From: an uncultured delta proteobacterium
GTDB lineage: Bacteria > Desulfobacterota > Binatia > UBA9968
Assembly: GCA_963816145.1 (NCBI GenBank)
Contig: CAWFJP010000014.1
Span: 128,001 to 192,000 of the forward strand
DNA length: 64,000 nt
Direction: 5' to 3'
Positions 1 to 64,000 of this stretch are shown one piece after another (within the stretch, counting starts at the first letter, position 1; each line of letters opens with the position of its first letter). A model generated the notes under the pieces. That model was not told the origin of the DNA and searched no databases. It saw nothing but the letters and a program-made list of their open reading frames with translations. Position numbers and translations under genes: made by a program.

Positions 1-1090
1 TGCGTTTCCAAGGCCGCTTGCCCCAAATGAGATCGTCGATCCAGAGTAACGGTTTAACGATCAGAACTCTTAGCTTTGGCGGGGTCGTTTTAACCGACCA
101 CATCGCCAAATCATGATACCAAGTATCGGCTTTGTTGTAACAGCAAGAAGACACGCAGACGACGCAATTGGTCCATTCGCCGCGGCCGGCGAGCTTGTAT
201 TTGTAACAGCTCTCGACGTTGATCGCGTATTTCTCGACGCCGTTGACCACCGTCTTGCCGCCAAACGGGATGCTGTGCGACGGACAAGTGCGCGCGCACT
301 TTTTACAATACTTGCAAAACTCCTCGACACCGATGTCTACGGGCTTGTCCACCTTCAGCGGTAGGTCGCAGGTAACCACCGTCAAATGCAAACGCGATCC
401 GTACTTTTCATGAATCAGCATGCCATGGCGCCCAAGCTCGCCCAGTCCGGCGCTGATAGCCAACGGTATGGGATTGACGGAGGAGCGGCCATGGTGGTGC
501 GCCGTGGCGGGATAGCCCATCTCGCGAATGTAGGAGGCCAGCTGGAATGTCGGCACGATGGCGTGGTTGTTGCCGAACTGGTACTCGGTGTCGGAGATTT
601 TGCTGTTATTGCTCATATACCGCTCGTAGGAGCTGGCGAAACCGAGGCAGATGGCATAGCGATGCGGCATGTTGATAGGGTCGCCCGGCTTCTCACCCAT
701 GGCGGCATTGCCGCGCGCGCGATGGGAATAGACATAGAGCGGGTTGAGTTCGCAAATGCCGACCACGTCGGCGCCGAGGTATTGAGCGACGCCTTTGATT
801 TGTTTTGCCATCTCGGCCGGATCGTCCACCGGGATTTGGTTCGGATTGACCTTTCCCTCGGGCGCCTGCTTCATGATCTGCTGCAGCGTGTTATTAGGAT
901 CGCCTTCGCCGCCGCCGCCGAACAGCCGCCGGAACGGATCGCTGCCGGCGCGATTCTTGCGCCAGTCGCGCAGCCGCGCCCCGAACTCGCCGCGGTCGAC
1001 GCGGGGATGCGGCGTTTCGCGCTCGTCGAGTTGCCGCTGCGGGCCAACGATGCGGTAACTTCTGGGTGAGCTCTGTTTCGATGACAGCAT
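1..1090 (-). CDS. rdhA: Reductive dehalogenase-like (RdhA family, cobalamin + 2x[4Fe-4S]) protein; 3' end lies beyond window edge
   Basis: Manual translation from ATG 1090 (RBS GAAAGGAGA upstream), open to position 1: ...KQIKGVAQYLGADVVGICELNPLYVYSH...LASYIREMGYPATAH...PLAISAGLGELGRHGMLIHEKYGSRLHLTVVTCDLPLKVDKPVDIGVEEFCKYCKKCARTCPSHSI...CYKY-x10-CVVCVSSCCYNK. Not in ORF track because it has no stop in the window. Confidence 0.85.
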   Translation of the reverse strand, partial: MLSSKQSSPRSYRIVGPQRQLDERETPHPRVDRGEFGARLRDWRKNRAGSDPFRRLFGGGGEGDPNNTLQQIMKQAPEGKVNPNQIPVDDPAEMAKQIKGVAQYLGADVVGICELNPLYVYSHRARGNAAMGEKPGDPINMPHRYAICLGFASSYERYMSNNSKISDTEYQFGNNHAIVPTFQLASYIREMGYPATAHHHGRSSVNPIPLAISAGLGELGRHGMLIHEKYGSRLHLTVVTCDLPLKVDKPVDIGVEEFCKYCKKCARTCPSHSIPFGGKTVVNGVEKYAINVESCYKYKLAGRGEWTNCVVCVSSCCYNKADTWYHDLAMWSVKTTPPKLRVLIVKPLLWIDDLIWGKRPWKR

Positions 1091-1189
1091 GGGAAAATCT
1101 CCTTTCTGCTGTTCTCAAGAGGGTGTCGGACCGATGTCGCGGAATATACGCCTGCCCGACGAAGTGCGTCAAGGCTACGGAAATCCTGC

Positions 1190-1219
1190 TTGACAGTTGC
1201 GCGGGTGGAAGAATAGAAC
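1190..1219 (+). promoter_or_regulatory. Putative sigma70-type promoter for SBP gene
   Basis: TTGACA (1190-1195), 18 nt, TAGAAC (1214-1219), upstream of GGAGG RBS and ATG 1247. Confidence 0.4.
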
Positions 1220-1246
1220 TTTTGCAGTCCATGCCGGGAGGTTTAG

Positions 1247-2227
1247 ATGAAGGCCAAACGGCTGTATTTGGCGTTGCTCATTTTCAGTTTTGCTGTGAGT
1301 TGGGTTCGCGTTGCCGCGCCGGCATCCGTGGAGCCGACGCGCCTGCGCATCAGTATCCCCGGTCTCGGTTCTACTTCCTACCCGTTGATCATGGCCCAGA
1401 AGAAGGGTTATTTCCGCGCCGAAGGTTTTGACGTCGAGCTGATACCCATGAGCGGCGGCCTGGCGGTGAAAACTTTGATGGCCGGCGAGGTTAATCTCAC
1501 TTCCGCCGGCACACTAGTGGCAACCATGCAGGGCGCCAAGCTGCGCTTGTTGATGGCATTTATCCGCCAGCTGCCCTACGACCTGGTGGCGGCGCCGGAG
1601 ATCAAGCGCGTCGAAGATTTGCGCGGCAAAAAAGTAGCTGTCGCCGATCGCGGCAGTGTGACGTTCATGGTGGCGCGGTCGATCCTTCAGGGGCATGGTT
1701 TGGAAGTCGACAAGGATGTGACGATCCTCGCCTTGGGCCGGCCCGATGTGCGCTATCAGGCGCTGATGATGGGCACGGTGCAGGGTGTGATTGCCAACAC
1801 CGACGGCACTGGCTTGCTCGAACCCAAGGGATTTCATTCGGTGGCCCAAGCCGGGAAGTACGGCAAGGGTTTCGCCGGCTCGATCTCGGTGACGCAGGAG
1901 TTGCTCGATAAACGGCCCGAAGAAGTCATGAAATATTTGCGCGCGACGTTGAAGGGTTCTCGCGCCTATCTAGCGTTGCGCGACGAAGCGATCAAGATTA
2001 CTTCCCAATGGACCAAGATCACCCCGGCAAACGCCGCCAAGGTCCATGATTATTTGTCTTCCGGTGCCTTGGCGCCGGATGGTATGCTCGATCGCGACAC
2101 CATGGAAGCGGCGATAAACGAAGCGCGCGAGTCGAGCGGCATCAAACGCGCCGTTAGGACCGAGGAGCTTTTCGATTTCCGCCTGATGCAGCGGGTCAAC
2201 GATGAACTGCAGGGTTGGCGGCCGTAA
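1247..2227 (+). CDS. ABC substrate-binding protein, NMT1/SsuA/TauA family
   Basis: Signal peptide; 'KKGYFRAEGFDVELI', 'IKRVEDLRGKKVAV' family motifs. Confidence 0.85.
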   Translation: MKAKRLYLALLIFSFAVSWVRVAAPASVEPTRLRISIPGLGSTSYPLIMAQKKGYFRAEGFDVELIPMSGGLAVKTLMAGEVNLTSAGTLVATMQGAKLRLLMAFIRQLPYDLVAAPEIKRVEDLRGKKVAVADRGSVTFMVARSILQGHGLEVDKDVTILALGRPDVRYQALMMGTVQGVIANTDGTGLLEPKGFHSVAQAGKYGKGFAGSISVTQELLDKRPEEVMKYLRATLKGSRAYLALRDEAIKITSQWTKITPANAAKVHDYLSSGALAPDGMLDRDTMEAAINEARESSGIKRAVRTEELFDFRLMQRVNDELQGWRP

Positions 2228-2237
2228 CAAAAATACG

Positions 2238-2279
2238 GTTCCAATCGTTCCAGCCGTTTCAGTTGTTCCAATGGTTTTA
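2238..2279. repeat. 9-bp-period GTTCCAnnn intergenic array (family C)
   Basis: GTTCCA/GTTTCA units at 2238, 2247, 2256, 2265, 2274. Confidence 0.85.
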
Positions 2280-2291
2280 GGAGGAATACGA

Positions 2292-3359
2292 ATGAGATTG
2301 CGAGTTGTCTGCGTTTTGTTTGTTGCTGCGGTTCAATTGTTAGTAGCTTCGCATCTGTTTGCCCAGGAAACGGCGGGCGCGCTACTTGCCAAGCTTGCCA
2401 AACTTTCTCCCGAAGCGCGGCAAAAGGCGCTTATCGATGGTGCGCGCGCGGAGAAAGAGGTTACTTTCTATAGCTCGCTGCAGCCGCCGCAAGTTGAACC
2501 TTTTTCACGCGCGTTTCAGAAGCGCTACCCGTTCATCAAGGTGAATGGTGTGCGAATTTCCGGTAGCAAGGTGGTGGTGCGGATTCAATCGGAGATGAAC
2601 GCCGGCAAGTCTCTTGTCGATGTGATCAATGTCTCCGGCGAGGAAGCGGCGGCGCTGAAAAAAGTCGGCACCCTCGACCCCTACCTTTCCCCGCAGCGCG
2701 AATTTTATCCGCCGTCGGCCAAAGACAAGGAAGGCTATTTTACCGCGATGTCCTTCCTAACGATGGTTTTGGGCTACAACACTAATTTGGTTAAACGCGC
2801 CGATGTGCCGAAGAGTTACGATGATCTGCTGCAGCCCAAGTGGAAAGGGCAAATGTATCTCGACAACGAGGCCTATGACTGGTTCGCCGTCCTGCTCAAG
2901 CACTTTGGCCGGGAGAAGGGGCTGCAATATATGCGTGCCTTGGCGAAACAGGATCTGACCATGATGCGCGGACGCACGGCCCAAGCCCAGCTTCTGGTGG
3001 CCGGGGAACGTTCCATCGGCATCGTTCAATCCGGTAACACCATGTTGGATTATAAAGCCAAGGGCGCGCCGGTCGACATGTCGATCTTGGACCCGTATCT
3101 CGCGTTGTCGAATTCCATCATGCTCGCCAAGCACGCGCTCCATCCCCACGCCGCAGCGCTATTGATCGATTGGTCGCTGTCGGAGGAGGGGCAGAGCGTG
3201 GTGACGAGCTTTGGCCGCGTCGTGTTGCGCAAAGGCGTCAAACAAAGATTCCCCGAGCTGATGGAAAAAGAGCTGTTCGTCGCCGACGGAGAATTCCTCG
3301 GGCCGATCTTAGAGGATAGCGCCAAGGAGTTCCGGCAGATTTTTCTAGGCGGACGATAA
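2292..3359 (+). CDS. Extracellular solute-binding protein (Fe3+/thiamine/AfuA-like cluster)
   Basis: Start moved to ATG 2292 after AGGAGG; 'YNTNLVK..VPKSYDDLLQPKWKG', 'HPHAAALLIDWSLSEEGQ'. Confidence 0.85.
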   Translation: MRLRVVCVLFVAAVQLLVASHLFAQETAGALLAKLAKLSPEARQKALIDGARAEKEVTFYSSLQPPQVEPFSRAFQKRYPFIKVNGVRISGSKVVVRIQSEMNAGKSLVDVINVSGEEAAALKKVGTLDPYLSPQREFYPPSAKDKEGYFTAMSFLTMVLGYNTNLVKRADVPKSYDDLLQPKWKGQMYLDNEAYDWFAVLLKHFGREKGLQYMRALAKQDLTMMRGRTAQAQLLVAGERSIGIVQSGNTMLDYKAKGAPVDMSILDPYLALSNSIMLAKHALHPHAAALLIDWSLSEEGQSVVTSFGRVVLRKGVKQRFPELMEKELFVADGEFLGPILEDSAKEFRQIFLGGR

Positions 3360-3533
3360 GATAGCTGTTCGGTTATTTTATCATTCATCTAGCCGGCATA
3401 GTTGAACCCGGCTGGGCCGTCGTCTCGTCGCCTATCGAATGAGTGGGCCACCCGAGCTGATTAACTGTCATAGCCCCACCCGAAGTCCCGGGTATGATGC
3501 GCGTTGCAAGAATCGCTTGTTCAAAAGCTCTGC

Positions 3534-4764
3534 TCAAGATCGAATTGGTTCAGGAGCTTCGACCAGGAGTCTGCGCACGATCCAGATGAAGGCTCCTGTG
3601 AGCACCAGATTGAGCGCGAGGCTTAAGGCCGCCACGGTGACGATCGGTCCACCGATACCGTAGCTGATACTGACGACCAGCACGCCGGCACCGACTTCGC
3701 CCCGCGGCCACATGCCGACGGCCAGGGCTAGTCGCTCCCGCCATTTGGCTTCTCGACGGTAACAGACCGCCGGAAACATTTTCCCTAAGATTCGCCAACA
3801 CAGTTACAACTAGTACATGAAAGAGCAGGGCGCTGATTTCCAGTGCGGGTTGCTGCGCGGTTACCGTATTGGCCGCATTGGCGCCGCCCGCACCAGCGAA
3901 TACGCTGGCCATACTGAGTCCAACACAGATCATGAAGACGCCCGAAATAATCGCCGCGACTCTCTGTTCGCCGGGATCTTCGGGTCCTTCTTGATGGCCC
4001 TCGACGGCATCGTCTCGATGGGGATCCGCGCCGGCGGGCCGCCGCATCATGCAGCCCAACACAAAGGCGGGCAGCAGCACTTCGATATGTATCGGCACTT
4101 CGTCGTTAATCATACTGGCGCCAATGGAAACCAATTCGCAGACCATCGAGATCGCGACGGCGTAAGTCAAAACCCAAGGCCAACTCGTCGGGATCGACCA
4201 CTGATGCAGATAGCGCCAGGCCAGCCAAAGCATGGCGATCATGAGGAGTACGACGGCGCCAAGTTGCCATGCGATACCGACGATCATCATCTTTAGCGGT
4301 ATCATTAAGAGGACGGTGTCGAGATCGTCAAATATCGCCAATACGCGCGCTTTGCGAAATAACCAGGTTCCGCTCAAGCCGGCGGCGGCTAGCATGGAAA
4401 ACAATACTCCGGCCGAGGTTGGGGCCGAAAACCGCCCGGCGAGCAAAATCTCGGTCCAGGCGGTCCATGACGCCCAGGCTGTCGCGGGCAGCATGACGAA
4501 GACAAAGTAGAGGCTAACAAAGACCCATGGAAATGCCGCCGCGGTCATGGCGACAAGGTAATCCCAGCCGTAGAGTTTCAGGTTCGATTTGTCGACCTCG
4601 AACTCATAGCCGACGTGGATCATGATAAATCCAAGACCGGTCAAGGTTAGAAAGCTGACGATACCATCGACGATCGCGAAATTCGAACCGGCCAGTTCCG
4701 GCAAAAACTTGGCAGTAACGAGACCGAAGACGAGAAGCGCTGAGAACGCTGCGACTTTCTTCAC
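3534..4764 (-). pseudogene. Cation:proton antiporter (Na+/H+ exchanger-like) split by a 1-nt frameshift at ~3787
   Basis: GTG 4764; multi-TM ORF with 'APTSAG', 'LAIFDDLDTV'. The C-terminal 'GKMFP...GMWPRGEVGAGVL' continues in the +1 frame (ORF 3534..3779). Confidence 0.75.
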
Positions 4765-4772
4765 GGGCGGCC

Positions 4773-5357
4773 TTATGTTGCAGCAGCCATGTCGTCGGGC
4801 TTGGCAGCGTATCTGACGTAGGCAATCGCCAGCGTCAATAGCGTTAGCGGCAGGATGAACTCCAACATGATCGCGCTGAAGGCAGGAAGGCTGTCGTGCG
4901 CTTGCGCTTTCAAGATGAGATAGGCGGTGTACGCGCCGTAGTAGAGCAGGAACAGAGCGCCTTCCCAGCGTGCGATCAGATGTCCCGTGAGAAAGATCGG
5001 CGCGCAAGCGAGCGCGACCGCGATCATGATCGGAATATCGAAAGTCAGCGCCGCTGGCGCGACGTTGATTCCCTCGGGAGTGACCGCGCTCGAAAGACCA
5101 AGAACCGCGAGGACGTTGAATATATTGCTGCCGACGACATTGCCAAGCGCGATATCAGCCTGGCCGGAGTAGGCCGACTCGACGCTGACCGCCATTTCGG
5201 GTGAACTGGTGCCGTAGGCGACAACCGTCAAGCCTATCACCAAAGGGGAAATTCCAGCGATCCCTGCCAGTCGGGAAGCACCGCGCACCAAGAAGTCGGC
5301 GCCGACGGTAAGCAGTAGTAATCCGCCGCAAAGAAATAAGATTTGTTCTAAGCTCAT
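4773..5357 (-). CDS. Ca2+/cation antiporter (YrbG/CaCA family), half-length, one alpha-repeat only
   Basis: 'GLTVVAYGTSSPEMAVS...GNVVGSNIFN' followed directly by typical C-terminal 'FDIPIMIAVALAC..IARWEG'; 194 aa. Confidence 0.75.
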   Translation of the reverse strand: MSLEQILFLCGGLLLLTVGADFLVRGASRLAGIAGISPLVIGLTVVAYGTSSPEMAVSVESAYSGQADIALGNVVGSNIFNVLAVLGLSSAVTPEGINVAPAALTFDIPIMIAVALACAPIFLTGHLIARWEGALFLLYYGAYTAYLILKAQAHDSLPAFSAIMLEFILPLTLLTLAIAYVRYAAKPDDMAAAT

Positions 5358-5370
5358 CGAATAACCGTCA

Positions 5371-5387
5371 TTATTGATTTCTAACTA
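5371..5387. promoter_or_regulatory. Candidate LysR/NhaR operator copy upstream of antiporter operon
   Basis: TTATTGATTTCTAACTA, 14/17 identical to the palindrome at 6183-6199. Confidence 0.45.
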
Positions 5388-5446
5388 AATTAACTGGCTG
5401 GGTGGTGTCGATGGTTCGCGACTGCGGCTGTTGAATCTCTTCGGGT

Positions 5447-5635
5447 TGATTCCCCGCAGCTTGCTGCGTCAGAGATATCGCTAAGCCACCGTCCGTCATT
5501 CCCGCATGTTTTTAGCGGGAATCTAGGCGAATCCGGAACTGGACCCCCGATAAAGGCATTCGGGGGTGACGAGATTCGGAATCGTTCACATGCTGGGCTT
5601 TCGATACCCCGTAGCTTGCTGCGGGGTAGTTCATT
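5447..5635. repeat. Nested REP-like mosaic: two CCCCGyAGCTTGCTGCG hairpins flanking an inverted GTCA-type REP pair
   Basis: CCCCGCAGCTTGCTGCG 5452-5468; GTCATTCCCGC..GCGGGAATC 5495-5523; GGACCCCCGA..TCGGGGGTGAC 5541-5570; ATACCCCGTAGCTTGCTGCGGGGTAGTTCA 5604-5633. Confidence 0.75.
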
Positions 5636-5661
5636 TTCCAGCCTTTGGAGTATTCCTGGCT

Positions 5662-6087
5662 CTAACCGGCTCGAAGCCTAATCGTCTTACGCCTGGGCGA
5701 GGTGTACTTTTTTAACCCGGCGCCAGCAAGTGGTAGTCGGTGGCGGTTTTCAATACTTTTCCGAATCAATCCTTGCCGCAGATAATCCGGATCGATTGCC
5801 AAGGTCTCGCAGATGTTGGCGAACGAAAATACCGAGCCTTGGTCCGTGCGGCCATGGAGCCAATTCAAAGCGTCGGCGAAATCGCGCCGTTGACGACTCG
5901 TGCAGCGGCGCAGATCCGTCATCAGCGTCGCCACGGCATCCTCAAGGATCGCCCCCATGAGCCGCAACTCCGGTTGCATTCGGGTGCTGCGCCGGTTAGT
6001 CGCCAGATACTGCGCCTCGGCCAGTGGGTCGGGCTGGAAAATCTTTTTGTAATCGACGGTTGTCTCACCAGATATGTACGTCGTCAT
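5662..6087 (-). CDS. Conserved hypothetical protein (PExRLMxAxLEDA...FSFxNICExL motif)
   Basis: 141-aa ORF with AGGAG RBS, divergent from nhaR-like gene. Confidence 0.7.
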   Translation of the reverse strand: MTTYISGETTVDYKKIFQPDPLAEAQYLATNRRSTRMQPELRLMGAILEDAVATLMTDLRRCTSRQRRDFADALNWLHGRTDQGSVFSFANICETLAIDPDYLRQGLIRKSIENRHRLPLAGAGLKKYTSPRRKTIRLRAG

Positions 6088-6182
6088 TTGCCGTTCTCCT
6101 CTTTAGGGGGAAATCTCGCTGTCGAGTGGCAACATAATCATGGCCCGATAGTTTGACAAATTCATAATTTCGACTTAATCAT

Positions 6183-6199
6183 TAGTTAATTTCTAACTA
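6183..6199. promoter_or_regulatory. Palindromic candidate LysR autoregulatory site
   Basis: TAGTTA-ATTTC-TAACTA dyad containing T-N11-A, 11 nt before ATG 6211. Confidence 0.5.
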
Positions 6200-6210
6200 C
6201 CGTCAGAACC

Positions 6211-7110
6211 ATGGAATGGCTCAACTATCACCATCTGCTTTATTTTTGGACTTTTGCCCGGGTCGGCAGCGTGGTGCGCGCCAGTGAAGAGCTTCATCTC
6301 ACCCAGGCCACGGTCAGTACACAGCTCAAGTCCTTGGAAGAGTCTCTTGGCGAAAAGCTTTTCCGAAAGGCCGGACGTAATCTTGTGTTAACCGAGACCG
6401 GCAAAGTGGTCTACCGCTACGCGGACGAGATCTTCTCACTAGGCAAGGAGATGTTGGGAACGCTTAAAGGCCGAGCGGATGGCCGCCTGGCCCGGCTCAC
6501 GGTCGGGGTCACGGACGTCGTGCCGAAATTCGTCGCCTATCTATTGATAGAACCGGCCCTCAAGCTTGCGGAGTCCTACCGAATCGTCTGCCGCGAGGGA
6601 ACTAACGAAGAACTGCTGCCGGCGCTGGCGCTGCATGAGATCGATGTAGTGTTGACCGACGCGCCAATCGCCCCGTCCTTAAATGTAAAAGCCTTTAATC
6701 ATTTGCTCGGCGAGTGCGGTATGACTCTTTTTGGCAGCGCCAATTTGGCTCAATCGTATCGCCGTAATTTCCCGAAATCCCTGGACGGTGCACCGTTTCT
6801 GTTGCCAACACGGAACACCACGGCGCGCCGTTCTTTGGATCAGTGGTTCGAGAGCCTGAATATCCGTCCACGGATCCTCGCTGAGTTTGAAGATAGTGCC
6901 TTGCTCAAAGTGTTTGGCAGCCACGGATTGGGTTGTTTCTTTGCTCCAACCCTGATCGTCGACGACGTCCGGCAACAATACAATGTGAAGGAAATTGGCC
7001 AGGTCGATAGTCTTCGCGAGCGGTTCTATGCGATTTCCCTCGACCGTAAACTCAAGCATCCCGCCGTGGTGGCGATTTCGCAGGCGGCAAAAATCAAACT
7101 GGGCGACTGA
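6211..7110 (+). CDS. nhaR: LysR-family transcriptional activator, NhaR-like
   Basis: Diagnostic N-terminus MEWLNYHHLLYFW, HTH, 'EFEDSALLKVFG', 'RKLKHPAVVAI'. Confidence 0.85.
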   Translation: MEWLNYHHLLYFWTFARVGSVVRASEELHLTQATVSTQLKSLEESLGEKLFRKAGRNLVLTETGKVVYRYADEIFSLGKEMLGTLKGRADGRLARLTVGVTDVVPKFVAYLLIEPALKLAESYRIVCREGTNEELLPALALHEIDVVLTDAPIAPSLNVKAFNHLLGECGMTLFGSANLAQSYRRNFPKSLDGAPFLLPTRNTTARRSLDQWFESLNIRPRILAEFEDSALLKVFGSHGLGCFFAPTLIVDDVRQQYNVKEIGQVDSLRERFYAISLDRKLKHPAVVAISQAAKIKLGD

Positions 7111-7306
7111 ATTCGAGCTGCTTGTTGGTCACCCTGATCGCATCGCTCCAGACAAAATTCTTGATCAATGTGCCACTGCGCGCCCAATGACCGCGTGGGT
7201 GCTGGTAGATTCTTGGCATGGTGAAACTGATGTTATACAGTCAGCCGACGCCGTGGCGGACTAGGTTTGCCGCGGTTGCAGGAACAACCGGAGTCTGGAG
7301 GATTGC

Positions 7307-8341
7307 ATGGAAGTAAAATCGATTAAAGAAACCCATACCGAACTGATGATGCAAAGCGTCAAGTTCGCCAAGGACGAGCAAGGACGGCGCAAGGGACAGG
7401 CGATTTTGTTCAAGTGGCCGGAAATCGAAAAGCAGTTGGGCGAGCATAAGCATATATATGTCGTCGATGCCCGGCTCGGTTCGAACAATCATACCCATCG
7501 GCTATGGTACGACGTGATCCCGCCGCATACCGAAGAAGGCCAGGAGTGGAAATCCCTCGGCCATCGCCACACGGTCGAAGCGATCATCTATTTTCTCAAG
7601 GGCAAGGGCCATAGCATCATCGATGGCGTGCGCTACGATTGGGGGCCGGGAGATCTGCTCAGCGTGCCGATGTTCTCCTGGCACCGCCATGTCAACGACG
7701 GCGATGAGCCGGTGCTACGCATCGCTTCGACCACTGGCCCGTTATCCTTGGCGCTGGGCCAAGCGGTGTATGAAGACGAACGCTATCCGGAGTTCTGGAT
7801 CTACGCGCAGGAAGGCGAGGATGCGCGCAATACCTTGATCCCTGGCGGCGGTGGCAGTGTCGAAGCCGCTAAGATCGGCAATAACCGCGCGGCGGAAATG
7901 TATGCCGAGCAGGTCGCCTTCGCCATGCACGAGGAGCAGCTGCGGCGCAAGAGCAAGGTTCTAGTGAAACAAAAGGATTTAGTGTTTGAGCCGACCGCGA
8001 TGGGCAATCTCGCCTATGTGGTCGATCCGCGCATCGGCTTCCACGCCAAAGCGCTCGGCGTGGTGATGGCGGAAATCCCGCCGGGCAAGCGGTCCGGCGC
8101 GCATCGACATCTTTACGATGAAATCAATCTCGTGGTTGGCGGCAAAGGCAAGATCATCGTCGAAGACAAGGAGTATAACTTCGATACCCTCGACGTGTTG
8201 TCGATTCCAGTGTTTCAGTGGCATCAGTACTTCAATACTGGCAGTGAGCCGTTGCGCATTCTCGGCATCAACACCCGCTTGGCGATGGACAATCTCGGCT
8301 TGTCGTTGACGCATCAGGGCGAGCAGGCGGACTATGTGTGA
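7307..8341 (+). CDS. Bicupin protein (gentisate 1,2-dioxygenase-like fold)
   Basis: Two cupin motifs: GHRHTVE..GKG..WHRH and AHRHLYDE..GKG..WHQY. Confidence 0.8.
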   Translation: MEVKSIKETHTELMMQSVKFAKDEQGRRKGQAILFKWPEIEKQLGEHKHIYVVDARLGSNNHTHRLWYDVIPPHTEEGQEWKSLGHRHTVEAIIYFLKGKGHSIIDGVRYDWGPGDLLSVPMFSWHRHVNDGDEPVLRIASTTGPLSLALGQAVYEDERYPEFWIYAQEGEDARNTLIPGGGGSVEAAKIGNNRAAEMYAEQVAFAMHEEQLRRKSKVLVKQKDLVFEPTAMGNLAYVVDPRIGFHAKALGVVMAEIPPGKRSGAHRHLYDEINLVVGGKGKIIVEDKEYNFDTLDVLSIPVFQWHQYFNTGSEPLRILGINTRLAMDNLGLSLTHQGEQADYV

Positions 8342-8422
8342 GGAAAAAAGACGTGCACGTTGTTCGTGGTTCGTGATCGTCGCAATCGGCCGGGCATAAG
8401 ACCGGCAATCACGGACGTAAAT

Positions 8423-8687
8423 ATGATCGTGATTTTTACGTTCTTTCTAGCATTTTGTTCATCGGCCGGACGATCCGCCGGTGGCGCGGTTGCTGGTCGA
8501 TTTTTACCTGTCGGAGGAAGGACAGCGAGCGCTCAAGGAGATCGACAAGATTCCGTTGCGCAAGGGCGTCGAGCCGGATTCCAAGCGGGTGGCGGAGCTG
8601 ATCGAGCAAAGTCCGCATGTGATCAAGTATGAGGGCGATCCGGGTAAACAAATCAAGCAGTTCAATGAGATTTTTTTGGGACGGTAG
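8423..8687 (+). pseudogene. Remnant of a solute-binding protein (signal-like N-terminus joined out of frame to C-terminal ~70 aa)
   Basis: 'ARLLVDFYLSEEGQRAL..KIPLRKGV...QFNEIFLGR' matches the C-termini of 2292..3359 and 13246..14328. Confidence 0.65.
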
Positions 8688-8702
8688 GCCGGAGAAAAAA
8701 TT

Positions 8703-8740
8703 GTTCCAGCGGTTCCAAAGGTTCCAATAGTTCCATTCGG
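8703..8740. repeat. 9-bp-period GTTCCAnnn array (family C)
   Basis: GTTCCA at 8703, 8712, 8721, 8730. Confidence 0.85.
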
Positions 8741-8761
8741 ATTTCACGAGAGGGAAAGATC

Positions 8762-9913
8762 GTGGAAGTGAAGTTTGGGTTATTTAGCTGCGATTCGCAT
8801 GCACAACTTGACCAAGATGCTTGGACCAAGCGCATGTCCAAGCAGAAGTGGGGCGAGCGGATCCCGCAGATCGTCGAGGTCGACGAGAACGGCAAGACGG
8901 TCGATCGCTGGATGGTCAACGGCAAAGTGCGCAGCGAGTGGGTGTGCAATTGTCCAGCGGCGATGGAAGGCGGCGTGGCACGCGGCTACTATCCGCGCCG
9001 TTGGGACGAAGTCCCGAAGATCGTTTACGATCCCGCCGAACGATTGAAAGCGCTCGATGAGGATCGCGTCGACGGCGAAGTGCTCTATCCCAACGGGCCG
9101 GTGTCGAACTTTGCTTTTCTTCAGGCCGATGCCGAGTTCGAGCTCGCCTGCGTGCAGGCGCATAACGACGCGCTGGCCGAGTGGCGCGACCTGAGCGACC
9201 GTTATGTGCCGGTGGCGATCATTCCCTACATGAGCGAGATTGACGTAGTCGTTGCCGAAGTGGAGCGCTCGGTCAAGCGCGGCCACCGCGGCGTGGTGAT
9301 GTTGGCCGAGCCCGCGTTCACTAAAAAAGGTTTGAAGCGCATGAACGATCCGTTCTGGGAGCCGCTCTGGGCTTGCTGCGCCGAGTTGGGCGTGCCGATG
9401 CATTGGCATGGATCGTCGGGTCTGGTCGAGCAGTTGTCGCTGCCCAAGTGGAGCGGCTTCAGCAAAAGAGAAATGCACACCGTTTCGACATCGCGCTTAT
9501 GTGCCACGCCGGCGCAGCTGATACCCAATTTAATTTTCTCCGGTATCCTCGACCGCCATCCGCGCCTCAACTGGGCCTGCGCCGAAACCGGCTTCGGTTG
9601 GGTGAGCTACGTGCTCGAAGCCAGCGATCACGAATGGGAGACGCGCCAACTGTGGAAGGAAGGGATCAAGACCCGGCCAAGCGAAGTGTTTCGCCGGCAG
9701 ATTTACGTCGACTTTTGGTACGAGAAGGCCGGCATCGAGCTGCGCGAATTGGTTGGCGTCGACAATATCATGTGGGAGTCGGATTATCCGCATATTGCGG
9801 CGACCTATCCACGGTCGTGGAAGTTCGTCGAGGATTCGCTGGCCGGTGTGTCGGAAGCCGAGCGCAAGAAGATGTGTTATGGCAACGCGCTGCGGTTGTA
9901 CGGGCTGGCGTAG
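8762..9913 (+). CDS. Amidohydrolase_2 family (decarboxylase/hydratase-type)
   Basis: 'SCDSH', 'DGEVLYPN', 'WESDYPH'. Confidence 0.85.
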   Translation: MEVKFGLFSCDSHAQLDQDAWTKRMSKQKWGERIPQIVEVDENGKTVDRWMVNGKVRSEWVCNCPAAMEGGVARGYYPRRWDEVPKIVYDPAERLKALDEDRVDGEVLYPNGPVSNFAFLQADAEFELACVQAHNDALAEWRDLSDRYVPVAIIPYMSEIDVVVAEVERSVKRGHRGVVMLAEPAFTKKGLKRMNDPFWEPLWACCAELGVPMHWHGSSGLVEQLSLPKWSGFSKREMHTVSTSRLCATPAQLIPNLIFSGILDRHPRLNWACAETGFGWVSYVLEASDHEWETRQLWKEGIKTRPSEVFRRQIYVDFWYEKAGIELRELVGVDNIMWESDYPHIAATYPRSWKFVEDSLAGVSEAERKKMCYGNALRLYGLA

Positions 9914-9931
9914 CGGTCGAATAATGGCTCT

Positions 9932-10000
9932 TTGTCATTTCGAACGAAGTGAGAAATCTGCCTACCGCGGAGATTTCTCGGCTCCGCCTCGAAATGACAA
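9932..10000. repeat. REP-like palindrome (TGTCATTTCGA...TCGAAATGACA)
   Basis: Perfect 12-bp terminal inverted repeat plus inner GAGAAATCT/AGATTTCTC pair. Confidence 0.85.
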
Positions 10001-10003
10001 CGT

Positions 10004-11155
10004 GTGAAGATTGGAATCACCACGAAAATGACTTTCATCAGTGTCGACGAACATGTTCAGGAACATCCTGAAGTCTGGACCAATCGCTTGTCGCGGCAAA
10101 AGTGGGGCGAGCGCGTGCCGCATATTGGCAAGACCGCCGACGGCAGCGATCGCTGGTTGATCGACGGGCGAGAGATCTCTTTGGACGGCGTCGCCGATTG
10201 CGGCGCGGTGATGGCGAAGCGGACCGAGTGCCCGCAGCGCTGGGCCGATGTGCCGGCGGCGGTTTGCGATCCCAAGGAACGATTGCAGGCGATGGACGCG
10301 GCGGGCATTGAATACGCCGTGCTTTATCCGACCGTCGCCGGTATCGGCGGGCAAAATTTCGGTCGCATCGAAGATACCGAGTTAGAGCTTGCCTGCGTGC
10401 AAGCTTACAACGATTGGCTGCTCGAAGAGTGGGTCAGTGTCAGCCCGCGCTTCGTGCCGCAGTGCCTTGTGCCGCTTTCTCCGATTCAATCGACGGTTAA
10501 GGAAATCCGCCGCTGTGTCGCCAACGGCCACCGGGGCGTGATCTATCCGTCGATTCCGATGGAGCTGCGTGATCTGCCGCATATCAACGACGCGGTCTAC
10601 GATCCGGTGTGGAGGGTGTGCCAAGAACTCGGCGTGCCGGTCTGTTTTCATGCCGGCGCGTCGGCGAAGATCCAGATTCCGGCCTACGACGGCTATGCGC
10701 CGGCCACCGCGGCGGCGATCCGGGCGATCACCCGGCCGGCGAGTTCCGTTTCCGTCTTGGTCAATCTGTTGATCTCGAAAATCTTAATGCGTTTTCCCAA
10801 GTTGAAATTCGTCCTGGCCGAGAGCGGTCTCGGTTGGGGCGCCTATTTGTTGGAGTACACCGACTTTCAGGCTACCGGCGACCAGCTGCCGCAGAACGGC
10901 TACGATCTCATGCCGTCGGAACTGTTCAAGCGGCAGTGTTATTTGGTGGGTTGGTACGACCGCGCCAGCTTGCGCGTGCGCGATTATATCGGCACGGAAA
11001 ACATTCTTTGGTCGAGCCAATTTCCACAGGCGACGTCGACGTGGCCGAATACCAAGGCGGCGCTAGAGAAAAGTTTCACCGGCGTAGCGGCCGCCGATAA
11101 ACAAAAAATTCTCTGGCAGAACGCGGCGCAGTTGTACAAGCTCCCCGTCCTGTGA
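10004..11155 (+). CDS. Amidohydrolase_2 family protein (start possibly ATG 10028)
   Basis: 'SVDEHVQEH', 'AVLYPT', 'WSSQFPQ' (usual D/H replaced). Confidence 0.85.
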   Translation: MKIGITTKMTFISVDEHVQEHPEVWTNRLSRQKWGERVPHIGKTADGSDRWLIDGREISLDGVADCGAVMAKRTECPQRWADVPAAVCDPKERLQAMDAAGIEYAVLYPTVAGIGGQNFGRIEDTELELACVQAYNDWLLEEWVSVSPRFVPQCLVPLSPIQSTVKEIRRCVANGHRGVIYPSIPMELRDLPHINDAVYDPVWRVCQELGVPVCFHAGASAKIQIPAYDGYAPATAAAIRAITRPASSVSVLVNLLISKILMRFPKLKFVLAESGLGWGAYLLEYTDFQATGDQLPQNGYDLMPSELFKRQCYLVGWYDRASLRVRDYIGTENILWSSQFPQATSTWPNTKAALEKSFTGVAAADKQKILWQNAAQLYKLPVL

Positions 11156-11193
11156 TCGATACGTCATCTGAGACAGATAACGGAGTACTAACG

Positions 11194-11874
11194 ATGTCCC
11201 ATTGGCCTAAAATTCGCCCGACCATCGATGCCATGGTCAACCAGCAGTTCGACACCCCGGAGTTCAAAAAGCTATTTGCCGTCACGCTCACGCCAAAGCG
11301 GGTCCAAGTCTATCAAAATCATATGACATTTTATGCCAACAACCGGCGCGACTGTTGGGCGTTTGTCGCCGGCAAGGCGCCGCTCGATGTCAAACGCGCG
11401 ATCTGGGCGCATGAGAAGGACGAGCTGATTCATGACGAGCGCATGGGACGCGCCCATGTGACTGAGGACGATTTACAGTCGGGTGATGAGTGGTTGCTCG
11501 CACCCGGCGCCAAAGTCGCGCATTACGCCTGGCTCTACTGCGCGCGGGAGAAGCCATGGTTGGAGGGTTTGATCTACTCGCATATCCTCGAACGGCGCAA
11601 CAACAACGCCATCGTCAAAGGCGGCGGCTTGGTCGAGCGTTGGAAGCGCAAGCAGCGCGCTGAGCTAGGCGGCAAAAGCGCCGACAAGGATTTTCAAACC
11701 GAAGTGCACGCGGTCGCGGACGAAGATCATTCGGATATTTTCGAGCCGATCTTCGAGCGCTATGTCAATAGTGACGCGGCGGCCGAAGCGGTCCTGGCGG
11801 CGACGCGCGACGGTTTACTGATCGATCGCGCTTTGCGCGGCGCGCTCGCCGACGCGATGTTGGCGGTTGAGTGA
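11194..11874 (+). CDS. Heme-oxygenase-like diiron protein (CADD/PqqC/TenA superfamily)
   Basis: Ligand-like pattern E(KDE)L..H, HILE, HAVADEDH (H-x3-D-x2-H); GGAG RBS before ATG 11194 (alternative GTG 11152). Confidence 0.7.
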   Translation: MSHWPKIRPTIDAMVNQQFDTPEFKKLFAVTLTPKRVQVYQNHMTFYANNRRDCWAFVAGKAPLDVKRAIWAHEKDELIHDERMGRAHVTEDDLQSGDEWLLAPGAKVAHYAWLYCAREKPWLEGLIYSHILERRNNNAIVKGGGLVERWKRKQRAELGGKSADKDFQTEVHAVADEDHSDIFEPIFERYVNSDAAAEAVLAATRDGLLIDRALRGALADAMLAVE

Positions 11875-11925
11875 GAGAAATGGGAATGCGGGATGTCACA
11901 TTTCTGTGGCGCGAAGTTATCCGGA

Positions 11926-12027
11926 TCCTTCCCCCTTTGACGGGGGAAGGCTAGGATAGGGGTGCTGCGCAGGCTATGTAAAAGCACCGGCACCCTTTTC
12001 TCACTCCTTCCCCGTCCAAGGGAAGGA
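11926..12027. repeat. Inverted pair of GC-hairpin REP-like units
   Basis: TCCTTCCCCC-TTTGAC-GGGGGAAGG..GGGGTG / CACCC..TCCTTCCC-CGTCCAA-GGGAAGGA. Confidence 0.75.
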
Positions 12028-12119
12028 TGCAAGACAAAGACGAGGAAGCGAGTTGCAGCTTTGATGTATATTTAAACTAGGTATTTCATAGTTCGAATCA
12101 ACACCAGAGGAGAACGATC

Positions 12120-13211
12120 ATGGCAGACACACCGGTCACGGCGGAGGAAGAAGTTAGGGAGCGGGTTGCCTATATCTCGCCTTATGAGCAGTGGAAAAAG
12201 TCGGAAGGCTTGCAGACCTATCGGGGGTTGGCGATCAAAAATCTTTACGATCTCGAGCTGTCGCCGTGGAAATCGAGCGGCGATGGTTTGGCAGCGTTTC
12301 TCAATCTCGAGGGCACCGGTGGGTTTAACGATTCCTACGTCGCCGAGATTCCGCCGGGGAAATCGCTCAAGGCGCACCGCCACTTGTTCGAAGAAACCAT
12401 CTACATTCTCAAAGGCCAGGGCGCGACCTCGGTGTGGATCGATCCGAGCCGCAAGGAAACCTTCGAGTGGCAGGAGGGCAGTTATTTCTCTATACCCATG
12501 AATGCCTGGCATGAACATCATAACGCGTCCGGTTTGGATTCGGCGCGCTACATCGCCATGACCAGCGCACCGCGGGTCATCGACACCTTCAACAACTATG
12601 AGTTCGTTTTCGAGAATCCATTTGTTTTCAAGGATCGATACAACTCGGAAGAGGGTTACTTCAAGCAGGCGGCGCCGGCGCAGCAGTGGGCGACCAATTT
12701 TGTCGCCGACGTGCGCGTCTGCGAGACTTACTCCGGCGGCTTCGACCGCGGCGGCGGCGCCAAGAGCACGGTGTTTCGCATGGTCAAGCAGACCGTCAAG
12801 TCACATGTGTCGCACTGGGGCGTCGGTGCCTACAAGAAGGCGCACCGCCATGGCCCGGGAATTCACGTATTAATCATTCGCGGTACCGGCTACTCGATCC
12901 TTTGGCAGGAGGGCAAACCCTTGGAGCGCGTCGAGTGGGGCCCCGGCAGCGTGTTTGTGCCGCCGGAAATGTGGTTTCACCAGCATTTCAATGGCAGCGC
13001 CGAGCCGGTGTTTTTTCTCGCCATCGGCTGGGGCAGTGATAAACCGAAAGCCGGCGGTAAGGCCTATGTCTATAAAAGCGTCAAAGATGGCGGCGATCAG
13101 ATCGAGTACGAAGATGAAGATCCCAAGATCCACGCCGAATTCGAAACCGCGATGAAAAAGGCCGGCGCGCGCTGCAAAATGGATTATCATCCGCACTGCA
13201 CGATGAAGTAG
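12120..13211 (+). CDS. Bicupin protein
   Basis: AHRHLFEE..GQG..AWHEH and AHRHGPG..GTG..WFHQH. Confidence 0.8.
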   Translation: MADTPVTAEEEVRERVAYISPYEQWKKSEGLQTYRGLAIKNLYDLELSPWKSSGDGLAAFLNLEGTGGFNDSYVAEIPPGKSLKAHRHLFEETIYILKGQGATSVWIDPSRKETFEWQEGSYFSIPMNAWHEHHNASGLDSARYIAMTSAPRVIDTFNNYEFVFENPFVFKDRYNSEEGYFKQAAPAQQWATNFVADVRVCETYSGGFDRGGGAKSTVFRMVKQTVKSHVSHWGVGAYKKAHRHGPGIHVLIIRGTGYSILWQEGKPLERVEWGPGSVFVPPEMWFHQHFNGSAEPVFFLAIGWGSDKPKAGGKAYVYKSVKDGGDQIEYEDEDPKIHAEFETAMKKAGARCKMDYHPHCTMK

Positions 13212-13250
13212 GCTGGGGCTGAAGATCGACGATGGAGGATTGAGGATGGC
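13211..13250. repeat. 7-bp-period GATnGAG array (family D, single arm) overlapping RBS/start
   Basis: GATCGAC GATGGAG GATTGAG GATGGC at 13224-13250. Confidence 0.6.
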
Positions 13251-14328
13251 GCGCAAGCACTGGGCGTTCGTTTCCACCGGGGTACTGATGGCGGTAGCTA
13301 CCTGCCTTGCAGTGGCCAGCGCTGCTTCGATCGAACCAATCTTCGGCGAAATCGCCAAACTTTCCGGCGAGGCTCGGCAAAAACGGTTAGAAGAGGGCGC
13401 CCGCAAAGAGGGCGCCTTTATTTACTATTCGATTTCCAATGCCGATTTGATTGGCGCCTACGTCAAAGGGTTCACCGCTCGCTATCCATTTATCCGCGGT
13501 GAATTTTATCGCGGCAGCGGCAACCAATTGGTCGTGCGCACGATGATGGAGCATAAGTCGGGACGGCTGGCCGCCGACGTCATTTCGGTGGGAACTGAAA
13601 ATGTCATGGCCCTCAAACGCTCGGGGATTTGGACGCCTTACCGCTCGCCGGAGGCGCAGTTCTACCCGCGCGAGCAATACGATAAGGACGGCTATTTCCA
13701 TTCCGATAGTCTCGGCCTGGCGACTATGGTGTACAACACCCAGCTGGTCAAAAAGGGCGAAGCGCCCAAGGGCTACAACGATCTGCTCGATCCCAAGTGG
13801 AAAAACAGCATGACCATCGACCTGGAGCCCGAGCGCGCCATGTTGGCGTGGTTGTCGGCGTGGGGCGAAGCGCGCACGCGCGACTTCGTGCAAAAACTGC
13901 TTGGCAATGGCGCCAGCGTGCGTCGCGGCCATACCCTGCAGGCGCAGCTGCTTTGCGCCGGTGAGTTCAAGGTCGCCGTGGAACTCTATCCCGACGCGGT
14001 CCTGCGGATGCGCCAAAAGGGTTGCCCGGCGGAAATTGTTTTTCCCAATCCCACTCCAGCGCTCGCCGGCGGCAACTACGGCGTCAACATCAATGCGCCG
14101 CACCCCCATGCGGCGGCGCTGTTCGTCGATTTTGTCCTGTCGGCGGAAGGGGCGAAGATCCTAGCCGGCACCGGGCGCATTCCCACGCGCAAGGGCGCCC
14201 GTTCGATCTACGATGAGCTCAACAATTTGGAAGAAAAAGGCGTAACGCTGCATGTCGTCACCGCCGAGCAGACCGACCACGTATCCAAGGCGATGGAAAA
14301 GATTATGAAAGAGATGCTGGTGCGCTAA
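13246..14328 (+). CDS. Extracellular solute-binding protein (Fe3+/thiamine-like cluster)
   Basis: 'YNTQLVK..APKGYNDLLDPKWK', 'APHPHAAALFVDFVLSAEG'. Confidence 0.85.
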   Translation: MARKHWAFVSTGVLMAVATCLAVASAASIEPIFGEIAKLSGEARQKRLEEGARKEGAFIYYSISNADLIGAYVKGFTARYPFIRGEFYRGSGNQLVVRTMMEHKSGRLAADVISVGTENVMALKRSGIWTPYRSPEAQFYPREQYDKDGYFHSDSLGLATMVYNTQLVKKGEAPKGYNDLLDPKWKNSMTIDLEPERAMLAWLSAWGEARTRDFVQKLLGNGASVRRGHTLQAQLLCAGEFKVAVELYPDAVLRMRQKGCPAEIVFPNPTPALAGGNYGVNINAPHPHAAALFVDFVLSAEGAKILAGTGRIPTRKGARSIYDELNNLEEKGVTLHVVTAEQTDHVSKAMEKIMKEMLVR

Positions 14329-14426
14329 TGCTTGTTAAGAGTTATGGTCCTACGCAGTTCAGCTCCGCTGGTTGTTGCAAATCTTTTCTGAATCATAACA
14401 AATAGAATTTGACGTGCCGGTCATAA

Positions 14427-14517
14427 CCCCCCCTTGAGAAAGGGGGGGCAGGGAGGATTTATCGAGTGCGGAATCTGCAGAATAAATCCCCCTGGATCCC
14501 CCTTAACCAAAGGGGGA
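14427..14517. repeat. Inverted pair of CCCCCTT-n-AAGGGGG REP-like hairpins
   Basis: CCCCCCCTTGAGAAAGGGGGGG..GGATTT / AAATCC..CCCCCTTAACCAAAGGGGG. Confidence 0.8.
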
Positions 14518-14557
14518 AATCAGTAAAGCCCGATGCACACCAGAGGAGGTTTATTCG

Positions 14558-15721
14558 ATGTCCCGCCAGTACCGTTATTTTTCCGCCGATAGCCACTACG
14601 AATCGCTGCCGGAATCATGGACGCACCGGGTGCCGGTCAAGTATCGCGACCGCGCGCCGCGTCGCATTAAGCTTGCCGATGGCCGCGATGCGATCGTCGA
14701 TGAGGGCCAGCCGCTGGAATACCGCGGCACCAATTTATTTGCCGGTAAGGGACCGGAAAACTTCAATCCCACCCGGCTCGACTTCGACAACTCGGTTGGC
14801 GCCGGCTCGCCGCAGCAGCGCATAAAGGAGCAGGATGCCGACGGCATCGACGGTGAATTGCTGTTCGCCACCGAAGCGCGCAATACCAAGATCAAGGACC
14901 GCGACGCCTTCCTCGCCATCATCCGCGCGTTCAACGATTATTTCATCGAGGAATACTGCGCCGTCGACCCGGACCGCTTGATCGGCGTCGCGGTGATGCC
15001 GGACATGGGCGCCGATGAAAACGTCGCCGAGATGAAACGCTGCAAAGCAAAGGGCTTCAAAGCGGTACGCTTGCACACATTCCCAAGCGGTAAGAATTTT
15101 CCGACGCCGGAGGACGATCAGTTTTACGCGGCGGCGATCGATCTCGATATGCCGGTAACGATTCACACGTCGTTTCCTCGCCGTACTGATGAGCGCGACG
15201 TTTACTTGATGAAGTATCCCAAAGATCCCCAGGGTGAAGACCGCCCGTTCGATTTTCTCCAGCGCTTGGCGCGGCAGGGGATCTATCACTGCGGCGCGGT
15301 GGAGGCGACGCAATTGATTTTCACCGGGGTGTTCGACCGTTTCCCCAGGCTGCAAATTTTCTGGGCCGAGAATAACATCGGCTGGATCCCCTACTTCTAC
15401 CAGCAGATGGATCAGACCTATAAGGTCAATTGCCACTGGGCGGAGAAACTTTTGGGGTTGCCCAAGTTAAAGAAGCTCCCGAGCGAATACCTGCGCGAGC
15501 ACGCCCACTGGGGCGTCTTCGACGATCCCATCGGCATCCAGCTGCGCCATATGGTCGGTGTCGACAAGGTGATGTGGTCCACCGACTTTCCGCATATCGT
15601 GACGGTATGGCCCGATTCGCTGAAGCTGGTCGAAGAACAATTCGCCGGTGTGCCGGAAAATGAAAAGCACGCGATGCTCGCCGGCAACGCGGTGAAGTTT
15701 TTTCATCTCGATGCGGCATAA
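14558..15721 (+). CDS. Amidohydrolase_2 family protein
   Basis: 'SADSH', 'DGIDGELLF', 'WSTDFPH'. Confidence 0.85.
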   Translation: MSRQYRYFSADSHYESLPESWTHRVPVKYRDRAPRRIKLADGRDAIVDEGQPLEYRGTNLFAGKGPENFNPTRLDFDNSVGAGSPQQRIKEQDADGIDGELLFATEARNTKIKDRDAFLAIIRAFNDYFIEEYCAVDPDRLIGVAVMPDMGADENVAEMKRCKAKGFKAVRLHTFPSGKNFPTPEDDQFYAAAIDLDMPVTIHTSFPRRTDERDVYLMKYPKDPQGEDRPFDFLQRLARQGIYHCGAVEATQLIFTGVFDRFPRLQIFWAENNIGWIPYFYQQMDQTYKVNCHWAEKLLGLPKLKKLPSEYLREHAHWGVFDDPIGIQLRHMVGVDKVMWSTDFPHIVTVWPDSLKLVEEQFAGVPENEKHAMLAGNAVKFFHLDAA

Positions 15722-15732
15722 CCGGAGAACAC

Positions 15733-15773
15733 GTTCCAGTCGTTTCAAACGTTCAAGCCGTTCAAATCGTTGA
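15733..15773. repeat. 9-bp-period GTTCAA/GTTCCA array (family C)
   Basis: Units at 15733, 15742, 15751, 15760, 15769. Confidence 0.8.
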
Positions 15774-15868
15774 CGGAAGAAGATGCGGATTCGGAGGGGA
15801 GGGCCGCAAACCTTGTCCAGAGCGCATGCCACGGTACTAAAGCTTTGCGAACAACGCAGAAATGCGGT

Positions 15869-15950
15869 TCACCACGAAGGACACGACGAGCACGAAGTTC
15901 GGAATCTTAATCGTCCGATACCTTCGTGTCCTTCGTGATCTTCGTGGTGA
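15869..15950. repeat. Periodic palindrome family A: (CACGAAGnn)3-TTCGG-loop-CCGA-(CTTCGTGnn)3
   Basis: Direct reading; near-identical copies at 18321, 21246, 54368, 57127. Confidence 0.95.
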
Positions 15951-15985
15951 GATCCATCCTTCCCGGCATCGCACGCTGTTCAAGT

Positions 15986-16987
15986 TCACACGCCCAGCAG
16001 CTTGCGCAGTATCCGGTCGTCGATTAAGTCCTCGACCTTCAGATTTCCTACCTTGGGGTTTTGTTGTTTCATCAGGCGCTGGACGTTGCGCAGGCCCTCC
16101 AACGACGGATAGGGTTTGGCTTCGACACCGGTGATGAGATCCTGGTAGCCTGCCTCGGCGCTGTTGGCGTCGGGGATGCGCAGGCGCGTCGTCATCGTTT
16201 TAATAACCGCTGCCTTGTTGGCCGGCGCCAGGCTGAACTGGATACCTTCAAGAAGGCTTTTCAAAAAATTCTCGATCACGTTTGACTGCTTCTGCAGAAA
16301 TGTTCGTGAAACGACAATCCCTTGGCCGGGAAACGGAATGTTGGCTTTGCCGAACTCGGCGATGACTTTGAATCCCTTTTGCTTCAATCGATGGGTGTAA
16401 ACGCCGTCGAGGGTAGCGACGTCGACATTGCCGGCTTCGAGAGCTTGAGTGTTGTTGGTCTGGTCGCCAACGATCATGAGCGAAATCTGATCCCGCGTGG
16501 CTTCCAAGCCCAAGTGTTCCAGGCCGAGCAGAGCGCCCATCCATAAACTGCCGCCAATGCCGCCGGTGCCTAGGCGTTTGCCGCGCAAGTCTTCGACCTT
16601 GTTGATTCCTGGGCGGGCGATTAAATCATAAGTCAACCGATTTGACATCATGGCAAGTATTTTCAACTCAGCGCCGTTGGCGGCTGCGCCGAGCGCGGTA
16701 TTGGAGCCGCCGTAGACGATCTGCAGCTCGCCGGCGAGTAAGGCGGCCACTGCTGGCTGGGAGAGGCGCGTCAGAACTAAGATTACGTCGAGTCCGTTTT
16801 TGGCAAAAAAGCCGCGCTCCTGGGCGATCCACAGCGGCGAAACGCGTGAGTTGAGCGTCGACAGACCGACGATGAGTTTAGTTTGGGCGGAGGATTGGAC
16901 CGGCAGTAAGAAGCAGAAACAAATGAGGATAGTTACTGCAGTACGGCGCAAATAGTTTTTTGCGCAAGTTGCAAAGTTCTGCTCCAT
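15986..16987 (-). CDS. ABC substrate-binding protein, NMT1/SsuA family
   Basis: 'LWIAQERGFFAKNGLDV', 'KPYPSLEG'; C-terminus slightly shorter than paralogs; start uncertain. Confidence 0.8.
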   Translation of the reverse strand: MEQNFATCAKNYLRRTAVTILICFCFLLPVQSSAQTKLIVGLSTLNSRVSPLWIAQERGFFAKNGLDVILVLTRLSQPAVAALLAGELQIVYGGSNTALGAAANGAELKILAMMSNRLTYDLIARPGINKVEDLRGKRLGTGGIGGSLWMGALLGLEHLGLEATRDQISLMIVGDQTNNTQALEAGNVDVATLDGVYTHRLKQKGFKVIAEFGKANIPFPGQGIVVSRTFLQKQSNVIENFLKSLLEGIQFSLAPANKAAVIKTMTTRLRIPDANSAEAGYQDLITGVEAKPYPSLEGLRNVQRLMKQQNPKVGNLKVEDLIDDRILRKLLGV

Positions 16988-16995
16988 TAGTTTCG

Positions 16996-17042
16996 CCCTC
17001 ACTCTCACCCTCGCCATCTCCCATCGGAATGGGCGAGGGGGA
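16996..17042. repeat. GC-hairpin REP-like unit
   Basis: CCCTC..CTCCCATCGGAATGGGCGAGGG. Confidence 0.6.
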
Positions 17043-17073
17043 TAAGAGAAAGTTTATTTTGATCTTAGCCGAA

Positions 17074-18246
17074 TTATTTTCCGTGCCAGTTGATCCATAG
17101 GCCGAGCAACGCCACGCCGGCGGTGGCGAGATACATGATTCGAAAACTCTGGTCGACCAAATCAAGTAACGCGCCGAGGGTCAAGGAGCCGATGCCGATG
17201 CCCAGGTCGTAGAAGAACTGAAACTGCGCCAGCGATTGGCCGCGCCGTTGGCCGTCGCTGCGATCCACCGCTTGAGTCATGAGCGCCGGTTGGGCGGCGC
17301 CGGTGCCGAAGCCGCAGACGATGGCAGCGGCCATCAAGCCGTTCGAGGTTGTCGCGAACGCCAGAAGGACGATGCCGGCCAGATTCAATATCAGTCCGGG
17401 AATGATCGCGGCGCGGCGGCTGATTTTATCCGAAATCGGTCCGGCGATGGGCCGGCTGAGAAGGATGCAGGCGGCGTAGACGCCGAACCAGATGCCGGGA
17501 TTGGTGACGCCGATTTTCAAAGCTTGAATCGGTAAAAACGTCAGAATGCCGCCGTGGCCGAAGGACAGAAACGCCACGCCGATGGCCGGGTCGAGGGATT
17601 CTTTGACCATGATGTTGTCGATCCAGCGCTTGGCTTTGTCGGGTTCAGTGAAGGAACGCTTCGGTTCGGTGACGGGAACGGCGAAGATAAAACTCAGAAT
17701 CAGCAATGCGCTGGCGCCGAGAAACACGCCGGAATAATCGAAGCGATGGAACAGCGCGAAGCCCAACACCGGACCCAGCGCTGAAGCCAGGCTGCTGGCC
17801 ATAGCGGCGTAACCCATCAAGTCGCCGCGCCGCGCTTTCGGTACGATGTCGGCGCTGATGGTCGACACCGCGGTGGTGCAGCCCGACCAGCCTAGGCCAT
17901 GGAGCACGCGAAACGGCAACATGAGTAAAATCGACGGCGCCCATAAGTAGCCCAACTTGCCGGCGGTGAAAAACGCGATGCCATAGAGTAGAAATGGCTT
18001 GCGGCCGATGCGATCGATGAGCAAACCGACGGGAATGCGCGTCGCCGTGGTGGTGATCGTGAATACCGCCATCACCGCACCGATGACGGTGGACGAGGCG
18101 CCGAAGGTGATCAAATAGAGCGGCAGCAGCGGCCGGGTGACATGATGAGCGAGAAAGATGCCGAAGCGGCTCAACCAAGTGAGTACGAAATCCTTGAGCC
18201 AAGGGCGGTCTGATGATGCTTGCTCGGATGCTTCACTCTTGGCCAT
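17074..18246 (-). CDS. MFS transporter
   Basis: Multi-TM profile, motif A 'GLLIDRIGRK'. Confidence 0.9.
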   Translation of the reverse strand: MAKSEASEQASSDRPWLKDFVLTWLSRFGIFLAHHVTRPLLPLYLITFGASSTVIGAVMAVFTITTTATRIPVGLLIDRIGRKPFLLYGIAFFTAGKLGYLWAPSILLMLPFRVLHGLGWSGCTTAVSTISADIVPKARRGDLMGYAAMASSLASALGPVLGFALFHRFDYSGVFLGASALLILSFIFAVPVTEPKRSFTEPDKAKRWIDNIMVKESLDPAIGVAFLSFGHGGILTFLPIQALKIGVTNPGIWFGVYAACILLSRPIAGPISDKISRRAAIIPGLILNLAGIVLLAFATTSNGLMAAAIVCGFGTGAAQPALMTQAVDRSDGQRRGQSLAQFQFFYDLGIGIGSLTLGALLDLVDQSFRIMYLATAGVALLGLWINWHGK

Positions 18247-18320
18247 GGGAAGCTTCGATCATTGCGGTAGGAGTGTGACAAAGTCAATTGCGTGAAATAC
18301 AAGATATCGGAGAGATTCCT

Positions 18321-18399
18321 TCACCACGAAGGCACGAAGAGCACGAAGTTCGGAATCTAATTTTCCGAAACCTTCGTGTCCTTCGTGCCTTCGTGGTGG
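18321..18399. repeat. Periodic palindrome family A
   Basis: CACGAAG at 18325, 18333, 18342; CTTCGTG at 18372, 18381, 18389. Confidence 0.95.
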
Positions 18400-18510
18400 A
18401 TCCTCTGTTTCGTCCACCACAGCTGCCTACTGGTAGTACAAATTTCTCGTTGCAAACTTTCTGGAGTCCTGACAGAGTGAGGCCGTTTTGCCGACGGGAG
18501 GAGTGAATTT

Positions 18511-20259
18511 ATGACGATGCCAAACAAGACCGTGCCGGTTTCCACCGGCGCCGAGGCGTTTCTCGCGCAGATGCGCGCGCTCGGTTCGGTGCGTTACATG
18601 TTCGCCAACACCGGCACAGATCATGGTCCGTTGATCGAGGCGATGGCGCGGACGGCGGGCGAAGATCCGCGCGAGATTCGGCCCATCGTGGTGCCGCACG
18701 AGCAGGCGGCGGTATCGATGGCCCATGGTTATTACAACGTCACCCAACAGCCGCAGATGGTGCTGGTGCACACGCTGCCGGGCACGGCCAATGCTCTCGG
18801 CGGCGTCATCAACGCGGCGTCGGCCAACGTGCCGCTGTTTCTTTGCGCTGGGCGCACGCCGATCACCGAGGGCGAGCTGCGCGGCGGCAAGAGCCAGAAC
18901 ATTCACTGGCGTCAGGAATCGCGCGATCAAGGCGCTGTCGTCCGCGAATTCGTCAAGTGGGATTATGAAATTCGCACCAATCAAAACCTCGCCGCGGTAG
19001 TCGCGCGCGCCTACAAGATCGCCATGAGCGAGCCGCGCGGCCCCGTCTATATGACGCTGCCGCGCGAGTGGTTGGCCGAAGCGATGGAATCGACGCAGGT
19101 GTTTGCGCCGGACGCGCTGGCGCCGGCGAGTAAGACCCAAGCCGATCAAGCGTCGTTGGAGAAAACCGCCGACTGGCTGATCGCCTCCGATAGTCCGTTG
19201 ATCGTCACCAAGTATCTCGGCCGCAACCCCGAAGCGGTGCAGTCGTTGATCGAGTTGAGCGAGCTGTTGGCGATCCCCGTCGTGCAACAAATGACCTACG
19301 TCAATTTCCCCACTGACCATCCACTGCACTTGGGCACCCAGGTGACGAAATATGTGCGCAACGCGGACATGTTGTTTTTCATCGACACCGACGTGCCGTG
19401 GGAGCCGCCCAACCGCAATGTGTTGCGCGACGGTGTGAAGATCGTTCACCTCGAGCGCGATCCGCTGTTCACCGGCATTCCCGGTTGGGGGTTTCCCGCT
19501 GATTTGCCGGTGAGCGGTTGTTCCGAGGTCTCGCTGCCGGTGCTGAACGCAATCATCCGAAACAAGCTCAATGGCGGCGCGGTGACGCAAGCGAAATTGG
19601 ACGAGCGGCGCAAACAAACCGAAGCGGAACATCAAGTCATGATCCGCGAGATGGATGCCAGCGTCGAAGCGGTGAAAAATCAGTCGCCGATTCATCCGTA
19701 TTGGTTGTCGAAGTGCATCGCCGATGCGATGGACGATAAGACGATCATCGCCAATGAAACGATTACTTCGAAGCTCGCCGAGGTGATTCACTTGAATCGG
19801 CCGGGCTCGATGTTCAACACGCCGCTTGCCGGTCATCTCGGCTGGGGACTAGGCGCGGCGATCGGCATGAAGTTGGGAAATCCGGACGCCACCGTCATCG
19901 CCGCCGAAGGCGACGGTTCCTACATGTTCTGTGCGCCGACGGCCTGTCATTTCACCGCGCAGAAATATCAGATCCCATTTCTGACGGTGATCTATAACAA
20001 CCAGGTGTGGAACGCGAGTTTGAATGCAGCGCGCGGCCTCTATCCCGATGGCGTGGCAGCCAGGACGCGTAACTTTCCCGGCACCGATCTGACGCCGTCG
20101 CCCAACTTCGAGCTGACGGCGCAAGCCTGCGGCGCTTATGCGGCGCGAGTGGAAGACCCGGCGGCGTTGGCGGATGCGCTGGCGAAGGCGCTCAAAGTGG
20201 TGAAGGATGAAAAACGCCAGGCTCTGCTCAATGTAATCTGCAAAAATCCGCTGGCGTAA
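18511..20259 (+). CDS. Thiamine-diphosphate-dependent enzyme (ALS/benzoylformate decarboxylase-like)
   Basis: 'PHEQAAVSMAHGY', ThDP motif 'GDGS...NN'. Confidence 0.9.
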   Translation: MTMPNKTVPVSTGAEAFLAQMRALGSVRYMFANTGTDHGPLIEAMARTAGEDPREIRPIVVPHEQAAVSMAHGYYNVTQQPQMVLVHTLPGTANALGGVINAASANVPLFLCAGRTPITEGELRGGKSQNIHWRQESRDQGAVVREFVKWDYEIRTNQNLAAVVARAYKIAMSEPRGPVYMTLPREWLAEAMESTQVFAPDALAPASKTQADQASLEKTADWLIASDSPLIVTKYLGRNPEAVQSLIELSELLAIPVVQQMTYVNFPTDHPLHLGTQVTKYVRNADMLFFIDTDVPWEPPNRNVLRDGVKIVHLERDPLFTGIPGWGFPADLPVSGCSEVSLPVLNAIIRNKLNGGAVTQAKLDERRKQTEAEHQVMIREMDASVEAVKNQSPIHPYWLSKCIADAMDDKTIIANETITSKLAEVIHLNRPGSMFNTPLAGHLGWGLGAAIGMKLGNPDATVIAAEGDGSYMFCAPTACHFTAQKYQIPFLTVIYNNQVWNASLNAARGLYPDGVAARTRNFPGTDLTPSPNFELTAQACGAYAARVEDPAALADALAKALKVVKDEKRQALLNVICKNPLA

Positions 20260-20270
20260 CTCCCACTTCA

Positions 20271-20428
20271 TCCTCCCCCGCTATGCGGGGGAGGAAAGAG
20301 GAGGGGGATCGGCCGCAAAGCATGCAAAAGACGCAAAGTGGAACGAAGTATTCTTTCCACCACGAAGGTCACGAAGGACATGAAGTTTAGAAAATTAACT
20401 ATCCGAACCCTTCGCGCTCTTTGTGGTA
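20271..20428. repeat. Mosaic: GC hairpin + family B (CGCAAAG) arm + degenerate family A
   Basis: TCCTCCCCCGCTATGCGGGGGAGGA 20271-20295; CGCAAAG units 20314-20338; CACGAAG units 20357-20428. Confidence 0.8.
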
Positions 20429-20532
20429 AATGATCTCTGTGAGCAGCGCAGCAATGGCTTGCTTGCGCGTGGTTTTGACCATCGGCCGCCGACACGGAAA
20501 CAAGCGGGGTATAGAGTTAGTCGAGGTGAACT

Positions 20533-21240
20533 GTGAAAACGATTCGTCAGCAAATACATGTCGACGGCAGCGCGATGAATTTATTTTCGGCGCAGCCTGA
20601 TTCCAATGGGGCCTTGCCGGCGGTGCTGGTGATACAGCATCAGTATGGGGTGGACAAGTTCATGGAGGAGATGACCGAGCGTTTCGCGCGCGACGGCTTT
20701 TTCGCAATTTGTCCGGATCTGTACCATCGCGATGGGCCGGACTGTAAGGACGACGGGCCGACGCGGCGCGGCCGGGCGCGCGACAGCAATATCATCAACG
20801 ATGTCAACGCGACGATGGCGCACCTGCGCGCGAACAAACTTGTCGACAGCAAACGGGTGGCGATTCTCGGCTTCTGCATGGGCGGACGGGTCGCCTATTT
20901 GATGGCGGCGGCGAGCAAGGATTTCAAAGCGGCGATCACCTGGTATGGCGGCAGTTGCTTCCGCCAGTGGGGCGACGGGCCGACGCCGTTCGAACGGACA
21001 GCGCAGATCTCCTGTCCGATCCAAGGCCATTTTGGCGCGACTGATCAAAATCCGACGCTGGAAGATATGGCCAAGATGGACGCCGAGTTGACGAAGTTTG
21101 GCAAGGAGCATGAGTTTTTCGTCTACCAAGACACCGGCCACTCGTTCATGGACCCGCATCATCCCGACCGTTACGTGGAAAAGTCGGACCGGGAGTCATG
21201 GGCGCGCGGCTTGGAGTTCTTGCGGAAGAATTTGGGATAG
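20533..21240 (+). CDS. Dienelactone hydrolase family protein
   Basis: Nucleophile elbow GFCMGG; C-terminal 'GHSF'. Confidence 0.9.
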   Translation: MKTIRQQIHVDGSAMNLFSAQPDSNGALPAVLVIQHQYGVDKFMEEMTERFARDGFFAICPDLYHRDGPDCKDDGPTRRGRARDSNIINDVNATMAHLRANKLVDSKRVAILGFCMGGRVAYLMAAASKDFKAAITWYGGSCFRQWGDGPTPFERTAQISCPIQGHFGATDQNPTLEDMAKMDAELTKFGKEHEFFVYQDTGHSFMDPHHPDRYVEKSDRESWARGLEFLRKNLG

Positions 21241-21245
21241 GGATC

Positions 21246-21327
21246 TCACCACGAAGATCACGAAGGACACGAAGGGTTCGGAAAAATATTAATCCGAACT
21301 TCGTGCTCTTCGTGTCCTTCGTGGTGA
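21246..21327. repeat. Periodic palindrome family A (opposite orientation)
   Basis: Nearly the reverse complement of 15869-15950. Confidence 0.95.
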
Positions 21328-21361
21328 TCAAGGAATTTAACAATTAGGAGCAGCTGCGGAC

Positions 21362-22351
21362 ATGGCGAACAAACCGAAAATCACTTTCTCGACCAATCCG
21401 AATCCGCGCAATCGCGCGCTCATCGACGGACTGATCCCGGTCGACGGTTACGATCTGGAATACGTCGGTGACAAATACTCGCCCGGCGAAATGCATTATC
21501 GTTTCGTCCAGGGCGAATTCGATATCGCCGAGATGTCGACAGCGACCTTGATGCGCGCCAAGGAAAAGGGCAAGCGTTTCTTGGCCTTGCCGGTGTTCTT
21601 CCAGCGCGGGCCGCGCCAGCGCAATATTTTTCACTGCGCCGGCAAGGTTAATCACCCGAGTGAACTTAAAGGCAAACAGATCGGCGCCTTTCGTTACGGC
21701 GCCACGGCGGTGTCCTGGGCGCGCGGTTATCTGCTCGACGAGCATGGCATTAAGACTACCGATGTCGGTTGGTTCGTGTCGGGACAGGAAGTTTACATCG
21801 GCAACGAACTGCCGGTGAAGGTCGAGCGGCTCGATCCGCCGCCGCCGTTCGGCCAAGAGAAGTCGCATTTGTCCCGGCTGTTGAGCGAAGGCAAGCTCGG
21901 GGCCGCATTGGTAGCAGGAGATTCGGGCTACACGGGCTTGTTCGGCGGCGGCTCGCTGCCGGGCGCGATGGGGCAATTCCCCGGTGTGAAGCCGCTGTTC
22001 GACGATACTGAAGAAATTGTCCGCTACGTCAAACGGACGCAGATCTATCCGATCATCCATATCATGGCGATCAACGAGGAGACTGCGGAGAAATATCCCG
22101 ACCTGGCGGCCAAACTGATCGAAGCGTTTCGGGAAGCGAATCGACTGGCGCCGAGGTATCTGACGGCAGCGCAGGCGGAAGGTTATGCGAAGGAGCGCGA
22201 CGTATTGGGGTATGATCCCTATGCCGGCGTATTGACGGAGGCGGATAAGAAATCTTTGCACGCTCTCAACCGCTACCAGATCGAGCAGGGTTTGGTGAAG
22301 AAAGAGCTGCCGATCGAGAGCTTGTTCGTCAAGGAAGCGTTCACAATGTAA
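21362..22351 (+). CDS. 4,5-dihydroxyphthalate decarboxylase-like (SBP-fold, no signal peptide)
   Basis: 'FDIAEMS', 'ALPVF', 'WARG.L.DEHG', 'IYPIIH'. Confidence 0.75.
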   Translation: MANKPKITFSTNPNPRNRALIDGLIPVDGYDLEYVGDKYSPGEMHYRFVQGEFDIAEMSTATLMRAKEKGKRFLALPVFFQRGPRQRNIFHCAGKVNHPSELKGKQIGAFRYGATAVSWARGYLLDEHGIKTTDVGWFVSGQEVYIGNELPVKVERLDPPPPFGQEKSHLSRLLSEGKLGAALVAGDSGYTGLFGGGSLPGAMGQFPGVKPLFDDTEEIVRYVKRTQIYPIIHIMAINEETAEKYPDLAAKLIEAFREANRLAPRYLTAAQAEGYAKERDVLGYDPYAGVLTEADKKSLHALNRYQIEQGLVKKELPIESLFVKEAFTM

Positions 22352-22425
22352 GGCTGAAGTTCGAAGGATGAAGGCTGAAGTTCTCGATCTCCTTTTCATC
22401 CTTCCGCCCTCCGACTTCATCCTTT
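22351..22425. repeat. 7-bp-period inverted array (GAAG/CTTC; family D)
   Basis: GAAG at 22356, 22363, 22370, 22377; CTTC-like at 22394, 22401, 22408, 22415, 22422. Confidence 0.85.
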
Positions 22426-22456
22426 AATTAATTGATCCGTTTACATCGAGGTGACC

Positions 22457-24349
22457 ATGGCAGCGAGTGACGATCTGTTCCCGGCGCGACGCACAACCCC
22501 GCTCCCCGGTGGATACATGGGTAAGATTTTGCGCGTCGATATGACCACCGGTACGCTGACCGACGAGAACTTGCCGGAGGAGCCGGATCTGCGCCGGTTC
22601 ATCGGCGGCCAGGCGCTGGCGCTTTACATTCTCATGCGCGAACAAGCGTTGAATGTGAAACCTCTCGATCCGGCGGCAAAGATGGTGATGATGACCGGAC
22701 CGCTGACGGGCACGGGGTTGACGCCTGGCGGGACGAAAGTTTGTGCGGTGTTCTTGAGCCCCATGACCAACAATACGCTCGGCCGCGGCGCGGCGAGCGG
22801 CTACTGGGCTGCCTATCTCAAACAAGCGGGTTACGACGGCATCATCATTCAAGGCGCGGCAAAGTCGCCGCAGTATTTATTCATCGACGATGGCAAGCCC
22901 GAGCTGCGCAATGCGCGCGAGTTTTGGGGCAAAGGGTCGCGTGACACTGAGAAGCTGCTACGCGCTGACGTCGGTATCAAGGACGCGCGCGTCATGGGTA
23001 TCGGCCCTGCCGGCGAGCATTTAGTCAATGCGGCGATGCTGTGCAACGACTTCAATCATTCGGCGTCACACAGCGGCGGCGCGATCTTCGGCTCGAAGAT
23101 GCTCAAGGGAATCGTGGTGTACGGCACCAAGCGGCCGCCGTTGCACGATAAGGCGGCGCTCATCGAAGCCGGTCTGCGCTGGCGCAAGACGTTGCAGCAA
23201 TATTCCCTTAAAGACCGCTACAGCACCGGCCATGCGCGCCATCTCGAAGCGCTGCCCAACAATAACATGCAGAGCACGTTGATCGGCGATCACAACCGCG
23301 GCTTCGATCAGAATCGGGTCGTCCAGAGACCATGCTTTCAATGCGCGCGGCTTTGTCCTTGGGATGTCGAGATCGGCGAGGGCGAGTTCAAAGGCAAGGT
23401 CGGCCACTTCAACGCTGGCGCCGAGTGGTTAGATACTTTTTGGAATCTCGGCGTCAAAGGCAACGCGACGCTTTATCTGGCCGAGCGCATCAACGATCTC
23501 GGCATCGAGTGCGGCCACTTTTCCTTTGGCGCCGGGGTCTTGTTCGAAGCGTATGAGAAAGGTTTGGTCACCGAGAAGGATTGCGACGGAATGAAACTCG
23601 AATGGGGCAACGTCGAAGCGATCGATAAATTATTGACGATGACCGCGCGGCGCCAGGGCAAGTGGGGAAACTTGATCGCCGACGGGCCGCTCGAAGTGGC
23701 CGAGGCGATCGGCGGTGACGCTGTACACTGGGTAGTCCACACCAAGCGCGGAGTGCCGGCGATGCACGACTGGCGGCCGCATTTCTCGAACATGCTGCGC
23801 GAGATAGTCGCCAGCGGCGGCATGAAACCGCAGGGCGGAGGTCAGGCCAATCCACCGCCGGATTTGAAGTACCGCGAAAAGTGGGGGCCGCTCGACCGCG
23901 ACGATCCGGCGGGCTGGCCGCAGTCCAACGTCAACGCTGAACAGTATCGTCAATTCGTCGGCATCATGGGCGGCTGCTGGTTCGCCCAGATGCATGGCAA
24001 ACCGGATGGATTAAAGAGCATCGTCGATTCGTTCAACGCCATCACCGGCTGGAATTTCACACTCGACGACGCGATGTTGGCCGGCCACCGCAGCGCGATT
24101 TTACAAAGCCTCTTCGCCACCCAGCGTGGCTGGATCGCTGACCACGACTGGCAGCAGGTGGGCCAACGCTTCCTCGACCCGGTGCCCGACGGCAAATACC
24201 AAGGCTTCACCATCGCCAAGTGGCTTCCCGAAATGGTCCGCGAATACTATCAACTCTCCGGCCGTCACGAAAAAACCGGACGGCCATTCATGGACACGTT
24301 GAAGTTGTTAGGGTTGGAAGAATTCAGCGAGTGGGCGCAGTTGGATTAG
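22457..24349 (+). CDS. Aldehyde:ferredoxin oxidoreductase family (tungstopterin, AOR/WOR)
   Basis: 'GYMGKILRVD', 'LKQAGYDGIIIQG', 'IGPAGE', Cys motif CFQCARLC plus distal GGCWF. Confidence 0.9.
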   Translation: MAASDDLFPARRTTPLPGGYMGKILRVDMTTGTLTDENLPEEPDLRRFIGGQALALYILMREQALNVKPLDPAAKMVMMTGPLTGTGLTPGGTKVCAVFLSPMTNNTLGRGAASGYWAAYLKQAGYDGIIIQGAAKSPQYLFIDDGKPELRNAREFWGKGSRDTEKLLRADVGIKDARVMGIGPAGEHLVNAAMLCNDFNHSASHSGGAIFGSKMLKGIVVYGTKRPPLHDKAALIEAGLRWRKTLQQYSLKDRYSTGHARHLEALPNNNMQSTLIGDHNRGFDQNRVVQRPCFQCARLCPWDVEIGEGEFKGKVGHFNAGAEWLDTFWNLGVKGNATLYLAERINDLGIECGHFSFGAGVLFEAYEKGLVTEKDCDGMKLEWGNVEAIDKLLTMTARRQGKWGNLIADGPLEVAEAIGGDAVHWVVHTKRGVPAMHDWRPHFSNMLREIVASGGMKPQGGGQANPPPDLKYREKWGPLDRDDPAGWPQSNVNAEQYRQFVGIMGGCWFAQMHGKPDGLKSIVDSFNAITGWNFTLDDAMLAGHRSAILQSLFATQRGWIADHDWQQVGQRFLDPVPDGKYQGFTIAKWLPEMVREYYQLSGRHEKTGRPFMDTLKLLGLEEFSEWAQLD

Positions 24350-24463
24350 GGCGCTGCACCACCGCGCTTTTCAAGTTTCAACAATCATTGTTCAACTTTA
24401 GGTATTCGGATTTGGCGCGGCAACATTTTTGGACATCATGAACCGAGTATTCTTGGATTTAAG

Positions 24464-25495
24464 ATGAAAAATATTTGTGTGGCGATTTTAATCGCTTTTT
24501 CGATTTTAGGATCGCCAGTTTTTGCCCAAACGCCTTTCTACCAGGGTAAAACCGTCCAGATCCGCGTCGGCTTCGCCGCCGGCGGGGCATTCGATGTTTG
24601 GGCGCGGGTGATTGCCAGTTATCTGGGCCGGTTCGTGCCGGGGAATCCGACGTTTGTCGTGCAAAACATGACCGGCGGCGGGTCGATGATTGCGGCGAAT
24701 TACGTTTACGGCGTGGCCAAACCGGATGGCTTGACGCTCGGTGTGGTCAGTCCGGCGATGTATATCGAGCAAGTGACGGGGAAGAAGGAAGTTCAGTACG
24801 ATTGGTTCAAGTTTAGCTTTGTCGGTTCGCCGGAGAAGACCGATCGGATATTTTACATGCGTGCCGATACCGGCATTAAAACGCTGGAAGATATGCGCAC
24901 GGTGGCGGATCCGCCGCGCTGCGGCTCCACCGGCATCGGCAGCGCTGCTTACTATTTCCCGCGGCTGTTGCAGGATGCTTTCGGACTTAAACTCATGATC
25001 GTGCCTGGCTATCCTGGGGCAGCCGACGTTAATTTGGCGATCGAGAAGGGTGAGGTTCAATGTTTCAGCGGCACGGTGCAGGCTTTTTTCGGCAGCGAAC
25101 CGCTGCGTAGTTGGTCGAAAACCGGTTTCACCCGTGTGCTGGTTCAGGGCGGCGCCAAACGCGATGCGCGCATGTCGAGCGTCCCGACTCTGTGGGAGTT
25201 GATGGATAAAAATAAGACCAACGAGATATACCGCCGCTTGGCGAAGATTCTTCTCATCCCCGACGATATGGGCCGGCCGCTCTTCGGATCGCCGGGGATG
25301 CCGGCGGATCGTCTGAAAATATTGCGTGACGGTTTCAACAAGATGATGAACGATTCTGAGCTGATCGCCGAGGCGAAGAAAAAGGGGCTGGATGTCACGC
25401 CATTGAGCGGCGAGGATCTCGACGCGTTGATCAAAGAGGCCGGCGTGCCTTCGGCTGATATGGTTCAACGGCTGAAACCGCTGATGGAGAATTAG
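24464..25495 (+). CDS. Tripartite tricarboxylate transporter substrate-binding protein (Bug/TctC)
   Basis: 'FYQGKTV..VGFAAGG.FD..AR', 'PGNPTFVVQNM.GGG'. Confidence 0.9.
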   Translation: MKNICVAILIAFSILGSPVFAQTPFYQGKTVQIRVGFAAGGAFDVWARVIASYLGRFVPGNPTFVVQNMTGGGSMIAANYVYGVAKPDGLTLGVVSPAMYIEQVTGKKEVQYDWFKFSFVGSPEKTDRIFYMRADTGIKTLEDMRTVADPPRCGSTGIGSAAYYFPRLLQDAFGLKLMIVPGYPGAADVNLAIEKGEVQCFSGTVQAFFGSEPLRSWSKTGFTRVLVQGGAKRDARMSSVPTLWELMDKNKTNEIYRRLAKILLIPDDMGRPLFGSPGMPADRLKILRDGFNKMMNDSELIAEAKKKGLDVTPLSGEDLDALIKEAGVPSADMVQRLKPLMEN

Positions 25496-25602
25496 CGACA
25501 GAGAGTTGGCTCCACAGAACCCAACGAACGATTGGGCTTTGTCGGGGTGGCATCAAATCCGCCTTAATGGCGCTCCGGCGCAACCGAAAGAGTGACTCAA
25601 GC

Positions 25603-26361
25603 ATGGCAAGCACGATTTACGACGTCACCGGTCAAACGGCGTTGATTACTGGCGGCGCTAGCGGAATCGGCCGGGCGATGGCGGAAGCGCTGGGTAAGGC
25701 CGGCGCGAAGGTTTGGCTGGCGTCGCGGGATGCAGCGGCGATCGGCCGGGCGGTGGATGAGTTGCGCAGCGCCGGTATCACGGCGGAAGGGGCGCAACTC
25801 GATGTCACGCATCGTATTCAAATCGAGAATCTTACCGGGCACATTGTCAAGCAGGATGGCAAGATTGATATCCTGATTAACTGTGCCGGAGTGATGATCA
25901 AACATCCGGTGCTGGAAATGCCAGATGAGGTTTGGGACCACGTGATCGGCGTTAATTTGAAGGGCGCCTTTCTGTGCACCCAGGCGGTGGCGCGCGGCAT
26001 GATCGCGCGCGGCTACGGCCGGATCATTCATTTTTCCTCGGGCCATGTGAAAGGCAACGCGACCAACTCGGCCTACGCTGCGTCGAAGGGCGGGGTTGAA
26101 GCCTTCACGCGTACGTTCGCCGCGGAGTTAGCACAACTCAACGTCGACGTGACGATCAATGCGGTGGAGCCGGGCGGCACCGATACGCCGATGTGGCGCC
26201 GCGGCAAGAGCAAGGAGTATATCCAGCAGGCGCTGAAGTCCGGCCGGATACGTTCTGCGGATCATATGGCTTCGACGATCGTTTATTTGGCGAGCCGCGC
26301 GAGCGCGGCGATCAACGGGCAAGTGATCGAGCGGGGGGCTAAGCCCCCGCTCGGTTCGTAG
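25603..26361 (+). CDS. Short-chain dehydrogenase/reductase
   Basis: TGGASGIG, NCAG, YAASK. Confidence 0.9.
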   Translation: MASTIYDVTGQTALITGGASGIGRAMAEALGKAGAKVWLASRDAAAIGRAVDELRSAGITAEGAQLDVTHRIQIENLTGHIVKQDGKIDILINCAGVMIKHPVLEMPDEVWDHVIGVNLKGAFLCTQAVARGMIARGYGRIIHFSSGHVKGNATNSAYAASKGGVEAFTRTFAAELAQLNVDVTINAVEPGGTDTPMWRRGKSKEYIQQALKSGRIRSADHMASTIVYLASRASAAINGQVIERGAKPPLGS

Positions 26362-26400
26362 CTGCTGGATTTCAGTCTTTGAGTGCTCGACTCGAATCTT

Positions 26401-26433
26401 ACTCGTGCCTCAAGCCTCGCGCCTCATGCCTTC
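26401..26433. repeat. 7-bp-period CCTCnnG array (family D, single arm)
   Basis: ACTCGTG CCTCAAG CCTCGCG CCTCATG. Confidence 0.65.
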
Positions 26434-27516
26434 TCAGAAATTAATAACCGCTTTGACGACCGAGTAGCTGGCCATCGCTTGCATCGCTTCGTTGATCTGA
26501 TCGAGCTTGTAGCTCTTGCTGATCATCTCTTCGAAGGGAAAGATTTTCCGCCGCGAGGCGAGAAAGTCGATGGCCTGGAGCCAGTGGCGCGGTTCGCCCG
26601 AACGGATCGTGATGAACAACATTTCTTGCGGAATTTTCTCCACCGCGATATTGGCTTTGCCGCCGGCGCCGATGTTCAAGTAGCGGCCGCCGTCGCGCAG
26701 CAGTGTTAATCCTTCCGGCACCGCCATGTTGTTGGCGACCTGGACCACGACGTCAGCGCCGCGGCCGTCGGTGTGATCCTTGACCCACTGGCGGCGCAGT
26801 TTCTCGTCGGTCACCTCTTCGAGATTCAGTACCGCGTCGGCGCCCATTTTTTTGGTGACTTCCAAACGATTGGCCGGCGCACCGATGACTAAAACTTTTT
26901 TCGCGCCATGATCTTTGGCGACCGCGGTGGCAAAATTGCCGAGCGGGCCGCTGCCTTGGATCACCACGGTCTCATGGCTTTTGATCGCGCCGAGCCGGTC
27001 GTAGCCATGCATGACCGTGCGGTAGGCGCAGGCCGAGGCGGCTGCCGACGCCGAGGTCACTTCGTCGGGAACTTTGATGATCAAACATTCCTTGGGCACA
27101 TACATGTACTCGGCGCAGCTGCCGAGCAGATAGGGATGCTGGTCGCTGCGATTGTGGCCCCAGGATGCGCGGCCGCGGCAGATGCACGGCTGGCAGGCGA
27201 CAGTGCAATAGTAACAAGAACCGCAAGCAACATAGCTCCAGACAACGCGATCGCCGCGTTTTACTGGATTGCCCAAAATATCGGTGCGCTCACCGGCGAT
27301 GTCTTGGACCGTGCCGCAAGGCTCGTGGCCCGTGATGATCGGTAGCGTGTCCTTATCACCCAGCGGCCCATGCCAGCGGTGTACGTCGGTGCCGCACAGC
27401 GTCGAAGCGGTGATTTTGATCAGTAACGATCCCGGATCGAGATTGGGGATTTGCACCTTTTGAATGGTCAGCGGTTTGTTGTGTTCGGTGATGACAGCGG
27501 CATTGCAAGTTTCCAT
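26434..27516 (-). CDS. Zn-dependent alcohol dehydrogenase (MDR)
   Basis: CGTDVH, GHE, CxxCxxC structural Zn, GSGPLG. Confidence 0.9.
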   Translation of the reverse strand: METCNAAVITEHNKPLTIQKVQIPNLDPGSLLIKITASTLCGTDVHRWHGPLGDKDTLPIITGHEPCGTVQDIAGERTDILGNPVKRGDRVVWSYVACGSCYYCTVACQPCICRGRASWGHNRSDQHPYLLGSCAEYMYVPKECLIIKVPDEVTSASAAASACAYRTVMHGYDRLGAIKSHETVVIQGSGPLGNFATAVAKDHGAKKVLVIGAPANRLEVTKKMGADAVLNLEEVTDEKLRRQWVKDHTDGRGADVVVQVANNMAVPEGLTLLRDGGRYLNIGAGGKANIAVEKIPQEMLFITIRSGEPRHWLQAIDFLASRRKIFPFEEMISKSYKLDQINEAMQAMASYSVVKAVINF

Positions 27517-27547
27517 GGCGTTTCCTTTCGTCGCGACGGTTTAAGTT

Positions 27548-27614
27548 TGGAACATCTGGAACCCCTGGAACGATTGGAACCGTTCCAAAAGTTCCAATCG
27601 TTCCAGCCGTTCCA
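27548..27614. repeat. Perfect dyad of family C: (TGGAACnnn)4 / (GTTCCAnnn)4
   Basis: TGGAAC at 27548, 27557, 27566, 27575; GTTCCA at 27582, 27591, 27600, 27609. Confidence 0.95.
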
Positions 27615-27630
27615 CTCGGAATTGGCAATT

Positions 27631-28716
27631 CTAGAGCGGCAGTTTGTAAAACGTCTCGGCATTACGCCAGAGCATGGCGGCCTTATCGTCCGCGGTGATT
27701 TCGTCGCTCTCCATCAACTCGCCGATGTCATGCTTGCAGCTCTCGTGGGTGACTTCATGGGGAAAGTCTGACGAATAGAGAAACGGCGAATTGCCGACGA
27801 CTTTGATCGCGAAGGGCATGGTCAGCTCTTCGGTTTCGATGCCCAGATAGATGCGGTTGTCTTTGATCAGCTTTTTAAGCGTTTTGGCCGGGTCTTGTTC
27901 CTCGCGGATGCCGAACTCGCCTTCGGGAATATGTTGGAAGTGGGTCTCATGAGAGGCATGGAGCCGTTCGAGCAGAAGCAGCAACCAAGCGATGCCGCCC
28001 TCGAGGAAGGCGATGCGCACGCGCGGGAAGCGCTCGTAGATGCCGTTGTATAGAATATCGGCGCAATTGATCGTCAGTCCCCAAGGATGACCGAGAGCAT
28101 GCACGGGCACGTACATGTTCATGTGATCCATGCCGAAGCGGTCATGGGCACCGCCATGGACGGCGAGGCAGCAGCCGAGGCGGTTGGCTTCTTCATAAAC
28201 CGGCCAAAACTGTTTGGCGCCCAACGGTTGAGAGAGGCCGTTGGAAGGCATCATGCCACCCAGCATGCCCAACTCGGTGACCGCACGGCGCAGCTCCTTG
28301 GCGGCTTCTTCCGGGTCCTGCATGGGGATAATCGCCATGCCTTTGAAACGCGAATTGTATTTCAAATAGGTGTCCGACAACCAATCGTTGTACGCTTTAC
28401 AAACCGCTACGGCGTAGTCGCGGCTGACGATCTTGCCGTAGGATAGAGCCAGAGTCGGATACATGACGGTCCATTCGATGCCGATATCGTCAAGAAAATC
28501 GAGCCAGCCTTTCGGGCCGACCGGCGCACGCCCATCGCGTTGCGGCGGGGTTTCGACGGCGCGACCGGAGTGAAGGTGATCCAAGGGCGGAAAGCAGGTG
28601 CCCTTGCGCCCGGCGATTTCGCGGTAGGTGCCTTCCATATGGGCGATGATGCCCGCGTTGTCTTCCATAATGTGTCCGTCGCCGTCAATTATTCGCGTGC
28701 CGAGATTTGCGCTCAT
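27631..28716 (-). CDS. Amidohydrolase_2 family protein
   Basis: 'IDGDGHIME', 'VMYPT', 'YSSDFPH'; start at MSANLG. Confidence 0.85.
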   Translation of the reverse strand: MSANLGTRIIDGDGHIMEDNAGIIAHMEGTYREIAGRKGTCFPPLDHLHSGRAVETPPQRDGRAPVGPKGWLDFLDDIGIEWTVMYPTLALSYGKIVSRDYAVAVCKAYNDWLSDTYLKYNSRFKGMAIIPMQDPEEAAKELRRAVTELGMLGGMMPSNGLSQPLGAKQFWPVYEEANRLGCCLAVHGGAHDRFGMDHMNMYVPVHALGHPWGLTINCADILYNGIYERFPRVRIAFLEGGIAWLLLLLERLHASHETHFQHIPEGEFGIREEQDPAKTLKKLIKDNRIYLGIETEELTMPFAIKVVGNSPFLYSSDFPHEVTHESCKHDIGELMESDEITADDKAAMLWRNAETFYKLPL

Positions 28717-28908
28717 GGTAAAAGTCCCCCTAAATATTTTGCATCGATAACGGATAGATCTAGAAATCTGTCGTCTCTTCTTATAATCCGACTTGAGGAC
28801 CGGGTTCAAGCCGGTTGCGCGCGCTCCAGCGCCCTCGCGTTGTCGCGAGCTTTGCGATAAGAGGTTCGAAAGACAAAGTTGTGGTGACGAAATCATAATG
28901 GAGGACCT

Positions 28909-29160
28909 ATGGCTGAAGAATCCATCGAAGAGAAGCTGGCACGGCTCGAAGCCGAAAATCAGGCGCTAAAAAAACAGGTCGATCGCAAGTCCGGAGAGTT
29001 GCGCCTGAAGGTCAGCGAAAAGGGCGGGCTGTCGATTTACGGGCTGGGCCGATTTCCGGTGACGCTTTATAAAGAACAGTGGAATCGGCTTCTTGACCAC
29101 GCCGATGAGATCCGCGAATTTCTCAAGGCCAACGACCAGCAACTCAAGGCGAAGCAATAA
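28909..29160 (+). CDS. Small conserved hypothetical protein (coiled coil + KVSEKGG..YGLGRFPVTLY.EQW domain)
   Basis: GGAGG RBS; compact conserved-looking 83-aa ORF. Confidence 0.8.
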   Translation: MAEESIEEKLARLEAENQALKKQVDRKSGELRLKVSEKGGLSIYGLGRFPVTLYKEQWNRLLDHADEIREFLKANDQQLKAKQ

Positions 29161-29199
29161 ACTACATCACCTTTCACCAATGATCCATTCGGAGTTTTT

Positions 29200-30270
29200 A
29201 TGGCAACGACTACACAACCGATCAATCTTTTTGAATTCGAAGATGCCGCCAAAGAGCTGTTGCCGAAAGCGGAATACGACTACATCGCCGGCGGCGCCAC
29301 CGATGAGATTAGCGTCGATCGCAACCGGCGCGCCTATGCATCATGGGCGTTTCGGCCGCGGGTGTTGCGCGATGTCAGTAAGCTCGACCTGTCGACGACG
29401 GTTTTAGGTACGCGCGTCGAATTGCCGGTGTTGATCGCGCCCTGCGGCGGTCATAAGCGCGCCCATCCTGAGGGCGAACTCGCCACCTATCGTGCGGCGG
29501 CTTCCTGCGGCACGGTGCTGGCGGTAAGCGCCAACGCCAACACTTCGTTTGAAGATCTCGCCAAAGCCGCAAACGGAAGCTTGTGGGTGCAGCTCTATCC
29601 GTTCCGCGACAAAGCCATGACCCAAGATTGGCTCGACCGCGCCAAGGCCAACGGTTACAAGGCGATTGTCGTGACCCTCGATTCGCAGTGGCCGCCCAAG
29701 CGTGAACGTAATATTCGCAATCGTTATCAGCGCACCCGCGGCGCTAATTATCCCGCCGGCGGCGAACATCCCGAAGCGCCGCGTCCAGCCGGCAGCGGTG
29801 CCGGTTCGGATCCAGCGGCGACTTGGAAGGACCTTGAGTGGATCAAAGCGGCGACCAGCTTGCCGGTGGTTGCCAAGGGGGTCATGACTGGCGAAGATGT
29901 CGAACTCTGCGCCGAAGTCGGCGCCGACGGCGTAATTGTTTCCAACCATGGTGGGCGCCACCTCGATAACACCTTGGCGACGGTGGAAGTCTTAAGCGAA
30001 GCGGTGGCGGCGGCCAAAGGGAAAATGGAGGTGCTGCTCGACGGTGGGATTCGGCGCGGCGCCGACGTCGTGAAAGCGATCGCTCTCGGGGCGAACGCCG
30101 TGTTTATCGGCCGGCCGCTGTTCTGGGGACTCGCTGTCGGCGGCGAGCAGGGGGTTGTGCGCGTCCTCAATTTGCTCCGTGAAGAAATCGAAATAACCAT
30201 GGCCAAGTGTGGTCGGCCGACTCTCGCCAGCATCGACAGTTCGACTATAGTTAAAGCACCGCCGCTTTGA
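29200..30270 (+). CDS. FMN-dependent alpha-hydroxy-acid oxidase/dehydrogenase
   Basis: 'RPRVLRDVS', 'SNHGGR', 'DGGIRRGAD'. Confidence 0.92.
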   Translation: MATTTQPINLFEFEDAAKELLPKAEYDYIAGGATDEISVDRNRRAYASWAFRPRVLRDVSKLDLSTTVLGTRVELPVLIAPCGGHKRAHPEGELATYRAAASCGTVLAVSANANTSFEDLAKAANGSLWVQLYPFRDKAMTQDWLDRAKANGYKAIVVTLDSQWPPKRERNIRNRYQRTRGANYPAGGEHPEAPRPAGSGAGSDPAATWKDLEWIKAATSLPVVAKGVMTGEDVELCAEVGADGVIVSNHGGRHLDNTLATVEVLSEAVAAAKGKMEVLLDGGIRRGADVVKAIALGANAVFIGRPLFWGLAVGGEQGVVRVLNLLREEIEITMAKCGRPTLASIDSSTIVKAPPL

Positions 30271-30595
30271 TATTCTAGACAATAATGGACTTTTGTTGCC
30301 ATTAAAAGACAAACTTGCTTAAGTCAAAACGTTGTCGACGGCGGTATGGAATGGCGGTACCGGGGACTGAGATGCTAGTTTCGGGGGAGCGAGCATTTGA
30401 TCTGCCGAGTTAAAAATTTCCCTAATCCAGCGCACAACGCAGTACTTTTAGTAAGATTCCCATCGATACATTCCTCGCCATTAAAATGGTTCGGTTATCC
30501 AGCCGGAATTTCCTTTGGCAAATAGCTTCCCAGACGTTACAATATCCCAGTCTGGCAACGTCACATTTTTGCCAACTAAACGAATGTAGGAAGCT

Positions 30596-33500
30596 ATGCG
30601 GACTCGGGAAAAAATCCTTATCGCCGTTGTTGTTGCCGCCTTGATGCTGGGCGCCGTGATTGTCTACTTGTTGCAAGGTAGTAGTGAAGTCGAAGCGAAT
30701 TACACCCGCTGGCTTTTTGCCCGCAACTTGAGCCAGTTTATATCTGCGCCGATAGCGTTTGTGTTCGGCAATTCCGAATCCGGTCAATCTACAAGCGCCT
30801 GGTTTTACGGCATGCTCGGCGGTTTTGGAGTGATCGTCATGTTGGTCATTCTGAAGCTGTTCCGTGACGGCCAAATCATGGCGCTCAAGGAGAGGGTGCA
30901 AACACTGGGCGCGGCGAAACAAGAAGCCGAAAACATGCTTCAGGAAGAAGTGTGGAAGGGCAAGACCGCGCGCCAAGCCAAAGACAGCGTGACGCGCGAC
31001 CTCGAAGAGAGCATCGAGCGCATCGAGTTGATGATCGTCGAGCTCACGGCAAAAGAGCAGGCGCTCAAAGCGCGCGATGACGAGTTGCGCGCGCTCAAAT
31101 CTAGCGGCACAGTCGCCAAGCCCATCGTTATCGGCGCGGGCGCCGGCGACCAAGCCATGCGGGCGGAAATGGTGCGGCTCGCCGAAGCGCTCCAAGCCAG
31201 GGATGGCGAAGTCAAAGAGCTGCGGCAACTGATGAGTGGCAAAGCCCGGCTATGGGAAAGCCAGCTGCAAACCAAGGACGATCTGCTCAAGCGCCGCGCA
31301 GCGGAGTTAGAGATTGCCCGCAGTGAAACCGGCGAGCTCAGCGCTCAGGTCAAAGAGTTGGAAGCAGCGGGCCGGCGCGCCGAAGAGCTGCTGCAAAAAG
31401 AGCTTCACAGCAAGAAAGAGGTCCTCGAGGCGAGCGATGCCGCGAACCGTAATCTCGAGAAGCGCCTGCAAGAAACAATGCGCAGCCTCGAGGAGCACGC
31501 TCGCGAACGGGAGCGGCTGATCGAGAGCCATGGCAGTGAACTTGCGATTCTCAACAAGCAGTTGCAGGAATCGAACCTGGCAAAGGATCAGGCCGAATCC
31601 CAGCTCGAGACTGCGCGGGCGGAACTTGAGAAGGAACATGATGCAAAGGAAAGCGAGTTCAAGGAACTCGGATTTCGCCTCGGCACCAACATCCGCGGTC
31701 TGCAAAATCAGATCGAGGAGCGCGACATGCTTGTTCAGGTGCGCGACGGTGAGATCAACTCGCTCAAGTCGGAAGTTCACGCGCTCAGCACCAAGATCGA
31801 AGAAGCCCGGACGGCCAGGGAACAAGCCGAGGCCGCTCTCAACGCGGCGCTCAGTAAAGGCCAGCATATCAGCGACGAAAAAGCTGCCACAATCCGCGAG
31901 TTGGAAGAGCGTTACGGCAGATCGTTGCGCCAGTTGGAACTTCAACTAGGCGAGAAGGAGCAGTTTTTACAAATTCGGAATGCTGAAATTCAATCCTTAA
32001 CTTTGGCGGTGGAGAGTCTCACGCAAAAATCGGATGACAGCGCGGCGGCACGTGCCAACGCCGAAAAGACGCTGAGGGAGGAATTGCGCAGGGAGAAGGA
32101 GTTACGCCAAGCCAGGGAGTCAGGCAACAAAGAATTGGAAGCCCGCTACACCGGCGAACTGAAAAACTTGCAGCACCAGCTCACCGAACGAGACGGTCTG
32201 CTGCAGACCCGCGGCGCCGAAATCGAAGCGCTCCAAACCCAACTCGCTTCGTTAGCGGAACAACTCAGCAAGGTCGGTTCAGCGAAAGAGCGCGCTGCCA
32301 ACCTGCTCCAAGAAAAGCTGCGTAAAGAGAAGGCATTTCTGAGCGCCGGCGACTCGGCCTTGCGTGAATTGGAAGGCAACTTCAGCGCCAAGATCAGCGC
32401 TCTCGAGCAGCAATTAGCCGAACGCGAAAAGCTCGTCGGCAGCCGCGACGCGGAGGTCGGCGCCCTGCGAGCGGAGTTGATCGCGGCGCAACAGCAGGCC
32501 AGCGAGTGGTCTACAGCCAAACAGCAGGCTGAGAAAATGCTCGAAGAGGCCTTCAAAGAAAAAGCCGCGCTGCTCAGCACCAAGGATAGCGCGGTGCAAA
32601 AGCTGCAAGCCGAGATACTGGCAAAACAACATGCGCTGGAAGGCCAGCTCGGGGAGAAAGAAAAGAGCCTCAAAGATCGTGAGGTCGAACTCCAAGCCGT
32701 GAAGCGGCAACTGGCCGAGTTGGATGCGGCCAACGATCAGACGGTACGCTTGTTCCAAGCTGACGCCAAAGAAAAGGAAGATCTCTTGCGCGCCCGCGAG
32801 GCGGCGCTCAAAGAGCTGGAAAAACGCAGCGAGGATCGTCTGCGTGCGCTCGAAGCGCAATTGGCCGAGAAGCAGGGGCTGGCGGACGCCCGTCACGGCG
32901 AAGTCGAAACGCTGCGTTCCAAGCTTAAGGATCTAACCGGTCAGATCGACCTTTTGAGCAATACCAAAGAGGAGTCGGTGCGCGCTCTTGATCGAGAATT
33001 GCGCCAGCGCAACGAAGTACTCCAGGCGAAGGAAGCTGCGCTCGCCAAGCTTGAAATCCACTTCAAAGGCCAGGTGCAGACCCTCGAAGCCAAACTCAGT
33101 GAGCAGCAGAATTTAATGGCGACCCGGGAAGGCGAAGTCGACGCGCTCATGAACAAAGTGCGTGAGATATCGGAAAAGTACAGTTCGCTGGCTTCGGAAA
33201 AAGAACGCAACGACCGGGCGTTACAAGAGGAGCTCAGAGAGAAGACGGCGCTATTGGCGGCCAAGGAATCCTCCGCCGGCGACGTCGAGGAGCGGTTGAG
33301 CGGCAAACTTGAATTCCTGGAACGGCAGATTGCGGAAAAACAAAAACTGCTCGAAAGCGGCGGTACGGAGATGGCTGCCATGAGAGAGCAGATCGCGACG
33401 CTGCAGGAGAAACTCCAGGAAACCGAGGCGGCGAAGGTTCACACCGAACGGTTGCTCGAAGAAGCGCGTGCCAATGGGCCGCATCTGCCAGTGGTGATTC

Positions 33501-33739
33501 CGTCCGACGACGACGACGATGGTGTGGCAAGTGGCGACACCAACGGCTTGGATACCCTGCTCAACGAACGCGAAGAACTGCTGAAGGCGCGTGACAACCT
33601 GATTCAGAATCTCATGACGGAATTGAAGGAAAAGAAGACCCAGCTAGCGCGCCATGAAATCGAAGTCTGGCAAGGCATCGAGCGGCGCGGCGTGTGGAAA
33701 CACAGATTGTCCAAGGTCGGTATTCGATTGAAAGATTAG
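30596..33739 (+). CDS. Membrane-anchored long coiled-coil protein with ~10 tandem 78-aa repeats
   Basis: Two N-terminal hydrophobic segments; E/K/L/R/Q/A-rich; repeat anchors spaced 234 or 213 nt. Confidence 0.85.
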   Translation: MRTREKILIAVVVAALMLGAVIVYLLQGSSEVEANYTRWLFARNLSQFISAPIAFVFGNSESGQSTSAWFYGMLGGFGVIVMLVILKLFRDGQIMALKERVQTLGAAKQEAENMLQEEVWKGKTARQAKDSVTRDLEESIERIELMIVELTAKEQALKARDDELRALKSSGTVAKPIVIGAGAGDQAMRAEMVRLAEALQARDGEVKELRQLMSGKARLWESQLQTKDDLLKRRAAELEIARSETGELSAQVKELEAAGRRAEELLQKELHSKKEVLEASDAANRNLEKRLQETMRSLEEHARERERLIESHGSELAILNKQLQESNLAKDQAESQLETARAELEKEHDAKESEFKELGFRLGTNIRGLQNQIEERDMLVQVRDGEINSLKSEVHALSTKIEEARTAREQAEAALNAALSKGQHISDEKAATIRELEERYGRSLRQLELQLGEKEQFLQIRNAEIQSLTLAVESLTQKSDDSAAARANAEKTLREELRREKELRQARESGNKELEARYTGELKNLQHQLTERDGLLQTRGAEIEALQTQLASLAEQLSKVGSAKERAANLLQEKLRKEKAFLSAGDSALRELEGNFSAKISALEQQLAEREKLVGSRDAEVGALRAELIAAQQQASEWSTAKQQAEKMLEEAFKEKAALLSTKDSAVQKLQAEILAKQHALEGQLGEKEKSLKDREVELQAVKRQLAELDAANDQTVRLFQADAKEKEDLLRAREAALKELEKRSEDRLRALEAQLAEKQGLADARHGEVETLRSKLKDLTGQIDLLSNTKEESVRALDRELRQRNEVLQAKEAALAKLEIHFKGQVQTLEAKLSEQQNLMATREGEVDALMNKVREISEKYSSLASEKERNDRALQEELREKTALLAAKESSAGDVEERLSGKLEFLERQIAEKQKLLESGGTEMAAMREQIATLQEKLQETEAAKVHTERLLEEARANGPHLPVVIPSDDDDDGVASGDTNGLDTLLNEREELLKARDNLIQNLMTELKEKKTQLARHEIEVWQGIERRGVWKHRLSKVGIRLKD

Positions 33740-33807
33740 CCAACGTTTTAAGTCATTCAGCTCAAGACTATAGTCGCTTGTAGTTCGCACTCAAATTTCG
33801 CTACCCA

Positions 33808-34422
33808 CTACTTCATTAAATAGCTCGCCGATTGGGGGATGCGCAGGATACTTGCGCCTTCGGTGTCTTCAACATAACGGATGAAGCGGTATTTGTTTTC
33901 CAGCTCGTCATACTTGAGCGGCGGCACCTCGGCGCGGCCGGCTTCGATGTTGGCGGCGATGAAATGCGGGCCGTCGCTTTCCAGGGCATGGCTCACTGCG
34001 TCTATGAGTTCTTCGACGGTAGTTACGGCGCGCGCGCTTTCGATGCCGGCGCTGCGGGCGATGCCGGCGAAGTCGATATTGCCGGCGGTGGCCACCGTCG
34101 GTTCGCCGCCGGACGATTCGTATTGTTTGTTATCCCAACAGATGTGAATCAGGTTTTTCGGCCGATGCAGCCCGATGGTGGCGAGCGAGCCCAAGTTCAT
34201 CCACAAGGCGCCGTCGCCGTCGAAGACGAATACTTTGCGTTTGGGCAAACCGAGGGCGAGCCCCAGGCCGATGGAAGAGCACAGCCCCAGGGTTTTGACT
34301 TGGATGTTGCCATCGCTCGGGCGCACGGCGTTCCACTCGTTGGTGGCGCCGCCAGCGGTGGTGACGAACAGTTCGTCTTTGATTAGCGGAGCGATCGCTT
34401 GCAGGCATTCAAAGCGTTTCAT
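33808..34422 (-). CDS. comE: Sulfopyruvate/phosphonopyruvate decarboxylase beta subunit
   Basis: ThDP motif 'DGDGALWMNLGSL...DN..YESSG'. Confidence 0.75.
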   Translation of the reverse strand: MKRFECLQAIAPLIKDELFVTTAGGATNEWNAVRPSDGNIQVKTLGLCSSIGLGLALGLPKRKVFVFDGDGALWMNLGSLATIGLHRPKNLIHICWDNKQYESSGGEPTVATAGNIDFAGIARSAGIESARAVTTVEELIDAVSHALESDGPHFIAANIEAGRAEVPPLKYDELENKYRFIRYVEDTEGASILRIPQSASYLMK

Positions 34423-34434
34423 AGCGGCTATCAC

Positions 34435-34929
34435 TTATAGTACGGCGCGTGTCAACAGCAGCGCCACCGGTCGTTTGGAGGCATTCGCCAACGTCACCGC
34501 GCCGGCGATTTCCTGCTTCACTTTGGCCGGGTCGCGCATGACGACATACTTGATGCCCAATCCCTGAAGCACGGGCTCGGTGACCAAGCCAACCATGTGG
34601 AATGCGTTGTCGCCGAGGTCGCCGGCATAGTAGATCAAGAGCAACACCGGGATGCCGAATTGCAGCGCCGTGGTGGTAAGTCCGTTGGCGCTGTTGAGCA
34701 AGCCGCCGTTCTGCATCAGCATCGCCGGGGTCTTGCCGGCGAGATGGGCGCCGGTACAAACTCCGATGCCTTCTTCCTCGCGTCCCACTGGCACATGGGC
34801 GATGTCCTTGTCTTGGTAGAGCAAGTTAAGCAGTTGGAGCATGTTAATGTCCGGCACGCTGGCGATCAAGTCGATGCCGGCGCCCTTGAGACCGGCTAGG
34901 ATATTCTGCGCTCCGGCGATGGTTCCCAT
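34435..34929 (-). CDS. comD: Sulfopyruvate/phosphonopyruvate decarboxylase alpha subunit
   Basis: 'SVPD', 'REEEGIGVCTGAHLAG...LMQNGG'. Confidence 0.78.
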   Translation of the reverse strand: MGTIAGAQNILAGLKGAGIDLIASVPDINMLQLLNLLYQDKDIAHVPVGREEEGIGVCTGAHLAGKTPAMLMQNGGLLNSANGLTTTALQFGIPVLLLIYYAGDLGDNAFHMVGLVTEPVLQGLGIKYVVMRDPAKVKQEIAGAVTLANASKRPVALLLTRAVL

Positions 34930-34949
34930 AGTGGTTCGACCTCTGGTTG

Positions 34950-35040
34950 GTTCTAGATAACCGGGCCGGTGCTGTCAAGCTGCGTGCGGAAAAGATGCGT
35001 GCGGAAAAGATTGACACTTCCCCGGCGATTCTGTTAGCAG
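34950..35040. promoter_or_regulatory. Back-to-back sigma70-like promoters separated by a 15-bp tandem duplication
   Basis: TGTCAA 34973-34978 (minus-strand TTGACA, 17 nt, TAGAAC); TGCGTGCGGAAAAGA x2 at 34981-35010; TTGACA 35011-35016. Confidence 0.55.
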
Positions 35041-35094
35041 AGGAAGCGGCTTAGAATTGTCAGCGCAAACGATTCCACGCGGAGAGGCATCAAG

Positions 35095-36057
35095 ATGAAG
35101 TTAAATTCCAAGCTTGGCGCATTGGCGTTTGTCGTTTTCTCATTCGCTGCCCCGGCGGCATGGGGGCAGTATCCGACCAAGACCGTGCAAATCATCAATC
35201 CCTTTCCGCCCGGGGCGGTGACCGATATTGTTGCGCGGATTCTCGCGCCGAAAATGTCGCTGGCGCTGGGGCAGCAAGTGGTGATCGTCAACAAGGCCGG
35301 CGGCGGCGGCGCGGTCGGCATCCAAGCGGCGAAGGATTCGGCGCCGGATGGTTACACGATCCTGGTCACACCACCGCCGATTGCGTTGATCCCGATCATC
35401 AACAAGAATTCCAGCTTTACCTTGAAAGACTTCACGCCGCTGGCGCTCGCTACCAGCAGTCCCAACACCACCGTGGTGAAGAGCGACGCGCCGTGGAAAA
35501 CTTTCGAGGAGTTTATCGCCGACGCCAAGAAAAACCCTGGCCAGCTCACCTACGGTTCCGCCGGTCCCGGGACGACACCGCATTTCATCGGCGAGTTGGT
35601 TAAACTCAAGACCGGTATCGACATGACTCATGTGCCGCTCGGTTCCGAGTCGGCGGCCGCGACCGCCGTGTTGGGCGGACATGTGAACGTCGCCTTTTTG
35701 ACCCTGGGAACGACACGCAGCCACATCGAAGCCGGCACCATGCGCGCGCTGGCGGTGGCATCCAATCGCCGTCTGAAAGATTTTCCCAATGTACCGACGA
35801 CGGTGGAGAAGGGTTATCCGGAACTCAATTTGAAAATCTGGGTGGGCTTTTTTGTCCCGGTCAAGACGCCGCCGGCTGCGGTCAAGAGATTGGCCGCGGC
35901 GATTAGCGATAGTTTGAAAGATGCGGAAGCCGGGGCGACTATCGAAAAGGCCCAAGCTTTGATCGAAAATCTCGGTCCCGCCGAGTTTGCCAAGTTCCTC
36001 GCCGACGAGGAGCGTAAGTGGACGGAAGTGGCGCGCGCCGCGAAAATTACCCAGTAG
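35095..36057 (+). CDS. tctC: TTT substrate-binding protein
   Basis: 'YPTKTV.II.PFPPGA.TD..AR', 'APDGYTIL'. Confidence 0.9.
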   Translation: MKLNSKLGALAFVVFSFAAPAAWGQYPTKTVQIINPFPPGAVTDIVARILAPKMSLALGQQVVIVNKAGGGGAVGIQAAKDSAPDGYTILVTPPPIALIPIINKNSSFTLKDFTPLALATSSPNTTVVKSDAPWKTFEEFIADAKKNPGQLTYGSAGPGTTPHFIGELVKLKTGIDMTHVPLGSESAAATAVLGGHVNVAFLTLGTTRSHIEAGTMRALAVASNRRLKDFPNVPTTVEKGYPELNLKIWVGFFVPVKTPPAAVKRLAAAISDSLKDAEAGATIEKAQALIENLGPAEFAKFLADEERKWTEVARAAKITQ

Positions 36058-36093
36058 CCGCGCGAACGCCGTCTTTGCGCCGTTGCGCTTGCC

Positions 36094-36549
36094 ATGAAAC
36101 GACTCGATCTCATTGCCGCGGCGGGGCTTGCTGGTTTGGCGGGTTACATCTTGTTTGAGTCGCGTAAGCTAGCCTTCGGCAGCTTGCGTGTGCCCCAGAC
36201 CGGCTTCTTCCCGAGAGCCCTGGGTATTTTGTTAGTGCTCCTCGCACTTGGTGAACTCCTCCGAGCCCTACGGCATTCCGAGGCGGTGTTTTCGATGGAA
36301 AAAATTGCCGGCGAAGGCTGGATCAGAATCGGCGCAACGCTGGCGACCATGCTTGGCTTTGCGCTTGTCTTGGAGTGGTTGGGGTTCTTGCTGGCAACCT
36401 TTTTGCTGATGGTCTTGCTGCTGCGCGCCATCGAAGCGCCGCGCTGGCCGAAAGTATTCGTTGTCGCGCTGGTAACTGCGTTGCTCTCGTATGGCCTTTT
36501 CGCCTATCTCTTGGGCGTGCCTCTGCCCGCCGGGATCTTAGGGATCTAG
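36094..36549 (+). CDS. tctB: TTT small membrane subunit
   Basis: 4-TM, 'GFFP', 'LGVPLPAG'. Confidence 0.88.
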   Translation: MKRLDLIAAAGLAGLAGYILFESRKLAFGSLRVPQTGFFPRALGILLVLLALGELLRALRHSEAVFSMEKIAGEGWIRIGATLATMLGFALVLEWLGFLLATFLLMVLLLRAIEAPRWPKVFVVALVTALLSYGLFAYLLGVPLPAGILGI

Positions 36550-36550
36550 A

Positions 36551-38032
36551 GTGGAATTGCTGCATAACTTTGCCCTCGGTTTGTCGGTGGCGTTGACGCC
36601 GATGAACTTGCTGTTCTGTTTTATCGGCGCGCTGGTCGGCACCTTGGTCGGCGTGCTGCCGGGGCTCGGACCGGTGGGCGCTGTGGCGTTTCTACTGTCG
36701 ATTACCTTCAAGATGGAGCCGGCCAGCGCGATCATCATGCTCGCGGGAATCTACTACGGCGCTATGTACGGCGGGTCGACGACTTCGATTTTGGTCAACA
36801 TCCCCGGCGAAACTGCGTCTGTCGTCACCTGTCTCGACGGCTACCGCATGGCGCGGCAAGGGCGCGCCGGCGCAGCGCTGGGTATTTCCGCCTTCGGCTC
36901 GTTCATCGCCGGCACGTTCGGTGTGGTCGGCCTGATGTTTCTCGCGCCGCTGCTAGGGAGAGCCGCGCTCAGTTTCGGTCCGGCGGAATATTTCGCTCTC
37001 ACTCTCGCCGGCCTGACTTTAGTCGCCTATTTGTCCCAGGGATCGATGCTCAAAGCGCTGATCATGGCGACTCTCGGTCTGCTTGCCGGCACCGTTGGCA
37101 TGGACCCGATCTCCGGCGAGGAACGGTTCACTTACGCTACACTGACTCTGCGCGATGGCTTTGGCTTGGTGCCGGTGGCGATGGGGCTCTTCGGTATCGC
37201 CGAAGTGCTGGAAAATCTCGTCGTTATCGGCACGCAATCGGTCTATGAAACCAAGATCCAGGGACTGCTGCCGAACCGCCAAGATTGGCGCGATAGCGCG
37301 GCGCCGATCGCTCGCGGCTCAGTGGTGGGATTCTTTCTCGGCATTCTTCCCGGGCCCGGACCGGTGATTGCGTCGTTTGTTTCCTACGCCATGGAGAAAC
37401 GGCTATCGCCCACGCCGGAAAAATTCGGCACCGGCATGATCGAAGGCGTCGCCGGCCCGGAAGCGGCAAACAATGCCGCCACCGCCGGTTCGTTTATCCC
37501 GCTGCTTTCGCTGGGCATCCCCACCAGCGCGATCATGGCGCTGTTCATGGGCGCCTTGATGATCCACGGCATCCAGCCGGGGCCGCTGTTCATCGCCAAG
37601 TATCCCGAGCTGTTCTGGGGATTCATCGCCAGCATGTACGTCGGCAACGCCATGCTGCTGGTGCTCAATTTACCGCTGATTGGTATTTGGGTGCGGTTAT
37701 TGAAAACACCTTACGTGATTCTTTTTCCGCTGATCTTGTTATTCTGTCTGATCGGCGTTTACAGTCTCAATTCTAACGTTGCCGAGATCGTCATCATGCT
37801 CGCCTTCGGCGTCATCGGCTTTTTCCTGCGCCGGGTTGGTTTCGAAGGCGCGCCGTTCATTCTCGCCATGGTGCTCGGGCCGATCATGGAGACTTCGTTG
37901 CGCCAGACGTTGTTGATCTCGCGCGGCAGTTTTTACATTTTTCTGACGCGGCCGATTTGTGCGGTTTTGATAGGATTGACCGTGGCGTTTCTGATTTGGC
38001 CGACCTTCAGGCGGAAGAGCAAAAGCGATTAA
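36551..38032 (+). CDS. tctA: TTT large membrane subunit
   Basis: 'GVLPGLGP', 'YGGSTTSILVNIPG', 'PEAANNA'. Confidence 0.93.
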   Translation: MELLHNFALGLSVALTPMNLLFCFIGALVGTLVGVLPGLGPVGAVAFLLSITFKMEPASAIIMLAGIYYGAMYGGSTTSILVNIPGETASVVTCLDGYRMARQGRAGAALGISAFGSFIAGTFGVVGLMFLAPLLGRAALSFGPAEYFALTLAGLTLVAYLSQGSMLKALIMATLGLLAGTVGMDPISGEERFTYATLTLRDGFGLVPVAMGLFGIAEVLENLVVIGTQSVYETKIQGLLPNRQDWRDSAAPIARGSVVGFFLGILPGPGPVIASFVSYAMEKRLSPTPEKFGTGMIEGVAGPEAANNAATAGSFIPLLSLGIPTSAIMALFMGALMIHGIQPGPLFIAKYPELFWGFIASMYVGNAMLLVLNLPLIGIWVRLLKTPYVILFPLILLFCLIGVYSLNSNVAEIVIMLAFGVIGFFLRRVGFEGAPFILAMVLGPIMETSLRQTLLISRGSFYIFLTRPICAVLIGLTVAFLIWPTFRRKSKSD

Positions 38033-38077
38033 CCGCAAAGGGCGTAAAATTGATAAGACGGATTTCCTGGCATCGGA

Positions 38078-39079
38078 TTATTTACCATACTGCCGGCCCA
38101 TCTCGTCGAAGAAGCCGGAACTCTCCAACTCATTGACATAGCGCGCTTCGATGAAACCATCCGGATTGGCGCCGGCGACTTGCGGGCTGGAGCGCGACAG
38201 CAGGTAGAGCATCGACTTGGCCACGCTCACCGTCGGCGTCGGTTTGTACATTAATCGTTCTTTGTACAGATTATAGATCGTGTTCAGGACCTCTTGATCC
38301 TGAGTCGCGACGTATTTTTTCAAGACGGTGACAGCGTAGTCGGGCTTGGCTTTGAAAAGATATAGACCTTCGATCCAAGCTTTAAGGAAGCGCAGTGTGG
38401 TATCGGGATTCTTGGCAACGTAGGAGCGGCGCACCAGGATGCCGGAGCCGGCGATTTCGATCGGTAGTTTGGAATAGTCGATGAGCGTGCGAAAGCCCAT
38501 TTTGTTCGCTGTCAGGGTCTGGATGCCGGCGATGATCGCGCCGTGAATTCTACCAATCTGTAAACCGCTCAAGCGGGCGCCGAGATCGCCCACCGGCAGA
38601 ATCGTGACATCTTTCTCAGCGATTCCGTTCAAGCGCAGCCCTTCGCGCAGCAAAATATCGGTGAGCGACCCTTGAGTGCTCATGCCGAGGATCTTGCCGC
38701 GCAGTTGCTCGGTGCTGGTGATGTTTTTTTGGACCACCAGCGAATGCTCCAACTGGTTCATCGGCGTGGCGATGAGCGCCGTGTCGGCGCCGCGCTGATA
38801 GGCTTCCAACGCCGGCATGCCGGAGTGATTGACGAATTGCACGCTGCCGCCGATCAGCGACATGATGCTGCGTGGGCCGCCCGAGATGTAGACGAGATTG
38901 ACGTCGAGGCCATGTTTTTCGAATAACTTAGCTTCCTTGGCCACCCAAGTTTGCCCCATGGAGCCCGAGATGGCGCCGTAGCTGACGTTGATTTTCTCCA
39001 ACGCCGCGGCCAGCGTTGGGCGGGCGAGGCTGCCGATAATCACCAGGGTGATTAGGACGGACGATAAGTGTGTCATCAT
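38078..39079 (-). CDS. ABC substrate-binding protein, NMT1/SsuA family
   Basis: 'WVAKEAKLFEKHGLDV.LVYI', C-terminal 'ELESSGFFD'. Confidence 0.85.
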   Translation of the reverse strand: MMTHLSSVLITLVIIGSLARPTLAAALEKINVSYGAISGSMGQTWVAKEAKLFEKHGLDVNLVYISGGPRSIMSLIGGSVQFVNHSGMPALEAYQRGADTALIATPMNQLEHSLVVQKNITSTEQLRGKILGMSTQGSLTDILLREGLRLNGIAEKDVTILPVGDLGARLSGLQIGRIHGAIIAGIQTLTANKMGFRTLIDYSKLPIEIAGSGILVRRSYVAKNPDTTLRFLKAWIEGLYLFKAKPDYAVTVLKKYVATQDQEVLNTIYNLYKERLMYKPTPTVSVAKSMLYLLSRSSPQVAGANPDGFIEARYVNELESSGFFDEMGRQYGK

Positions 39080-39087
39080 AGGATCTC

Positions 39088-40329
39088 CTATTGGGCCGCG
39101 GCGCTGGGGATTCGATAACGCCGCAGCACGGGATAGCCGGCCGTGACCGCCGCTAAAATCACCAACGTCGCCAGACCGCCGGTGAGCGCTGAGGCTTCGG
39201 CGCCGAGCCAGGCGGCGACGAGACCGGATTCGAATTGTCCTAACTGCGGTCCATTGCTGGTGAAGATGCTGTTGATCGACGACATGCGGCCGCGCAATTC
39301 GTCCGGCGTGCTGAGCTGGTTGATGGTCGAGCGCAGTATCGAACTTATGGTGTCACCGGCGCCGGTCAGCGTCAACATGAGCACGGAAAACCAAAAGATC
39401 TCGGATTGCGCAAACAGCGCGGTGGAAAGACCGTAAATTCCAATGCCGATGACGATCCAGCGGCCGCCCCGTCTTACCGGTCCTAGCAAGGTCATACCGA
39501 CGGCGGCAAGCAGCGAGCCGACAGCGCGAGCGGCGTAAAGCAGCCCGAGTCCGGCCGGACCGACGAACAAAATATCGCGCGCGAAGATCGGAAACAATCC
39601 GCGCGCGTTGCCGAAGAAGGTTGCGCTGAAGTCGAGCAACATCAGCGGGAATATTACGCCGTGCGACCAGACGAAGCTCCAGCCTTGGCGCAGCGAGGCG
39701 AGCGAGACGCTTTTCCAACCGCCACCTTCGGGGATCTTGGTGCGGAGCATTCTCAGGGCCGACAGCATCGCCAGCCAGGAGCAGGCATCGACGGCATAAC
39801 AGGCGGCCGGCCCGGAAAAGGCGAGTACCAATCCGGCGATGGATGGACCGGCGATGATCGGCACATAGCGTTGCGTCCCTTGCAGCGCCAATGCTTGCGC
39901 CAAATGATGGCGCGGCACGAGATTGGGAATCATCGATTGGCGCGATGGTTGTTCGAGCGAAGTGAAGATCGCCAGTAGCATAGTCGCGCCGTAAAGCATC
40001 GCCGATGACGCCTGGCCGAAATAACTGAGCAGCGCTAAAGTGGTCGAGACGCAAAACAGGCCGGTCTGGGTGCACATCATGAGTTTGCGCCTATCCATGG
40101 CATCGGCCAGCAAGCCGCCCACCAGTAGTAAAACGATCTGTGGCAAAGCGCGGGCGAGCCCGAGCAGACCGATCTGCATCGGCGAATTGGTTAGCTCGTA
40201 GATCTGCCAGGCCATCGCCACGGTGGTAAATTGCGTGCCCATGCTGGAGAGAAACGAGCCGGTCCAGAAGACGCTAAAATCGCGGTTTCGAAAAGGTAAG
40301 AGATAATCTTTGTCGGTGGATGCGGTCAT
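39088..40329 (-). CDS. MFS transporter (EntS/DHA3-like)
   Basis: 'FRNRDF..FW.G..LS..G', 'GLLADAMDRRK', 'TPDELRGR'. Confidence 0.88.
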   Translation of the reverse strand: MTASTDKDYLLPFRNRDFSVFWTGSFLSSMGTQFTTVAMAWQIYELTNSPMQIGLLGLARALPQIVLLLVGGLLADAMDRRKLMMCTQTGLFCVSTTLALLSYFGQASSAMLYGATMLLAIFTSLEQPSRQSMIPNLVPRHHLAQALALQGTQRYVPIIAGPSIAGLVLAFSGPAACYAVDACSWLAMLSALRMLRTKIPEGGGWKSVSLASLRQGWSFVWSHGVIFPLMLLDFSATFFGNARGLFPIFARDILFVGPAGLGLLYAARAVGSLLAAVGMTLLGPVRRGGRWIVIGIGIYGLSTALFAQSEIFWFSVLMLTLTGAGDTISSILRSTINQLSTPDELRGRMSSINSIFTSNGPQLGQFESGLVAAWLGAEASALTGGLATLVILAAVTAGYPVLRRYRIPSAAAQ

Positions 40330-40395
40330 GGGAAAGTGTTTGTCTCCAGTATCACGAAAGCCGGTTCGAGCAAATCCAGGCAACGCTTCGATGAG

Positions 40396-41823
40396 CTAGG
40401 ATGGTGCGGTGGCGCGGATGCGGCCGCGCACCAGCGACGTGAAAATACCCGCGGCGCAAATGAGCGCGAGGATCGTCAGCGCGCTGTGCATGCCGCGCAT
40501 GAAGGCATCCGCCGGTAGTTTGGCGCCAGGGCCGCGCGAAACTGCCATGCCGCCGAGATTGGCGGACAACACGGAGGTGGCGACGGCGAGGCTGATCGCT
40601 TGACCGGTGAAACGCATTGTCGAAAGAATTGCTGCGGCGATGCCGTATTGGGTTCGGTCCACCGAGCTCATGGCCGCATTGGTGTTGGGCGAACTGAAAA
40701 AGGCGTAACCGAGGCCGAGTATCATCAGCCGTAGTGCGGTGTCCCACCACGGCGAGTTGGCGTGAAGCAAAGAGAGCGAAAAAATCGCCGCGGCGACAAC
40801 GCTCATGGCAATGGACGAAACGATGCGCGGTTCGATGCGGTCCGAAAGTCGGCCGCCCAACGGCGAAAACAACGCCATCATCACCGGTTGCGTGAGCATG
40901 ATAAGACCGGCTTGCGCCGCGCTGAAGCCCGGCACCAGTTGTAGATAGAGCGACAGAATAAAACCGACGCCGAAGACCGAGCTGTAATTTAAGAGCGAAG
41001 TGAGCACGGTGCAGGCGAATGCGGTGTTCTTAAAGAGGCTTAGGTCCAAAAGTGGCGTCGAGGCGCGCCGTTCGTAACAAACAAAAAACGCCAGGGTGGC
41101 GAGGCCGCCGACGATGAGTGAGACCGACATGGCGGAGGCCCGCCCCTCGGACAGAGTCAAGCCGAGTACGATCATGAACAGCGCCATGCCGTAGGTGATC
41201 ACGCCGACGGGATCGAGCTTTTCGGCTTTGGCGACGATTTGTTCCCGTTTGAGTTTGAATAAGGCTAACAGTATCACCACGGCGCCGATCGGCACATTGA
41301 CATAAAACACCGAGCGCCAGCCCAAATGTTGGACCAGCAATCCGCCTAGCGATGGACCGACCGAAAGACCGACATAAACCGTCGCGGTGTTGATGCCCAA
41401 GACTTTGCCGCGCTCGTTGGCTGGAAAGACGCTGGTGAGGAGCGCGATGGAATTACCCGCCATCATCGCTGCAGCGATGCCTTGCACGACCCGCATGGCG
41501 ATTAGGATTGGCAGCGATGGCGCCAGGCCGCATAGCGCAGACGCCAGTGTAAAGAGCGCCACGCCCAGAGAATAGACGCGGCCCCGGCCGCGAATATCGG
41601 CTAGCCGGCCAAACGGAATCACGCAGACCGTGAGCCCAAGCACGTAGGCCGTCGCCACCCAGCCCAACGAGACGACATCGCCGCCCAACTCTTTGCCGAT
41701 GGATGGCAACGCCAAAGTGACGACACTGCCATCGAAGGGCGTCATGAACGAACCAAAGGTGGCGACGATCAGAGCGATGCGCTTGGCCGCCGGTGTAACG
41801 ATCTCGGGAGTTTCGTCGGGCAT
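40396..41823 (-). CDS. MFS transporter (DHA2, EmrB/QacA-like)
   Basis: 'GRLADIRGR', 'GWRSVFYVNVPIG', 'PLLDLSLF'. Confidence 0.9.
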   Translation of the reverse strand: MPDETPEIVTPAAKRIALIVATFGSFMTPFDGSVVTLALPSIGKELGGDVVSLGWVATAYVLGLTVCVIPFGRLADIRGRGRVYSLGVALFTLASALCGLAPSLPILIAMRVVQGIAAAMMAGNSIALLTSVFPANERGKVLGINTATVYVGLSVGPSLGGLLVQHLGWRSVFYVNVPIGAVVILLALFKLKREQIVAKAEKLDPVGVITYGMALFMIVLGLTLSEGRASAMSVSLIVGGLATLAFFVCYERRASTPLLDLSLFKNTAFACTVLTSLLNYSSVFGVGFILSLYLQLVPGFSAAQAGLIMLTQPVMMALFSPLGGRLSDRIEPRIVSSIAMSVVAAAIFSLSLLHANSPWWDTALRLMILGLGYAFFSSPNTNAAMSSVDRTQYGIAAAILSTMRFTGQAISLAVATSVLSANLGGMAVSRGPGAKLPADAFMRGMHSALTILALICAAGIFTSLVRGRIRATAPS

Positions 41824-42045
41824 CCCGCAATGATAGAGGAAATTGTATTTTACTTCTAATATCGACGGAAAAATTCACGACTGTAGCGCCACGCATAGCC
41901 CCGCAGGCTGATTGATGAGACTCTTGCGGAGGTGTCGGGAATTCTGCTTGACGGCCCGGTTCGACTGGAAGTATTTTCTCCGTGCGCTGCTCTGACGCTC
42001 GGTGTGGCGCAGCGCAGCCGCGACCTAAGCAGAAAAAGCTAATCG

Positions 42046-42130
42046 CACCGCGAAGTCACAGAGCTCGCAGAGTCTGGAATTATCTTAATCATAAACCTGT
42101 GACTCCCCGTCCTCGGTGCCACTGCGGTGA
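42046..42130. repeat. Diverged family-A-like periodic palindrome
   Basis: CACCGCGAAGTCACAGAGCTCGCAGAG ... CTCGGTGCCACTGCGGTG. Confidence 0.55.
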
Positions 42131-42262
42131 GTCATTCGAAGGTCTGCGCAGATCGAGCAATTTTCGACGGATCGCAATGCAAAGAACGAAACATGGAATC
42201 GGAACTTGAAGAGTTAGGTTCGGAACTCGCCCTCTCGGATTGAGAACGGAACGGAGAACAGG

Positions 42263-43219
42263 ATGCAAAATCGCTTATTAAATTTTTTACTGTTGACCGC
42301 CCTGGTCTTGGCGCTGGCGCTGTCGACGGTGCACGCGCAATCGGCGGGAAGCTGGACCATGAAAGCGCCGATCCCGACCGCGCGCACCGAGGTGGCGCTG
42401 GCGGCGGTGGGCGGGAAAATTCATGTCATTGGCGGCAGTATGCAGAACAAGGCGGTGACCCTTCATGACGAATACGACCCCGCGACGGACAACTGGCGCA
42501 GCCGCGCACCGCTGCCATTCGCTCTCGACCATATCGGAACGGCGGTTTTGAACGGCAAGATCTACACCGTCGGCGGCTTTGTCGCCTCGGTTCACAAGGA
42601 CGGCCAACCCCATGTGCTTGAGTACGATCCCGCCGTGGACAGTTGGCGCGTGCTGAGCCCGCTCAAGGTCGGTCTGGGCTCGGTGGGCGTCACCGGGCTC
42701 GACGGCAAGATTCATGCGGTCGGCGGACGCACTCCTGCGGGCGATACCGTTACCACGCACCAAGTCTACGATCCGGCGGTCAACAGTTGGAGCGAGCGCG
42801 CCCCTTTGCCAAAGGCGCGTGATCACATGGCGCTGGTCGCCGCCGACGGGAAAATTCATGCGATCGGCGGACGCTTCGGCGCGAGCAATGATATGACCGA
42901 TCTGCACGATATCTACGACCCGGCGAGCAACTCTTGGACCTCGGGGCCGCCGCTGCCGACCGCGCGCAGCGGGCTCGCCGCAACCCTCTATGAAGGCATG
43001 GTGCTGGTGTTGGGCGGCGAGCTCGCGCCCAATACCTTCGCTGAGAATGAGGCCTACAATGCGAAAACAAAAACCTGGAGAACTCTCGCCCCCATGCCCG
43101 GAGGCCGCCACGGCACCGCTGCCGCGACGACCGGCGGCCGTGTATACCTCGCCGCCGGATCGTTGAAACCTGGGGCGGGCGGGGTGACGGATCAAATGAT
43201 TGTATTCAGCTTGCCGTGA
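42263..43219 (+). CDS. Secreted Kelch-repeat beta-propeller protein
   Basis: Signal peptide; repeated 'GKI..GG...YDP..N.W...P.P.AR'. Confidence 0.9.
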   Translation: MQNRLLNFLLLTALVLALALSTVHAQSAGSWTMKAPIPTARTEVALAAVGGKIHVIGGSMQNKAVTLHDEYDPATDNWRSRAPLPFALDHIGTAVLNGKIYTVGGFVASVHKDGQPHVLEYDPAVDSWRVLSPLKVGLGSVGVTGLDGKIHAVGGRTPAGDTVTTHQVYDPAVNSWSERAPLPKARDHMALVAADGKIHAIGGRFGASNDMTDLHDIYDPASNSWTSGPPLPTARSGLAATLYEGMVLVLGGELAPNTFAENEAYNAKTKTWRTLAPMPGGRHGTAAATTGGRVYLAAGSLKPGAGGVTDQMIVFSLP

Positions 43220-43894
43220 TACGTCGGGGCGTGATGTGATGAAAAGGCGGGCGGTGTTAATCGCATGGTTATGAACTCAATTCCTTGAAAATCGTCGATC
43301 GAGCATTTCGCCGACTGACGGGGAAATTACGTTACTAACCAAGAACATTTGCCCTCCTTGCCGCGGATTTGAAAATCTATACAGCCTGAGTGACCCGGTA
43401 TCGAAAAGGCCATTGCGGGTTAGGAAAAATATAGACTGTTTCGCGGTGACGCGCGGCGAGATCGCGGCTCCAGAGAGCGTCTCCGTTTGGAGGTTTATGG
43501 GTGGCGCAATGCCATCTGACCGCGCCTGGGCGAGCAACATTGGCCTGATGATCGTTCATCGGCACGTTTATTTATGAGTGCGGGAGTCAACATCTTCTTC
43601 CTCAAGATTTCTCTCAACGAGCAAACGCTGCCTGCCAGTGCGCAGGAGTCGCTCGTCCCAAGGCGTGATAAAACCGTAGCTAACAAACGCCTTGAAATTG
43701 ATCTTCGGCCCCGCTTGCTCCGCTCGCTGGTCCCGTCCGTTCGGTGTTCGCGCTGCCCGCAGCTTTAGGACTTTTTCGTTATCCCATGCGGCGAGCTTTC
43801 GGCATCGCTCAGGGTCACCGCGTGGGACTATGGTGGGTGGATGTTTAGACGCGCGCGTTACGGCGAGACGTGCGCTGGTGTGATTTCTTGTAAA

Positions 43895-44869
43895 CTATTT
43901 TCTCAGCTCAGCCAGCACTTCTTTTAACAAGCCATAGTCCACCACTTGGGCCGTGAGTATGGTCGCCTTGATCTTATTTTGCTCCCGGACCAGCTCGATA
44001 TCGGCGCGGATCGCGTCGTCGCTGGTGGTGCCGTCCTTGGAGTAGTGCTTAACGATCTCGCGCAAGGACGCCTCGGCGGTTTTACGGTCAAGCTGAAAGT
44101 CCTCGATGATGTATGGAATGATCTTGTCTTGATTCGCCGGGTCGCGCGCGAAGTCCATGCCGCGCAGCGACGCACGGATGGTGCGTTTGACTTGTGCCGG
44201 ATTGGCTTTAATGCGTACGTCGGAAGTGCCCAGGCCCGACAGCGCCGTGCGCAGAAAATCGGCGGCATTGCCGAGGCTACGGTAGCCCAATTCCTCGGCT
44301 TTCAGGTTAAACGGAATCGACAACATCGCTGCCGCTGCCGAACCGGCTTGCAGCGCCGCAAGCGCGTTGGCGGTATTGCCGGCGCTCAAGAAAACCAAAT
44401 CTTGATCAGGGTTCATGCCGGCGGCCTTAGCCATAGCGCGGGCGCTGAGGGCGTCGGTCGCGGCAAGTGCGGTGACGGCGACCGCCTTGCCTTTGAGATC
44501 CTGGATGCGTCGGGTCTCGGCTTTGACCATCATGAAGAAGATCGGTTTGTCGAGGGCGAACATCACCGCCTTGACCGGCAGACCGCTGGCCGCGCCTCGC
44601 AACACCGTGCCAACCGCGGCGATATATTCCATCTCGCCGGTGACGACCGCGGTGAGTTGCACGTCGGCCTTGCCGACAGGAAAAGTCGCTTCGAGGCCTT
44701 CATTTTTGAACAGGCCGAATCTGTCGGCGAGGTAGTAATTTAGAAACGTCAGGCTTTTGGATGGCATGGCGATGCGAATCGGTTCGCCGAAAGCGCCGCC
44801 GATGGCGAAGCCGATTATTCCCAGGACAATCATTGAGCGTAGAATTGTCATCCGAGACACGGCGATCAA
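43895..44869 (-). CDS. ABC substrate-binding protein, NMT1/SsuA family
   Basis: 'GLFKNEGLE', 'IQDLKGKAVAV'. Confidence 0.85.
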   Translation of the reverse strand: MIAVSRMTILRSMIVLGIIGFAIGGAFGEPIRIAMPSKSLTFLNYYLADRFGLFKNEGLEATFPVGKADVQLTAVVTGEMEYIAAVGTVLRGAASGLPVKAVMFALDKPIFFMMVKAETRRIQDLKGKAVAVTALAATDALSARAMAKAAGMNPDQDLVFLSAGNTANALAALQAGSAAAAMLSIPFNLKAEELGYRSLGNAADFLRTALSGLGTSDVRIKANPAQVKRTIRASLRGMDFARDPANQDKIIPYIIEDFQLDRKTAEASLREIVKHYSKDGTTSDDAIRADIELVREQNKIKATILTAQVVDYGLLKEVLAELRK

Positions 44870-44947
44870 TCTTGCTTAATTTTTGATGACAACCAGGGCA
44901 CGGTGATGGGCGGTTCTCAAACGGATCTGTACGGCTCTGCGCCGGGC

Positions 44948-46540
44948 TTAGCTATTGATCGCCAACCCAGGGTATTCTGTTGCGGCTTTTGGCTGCGTGG
45001 CAATCTTGCTGCGCTCTAGGTAGGAGGCTAAGACCGTGCGCATGAATTCAAGCTCGTTGCCGAAAAGCGCTTTGATTCTGTCGATCAAGAAATTATCGAT
45101 AAAAAACAGTCTGGCAGGATCAATATGAAAGTCGGCCTTCAATGTTTTGCCGAGCTGCTGCTGTCTCATGGCATGAGCGCGGATGGCGACATCCAAGGTG
45201 ATCGCCTGTTGCCGATCGGCCGCCGAGGTCAATCTCTCGGCGATCTTGCGTAAGCGGACGCGGGTTTCTATGGCGTCAGCCAGGCGATGCACTTCTATCG
45301 GTATTAACGGCATGAGTTGTTTTTGGATCGATATCGCTTTAGCGATTCCTTTAGCTAGGTCATCAGCGCGCATGCCGTAACGTGTCGCGCAGATACGCGA
45401 CAGCGAACCGTCCTCGTGAGCTGTGCGGACTTTGGCAATGACACGATCGTTGAGCTCGGGTTGGTTGGGAATGGCCATCGCATGAAACGGGTAGAGCGTC
45501 TTGATCGCCTCGTTTTCACCGATCAAGCCGCGAATCAACAGCCCTGAGTGGACGAGGTGTCCTTGGCATAACTCTTTCATCTCCGTATCGTCATCGGCGA
45601 AGACCACCGTCAGATGGGACAACGTTCTGTCCAATGCGGTGACGGCGCGCGATAGCTTGTCGAGGGTCAAGAACCGGGGTGCGGTCTCGCCGAAATCGTT
45701 GAAACTTTTAGATCGGTCGAAACTCAAGCAGCTAACCTTGTTAATTCCCTCGTGAATCTCACCGACTTCAGCGAAGAAACGCGATTGCGCTTCACAGCCG
45801 ACCAGTTCGTCGAGCCGAGCGTGCCAATCGATGCGGCACGTTTGATCGTCGCATGGGGTTCCCGCACGGATATGCTCCACTGCCCGACGGAGACCGCACT
45901 CTAAAACGTCCCGGTCCTGTGAGCTATCTTTGTCAGCGCAGGGCGGCGCTTGATCCACGACATTGTCGTGCCACAGGTGCAGTGCAAATACTGGATCGAC
46001 GAACAGCGCGAGCCAAAGCATGGTTTCGGTTGCGTAAGCGCCATTGTGAATATAACGATTCATCTTTTGCTTGAACCCGGGTGAAATGTCGCTGTCTTTT
46101 CTCAGGGCGGCGTGGAGCGCGTTCACCAGCGGCGCTAAGTCGCTGGCCGTCAACGGCGCTGTCTCTCGAAGTTTTGCTAAGATCGGATAGAGCGGCGGCC
46201 GGATCAGTCGCTGCGCCGATAAGAATGAGACAAAGATCTGTGCTCGTTTGCGCGCATCGCCCGCCATGGCATCGACGTAGCCGCGCAGGGTGGCGATCTC
46301 TTCGCGCTTTGCGTCACTCGGCTTTTCGCTTCTATCGTGGCTATGACGTAGCAAATGCGCGTCGATGATGCTTTTGGCGCTGCCGAGTCGCACCAGCACT
46401 TTCAAGCCAGCATAGAGTTGGCGGGAGTAAGTCGATACCACCGCAGGCTGGATGGTCTCCGGTAACAGCACCCAGACCGGTTGATCGGTATCGACGGATT
46501 CCGTCGAGGTTTTGCCAATGGTGACAAATGTTTTGGCCAC
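44948..46540 (-). CDS. Hypothetical protein (530 aa, no recognised motif)
   Basis: Long ORF with AAGGAG RBS before GTG; fills gap between known genes. Confidence 0.65.
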   Translation of the reverse strand: MAKTFVTIGKTSTESVDTDQPVWVLLPETIQPAVVSTYSRQLYAGLKVLVRLGSAKSIIDAHLLRHSHDRSEKPSDAKREEIATLRGYVDAMAGDARKRAQIFVSFLSAQRLIRPPLYPILAKLRETAPLTASDLAPLVNALHAALRKDSDISPGFKQKMNRYIHNGAYATETMLWLALFVDPVFALHLWHDNVVDQAPPCADKDSSQDRDVLECGLRRAVEHIRAGTPCDDQTCRIDWHARLDELVGCEAQSRFFAEVGEIHEGINKVSCLSFDRSKSFNDFGETAPRFLTLDKLSRAVTALDRTLSHLTVVFADDDTEMKELCQGHLVHSGLLIRGLIGENEAIKTLYPFHAMAIPNQPELNDRVIAKVRTAHEDGSLSRICATRYGMRADDLAKGIAKAISIQKQLMPLIPIEVHRLADAIETRVRLRKIAERLTSAADRQQAITLDVAIRAHAMRQQQLGKTLKADFHIDPARLFFIDNFLIDRIKALFGNELEFMRTVLASYLERSKIATQPKAATEYPGLAINS

Positions 46541-46765
46541 GGCCGAACTCCTTCGGCATCGCGAGCTGCAAGCGGTATCTTATGCGGCAGTGAAGCAAGC
46601 TCAAACGTACGAAAGCTGTAGCTGCGGTGCGATGAACTGGTATCGACCATAGCCCTAGCGAGTTGGAATCTCAAGACTTGCTCGCGGCGCTTTTGCGGCG
46701 CGGCGGTTGAGATGGTAATTCTTTGCGCCGGCATCGTGCCCGGCTGTGATTCCAGCGCGTTGCCG

Positions 46766-47896
46766 TCAGCGATCGTACTCGAGTATCTCCAGACCATCGA
46801 GCCGGTCGATCAAATAGAGCAAGCCGTTGGCGCCGCGGTAGACGTCGTTGCTCTTCACGGTCTTTTGTCCGCGCCCTGGATTGGGCACGTAGTAGCCGAT
46901 CTCCTGCAGGCTGTAGGGATTGCTAATATCGACGACGCGCAGACCGCCGCTGAACCAGGTGACGAACATCTTGTTGTCGTAAACTTGTTCGGCCGGTTGA
47001 TGCGCGCCATATTGATTGCCCGGCGCGACGCTGAAGGCGCCGTCCGGATTGAACGTCGAAACCGACACCGGGTGTTTTTCGTCGGTGATGTCGACCATCC
47101 ACATGAACGCCGGCGGCGCCGGCGCGCGTTTGCCGGCTTCCTCATCGACCACCACCATCATATCGCGGCCCATGAGCTTCCAGGGAATCGGCAGCGTCGT
47201 GTGAATTGGCGAAGGGTAGGGCGGTGACCAGTTGAGGCCGCTGATAAATTGCGGCTTGCTCATGTCCGAAATATCGAGGATGACGAAACCGCCGTGCCAA
47301 TAACTCACGTAGAGCCGGTCGCCGTAACGGATCGGATGATGGCATTGATGCGCCGTGCCATCCCAGTTGGGCTTCTCGCCGCCGCCGGTCCATTGACCCG
47401 GCATCCACCAGCGGCCGACTTCCTGCGGCTGCACCGGATCTTTCAGATCCAAAATGATCGGGATGCGTCCGATATACCCTTCGACATGCACCGACAGGTA
47501 GGCGTAGCGGCCATCGAAGGTGAAGCGATGCACGCCGCCGTTGGTTTCGTAAAAGGCGATCTCTCGCGGTTTCTCGCGATTGGCAATGTCGTAGATTTTT
47601 AGTCCCGTCGGTAGTCTTTCCTTTGGCCGGTATCTTTCCAGGTTGACTAACATGATGTCACCGCTGACCCGGACTTTATGCGAATGCACGCCTTGGGGAA
47701 TCTCGATCTGCGCGATGACCTTCGGATGTTTGGGATCTTTGACATCGAGGATGGTCGTGCCGTGGGGCGGGTCCATATGGCCGACATAGGCGTAACCATT
47801 CTCGACCACAACCTGCCCGCCGCCGGCCAGGTCGGTACGGCCGACGAGTTTTACATTCTTGCTGACGCCGAATTGGGGAAGATTGCCTTCGCTCAT
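46766..47896 (-). CDS. LVIVD-repeat beta-propeller protein
   Basis: 'TILDVKDP.HP', 'VILDISD.SKP', 'GLRVVDISNP'; His-rich; AAGGAG RBS. Confidence 0.8.
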   Translation of the reverse strand: MSEGNLPQFGVSKNVKLVGRTDLAGGGQVVVENGYAYVGHMDPPHGTTILDVKDPKHPKVIAQIEIPQGVHSHKVRVSGDIMLVNLERYRPKERLPTGLKIYDIANREKPREIAFYETNGGVHRFTFDGRYAYLSVHVEGYIGRIPIILDLKDPVQPQEVGRWWMPGQWTGGGEKPNWDGTAHQCHHPIRYGDRLYVSYWHGGFVILDISDMSKPQFISGLNWSPPYPSPIHTTLPIPWKLMGRDMMVVVDEEAGKRAPAPPAFMWMVDITDEKHPVSVSTFNPDGAFSVAPGNQYGAHQPAEQVYDNKMFVTWFSGGLRVVDISNPYSLQEIGYYVPNPGRGQKTVKSNDVYRGANGLLYLIDRLDGLEILEYDR

Positions 47897-48206
47897 AGTT
47901 ATACTCCTTGGGTGAGAATAGAGATCTTCTACCAATCTCAACCTGAAGCGGTCAAATGAAAGTTTTCTCTCAAATCAAGCGTAAATTCTCTTAACAGTTT
48001 TTACCGTCCAACATTTTAATCGAGACGATCCGAGGATGGACGGCAATGCCCGGTTCGAAACGTGCTTTTCCTGTGCAGGCAAGTCTGATCGCTTCCTTTG
48101 GGAGCTTTAAAGCAGCTGAATCCCGATCTGAGCCAGAACGACGCGGCATGGCTCTGGCAAATGGTCGCGGTGGAAAACCCATTAATTCAGATGGCCTGGT
48201 GAAGTT

Positions 48207-48518
48207 GTGCAGACTCCCATCGTCAAATTGCTCTTGGCAAACTTATTATTGCAGATCCTGGACGGGGTGGCCTCATACCATATTCTTTCTGCCGGCGTGC
48301 CCGAAGTAAATCCGCTGATGTCTGATTACATAGAGAACTGGGGACTGATGGGCGGCTTGCTGTATGGCAAACTCGTCGGTTGTGCTCTCGTCTGGTTCAT
48401 ATTCTTGCTGCGAAAACGCGTCGGGCCGGTCGTCGTCAAAGGATTGATGCTTGTCGCCTGTTTGTACTCAATTCTCGGTATCTTGTTGATGGCCAAAATA
48501 GTGTCGCTCTACGTTTGA
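48207..48518 (+). CDS. Small membrane protein, DUF5658-like
   Basis: 'LQILDG..SY......E.NPLM'. Confidence 0.65.
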   Translation: MQTPIVKLLLANLLLQILDGVASYHILSAGVPEVNPLMSDYIENWGLMGGLLYGKLVGCALVWFIFLLRKRVGPVVVKGLMLVACLYSILGILLMAKIVSLYV

Positions 48519-48578
48519 GCCGCAGGATCAGCAGGCAGTATCGTGCCGACGGTAATCGCTGTCAGCTTGGCATCTCCT

Positions 48579-50084
48579 CTACAACTCCGCCAGCTTGGTG
48601 CGGTCGATCTTGCCGAGCCCCGTGCGCGGTAAACTCGTGCAGAACTCCACGACTTTGGGCGCTTTGTAGGGCGCCAGGTTGTTTTTGCAGTATTCAATCA
48701 ATGCTTCGCCGCTGGTGCTGGCGCCGCCGCTCAACACCACGAAGGCTTTCACCGCTTCGCCCCATTCTTGGCTCTTGAATCCAACCACGGCAGCATCGGC
48801 GACGTCCGGATGTTTGCGTAGCGATTCCTCGATCTCTTCGGGAAATACGCTGATGCCGCCGCTCTTCACCATGTTTTTCTTGCGCCCGGAGATGTGCAGG
48901 TAGCCTTCTTGGTCGAGAAATCCAATGTCGCCGGTGTGACACCAGCCGTCGGCAAGAAACTCTTCGGTCACGTTTGGATTGCGATAGTAGCCTTGAATGG
49001 CCAGGGGCGTGCGCACGCAAATTTCTCCAGGCACGCCGCGCGGCATTTCAAGGCCGTCATCATCGGCGATGGCCACGAGCACGCACCAGATCGGTTTGCC
49101 GACGGTGTCACCGTGCGTCTCCCAGTCGTCGGCGTCGATGGTGGTGATCTGGCCGCAGTCGGTGGAGGCGTAGGCTTCGAAGATGCCCGGGCTCAAGCGG
49201 CGCCGCGCTTCGCGCGCGAGTTCGCGGGGGAGGTGGCCGCCGGTGATGCCGAGGAAGCGCAGTGAAGTTATTCGATAGTTGTTCATGTGCTCTGAGCGCA
49301 ACAATCGCTCGCACAAGGTCGGCACCAGCATGGTGTAGGTGATCCGCTCACGCTCGATGGTTTGCAGGAAGCGCTCGGCGTCGAACTTTTCCTGAATGAT
49401 GATCGTGCCCCCAAGATACAGGATCGCCAGCACAGAGCCGCGGCCGGCGTTGAAGTGCACCGGCAGCACCATCAAAGCTCGTTCGTTGTGGTTCATGCCT
49501 TTGCTGATGCTGTAGTTCATGCAGCGCAGCGCATAGGTCTGGTGATCGATGCTGCACGCTTTGGGAAATCCCGTAGTGCCGGAGGTGATCATGAGTAGGA
49601 ACGGATCATCGCTTACTACGGTCGCTTCCGGTTCATCGGGCTCGCTTCGCTCGATCGCGCTTTCGATGCCACTGCCGTTTGCGCAAATGGGGTTGCCAAC
49701 GACGACCAATTTCCCAGGGTCCATGCGCTTGTCGGCTAGCGCGTGCAAGGCAGCGGTCTCTTTGCGTGCTTCGACAAAAAACGCTTTGGGTGCAAAGAAG
49801 CTGAGCATAGCCTCGCATTCCTGGGCGCTCCAATTGAAGTCGAAGGGAACGGCGATGGCGCCGATCTTGGCGATGGCGAAGAGCGCTTCGAAGTGCTCGG
49901 CCCGGCTGCCGATCGAAAGGGCGATCAAATCGCCTTGGGCGAGACCTTGTTTGAGCAGATAATTAGCCAGGCGATTAGTCCGCTCGTGCAATTCGGCATA
50001 GGTAACCGATCGGCTGGCGTCGACTATGGCGCGCTTGTCGGGAAAGTGTTGCGCGTTGCGGATTAGGGATTCGCCGATGTTCAT
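48579..50084 (-). CDS. AMP-forming acyl-CoA synthetase
   Basis: TSGTTGFPK, TGDIG, GRKKNM, GKI. Confidence 0.92.
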   Translation of the reverse strand: MNIGESLIRNAQHFPDKRAIVDASRSVTYAELHERTNRLANYLLKQGLAQGDLIALSIGSRAEHFEALFAIAKIGAIAVPFDFNWSAQECEAMLSFFAPKAFFVEARKETAALHALADKRMDPGKLVVVGNPICANGSGIESAIERSEPDEPEATVVSDDPFLLMITSGTTGFPKACSIDHQTYALRCMNYSISKGMNHNERALMVLPVHFNAGRGSVLAILYLGGTIIIQEKFDAERFLQTIERERITYTMLVPTLCERLLRSEHMNNYRITSLRFLGITGGHLPRELAREARRRLSPGIFEAYASTDCGQITTIDADDWETHGDTVGKPIWCVLVAIADDDGLEMPRGVPGEICVRTPLAIQGYYRNPNVTEEFLADGWCHTGDIGFLDQEGYLHISGRKKNMVKSGGISVFPEEIEESLRKHPDVADAAVVGFKSQEWGEAVKAFVVLSGGASTSGEALIEYCKNNLAPYKAPKVVEFCTSLPRTGLGKIDRTKLAEL

Positions 50085-50093
50085 AATTTGACC

Positions 50094-50158
50094 GTAAGGG
50101 GTGAAGGGTTAGGGGTTAGGGGTGGGGACGCCTTTCGCCTCACCCTTTACGCTTTACG
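50094..50158. repeat. 7-bp-period inverted array (GTTAGGG/CTTTACG; family D)
   Basis: Left units 50094, 50101, 50108, 50115, 50122; right units 50131, 50138, 50145, 50152. Confidence 0.8.
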
Positions 50159-50163
50159 TCGTG

Positions 50164-51159
50164 TCACTTCTTCCAGACCGCGTCGATGAAACCGCTCTTG
50201 TCGAGCTCTTGAATGAAACTGGAGTCGACCACGGCGTTGGGGTCGAAGGTTTTGGCGCGCGGGTCGCGCAGTTCTAAAGTCTTAAGCATGAACTCGATGC
50301 CTTTCATGTTGACGTAGGGGACGCGGTCTTGGAATTTGGTGACGATCTCGTAGGTCGGCCGGAGCACTTCGGGGTCGCGGTTCTGGGCGAAGTCGGCGGT
50401 GACTTTCAAGACGAAGTCGCGGTTGTCTTTGTAGTAGCGGAGTCCTTCGACGAATGTTTTCATGACCCGCATGACGGTGTCGCGATGGGTTTTAATGTAG
50501 CTCTTGGTGCTGGCGAAACAGCTGCCGGGATTGTAGAGACCGAGGGTGCTCATATCGATGAGCTCGTGCAGACCGAGTCTTTCGGCCGCAATGTCCTGTG
50601 GTGGAATGAATGTCGATGCGTGGATAACGCCTTTGCTCAAGGCGGCCAGGCGCGTCGGCGCGCCGCCGACGGCAACCATGGCGAAGTCGCGGTCAGGATT
50701 GAGGCCACGTTCCTTCAAGATGTACCGGATGACGCTGTCTTCCTGTGAGCCGATGGTGGTGACGCCGATCTTTTTGCCCTTAAGATCACCAATGGTTTTG
50801 ACATCCGGTGTCGAGAAGACGCGCCAGTAGAGCGTATTGATGCCGCAAGCGAGATAGACCGTATCGGCCCCGCCGACAGCAGAGGCGACGATGGCCGCGC
50901 CGCCGATGAAGCTCAGCGGCACCTGGCCGGAGACCATGGCCGTGGTGAGTATCGGGCTGCCTTGGATGTAGACCAGGTCGACGTCGAGACCGTTCTTTCT
51001 GAATAGCCCGGACTTGCGCATAACCTCGATGATGCCCAAGGAGGCTACCGGCGCGGGATAGCCGATGACGAGCTTTTCCAGTTTTGGCGCGTCGGCTGGC
51101 CATCCGATCCTTGGAAAAATAACTGCAAGTATCAGCGCAACCCTAGCAACGACTCTCAA
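50164..51159 (-). CDS. ABC substrate-binding protein, NMT1/SsuA family
   Basis: 'GLFRKNGLDVDLVYI', 'ELDKSGFID'. Confidence 0.85.
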   Translation of the reverse strand: MRVVARVALILAVIFPRIGWPADAPKLEKLVIGYPAPVASLGIIEVMRKSGLFRKNGLDVDLVYIQGSPILTTAMVSGQVPLSFIGGAAIVASAVGGADTVYLACGINTLYWRVFSTPDVKTIGDLKGKKIGVTTIGSQEDSVIRYILKERGLNPDRDFAMVAVGGAPTRLAALSKGVIHASTFIPPQDIAAERLGLHELIDMSTLGLYNPGSCFASTKSYIKTHRDTVMRVMKTFVEGLRYYKDNRDFVLKVTADFAQNRDPEVLRPTYEIVTKFQDRVPYVNMKGIEFMLKTLELRDPRAKTFDPNAVVDSSFIQELDKSGFIDAVWKK

Positions 51160-51297
51160 ATCATACCTCCGTCGCGCAATTGTTTCGTTTGACGAAATTA
51201 CCCATTGTCGGATGCCGATGTCAAATCATGCGCTGGTTTTTCAAATTGACAGGTTCCAGCTCGGATGTTAGCTAGGGCTAAGCGCGGGAGCCGCGGC

Positions 51298-51339
51298 GTT
51301 TAAAACATTCAAGCCGTTCAAAATGTTCATATCGTTTCG
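51298..51339. repeat. 9-bp-period GTTCAA array (family C)
   Basis: Units at 51298, 51307, 51316, 51325, 51334. Confidence 0.7.
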
Positions 51340-51396
51340 AACCTCGGATGTTCGGCAAGTCGGCGGCAATCGCATATCTCAGTGGATGGAGCTTAA

Positions 51397-52380
51397 ATGA
51401 AATTACTTCGAATCGCTTCTGCTGTGCTCGCATGGTTCCTCATTGCGAAATCAACGCTTTGGAGCGCAGATGTCGTGCGCGTTGGTTATCCTTCGCTCGC
51501 CACCGGGTTTGCCGCCTCATGGGTGACGGCGGACAAGGGCATCTGGAAAAATCACGGGCTCGACGTCGAGTTGATTTTCCTGCGCGGTGGTTCGCGCACG
51601 GTTTCCGCTCTGATCGGTGGCAGCGTTGATTTCATTCTCGGCTCGGACCTGGGAATCACGACGGCGATTATCCAGGGGGCGAGTTTGACGCGGGTCGGCG
51701 TGACCACCAATACCTTGGGTTATTCCATGGTCGTTCAACCCGGCATCAAAACCGTTCGCGATCTCAAGGGTAAGATCATCGGTATCACCCCTGGTCGCGA
51801 CGCCGCATATGCGCGAGTGGTCAAACTGCTGCGCGACAACGGCATGGACGCGGCCAAAGACGTGACGTTTCTTTCGGTGGGCGATGGCGGCCCGGCGGCG
51901 CGAGTGGCGGCGCTGTCGAGCGGCGTGATTCACGCGACCATGTTTACGCCGCCGTCGGATAAGATCTCCGAAAAGTCGGGCATGAGCATTCTCTCGCGGC
52001 TCGATGTCGCCAACGTTGGCGGCGGTATCAACACGACGCCTGGATTTATCCAGAAGAACCGGCCCCAGGCGCTGCGCTTTCTGCGCGGTTACATGGAAGG
52101 CATTCACTATTTGAAGGCGAACAAGGACGAAAGTCTGAAAATCTTTTCCAAGTACGTGCGCAACCCCGACCTCGGCATCATGGCCTATCTCTACGAAGAA
52201 ATTTCCACCCGCGCGGAAAAAGATTTGCGGCCGCAGTCGGACGCCATGCGCGCCATGCTCGATCTCGCCGCCCTGGACTTTCCGCAGGTGAAAAAATTGA
52301 GCGAGAAAGACAACTGGGATCTGAGCTTGATCGACGAGATTCAACGCTCGGGGTTCTTGGAGCAACTGTATCGGAAGTAG
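51397..52380 (+). CDS. ABC substrate-binding protein, NMT1/SsuA family
   Basis: Family motifs; close paralog of 52463..53440. Confidence 0.85.
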   Translation: MKLLRIASAVLAWFLIAKSTLWSADVVRVGYPSLATGFAASWVTADKGIWKNHGLDVELIFLRGGSRTVSALIGGSVDFILGSDLGITTAIIQGASLTRVGVTTNTLGYSMVVQPGIKTVRDLKGKIIGITPGRDAAYARVVKLLRDNGMDAAKDVTFLSVGDGGPAARVAALSSGVIHATMFTPPSDKISEKSGMSILSRLDVANVGGGINTTPGFIQKNRPQALRFLRGYMEGIHYLKANKDESLKIFSKYVRNPDLGIMAYLYEEISTRAEKDLRPQSDAMRAMLDLAALDFPQVKKLSEKDNWDLSLIDEIQRSGFLEQLYRK

Positions 52381-52384
52381 AGCC

Positions 52385-52458
52385 GTTGGGTATGAGGAGT
52401 AAGGGGTTAGGCGTTTCGGATGAGTGGGCGCCTTACGCCTCACCTTTTACCCCTGACT
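52385..52458. repeat. 7-bp-period inverted array (family D) between convergent genes
   Basis: ATGAGGA GTAAGGG GTTAGGC ... CCTTACG CCTCACC TTTTACC CCTGACT. Confidence 0.8.
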
Positions 52459-52462
52459 ATGA

Positions 52463-53440
52463 TTAATTCTTGTACAGCTGTTCGATAAAACCGGAGCGGC
52501 GGATTTCCTCGACTAAGCTGGCATCCCAAAAGGTTTTCTCATTCGCCTGTTTGGCGCGTGGGTCGTCGAGGGCGGCCATGTCGTAATGGAAGGCGATGGA
52601 TTCCGGGCTGGCGCGCAGTTCTTTTTCCAGCCGGCGCGTGGTTTCGTCGTAAAGATAGCCCATCGCCGTCATGTCGGAATTTTGAAAATAGCGTTGGAGA
52701 ATTTTTAAACTCTCGGGCTTGTGGCCGATCATGTAGTGAATGCCTTCGATGTAGCCCTTGAGGAAGTTCAGCACCAGCGGGCGGTTTTGCTTGAGCAGCA
52801 CCGCGGTGGTGTTGATGCCGCCGCCCGGCGTCGGCACGTCGAATTTGCTCAGGACTTTCAAGCCTTCGTTCCTGGCGATCAAATCCAGCGGCGGGAAAAG
52901 CATGGTGCCGTGAATAATCCCGGCTTTCAGTGCGGAAAGCCGGCCGCCTTCACCGCCGCCGATGGAGAGAAATTTCACATCTTCGTTGGGATTGAGACCG
53001 TTATCGCGCAGCAATTTGGCCAGCCGGATATAGCTGGCGTCGCGCCCGCGCGAGATGCCGAGAGTTTTTCCCTTCAAGTCTTGGACGGATTGGACACTTG
53101 CTTGGGTCAGCAGAGAAGATCCCAGAGTGTTCATCGTCACGCCGAGCCGCACGATCGGGATGCCCTGCAACTGCGCCGTGGTCACGCCGGTGTCCGAGCC
53201 GATGAGAAATTGCACGCTGTTACCGATCAAGGCCGGCACGGCGCGCGCGCCGCCGCTGACGAGAATCGGTTCGACATCGAAGCCGTACTTGCGCCAGATA
53301 CCTTTCTCGGCCGTGACCCAGGATGGTGTCGAACCCGGTGCGATGGCCGGGTAGGCGGCGCGAAGTTTTTCGGCGGCTTGAAGTCTGCCCCCCACAGATA
53401 CCAGCCCAAGGGTAATGAAGAGGACGGCCGTCAGCTTCAT
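52463..53440 (-). CDS. ABC substrate-binding protein, NMT1/SsuA family
   Basis: 'SWVTAEKGIW', 'GRDASY', 'GGGINTT' shared with 51397..52380. Confidence 0.85.
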   Translation of the reverse strand: MKLTAVLFITLGLVSVGGRLQAAEKLRAAYPAIAPGSTPSWVTAEKGIWRKYGFDVEPILVSGGARAVPALIGNSVQFLIGSDTGVTTAQLQGIPIVRLGVTMNTLGSSLLTQASVQSVQDLKGKTLGISRGRDASYIRLAKLLRDNGLNPNEDVKFLSIGGGEGGRLSALKAGIIHGTMLFPPLDLIARNEGLKVLSKFDVPTPGGGINTTAVLLKQNRPLVLNFLKGYIEGIHYMIGHKPESLKILQRYFQNSDMTAMGYLYDETTRRLEKELRASPESIAFHYDMAALDDPRAKQANEKTFWDASLVEEIRRSGFIEQLYKN

Positions 53441-54289
53441 CTAAAACCACCTTCCAGTAAGAAACTGATTGATATTTCTTTCCACCATGCGGGTTTTGCC
53501 GAGTGCTGCATAAACGCCGCTTTGCATATGACGCGCGACATCTTCGCGGCTTGCGCGCCCGGAATCGATATCCACGAGATGACCATAAAAGTCTTCAAGG
53601 TAATCGTGCATGCGCTTGAAGTAAGCTCTGCCGGACTGCTCGCCGTCGACGGCAGGTCCGTGTCCGGGAATCAGTTGTTTGTAGTGGCATTTGAACAGCG
53701 GCTTCAACGCCGTCAGCCAGTTGGGAATATTGCCGAAGAAAGTCACCGGGTGAACTTCGGTATAGAGCAGATCGCCGGCAATGAATACTTCTTCTTCATG
53801 AAAATAGATGGTCGTGTCGCCCTTGCTATGGCTGTGGCCGTTCTCGGCCCGGTATTCCAGAGACAGCGTTACGCCCGGCAGTCTAATTTCAGTTGCCTTG
53901 TCGAAGACGACATCGGGCAAGGTCAGACAGAGTCCGGGAAAACGCTCGTAAAACTCCGGCACGGGTTTGAGCATGCGCGCGAAGTCGGCGGGACCGTCGT
54001 CCTGCATTGCTTGCAAGCAACCCGCGCTGGCGACGATGGGGATCTGTTTTTGCGCGAAGTAGAAATTTGCCGAGGTGTGGTCGAAGTGCTCATGGGTGTC
54101 GATCAGGTACCCGACGCGGGCACAACCCGTTTGCCGCAGCGCTTCTTTCACTTCATCGATGCGGCGAATGTCGGCGTCGATCAGCGCGGCGGCGCCGTCG
54201 CCGGCTTTTATGATCGTGAAGTTAGTCGCCCCTTCGGGACCGATGACGGCGAATACGGATTTGCTGACCTGGCGGATAGTGGATTCCAT
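53441..54289 (-). CDS. Metallo-beta-lactamase-fold hydrolase
   Basis: THEHFDH, GHSH, AGDL, IPGHG. Confidence 0.88.
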   Translation of the reverse strand: MESTIRQVSKSVFAVIGPEGATNFTIIKAGDGAAALIDADIRRIDEVKEALRQTGCARVGYLIDTHEHFDHTSANFYFAQKQIPIVASAGCLQAMQDDGPADFARMLKPVPEFYERFPGLCLTLPDVVFDKATEIRLPGVTLSLEYRAENGHSHSKGDTTIYFHEEEVFIAGDLLYTEVHPVTFFGNIPNWLTALKPLFKCHYKQLIPGHGPAVDGEQSGRAYFKRMHDYLEDFYGHLVDIDSGRASREDVARHMQSGVYAALGKTRMVERNINQFLTGRWF

Positions 54290-54367
54290 TGGTTACGGGG
54301 ATAGCGGATTGACTTGTAGCTTTCAAGGCAAAAGTAGGTCGCTACGCTTAAGGAGAAGAGTTGGTCT

Positions 54368-54448
54368 TACCACGAAGGGCACGAAGAGCACGAAGTTCGG
54401 AATTCTATTTATCCGAACCCTTCGTGTCCTTCGTGATCTTCGTGGTGA
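54368..54448. repeat. Periodic palindrome family A
   Basis: 3+3 CACGAAG/CTTCGTG units. Confidence 0.95.
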
Positions 54449-54531
54449 AGGCCTCCTTTCTCACTGGTTGACCGAAACGGATGGCAAGTGTTATTCGCCT
54501 ATGGTACGAGGAATTCAGAAAGGAATTGGCA

Positions 54532-55308
54532 ATGATCAAAGAAGGCAAGTTTACGATATTGGAAAGCCGCGGCGCGGTGGCGAAGTTGACGATCAACCGG
54601 CCGGAGAAGCGCAATGCGTTGAGCCGGGATGCGATTAGAGAGATACTCGCGGTGTTCGAGGAGCTGCGCAACGACGACGAGATCGCCGTGGTGTTGACCA
54701 CCGGCGCGGGCGATGTGGCTTACTGCGCGGGCCGCGATCTGTCCGAATTTCCCACCGAGGGCGGGCAGAATCGCGGCAAAGACCGGCGCAAGGAGCCGCG
54801 CGCTTATCATGTCGCGGAGGTGATTCGGACTTTCCCCAAAGTGACCATTGCAGTAGTAAACGGCTTTTGTCTCGGCGGCGGCATTACGCTGTTGTTGCCC
54901 CACGACCTGGCGATAGCCTCAGACAAGGCGATGTTCGGTTTGCCGGAGATCAAGCGCGGCTTTTTGCCCTATCCGATCATCGCGACCATGTTCAAAACTT
55001 TAATTCCGACCAAGTTGGCTTTCGAACTAATTCTCACTGGGGAAAATTGGGACGCGGTGAAATCGATGAACGCGGGATTGATCAACCGCGTGGTGCCGCA
55101 CGTGCAGTTGCAGGATGAAGCCTGGAAGTGGGGCGAGGAGATCGGCAAGTTCGACAAGACGACGCTCAAATACTGCAAGATGGCGGCGCATTCGTCGATG
55201 GAAGCGGCGAGCGTGCCGATGGCGGCGGAGATCGCCTGGTTGATGCAGGAAGAACATGCTTTGGTCAATCCGCGGGCGTATGCGGGCACTAAGGAGTTTC
55301 ACAAATAG
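54532..55308 (+). CDS. Enoyl-CoA hydratase/isomerase (crotonase) family
   Basis: 'INRPEKRNAL', 'CAGRDL', 'NGFCLGGG', 'FGLPEI'. Confidence 0.9.
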   Translation: MIKEGKFTILESRGAVAKLTINRPEKRNALSRDAIREILAVFEELRNDDEIAVVLTTGAGDVAYCAGRDLSEFPTEGGQNRGKDRRKEPRAYHVAEVIRTFPKVTIAVVNGFCLGGGITLLLPHDLAIASDKAMFGLPEIKRGFLPYPIIATMFKTLIPTKLAFELILTGENWDAVKSMNAGLINRVVPHVQLQDEAWKWGEEIGKFDKTTLKYCKMAAHSSMEAASVPMAAEIAWLMQEEHALVNPRAYAGTKEFHK

Positions 55309-55327
55309 CGCGCGCTGTGTGTGCGCC

Positions 55328-55357
55328 GTTCAAGGTTCAAAGTTCAATGTTTCGGAA
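55328..55357. repeat. GTTCAA array with 7-bp period
   Basis: GTTCAA at 55328, 55335, 55342, then GTTTCGGAA. Confidence 0.7.
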
Positions 55358-55535
55358 TCGGAGGGGGGCCGCACCTTCGACGTCGCCCAAGGCGGTCGGT
55401 GTGCAAGGAGGTGCAATGAAAGACGGTATTTCTTACCCGATCATTAATGATATTTTCCAGCGCAAAGGACGCTGGATTGGCGACTTAGGAAGTTCAAGAA
55501 TTTAGAACCGCCGTATTTACGGAGGAATATAAACG

Positions 55536-56012
55536 ATGGCTCTTCGACTGCGACGGGTAGTCACAGGACATGATGCGAACGGGAAGGCTGTGGTCAAAAT
55601 CGATGAAGTCTCTCAAAATCTCTCTACGGGCCGGCCCGGACGGTCTGCTTGTGTGGTCTGGACCACCGAAACTTTTCCGGTTGATAATACCGGCGATGCT
55701 GACGAGGGGCTGCGGCAAGTCGGTACGACGCTGAAAAACGGCACCGTCTTTCGCGTTATCGAGTTTTCGCCGGGCGTCGCGCCGCGCAACCATCGGACGG
55801 ATTCCATCGACTATGCCGTCGTAATGTCGGGAGAGATCGATATGGAGCTCGATGACACGGTCGTTCACCTGAAAGCCGGGGACGTGCTGGTGCAGCGCGG
55901 CACGATCCACAACTGGGTCAACCGTGGCACCGAACCGTGCGTGATGGCTTTTATCCTGATTGACGCCAAGCCAGTCGAGGTTGGCGGAAAGGTCTTGAGT
56001 GCTGTGGGCTAG
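55536..56012 (+). CDS. Cupin_2 domain protein
   Basis: 'RRVVTGHD..GK', 'HRTDSIDY', 'QRGT.H.W.N'. Confidence 0.88.
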   Translation: MALRLRRVVTGHDANGKAVVKIDEVSQNLSTGRPGRSACVVWTTETFPVDNTGDADEGLRQVGTTLKNGTVFRVIEFSPGVAPRNHRTDSIDYAVVMSGEIDMELDDTVVHLKAGDVLVQRGTIHNWVNRGTEPCVMAFILIDAKPVEVGGKVLSAVG

Positions 56013-56045
56013 ATCGTTAGCGGGAAGAGTTCAACGCGGAACAAA

Positions 56046-57047
56046 ATGATGCGAACTACCTTCATAACAACGCTTCTGATCGCACTCCTGCTCGTTTTTC
56101 CGAGCGCTGAGGGATTTGCGGCCGGTACCAAAACTCAACTCCGCGTCGCCTACAGCTCGATCTCCGGTTCCGCGGTGATTCCGTGGATCGCGGTCGATAA
56201 GGGAATCTTTGCCAAGTACGACCTCGATGTCGAGCTGATCTACGTCGCCGGGTCGCCGGCGATGCAGTCGCTGCTCGGTGGGACGACTCAGGTTAGCATC
56301 CAAGGCATCGAACCGGTGATGCGTGTCAATGCCCAGGGTGGTGATACCGTGATGATCGTCGGGCTGGTGACCAAGCCGCCGTTTTCGATCATCGTGCGGC
56401 CGGAGATTCGCGAGCCCAAGGATCTTAAGGGCAGGGCGATGGGCGTTACCCGGTTCGGTTCGGTCACCGACGCGCTGTTGCGGCTGGCGCTCGACAAGTG
56501 GGGGCTCCGGCCGGAATCCGACGTGCCGATCATTCAGATGGGCGGCGTGCCGCCGATTCTTTCCGGCATGCAGAGCAAGAAGATCTTCGGCGGGCCGATC
56601 TCGCTGCCTACATTGGCCGTCGCCAAGCAGGAAGGCTTTCGCGAGCTGGTGGATCTCGGCGACGTGATTCCCGATTATCAGTCGGCGGGAGTGGTGACGC
56701 GCAAAGCGTTTCTGCGCCAGAATCCGGAGATCGCGCGCAACTTCGTCCGGGCGATGGGCGAAGCGATTGCGGTATTCAAGACTGACGTGTCCTTTTCAAA
56801 GAAGGTCATCAAAGACCGGCTGAAAATCGACGATGCGCTTGTGCAAGAAGAAACCCAGCGAACCTATCTCAACTACGTACCGCGGGTGCCCTATCCGACC
56901 CGCGCCGGCATCGCACTGATCAAAACCTTCCTGGAGAAAAGCGAGCCGCAACTAAAGCCGCTCTCGGTCGACGATCAGATCGATAACTCGTTCGTGCGCG
57001 GACTGGAGCAGAGCGGTTTCTTCAACGCCTTGTATCCCGCGAAGTAA
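56046..57047 (+). CDS. ABC substrate-binding protein, NMT1/SsuA family
   Basis: 'WIAVDKGIFAKYDLDVELIY', 'PYPT..GI', 'LEQSGFF'. Confidence 0.85.
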   Translation: MMRTTFITTLLIALLLVFPSAEGFAAGTKTQLRVAYSSISGSAVIPWIAVDKGIFAKYDLDVELIYVAGSPAMQSLLGGTTQVSIQGIEPVMRVNAQGGDTVMIVGLVTKPPFSIIVRPEIREPKDLKGRAMGVTRFGSVTDALLRLALDKWGLRPESDVPIIQMGGVPPILSGMQSKKIFGGPISLPTLAVAKQEGFRELVDLGDVIPDYQSAGVVTRKAFLRQNPEIARNFVRAMGEAIAVFKTDVSFSKKVIKDRLKIDDALVQEETQRTYLNYVPRVPYPTRAGIALIKTFLEKSEPQLKPLSVDDQIDNSFVRGLEQSGFFNALYPAK

Positions 57048-57126
57048 TCGGCAGAATAGCTATCAGTTTTGCGCAACATGCATATCCTTGCACGGTCGGG
57101 CTACAGCCATATGAGAAATATTATTT

Positions 57127-57198
57127 TCACCACGAAGATCACGAAGTGCGGAAGTAATCTTGACCGAAACCTTCGCGTCCTTCGTGCCTTCGTGGTGA
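57127..57198. repeat. Periodic palindrome family A (left arm partly decayed)
   Basis: CACGAAG 57131, 57140; CTTCGyG 57171, 57180, 57188. Confidence 0.9.
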
Positions 57199-57247
57199 AG
57201 GGATCTTCACAGCAAACACGATAATCCAATTCTATTAAGAGGTTGTT

Positions 57248-58174
57248 ATGAGTATAAAACTCACCGGGATTCTTTCCGCCAACGTTACGCCGTTCAAAGA
57301 TAACTACGATCTTGACGAAGCCGGGCTGCGCAAGCTGATCCGGTATCAAGCCAAGCCTGCCGGCATCAACGCCATCGTCTGCAACGCCGGCGCTGGGGAG
57401 GGCGCGACGCTGACGCGCGAGGAGCGCGTGCGCTGCATTGAGATCATCCGCGAGGAGATTCGTCCCGAGCAACATGTCGTAGCCGGCATCGAAGCGTTGT
57501 CGACGCGGGAAGCGATTCAACAGACCCGCGAGGCCAAAGCAGCTGGAGCGGCGGCGATTATGTTGACGCCGCCGCATATTTACGATTGGGATTCGCGGAC
57601 CAATCCGGAATTCGCCGTGCAGTATTTTCACGATATCGCCAAAGCCGTGGATATCCCGATCACGATTTTTCATTATCCGGCGGCGGTCACTTCCGGTTAC
57701 ACACCGGACACGGCAGTTCGCATCGCTCGGGAGGTCGACAATGTCACCGCGGTCAAAGTTGCCAGCGGCGCCAACATCCGGCGCTACGAGCAAGTGCTGC
57801 GCGGCATGCGCGCGCTGCCGCGCCATGTCTCGGTGCTTGCGACTTCGTCGCTGTTCCAACATTTCGTCACCGGTGGCGACGGCGCGTTGACCGGGTTTGC
57901 CAATTTCGCGCCGGATTTTTGTTGCGATCTTTTCAAAGCGGTCGGCGACGGCAAGCTCGACGAGGCGCGCCGCTTGCACGAGATCAACTGGGCGCTGGAA
58001 GCCGCAGTCTACAAGGCACCCAACGTGTACAAGCATAGCCGCTACAAAGTCGCTGCTTACTTCGCCGGCTTGATGGACAACTTCATCGTGCGGGCGCCGC
58101 AGGTGCCGGTGCCGGAAGGCGAAGTGAAATTGATTCACGACGCCATGGCCAAGTTGGGAATGGTTAAACGATAA
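57248..58174 (+). CDS. DapA/DHDPS-NAL family class I aldolase
   Basis: 'VTPF....LDE', 'GE..TL..EER', Schiff-base Lys in 'VTAVK'. Confidence 0.85.
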   Translation: MSIKLTGILSANVTPFKDNYDLDEAGLRKLIRYQAKPAGINAIVCNAGAGEGATLTREERVRCIEIIREEIRPEQHVVAGIEALSTREAIQQTREAKAAGAAAIMLTPPHIYDWDSRTNPEFAVQYFHDIAKAVDIPITIFHYPAAVTSGYTPDTAVRIAREVDNVTAVKVASGANIRRYEQVLRGMRALPRHVSVLATSSLFQHFVTGGDGALTGFANFAPDFCCDLFKAVGDGKLDEARRLHEINWALEAAVYKAPNVYKHSRYKVAAYFAGLMDNFIVRAPQVPVPEGEVKLIHDAMAKLGMVKR

Positions 58175-58180
58175 GAGTGA

Positions 58181-58213
58181 GATAAGGATGAGGGATGAAG
58201 GCGGAAGGATGAA
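58181..58213. repeat. 7-bp-period ATGAAGG array (family D, single arm)
   Basis: GATAAGG ATGAGGG ATGAAGG CGGAAGG ATGAA. Confidence 0.75.
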
Positions 58214-59204
58214 CAAGATAATTCGCGTCACGGTGATTTATCGCATTGGACTGTTCATCGGTATTTTTTCGCTGCTATCATGCCTCGCTCCGGCCCGGGC
58301 GCAGGAGCGGCGCAAGATTCGCATCTCCAACGCGACTCTCAGCTATTCGGCCTTGCCGCTGGTGGCGGCGCGCGAGTGGAAGCTGTTTCAAGAACAAGGA
58401 CTTGACGTCGAGATCATTCTCATGCGCTCGGCGGCGGCTGCGGCGGCGCTGGTTTCCGGAGATCTGGACTATCAATCGGGCATCGGCCCGGCGAGCATCA
58501 GCGCGACCTTGAGCGGCGTCGATTCGCGCGCCCTCTGGTCGTCGACCAGTCGCATCACCTATTGGCTCATGGCCAAGCCGGAGGTGAAGAACGTCACGGA
58601 GCTCAGGCGCAAGAAGATCGGCGTCTCGGGGCTGGGTGGCACCAGCCATGTGGCGTTGACGATCGCGTTGGAAAAGCGCGGCATCGGGCCGAAGGATTAT
58701 GTCGCGGTTTCGGTGCCGGGGGGCAATCTGGTGCAGTCGCTGGATTCCGGTTTCGTCGATGCCGCGGCGCTCAATCCACCGACGATGTTTTTCGCCCAGC
58801 GGCGCGGCTTTGTCCGGGTGCTCGATATCGGCTCACTGGTCGAGATGGCCTCCGGCGGTCTGACCGCGATGACGCGGAACATTCGCAGCCGGCCCGATGA
58901 AGTGAAACGCATTATTCGCGCACTTCAACTGGGCAAGAAGGCGATGCTGGCGTCGCGCGAGAAAACTCTCGCGCTCATCACCGGCGTGCTCAAGATGGAT
59001 AAGGACACCGCGTCGGATACCTATAAGATCGTCCAGGAGAGCTTCAATGACACCGGCATCCCGACGCCGGAAGGGATCGCCAACATTATCAGAGCGATCA
59101 AAGCCGAGGGACGCTTCGCCGATCGCAATGTCGCCTACGAGGAAGTCGCCGAGCCGCGCTTCGCTATCGAGGTGGCGAAGGAATTAGGTTACAAGGTGCA
59201 GTGA
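58209..59204 (+). CDS. ABC substrate-binding protein, NMT1/SsuA family
   Basis: 'LFQEQGLDVEII.M', 'ELRRKKIGVS'. Confidence 0.85.
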   Translation: MNKIIRVTVIYRIGLFIGIFSLLSCLAPARAQERRKIRISNATLSYSALPLVAAREWKLFQEQGLDVEIILMRSAAAAAALVSGDLDYQSGIGPASISATLSGVDSRALWSSTSRITYWLMAKPEVKNVTELRRKKIGVSGLGGTSHVALTIALEKRGIGPKDYVAVSVPGGNLVQSLDSGFVDAAALNPPTMFFAQRRGFVRVLDIGSLVEMASGGLTAMTRNIRSRPDEVKRIIRALQLGKKAMLASREKTLALITGVLKMDKDTASDTYKIVQESFNDTGIPTPEGIANIIRAIKAEGRFADRNVAYEEVAEPRFAIEVAKELGYKVQ

Positions 59205-59219
59205 GTCGGAATCGGATTT

Positions 59220-59318
59220 TCTCCCGCCAAGGCGCAAAGACGCAAAGTTAAACCGGGAAAGAAATTAACCGCAAAAGCAATCCGAGGTAGGGGCGTATGG
59301 CGTACGCCCGCGGGGCGG
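59220..59318 (+). repeat. Composite: family B arm (CGCCAAG/CGCAAAG) + GTAG-type REP
   Basis: Units 59225, 59233, 59241; GTAGGGGCGTATGGCGTACGCCC 59287-59309. Confidence 0.8.
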
Positions 59319-59343
59319 TGTTGTGCGGCTTTTCCCTCGACGC

Positions 59344-60297
59344 TCAATTTCCCACCGGGGCGAATAATTCGCTGAGCGCCGGGCGGTTCGGAATGTACCC
59401 CTGCTCGTTGGCGTACTGGACGAACTTCTCCAACACGACTTGGTTCTCGGCGGTAAGTCCGTGTCCCCATGGATTCTTGCCGAAAACTTCTTCCTCTTCT
59501 TCCAAGATCAATACCGCCGATGGAAACGCCGAACGTTTGGCGTAGGCGTAAGAGTTGCGGCAAAGTTCTTCAGCTTCGTTGAATGCTTTGAGCAAGCTCG
59601 CCACCAGCCAAGGCTGTTTGTCGAACAGCTCTTGGCGCACCACCAACGTGTGAGTGATCGGAAAGATTCGGGTTTGAAGAAAATAATTATTGACGGTGGC
59701 GCGAATGTCTTTGAAGACACGGCGAATTCGCGGGTCTTGGTTGCGGAACGACGCCACGATGTTGGGCGGGATCAAGGCGTCGAGTTCGCCGTTTAGGAGC
59801 ATTGCTTCAGTGGACTTGTTGGCGCAGGTGATCTCGACATTCGCCGGCAGCCGGAAACCGGCATCCTCTGTTTCAAGCTCGCTGGTGAACCAGCGGCAGT
59901 CTTGCGGCCGTACGCCGTAGTGCTCCTGCAGGATGCCGCGCGCCCACAGACCGACCGTCAAGCGGTATTGGTCCATGCCGATTTTTTTGCCCTTCAAGTC
60001 TTCGGGACTCTCAATGCCGGAAGCCGGCGAGCAAAAAATATAGGGGTGTATCTGCATGCGCAGCGGGAAGATCGGCAGGGCGATCACCGGCTCGTTGCGG
60101 CTGCGCGCCATCACATACCATGACAACGACATTTCGGCGATGTCGTACTCTTCGTAGACCGGCCGCATGCAGGCGACGCCAGTTTCGGCGCGGTGCAGCG
60201 AAAACTCGATGCCCTGTGCTTTAATCTCGCCGTTCAACATGGGCCGCGTGCGGTGGTAGTCGGCGAGGAGCAGACTCAGTTCAATATTTTGTTCCAT
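59344..60297 (-). CDS. 4,5-dihydroxyphthalate decarboxylase-like protein
   Basis: 'DYHRT', 'YDIAEMSLS', 'ALPIFP', 'IFPITH'. Confidence 0.78.
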   Translation of the reverse strand: MEQNIELSLLLADYHRTRPMLNGEIKAQGIEFSLHRAETGVACMRPVYEEYDIAEMSLSWYVMARSRNEPVIALPIFPLRMQIHPYIFCSPASGIESPEDLKGKKIGMDQYRLTVGLWARGILQEHYGVRPQDCRWFTSELETEDAGFRLPANVEITCANKSTEAMLLNGELDALIPPNIVASFRNQDPRIRRVFKDIRATVNNYFLQTRIFPITHTLVVRQELFDKQPWLVASLLKAFNEAEELCRNSYAYAKRSAFPSAVLILEEEEEVFGKNPWGHGLTAENQVVLEKFVQYANEQGYIPNRPALSELFAPVGN

Positions 60298-60319
60298 GGT
60301 TTCTCCCTCTGTGACATTT

Positions 60320-60394
60320 GTCTAGGGTTTCGCGTCTAGGGTCCAGGGTTATGGCACCGGAACACGGGACGCAAGACCCGAGACGCTAGACGCG
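60320..60394. repeat. 7-bp-period inverted array (GTCTAGG/nnnAGAC; family D)
   Basis: Left 60320, 60327, 60334, 60341; right 60364, 60371, 60378, 60385. Confidence 0.8.
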
Positions 60395-60397
60395 TTC

Positions 60398-61438
60398 TCA
60401 ACGGCTTTGGCCGATGGCTTTGTTTAGAAATTGCCGGGTGAAAAATTTGTCCGCTCCGCCAAGCTTCTTCGCTTCCGCTTCGATGCGCGTGGCGCCGATC
60501 AGCGACTCGATGTCTTCACGGGAGATCGCGATGGAATACTGCTTGGCAAACTGATTGACGACCAGGCGCACCGTCGCCGCATCCCCGAAGCTGTTGTTTT
60601 TCTTGCTCACCGCGGCGGCAACGCGCTCTTGATTGGTGCTCAAAAAGTCCAGACCGCGCTTGATGCCGCGCAACATTTGTACGATGCTGTCGCCGTCGGA
60701 CTCGGCTTTCGCTTTACTGGTGATGATGACGACGAAGGGGAAGCCCGGCAGGACCGCGCCGACGTCATAGAGTGACGGAAAGCCTTTGCGTTCGAGCTCG
60801 AGTTTTTCCAGGAAAGAAAACGGCGAAGCTTGAATCTTTCCGGTTTCCAAGGCTTGGGCGCGCGCCGGGCTATTGCCGACGCCGTAGAGAATTTTGTAGT
60901 CACGATCGCGCACCAGGCCTTTTTTTGCGAGACTCTCCACAGAGGACCATTCGGCGATGCCGCCGGGGCCGGTGACGCCGACGACTTTGCCTTTGAGATC
61001 GTTGACCGTCGTAATTCCCTTCGCGCCCATCATTGTGTAATCCATGTAGGGCTGCATGCCGCTGATGATGGTTATCGGCGCGTTTTGCGCGATGGCGCGC
61101 ACCGAGGCGACGCCCGCGACAAATGCGTACTCGACTCCGCCGCCGACCAGCGCGGCCATGGCCGTCGGCCCGCCGCGGATCAAAACCGTCCTGACATCCA
61201 AACCTTCGGCGGCAAAAAAGCCGAACTCTTGAGCGACAAAGAGGGGCAGCGTGCCGCTCAGTGTCGGCGTGTTCGAGGCGAAGTTGACGATCTTGGCGGC
61301 CGCCATGACCTGCGCGGGCGCGAGACCTAGGACAATCGCGACGACTCCCGCAAGCAGCAACCCGCGGTAGACCGATGTCCGATAACTTCTGCGGTTGTAA
61401 GGTTTTTCGAACGCGAATGGGTTCTGTATGATTCTCAT
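60398..61438 (-). CDS. ABC substrate-binding protein, NMT1/SsuA family
   Basis: ATGA overlap with upstream stop; 'VAQEFGFFAAEGLDV'. Confidence 0.8.
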   Translation of the reverse strand: MRIIQNPFAFEKPYNRRSYRTSVYRGLLLAGVVAIVLGLAPAQVMAAAKIVNFASNTPTLSGTLPLFVAQEFGFFAAEGLDVRTVLIRGGPTAMAALVGGGVEYAFVAGVASVRAIAQNAPITIISGMQPYMDYTMMGAKGITTVNDLKGKVVGVTGPGGIAEWSSVESLAKKGLVRDRDYKILYGVGNSPARAQALETGKIQASPFSFLEKLELERKGFPSLYDVGAVLPGFPFVVIITSKAKAESDGDSIVQMLRGIKRGLDFLSTNQERVAAAVSKKNNSFGDAATVRLVVNQFAKQYSIAISREDIESLIGATRIEAEAKKLGGADKFFTRQFLNKAIGQSR

Positions 61439-62448
61439 AGGTCCCGCGTACTCTCCGCGAACAGTTCTTCGATCTTGGGCTTTTTTGCGATCAGTCCCTG
61501 CTCGTGGGAAAAGTCGACGAGCGTTTCCAGCAACTTCCGATTGGCCTTGATGCCGTAGGGAAACGGATCGCTGCCGAAGATTTCCTGCGTCTTGGCCAAA
61601 TACTCTTTGCCGAAGAACATCGCTGACGGGATGCGATCGACCAACCTGGCGTTGAAGTATTCCTTGGCTTTGACGAAGGCGCTGTAAAGATTGAAAGCGA
61701 CCCAGGGATGTTTGCGATAGATGTCGCCGCGAATCGTGTAAGTATGGTTGACCGGCAAGAATCCCCACTTGTCGAAAAACCGCTTGCCTTCGGCGATCCG
61801 GTCGGGAAAGAGCCGCTTGACCTTGCTCCAGTCGCCGTCGGCGCCGGTGATCTGGTGCGACCGGCCCAGCTGGGTGGGGGAGTGTTTCACCGGGCTGTTG
61901 ATGGCGGCGACATCGAGCTCTCGGTGCACGAGCATGGAGGCCAAACTTTTTTCCGGCGGGACGCGCTGGAACGAAATGCCTTGGGGCGGCGTAAAGCCGG
62001 TGACGCCGCCATGGCTCATCTCCTCGGTGCGTTCCATGTACCAGTGGACTTTGTATTGCGACACGCCGAAGTCATGGTCGAGGATGCCGCGCTGCCACAG
62101 CGCGGCGGTCTGTTGATATTCGCTAACGCCGATGCGTTTGCCGACGATGTCCTCCGGTTTGGCGATCCCAGAGGCGGCGTGGATCGAGAGTTCGGTGTGA
62201 AACAGCCGCCGGCTGGGAAAGACCGGCAGCGCGATCATGTCCAAGCCGCGCTCGCGGCCGATCAAGTAAGAGGACATGGACATCTCGCCAACTGGAAATT
62301 CCAAATCTCTTAGCTGGCGCAAAAACGTTTCCGATGGGTGCGAATAGGTCGGTGCGATCTCGATGCCCTCTGCCTTAACGATGCCGTTCATAAGCGGTTC
62401 GACACGCTCGTTGAAGTTGGAAATAAAGTTCAATGTGAGCCTGGCCAT
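61435..62448 (-). CDS. 4,5-dihydroxyphthalate decarboxylase-like protein
   Basis: 'EMSMSSY', 'ALPVFPSR', 'EYQQTAALW.RG', 'DPFPYGIKAN'. Confidence 0.8.
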   Translation of the reverse strand: MARLTLNFISNFNERVEPLMNGIVKAEGIEIAPTYSHPSETFLRQLRDLEFPVGEMSMSSYLIGRERGLDMIALPVFPSRRLFHTELSIHAASGIAKPEDIVGKRIGVSEYQQTAALWQRGILDHDFGVSQYKVHWYMERTEEMSHGGVTGFTPPQGISFQRVPPEKSLASMLVHRELDVAAINSPVKHSPTQLGRSHQITGADGDWSKVKRLFPDRIAEGKRFFDKWGFLPVNHTYTIRGDIYRKHPWVAFNLYSAFVKAKEYFNARLVDRIPSAMFFGKEYLAKTQEIFGSDPFPYGIKANRKLLETLVDFSHEQGLIAKKPKIEELFAESTRDL

Positions 62449-62458
62449 TGGGAAGTTC

Positions 62459-62476
62459 CTTGCGTCTTGGCGCGAG
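62459..62476. repeat. Family B fragment
   Basis: CTTGCGTCTTGGCGCGAG, matches 63616-63635. Confidence 0.55.
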
Positions 62477-62492
62477 TTTTTTCGCGGTCGAA

Positions 62493-63500
62493 TTACGTAT
62501 CCAGCAGGCTTTCCGCGAACAGTTCTTCGACTTTCATCTGGCGCGGCGTCAAGCCCTGCTCGTGGGAAAAGCCGATGATCATGTCGAGCATGGCGCGATT
62601 GGCTTTGATGCCAAAGGGAAATGGGTCGTCGCCGATGAGCTCGCGGGTCTGAGCCAAGTATTCGGGGCCGAAGATCAGCGCCGCGGGGATTTGTTCGGTT
62701 AGCCTTTCATTCGCAAACGCTTTCGCTTGGACAAATCCATCGTAAAGCTTGGCGGCGAGCCAAGGGTATTGGCGGTGGATGTCGCCGCGGATGATGTAAG
62801 CATGATTGACAGGCAAAAAGCCGTGCTTGCGGTAGAAGCGGGCACCCTCGGCCATGCGGTCGGGAAACAGCGGCCGGATCTTGCTCCAGTCGTCGCCACC
62901 TATGCGGCTCGATCGGTCCAACGCGTTGGCCTGCAGCACCCATGGACTCGCGACATGGGCCACGTCCAGTTCGTGCGCCAACAGGCTTGATTTGAGGCTT
63001 TTGCTCTTGTCGATGCGGCTGAATGAAATTCCCGGCGGCGGCTTGAAGCCGGTAGCACCGCCATGGCTCATCTCTTCGCTTCGCTCCATGTACCAGTGAA
63101 TCTGGTATTGCGACACGCCGAAATCGTGTTCGAGGATGCCGCGCAGCCACAACGCCGCGGTTTGCTGATACTCGGCAACGCCCAAACGCTTGCCCTTGAG
63201 GTCTTGCGGTTTCTCGATGCCTGAGTCGACGTGATAGGACAGCTCGGTTTGAAACAAACGGCGGCTCGGAAAGGCCGGCAGCGCGATCATGTCGGCTCCT
63301 TGCGAGCGGGCGATCAGATACGAGGACATCGACATCTCGGCGACTTCGAATTCGCCGAACTTGAGCTGACGCCAAAATGTTTCGGCGGGATGCGAGTAAG
63401 TTGGGATGAGACTTACGCCCTCGACCTCGATTGTGCCGTTCATCAGCGGCTCGACCCGTTCGTTGAAGGCGGAAATGAATCCTAGGGTGAGTTGTTCCAT
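62493..63500 (-). CDS. 4,5-dihydroxyphthalate decarboxylase-like protein (tandem paralog)
   Basis: Long shared segments with 61435..62448. Confidence 0.8.
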   Translation of the reverse strand: MEQLTLGFISAFNERVEPLMNGTIEVEGVSLIPTYSHPAETFWRQLKFGEFEVAEMSMSSYLIARSQGADMIALPAFPSRRLFQTELSYHVDSGIEKPQDLKGKRLGVAEYQQTAALWLRGILEHDFGVSQYQIHWYMERSEEMSHGGATGFKPPPGISFSRIDKSKSLKSSLLAHELDVAHVASPWVLQANALDRSSRIGGDDWSKIRPLFPDRMAEGARFYRKHGFLPVNHAYIIRGDIHRQYPWLAAKLYDGFVQAKAFANERLTEQIPAALIFGPEYLAQTRELIGDDPFPFGIKANRAMLDMIIGFSHEQGLTPRQMKVEELFAESLLDT

Positions 63501-63560
63501 GGTATCTCGATTATAGTCTGTATCGGCTGGGCAAATTCTGTCGCCGGCCGAGCCCCGCTT

Positions 63561-63636
63561 CCCCGCCCCAGGGCGTATGCCATACGCCCCTACAAAGATT
63601 TCCGAACTTTGCGCCCTTTGCGTGCTTGGCGCGAGA
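63561..63636 (-). repeat. Composite: family B arm + GTAG-type REP (inverted copy of 59220-59318)
   Basis: Reverse complement: TCTCGCGCCAAGCACGCAAAGGGCGCAAAGTTCGGAA..GTAGGGGCGTATGGCATACGCCC. Confidence 0.8.
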
Positions 63637-63675
63637 TATTCCGGGTTTCGCTAGTAGCACTGCCGCGCCGGGTGT

Positions 63676-64000
63676 TTATTTATCATAGCCGTCGATGGAC
63701 CAAATATCGTAGAGCAGTTCCATGCGGCGAAACGTCGCTTTGTAGGTTTGCTCCTGGAGTGCCGGCGAGTGGAGATAGCGTACGGCGATCTCTTCGGCGA
63801 GGCTGCTGTGATCTTCGTCGGCTTCCGAATGGACGGTGAAGAAGCGCACGTCGTCCGGCTTCATATGGTAATTTTTCAGCAACCCATTACCGATCGCAGC
63901 TGCCGCCGGACCGAAGGTCCCTTCGGCGCCAATCTGGATCGACATGACGACGAACCATGGCAACGTGTGGATGATCAATTCTACATAATAAAGATGCGCC
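63676..64000 (-). CDS. Heme-oxygenase-like diiron protein (CADD/PqqC-like), 5' part outside window
   Basis: 'GAEG...LLKNY....DVRFFTVHSEADEDH' (E...H-x3-D-x2-H). Confidence 0.72.
   Translation of the reverse strand, partial: AHLYYVELIIHTLPWFVVMSIQIGAEGTFGPAAAAIGNGLLKNYHMKPDDVRFFTVHSEADEDHSSLAEEIAVRYLHSPALQEQTYKATFRRMELLYDIWSIDGYDK

Follow-up and report, generated by a model that had tools for sequence, protein, structure and literature searches.

The short-period repeat arrays found between the genes of the stretch of DNA analysed here (the window, 64,000 nt) are probably the arms of two families of intergenic gene cassettes of ~0.5 kb, present in the window as gene-less hairpins or half-arms. 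Three CRCRRAG cores spaced at 8-9 nt (families A and B) would form the arms of cassettes whose sole gene encodes a GxxExxY PD-(D/E)XK nuclease of ~124 amino acids, and four to five 7-mers or GTTCMA 8-9-mers (C and D) would form the arms of cassettes carrying a four-helix-bundle protein of ~120-140 amino acids. The latter cargo is the "23S rRNA intervening-sequence"/S23p family, related to DGR Avd. The element type is widespread and apparently undescribed, and we found no general description of it in print.

We counted TRF arrays of at least 2.8 copies in the 44 called gaps of the window (7,485 nt) and in 20 dinucleotide shuffles. The gaps contain 20 arrays of 7-9 nt period versus 0.15 in the shuffles (4, 3 and 13 arrays at periods 7, 8 and 9, with a shuffle mean of 0.05 each). 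Genome-wide (5,217 gaps, 1.05 Mb), these periods yield 327, 248 and 432 arrays, ~1,000 in all, against fewer than 10 in shuffles (three shuffles, each with 0-4 arrays per period); periods 10, 11 and 12 yield just 5, 1 and 2. Gene coordinates come from a crude gene caller made for this analysis, and the assembly, from a soil bacterium, has an estimated contamination of 6.7%. These counts confirm the intergenic array system reported in a preliminary description of the window. Arrays of this kind could also be plain simple repeats made by slippage (STRR or heptamer SSRs), some of them forming G-quadruplexes and pairing in inverted orientation by chance. Unit number at an orthologous array does differ by species (3 versus 4 GTTCAA units), and heptamer arrays favouring four units follow stop codons in Xanthomonas and Nostoc (PMC4692102). 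However, we regard this explanation as scarcely credible: the periods are confined to 7-9 nt with next to nothing at 10-12, G-tract repeats are a minority among the 224 different canonical units of this one genome, the order of the arms is fixed, and identical linkers inside one arm occur in 0% versus 14% expected, the opposite of a slippage product. An inverted partner lies within 200 nt for 598 of 1,022 arrays, and under a stricter partner test none of 1,023 control pairings scored.

At a TRF score of at least 30, 15 of the 24 sites of the preliminary description are supported; the remaining nine, which can be seen in the sequence, have two or three copies or are degenerate. The sites are listed below, with the strand for those that have one.

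15869..15950: A gene-less hairpin in a convergent gap (dG -46.4, z -6.8), with three CACGAAG units, an inner TTCGGA/TCCGA stem and three CTTCGTG units
18321..18400: A gene-less hairpin in a divergent gap (dG -59.2, z -12.8)
20357..20427: A hairpin, partly decayed, 3 + 2 units (z -3.0; TRF)
21246..21327: A gene-less hairpin, inverted with respect to the other copies, 6 nt past a stop codon (z -9.4)
42046..42130: decayed CRCRRAG-type hairpin, a relative of A, with mixed CGCGAAG/CACAGAG/CGCAGAG units (z -1.9)
54368..54447: A gene-less hairpin in a divergent gap (z -8.5)
57127..57198: A hairpin, 2-3 + 3 units (z -5.1; TRF)
20313..20338, + strand: B solo half-arm of CGCAAAG-type units, partnerless (z -0.3)
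59220..59252, + strand: B solo half-arm, TCTCCCGCCAAGG CGCAAAG CGCAAAG (TRF 59225-59247)
62459..62476, - strand: B 3'-arm-type remnant, two units only, weak (sequence, folding)
63600..63636, - strand: B solo 3'-arm-type array with TTCCGAA ahead of it (sequence, folding)
2238..2276, + strand: C solo array, GTTCCA, period 9, 11 nt past a stop codon (TRF)
8703..8735, + strand: C solo array, then TTCGGA (TRF, folding)
15731..15771, + strand: C solo array, GTTCMA, 12 nt past a stop codon (TRF)
27548..27614: C hairpin in the rarer TGGAAC-first order (z -4.8)
51298..51340, + strand: C solo degenerate array in a divergent gap (sequence, folding)
55328..55351, + strand: C solo array, period 7-8, then TTTCGGAATCGGAGG (TRF)
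13211..13250, + strand: weak 7-8 nt periodicity filling a 34-nt stop-to-start gap, solo (no TRF row)
22350..22424: 7-mer hairpin, TGAAGG-type, abutting a stop codon (z -2.3)
26402..26431, - strand: solo 7-mer array, GCCTCAN (TRF, folding)
50093..50158: 7-mer hairpin, GGGGTNA-type (z -2.6; TRF)
52388..52452: weak 7-mer hairpin, TAAGGGG-type (z -0.8)
58181..58205, + strand: solo GGATGAN-type array filling a 34-nt gap (TRF 58170-58192)
60320..60394: 7-mer hairpin, GTCTAGG/GGGTC-type (z -6.1)

The window contains gene-less hairpins and half-arms only, with no filled cassette. Of the four families proposed earlier, D comprises several distinct 7-mer units rather than a single family. The architecture of an array followed by its inverted copy applies to most of A, with a strong hairpin at 6 of 7 sites (z -3.0 to -12.8), and to part of D, which forms hairpins at 22351, 50094 and 60320, a weak one at 52385 and solo arrays at 13211, 26401 and 58181. 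The four B sites are all unpaired half-arms, and in C only 27548 is a hairpin, the other five sites being solo arrays. The GCCTCAN unit at 26402..26431 is the reverse complement of TGAGGCN, which brackets four-helix-bundle genes in relatives, and the GGGGTNA-type unit at 50093..50158 brackets such genes elsewhere. The TTCGG(A) ends said to be common to several families were recovered: the share of arrays with TTCGGA/TCCGAA no more than 24 nt from an end is 28% for A, 13-16% for B, 10% for C and 5% for the rest, against ~1.2% expected from its intergenic frequency. No transposase or nuclease family was detected by Pfam among the 55 called window proteins, 11 of which have no family, in agreement with the preliminary description.

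The link to cargo genes suggested in the preliminary description proved correct in this genome, where the same core families bracket both kinds of gene. The genome has eight strong and two fragmentary PF05635 genes and five PF13366 genes (NCBIfam names TIGR02436 and TIGR04256), and 13 small genes are bracketed by arrays, five encoding GxxExxY PD-(D/E)XK proteins and eight the four-helix-bundle "23S IVS protein". The GxxExxY genes are flanked by CACGAAG (as at C14:434355-434729) and CGCAAAG (as at C29:152337), families A and B, and the four-helix-bundle genes by families C and D, with GTTCAA arrays at two genes of contig C15 and 7-mers at the remaining ones. A flank inverted-repeat score of at least 15 was reached by 9 of the 13 strong cassette genes versus 4 of 1,940 control small genes. 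All 15 of 15 cassette genes point in the same direction as the upstream host gene. As for the distances between arms, 124 pairs lie 20-30 nt apart, none at 150-300 nt and seven at 300-500 nt, and six of these seven enclose a cargo gene. A search for target-site duplications was negative (0-3 of 179), a point against the cassette reading.

The position of the arrays admits another explanation, namely that they are RNA elements serving the host, stem-loops at 3' ends or between cistrons (stabilisers, processing or attenuation elements) that are kept by selection and in which small genes lodge. Arrays start a median of 18 nt 3' of a stop codon, and 429 lie nearer the stop codon versus 178 nearer the next start. 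Among gaps of at least 60 nt, 20% of the co-directional, 16% of the convergent and 6% of the divergent ones are occupied, so that all gap types contain arrays, as first noted, although unevenly. Folds are very stable, with z down to -12.8, and RNA-library contigs extend from a gene end into the arms, which is weak evidence. On the other hand, 55 divergent gaps are occupied despite the depletion, and a T-tract comes after 38 of 358 tails in family A and after 47 of 398 when all hairpins are taken together, compared with a background of 318-381 of 4,000; there is therefore no U-tract excess, as the lack of U-tracts reported previously had indicated. The 424 of 1,022 arrays (~41%) that are partnerless, and cannot fold with a partner, count against host RNA elements and also against the cassette reading.

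The preliminary description also called the elements structure-defined, and in this wording the claim was not supported. Family A comprises 200 hairpins genome-wide, 135 of them with 3 + 3 units, and its covariance model matched at least 150 candidates (all 150 scored). Its cores are exact in 966 of 1,121 cases (86%), its loops are almost all unique, and we counted one compensated change, with 0.9 expected by chance, against 85 one-sided changes; no pair in the alignment (0 of 34) had changed on both sides. Paired inner linkers are complementary in only 1 of 128 hairpins versus 28% expected, which means that complementarity is avoided. Because cores are conserved, loops are not and compensatory changes were not found, the elements are defined by sequence rather than structure; the many unpaired half-arms point the same way. 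The missing compensation and the avoided complementarity also weigh against the host RNA explanation, which we consider unlikely overall.

Hairpins keep the arm order of cassettes, in support of the cassette reading: CACGAA comes first in 109:0, CGCAAA in 16:0 and GTTCAA in 32:1, and among GTTCCA hairpins the TGGAAC-first order occurs in 8 of 36. However, dispersed A hairpins have an inner TTCGGA/TCCGAA stem that filled A cassettes lack, so the hairpins are not simple deletion products. We also observed nesting, with one element inside the loop of another.

Relatives show the same association. In the same genus, arms were found at 28 of 31 GxxExxY loci, plus a further 13 of 14, and at 33 of 34 four-helix-bundle loci; in other families of the phylum, at 21 of 29 loci. 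One orthologous gap is filled in seven genomes, has an internally deleted cargo in genome G008 and only arms plus 45 nt in G003, and contains an unrelated 8-mer hairpin in 12 genomes of other species. The site of the 18321 hairpin has an A element in G007 and family-B arms in G002, G003 and G004; that of the 21246 hairpin has A in G003, G004 and G008, other hairpins in G007, G017 and G018, and none in G014; and that of the 57127 hairpin has a CACGAAA-family hairpin in G002 and a decayed A in G004. The occupants of gaps thus change between genomes, and a cassette with its gene can degenerate at its site. Enrichment over shuffled DNA, presence/absence polymorphism and an associated gene family were all found, and the observation in the preliminary description is confirmed while its interpretation is partly supported.

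Orthologues of the 54368 hairpin in G003 and G031 have the same cores but other linkers and another loop; in G002 the copy is split by ~190 nt, and in G004 it is decayed. In G002, G004 and G031 the 55328 array is conserved in the orthologous gap, where it has 3-4 units. Such persistence across species, cores intact, also fits a function for the host. Gene-less copies per congener genome range from 0 to 257, and their number does not simply track the presence of a filled copy, since G006 has two A-filled cassettes yet only eight triple arms, while G031 has 123 arms, with cores retained, and no A-type gene found in its 91%-complete assembly, which again suits host RNA elements. Across the phylum, at least six CRCRRAG triple arrays were present in 28 of 46 genomes with the gene versus 9 of 104 without it, and these nine count against the cassette reading.

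The GxxExxY protein has D67, E77 and K79 invariant in 25 proteins, and its predicted structure (pLDDT 94.5) has a restriction-endonuclease-like fold (best Z 8.2, rmsd 3.2 Å over 98 aligned residues). The best 80 relatives of the A-type protein share 60-82% identity, and 48 of them have at least three exact CACGAAG in their flanks; proteins of this identity retain the exact core in more than 10 phyla. On the protein tree we counted 25 changes of core label, compared with 54.3 on average and never fewer than 48 after shuffling. Protein clade and core thus travel together across phyla; an identical 7-nt core recurring there only with one protein clade is a further argument against host RNA elements. 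Since the co-variation is at clade level, with only 1-4 independent switches from CACGAAG to another core, co-inheritance is inseparable from recognition. As for the other cargo, a structure of its S23p family has been solved for an X. campestris protein (2GSC); to our knowledge the four-helix-bundle protein has no known catalytic activity, which counts against the cassette reading.

REP/REPIN sequences with their RAYT genes (REPtrons), and BIMEs, combine many short palindromic intergenic repeats with a small enzyme gene, present in one or a few copies and bracketed by repeats. The cassettes resemble them in this combination, in nested modular mosaics and in copy numbers strongly different between relatives. 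Unlike them, the cargo has a PD-(D/E)XK fold or a four-helix bundle rather than being a Y1/HUH transposase, and the arms consist of 3-5 iterated 7-nt cores with variable linkers instead of a GTAG-headed hairpin. The genome-wide arrays, and the absence of arrays at the three Y1-transposase genes of this genome that were checked, uphold the earlier distinction from GTAG REPs. The ends of Mu and Tn7 have multiple subterminal transposase-binding sites, and MITEs are short non-autonomous derivatives. As there, direct copies of a short site at each end are inverted between ends and short derivatives outnumber the gene-bearing form, but here a DDE or other known transposase is absent, target-site duplication was not found and the elements measure only 80 nt (empty) or ~0.5 kb (filled). 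Cyanobacterial STRR are grouped with heptameric intergenic repeats as a further near system.

Among such heptamers, GGGAATC in Xanthomonas and GGGGAYT in Nostoc lie within 50 nt of stop codons and are transcribed, and Xanthomonas has 70-75 convergent (inverted) pairs per genome (PMC4692102). The 7-nt period, the proximity to stop codons and the scarcity between divergent genes are shared, but that study, as far as its text was available, treats one unit per genome as a G-quadruplex former with no cargo gene linked (PMC4692102), while here there are 224 canonical units, mostly other than G-tract repeats, and also 8-9 nt periods. In Geobacter metallireducens, "putative global regulator binding sites" of classes 1-3 and four-heptamer elements form opposite-strand pairs, each of 3-5 tandem units of 7-9 nt at variable distance, and CACGGAG-type cores resemble the class 2 consensus (PMC2700814). 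The arrays might accordingly be DNA-binding sites of host global regulators, with cores that recur at constant spacing and are conserved in sequence, and one Geobacter consensus, TCTCCGTS(Y), is near the reverse complement of CACGGAG/AACGGAG cores (PMC2700814). We judge this very improbable in view of the number of different units in one genome, the location after stop codons and not at promoters, the replacement of occupants by other families between sister species, and arms that co-vary with the enclosed gene and with no regulon. The Geobacter sites, compared by description only, were read as regulator sites, the available text leaving an enclosed GxxExxY/S23p gene unmentioned (PMC2700814).

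The cassettes are also close to the 23S rRNA intervening sequences of Leptospira and Coxiella burnetii, in which a long inverted repeat encloses in its loop a gene of the four-helix-bundle cargo's family, PF05635/TIGR02436, and the ORF decays while the stem remains (PMC4990558). In Coxiella, three tandem heptamers, strain-variable in number, directly precede the S23p start codon, the first of them being the site of RNase III cleavage (PMC4990558). The cassettes differ in lying between protein-coding genes rather than in rRNA helices, in their hundreds of gene-less copies per genome and in a second, unrelated cargo, the GxxExxY nuclease, that shares the architecture. By analogy, the arms might pair in the transcript and be cut by RNase III, although we propose this tentatively, and insertion might, just as tentatively, favour hairpin loops or the spacer between stop codon and RBS. 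The iterated cores could well be recognised by a sequence-specific factor, for which the protein of the cassette itself is the likeliest candidate, and it is plausible, if somewhat less so, that multiplication or maintenance in trans, as in REPINs or MITEs, accounts for the compact gene-less hairpins. Our results suggest that the arrays between the genes are probably the two arms, usually gene-less, of tiny cassettes with a nuclease or four-helix-bundle gene.

The assembly that contains the window as positions 128001-192000 of its contig C14 (here G000; 7.82 Mb, 31 contigs, G+C 56.4%) was divided into genes and gaps with a simple hexamer-score caller (7,778 genes, 86% of the genome), a caveat that applies to every gene-relative figure given here. 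In the called gaps of the whole genome TRF detects 327, 248 and 432 arrays of at least 2.8 copies at periods 7, 8 and 9, compared with 5, 1 and 2 at periods 10, 11 and 12, and three dinucleotide shuffles of the gaps yield 0-4 arrays per period. The gaps of the window contain 4, 3 and 13 arrays at periods 7, 8 and 9, against 0.05 each in shuffles, so the enrichment over shuffled intergenic DNA is present both in the window and genome-wide. Merging of overlaps left 1,023 intergenic arrays, whose canonical units number 224.

Classes of the 1,023 intergenic arrays of G000
CRCRRAR-type, period 8-9: 356 arrays
GTTCMA-type: 292 arrays
Other 7-mers: 312 arrays
Other, periods 6, 8 and 9: 63 arrays

Arrays were found in 781 of the 6,770 called gaps. 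Counting gaps of at least 60 nt, they occupy 20% of the co-directional, 16% of the convergent and 6% of the divergent ones; in co-directional gaps the array starts a median of 18 nt past the stop codon, and arrays lie nearer the stop in 429 cases and nearer the next start in 178. An inverted partner is found within 200 nt for 598 of 1,022 arrays, and a stricter, ungapped pairing test retains 339 of 1,023, against none of 1,023 control pairings. Solo arrays show a moderate strand bias, with the purine-rich strand in the mRNA in 196 cases vs 120.

The preliminary description had listed 24 sites in the window, grouped as families A (CACGAAG), B (CGCAAAG), C (GTTCCA/GTTCAA, or GTTCMA) and D (assorted 7-mers), often with an inverted second arm. 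A TRF row is present at 15 of these 24 sites. Strong hairpins were confirmed at six of the seven family A sites, a single family C site forms a hairpin, every B site in the window proved to be a half-arm, and family D combines several different 7-mer units. Rfam at gathering thresholds returned no match over the entire window. Its 55 called genes are ordinary transport and catabolism genes (14 NMT1-like binding proteins, five Amidohydro_2, TctABC, MFS, cupins), and no transposase or nuclease is found among their proteins, as had been stated.

Family A was analysed in most detail. A pattern search of G000 gives 200 paired elements, 135 of them with 3+3 cores, and a covariance model derived from the window's six copies has at least 150 candidate matches, at least five loci being matched on both strands. 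The element reads TCAC, three CACGAAG cores separated by 1-2 nt linkers, (G)TTCGGA, a loop of about 10 nt (83% A+T), TCCGAA(AC), the inverted cores and GTGA, within unconserved flanking sequence. With the bulge by the inner stem as strand marker, hairpin polarity is ambiguous in 117 elements and unbiased in the rest (<<: 12 vs 14; >>: 9 vs 18). G000 has 257 exact triple-CACGAAG arms, 25 congeners have 0-206, and the reversed control pattern gives none.

Cores are exact in 966 of 1,121 cases and loops are nearly all unique. Among the core deviations 85 are one-sided and one is compensated (0.9 expected by chance), and RNAalifold finds both sides changed in 0 of 34 pairs of the A alignment. Exact cores with no excess of compensation indicate that the word itself is conserved, and not merely the pairing; the earlier proposal of a structure-defined class is therefore not supported in that form, as the cores are kept as sequence. 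The two linkers within one arm are identical in 0% of cases vs 14% expected, complementarity between the paired inner linkers is seen in 1 of 128 hairpins vs 28% expected, and diagonal linkers match in 26% vs 13-15% expected. The simplest idea is that selection may act against perfect long direct or inverted repeats. This linker avoidance is seen genome-wide, for example at window positions 15869, 18321 and 54368.

Similar arrays had been said to flank small GxxExxY and four-helix-bundle genes in other genomes. Both gene types are present in G000 and are flanked by the window's own array families. Profile searches gave eight strong and two fragmentary PF05635 matches (named by NCBIfam TIGR02436, "four helix bundle protein") and five PF13366 genes (TIGR04256, "GxxExxY protein").

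Cargo genes of G000 (contig:position where a single gene is meant) and the arrays that flank them
C14:434355, GxxExxY gene: CACGAAG x3 / CTTCGTG x3
C29:152337 and C1:306980, GxxExxY genes: CGCAAAG-type arrays
Two further GxxExxY genes: CACAGAG and AACGGAG
C15, two four-helix-bundle genes: GTTCAA 9-mers
Remaining four-helix-bundle genes: 7-mers TAGGCAA, GGGTNAA, GTTGAGA, TTAGTGA, GGGTTTC and GAGATNG

A flank inverted-repeat score of at least 15 is reached by 9 of 13 strong cargo genes in G000, compared with 4 of 1,940 other small genes. Seven of the eight strong PF05635 genes score at least 13.5, and array-built flanks are visible by eye at all five GxxExxY genes, three of which score at least 15. 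All cargo genes (15/15) point in the same direction as the upstream host gene, and the cargo often abuts the arms without a spacer. Across 26 genomes of the genus, inverted flanks were found at 33 of 34 PF05635 loci and arms at 28 of 31 plus 13 of 14 further GxxExxY loci (41 of 45); some cargo genes in the genus are fragments or are interrupted by stop codons. The GxxExxY cassette form, each of whose inverted arms has about three 7-nt cores spaced 8-9 nt apart, was seen at 21 of 29 loci in other families of the phylum and at 50 of 80 loci in named genomes of other phyla, these being the best 80 of at least 571 relatives. One unpublished genome, G005, contributes 2 of the 31 genus GxxExxY loci, 2 of the 34 four-helix-bundle loci, one of the seven filled orthologous loci described below, one row of the 25-protein alignment behind the structure model, and its entries in the genus tallies; none of the conclusions rests solely on it.

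Distances between like arms in G000 are bimodal: 124 pairs are 20-30 nt apart, the range of 150-300 nt is empty, and of the seven pairs at 300-500 nt six enclose a cargo gene. The genes found between arms were GxxExxY and four-helix-bundle genes only, with no third cargo type in G000. Five more genes between like arrays 480-880 nt apart (cupin, cyclase, enoyl-CoA hydratase, hydrolase, CMD-like) were considered and rejected, being ordinary host genes with a separate hairpin at each end. The order of the arms in the hairpins is that of the cassettes (CACGAA-first 109:0; CGCAAA 16:0; GTTCAA 32:1; GTTCCA 28:8), which indicates that the window holds gene-less (hairpin) and half (solo arm) forms; there is no filled cassette within it, only the gene-less form. 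All four families of the preliminary description map onto two cargos within one genome. The hexamer TTCGGA/TCCGAA beside the inner arm ends is common to several families, at 4-20 times its background frequency, and is absent from filled A cassettes. Since this stem is carried by the dispersed hairpins and not by the filled copies, the hairpins appear to be a compact derivative lineage and not independent deletion products.

The 25 aligned GxxExxY proteins share invariant E27, Y30, Q48, D67, E77, K79, H88, Q91 and Y95 and so have an intact D...ExK nuclease motif. The confident AlphaFold model (pLDDT 94.5) resembles 3ijm (Z 8.2, rmsd 3.2 Å over 98 residues), the Cas4-family protein 4ic1 (Z 7.8), BpuSI (Z 7.8) and Hjc (Z 6.4), values that are middling and show a fold class only, the restriction-endonuclease-like one. 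A sequence search of solved structures gave no match (best E 0.83), and Foldseek with the model found none in the PDB at E <= 0.001.

Within the genus, the clades of the protein track the core of the arms. On a tree of 131 proteins (114 labelled rows, 14 states) the core label changes 25 times, compared with 54.3 on average, and never fewer than 48, in 300 label shuffles. Independent core switches on the protein tree number one starred and four in all, so few that co-inheritance and recognition are statistically inseparable; the columns most associated with the core, F3, D4, S7, V10 and C13 of the N-terminal helix, are for the same reason merely top-ranked. The nearest named relatives of the window genome's protein among the listed matches are Candidatus Binatia MAGs (80-82% identity). 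The strongest finding is on A-type proteins of other phyla, relatives 60-82% identical being present in named genomes of Planctomycetota, Verrucomicrobiota, Acidobacteriota, Chloroflexota, Bacteroidota, Methylococcales, Desulfobacterota, KSB1, Nitrospinota, Paceibacterota and others. Flanks were read for the best 80 of at least 571 confirmed relatives, and 48 of the 80 loci carry at least three exact CACGAAG; across phyla these usually have the same CACC...GGTG outer boundary and differing linkers, and more distant proteins have CACAGAG, CACGGAG or CGCAGAG cores. Descent alone would not keep non-coding DNA identical between phyla, so this points to horizontal transfer of the cassette as a unit, selection on the word linked to the protein, or both. 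A phylum-wide sample was split by the presence of a GxxExxY gene: six or more CRCRRAG triple arrays were counted in 28 of the 46 genomes that have it and in 9 of the 104 that lack it, a concentration that associates the arrays with this gene family, subject to the non-independence of related genomes and to incomplete assemblies. Five candidate viral contigs gave one weak partial match, and there was no sign of phage carriage.

A comparison of orthologous gaps in relatives (G002-G035) revealed both presence/absence and replacement of elements among congeners.

Elements at gaps orthologous to those of the window (window coordinates)
18247-18516: A hairpin also in G007; family B arms at the same place in G002, G003 and G004; composite in G009
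21241-21361: A hairpins that differ in unit number and loop in G003, G004 and G008
21241-21361: unrelated hairpins in G007, G017 and G018; none in G014
54290-54480: orthologous A hairpin in G003 and G031, cores identical, linkers and loops different
57048-57247: CACGAAA-family hairpin instead in G002

The locus of the A-type cassette is filled in G000, G005, G006, G007, G009, G012 and G016. In G008 both arms are kept and the enclosed gene is internally deleted, in G003 both arms are left together with 45 nt, made up of the 5' leader and the final ~20 nt of the ORF, and G035 has a composite. A filled A cassette can thus decay in place, as seen in this deletion series at one locus. In 12 genomes an unrelated GGAGTRNT 8-mer hairpin takes the same interval between stop codon and RBS. 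Set against flank similarity, occupancy is patchy: the 8-mer hairpin is present in G031, G002 and G004, whose flanks are 88-91% identical to those of G000, and the cassette in genomes whose flanks are only 74-81% identical. The comparison of filled copies with gene-less copy number in 26 congeners, which bears on mobilisation in trans, was mixed, with G006 (two A-filled cassettes, only 8 triple arms) and G031 (123 arms, no A-type gene in a 91%-complete assembly) as counter-examples.

Nesting is seen as well: B elements lie in the loop of A arms, and B and C arms contain other palindromic modules, pointing either way, which looks like insertion into loops. A ~70-nt module, TGTCATTTCGACC ... GGGATGACGGG, that includes a GC hairpin is often found within B arms (C14:23376-23544 of G000 and others), in both orientations, and a whole B element lies inside one A element. 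In G002, the orthologue of window 54290-54480 (sequences L255/L265) has a ~190-nt repeat inserted within the first core, in the 5' arm of the A hairpin; it contains a GCCGGC-centred palindrome, and the same repeat type adjoins the PF05635 fragment at C5:239671 of G000. The gap at window 20260-20532 has ~2-3 kb of extra DNA with at least one gene in six congeners (sequences L028, L029 and L033-L036), bordered by GGAGTGAT-type and GTTCAA-type arrays and absent from G000 and G009.

Several other repeats were noted in the window. At 20260-20308, directly past a stop codon, CCCCC-rich arms surround GCGGGGGAGG in a palindromic module that recurs, nested in GTTCCA/GTTCAA arms, at some dozen loci elsewhere; one RNA-library contig lacks 20260-20300, a presence/absence variant. 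A further repeat type, a 35-nt inverted repeat with C and G runs around AAAGG, lies at 14428-14516, and a similar element fills the G018 orthologue of gap 21241-21361. The divergent gap upstream of the TctC-TctB-TctA operon has a 15-nt tandem repeat (34977-35011; 2.3 copies, 95% matches) that does not resemble the 7-9 nt arrays and is a possible regulator site. A 1,047-aa ORF at 30596-33739 has no Pfam family at E <= 1e-5 and is located in a stretch with strong A-over-T skew (0.14-0.26).

Three known kinds of element were weighed as the identity of these arrays. REPs and REPINs are, like them, dispersed palindromes, but are single, GTAG-headed and imperfect, and flank a Y1 (HUH) RAYT gene; here three to five cores (CACGAAG and others) are iterated, bounded in family A by TCAC...GTGA. 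G000 has seven PF01797 (Y1) matches, and the three ~165-aa genes inspected have IS200-like subterminal hairpins and no 7-9 nt arrays, in agreement with the earlier distinction from GTAG REPs. A MITE is an internal deletion of a transposase element, and an in-place deletion series was seen, but the inner stem of the dispersed hairpins is not in the filled copies and the cargo is no known transposase. Identical 2-8 nt flanks, expected of a MITE-type target-site duplication, occur at 0-3 of 179 A hairpins, and skipping the 4-nt TCAC/GTGA ends gives up to 10 matches at k=2, the chance level. Finally, T-tract frequency behind the hairpins equals background, as anticipated when they were said not to be simply Rho-independent terminators. 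REP/RAYT and intrinsic terminator were rejected on these grounds, and the elements do not appear to be classical MITEs. A separate hairpin family does exist in G000, a classical-looking REP family of GTAGGGGCG...CGCCCCTAC-type hairpins at window ~59290-59320 and 63570-63598, for which the octamer GTAGGGGC was counted 165 times over both strands of the genome; hairpins of this kind take the place of the A hairpin in G007 and G017.

Other counterparts have been described piecemeal. Intervening sequences (IVS) of 23S rRNA with an S23p ORF share with the cassettes a PF05635/TIGR02436 ORF inside a long inverted repeat, but insert in helix 25 or 45 of the rRNA, whereas all ten PF05635 loci of G000 lie between called protein genes. 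In Coxiella, according to PMC4990558, the S23p ORF stands behind tandem heptamers, within an inverted repeat excised by RNase III. Heptamer arrays behind stop codons, with 70-75 convergent pairs, are described for Xanthomonas in PMC4692102, and paired sites of three to five units in Geobacter metallireducens, interpreted as regulator sites, in PMC2700814. G-quadruplex heptamers (Rehm et al. 2015; four or more tracts of at least 3 G at 7-nt spacing) correspond to a minority of units here (GGGGTNA-type, e.g. 50093-50158), the commonest, CACGAAG, CGCAAAG and GTTCMA, having no G-tracts. PF13366 is listed in PMC3424549 as a family of unknown function with multiple transfers, and PMC8934634 has a single passing mention of GxxExxY. 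In the openly accessible literature we found no paper on a general gene-plus-iterated-arm cassette or on the GxxExxY cassette, nor one that joins these pieces.

We propose that the iterated cores are candidate binding sites of a sequence-specific factor that would travel with the cassette. Transposon ends with several binding sites have the same layout as the three to five inverted sites per arm. For CRCRRAG-type arms the only encoded candidate for this factor is the GxxExxY nuclease, and for 7-mer and GTTCMA arms it may be the four-helix-bundle protein, solved relatives of which are homopentamers (Lin et al. 2006, as cited in PMC4990558). The compact hairpins of 80 nt would represent non-autonomous derivatives. 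The cargo points the same way as the host operon and often has no spacer to the arms, so that the arms should pair in the transcript, and we infer, by analogy with the Coxiella IVS, that RNase III may cut them and free the cargo message. The RNA evidence consists of assembled Logan metatranscriptome contigs (soil and sediment) with 5-7% of words, in which ends and strands are unreadable; family A arms recruit RNA-library contigs with many foreign flanks. Genomes G006 and G031, together with long-persisting orthologous hairpins, leave room for a host-level role.

Heptamer/STRR-type repeats, the Geobacter "global regulator site pairs" and rRNA IVS with an S23p ORF have been known separately and are still unexplained, as are two large orphan protein families, TIGR02436 and TIGR04256; all of these look like facets of one element type. 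With about 1,000 arrays distributed over so many gaps, operon spacers have been shaped by them, and transcript processing probably too, and in annotation the arrays account for many spurious small ORFs and mis-set gene starts. A 124-aa PD-(D/E)XK protein that accompanies the same 7-nt word in more than 10 phyla is a concrete and cheap target for biochemistry, which could show how the elements move and what S23p and GxxExxY proteins do. Tentatively, and as a possibility that we rate below its alternatives taken together, the GxxExxY and four-helix-bundle cassettes may form one new class of minimal selfish element of ~0.5 kb, whose single ~125-aa protein would read a 7-nt word iterated three to five times per inverted arm and which would insert in hairpin loops and stop-to-RBS spacers, the rRNA IVS being the special case of an rRNA helix loop and the 80-nt derivatives being mobilised or maintained in trans. 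If so, the long-unexplained heptamer/STRR-type repeats and "regulator-site pairs" of many phyla would be accounted for, and the correspondence between protein clade and core would be a readable recognition code of a tiny programmable nuclease.
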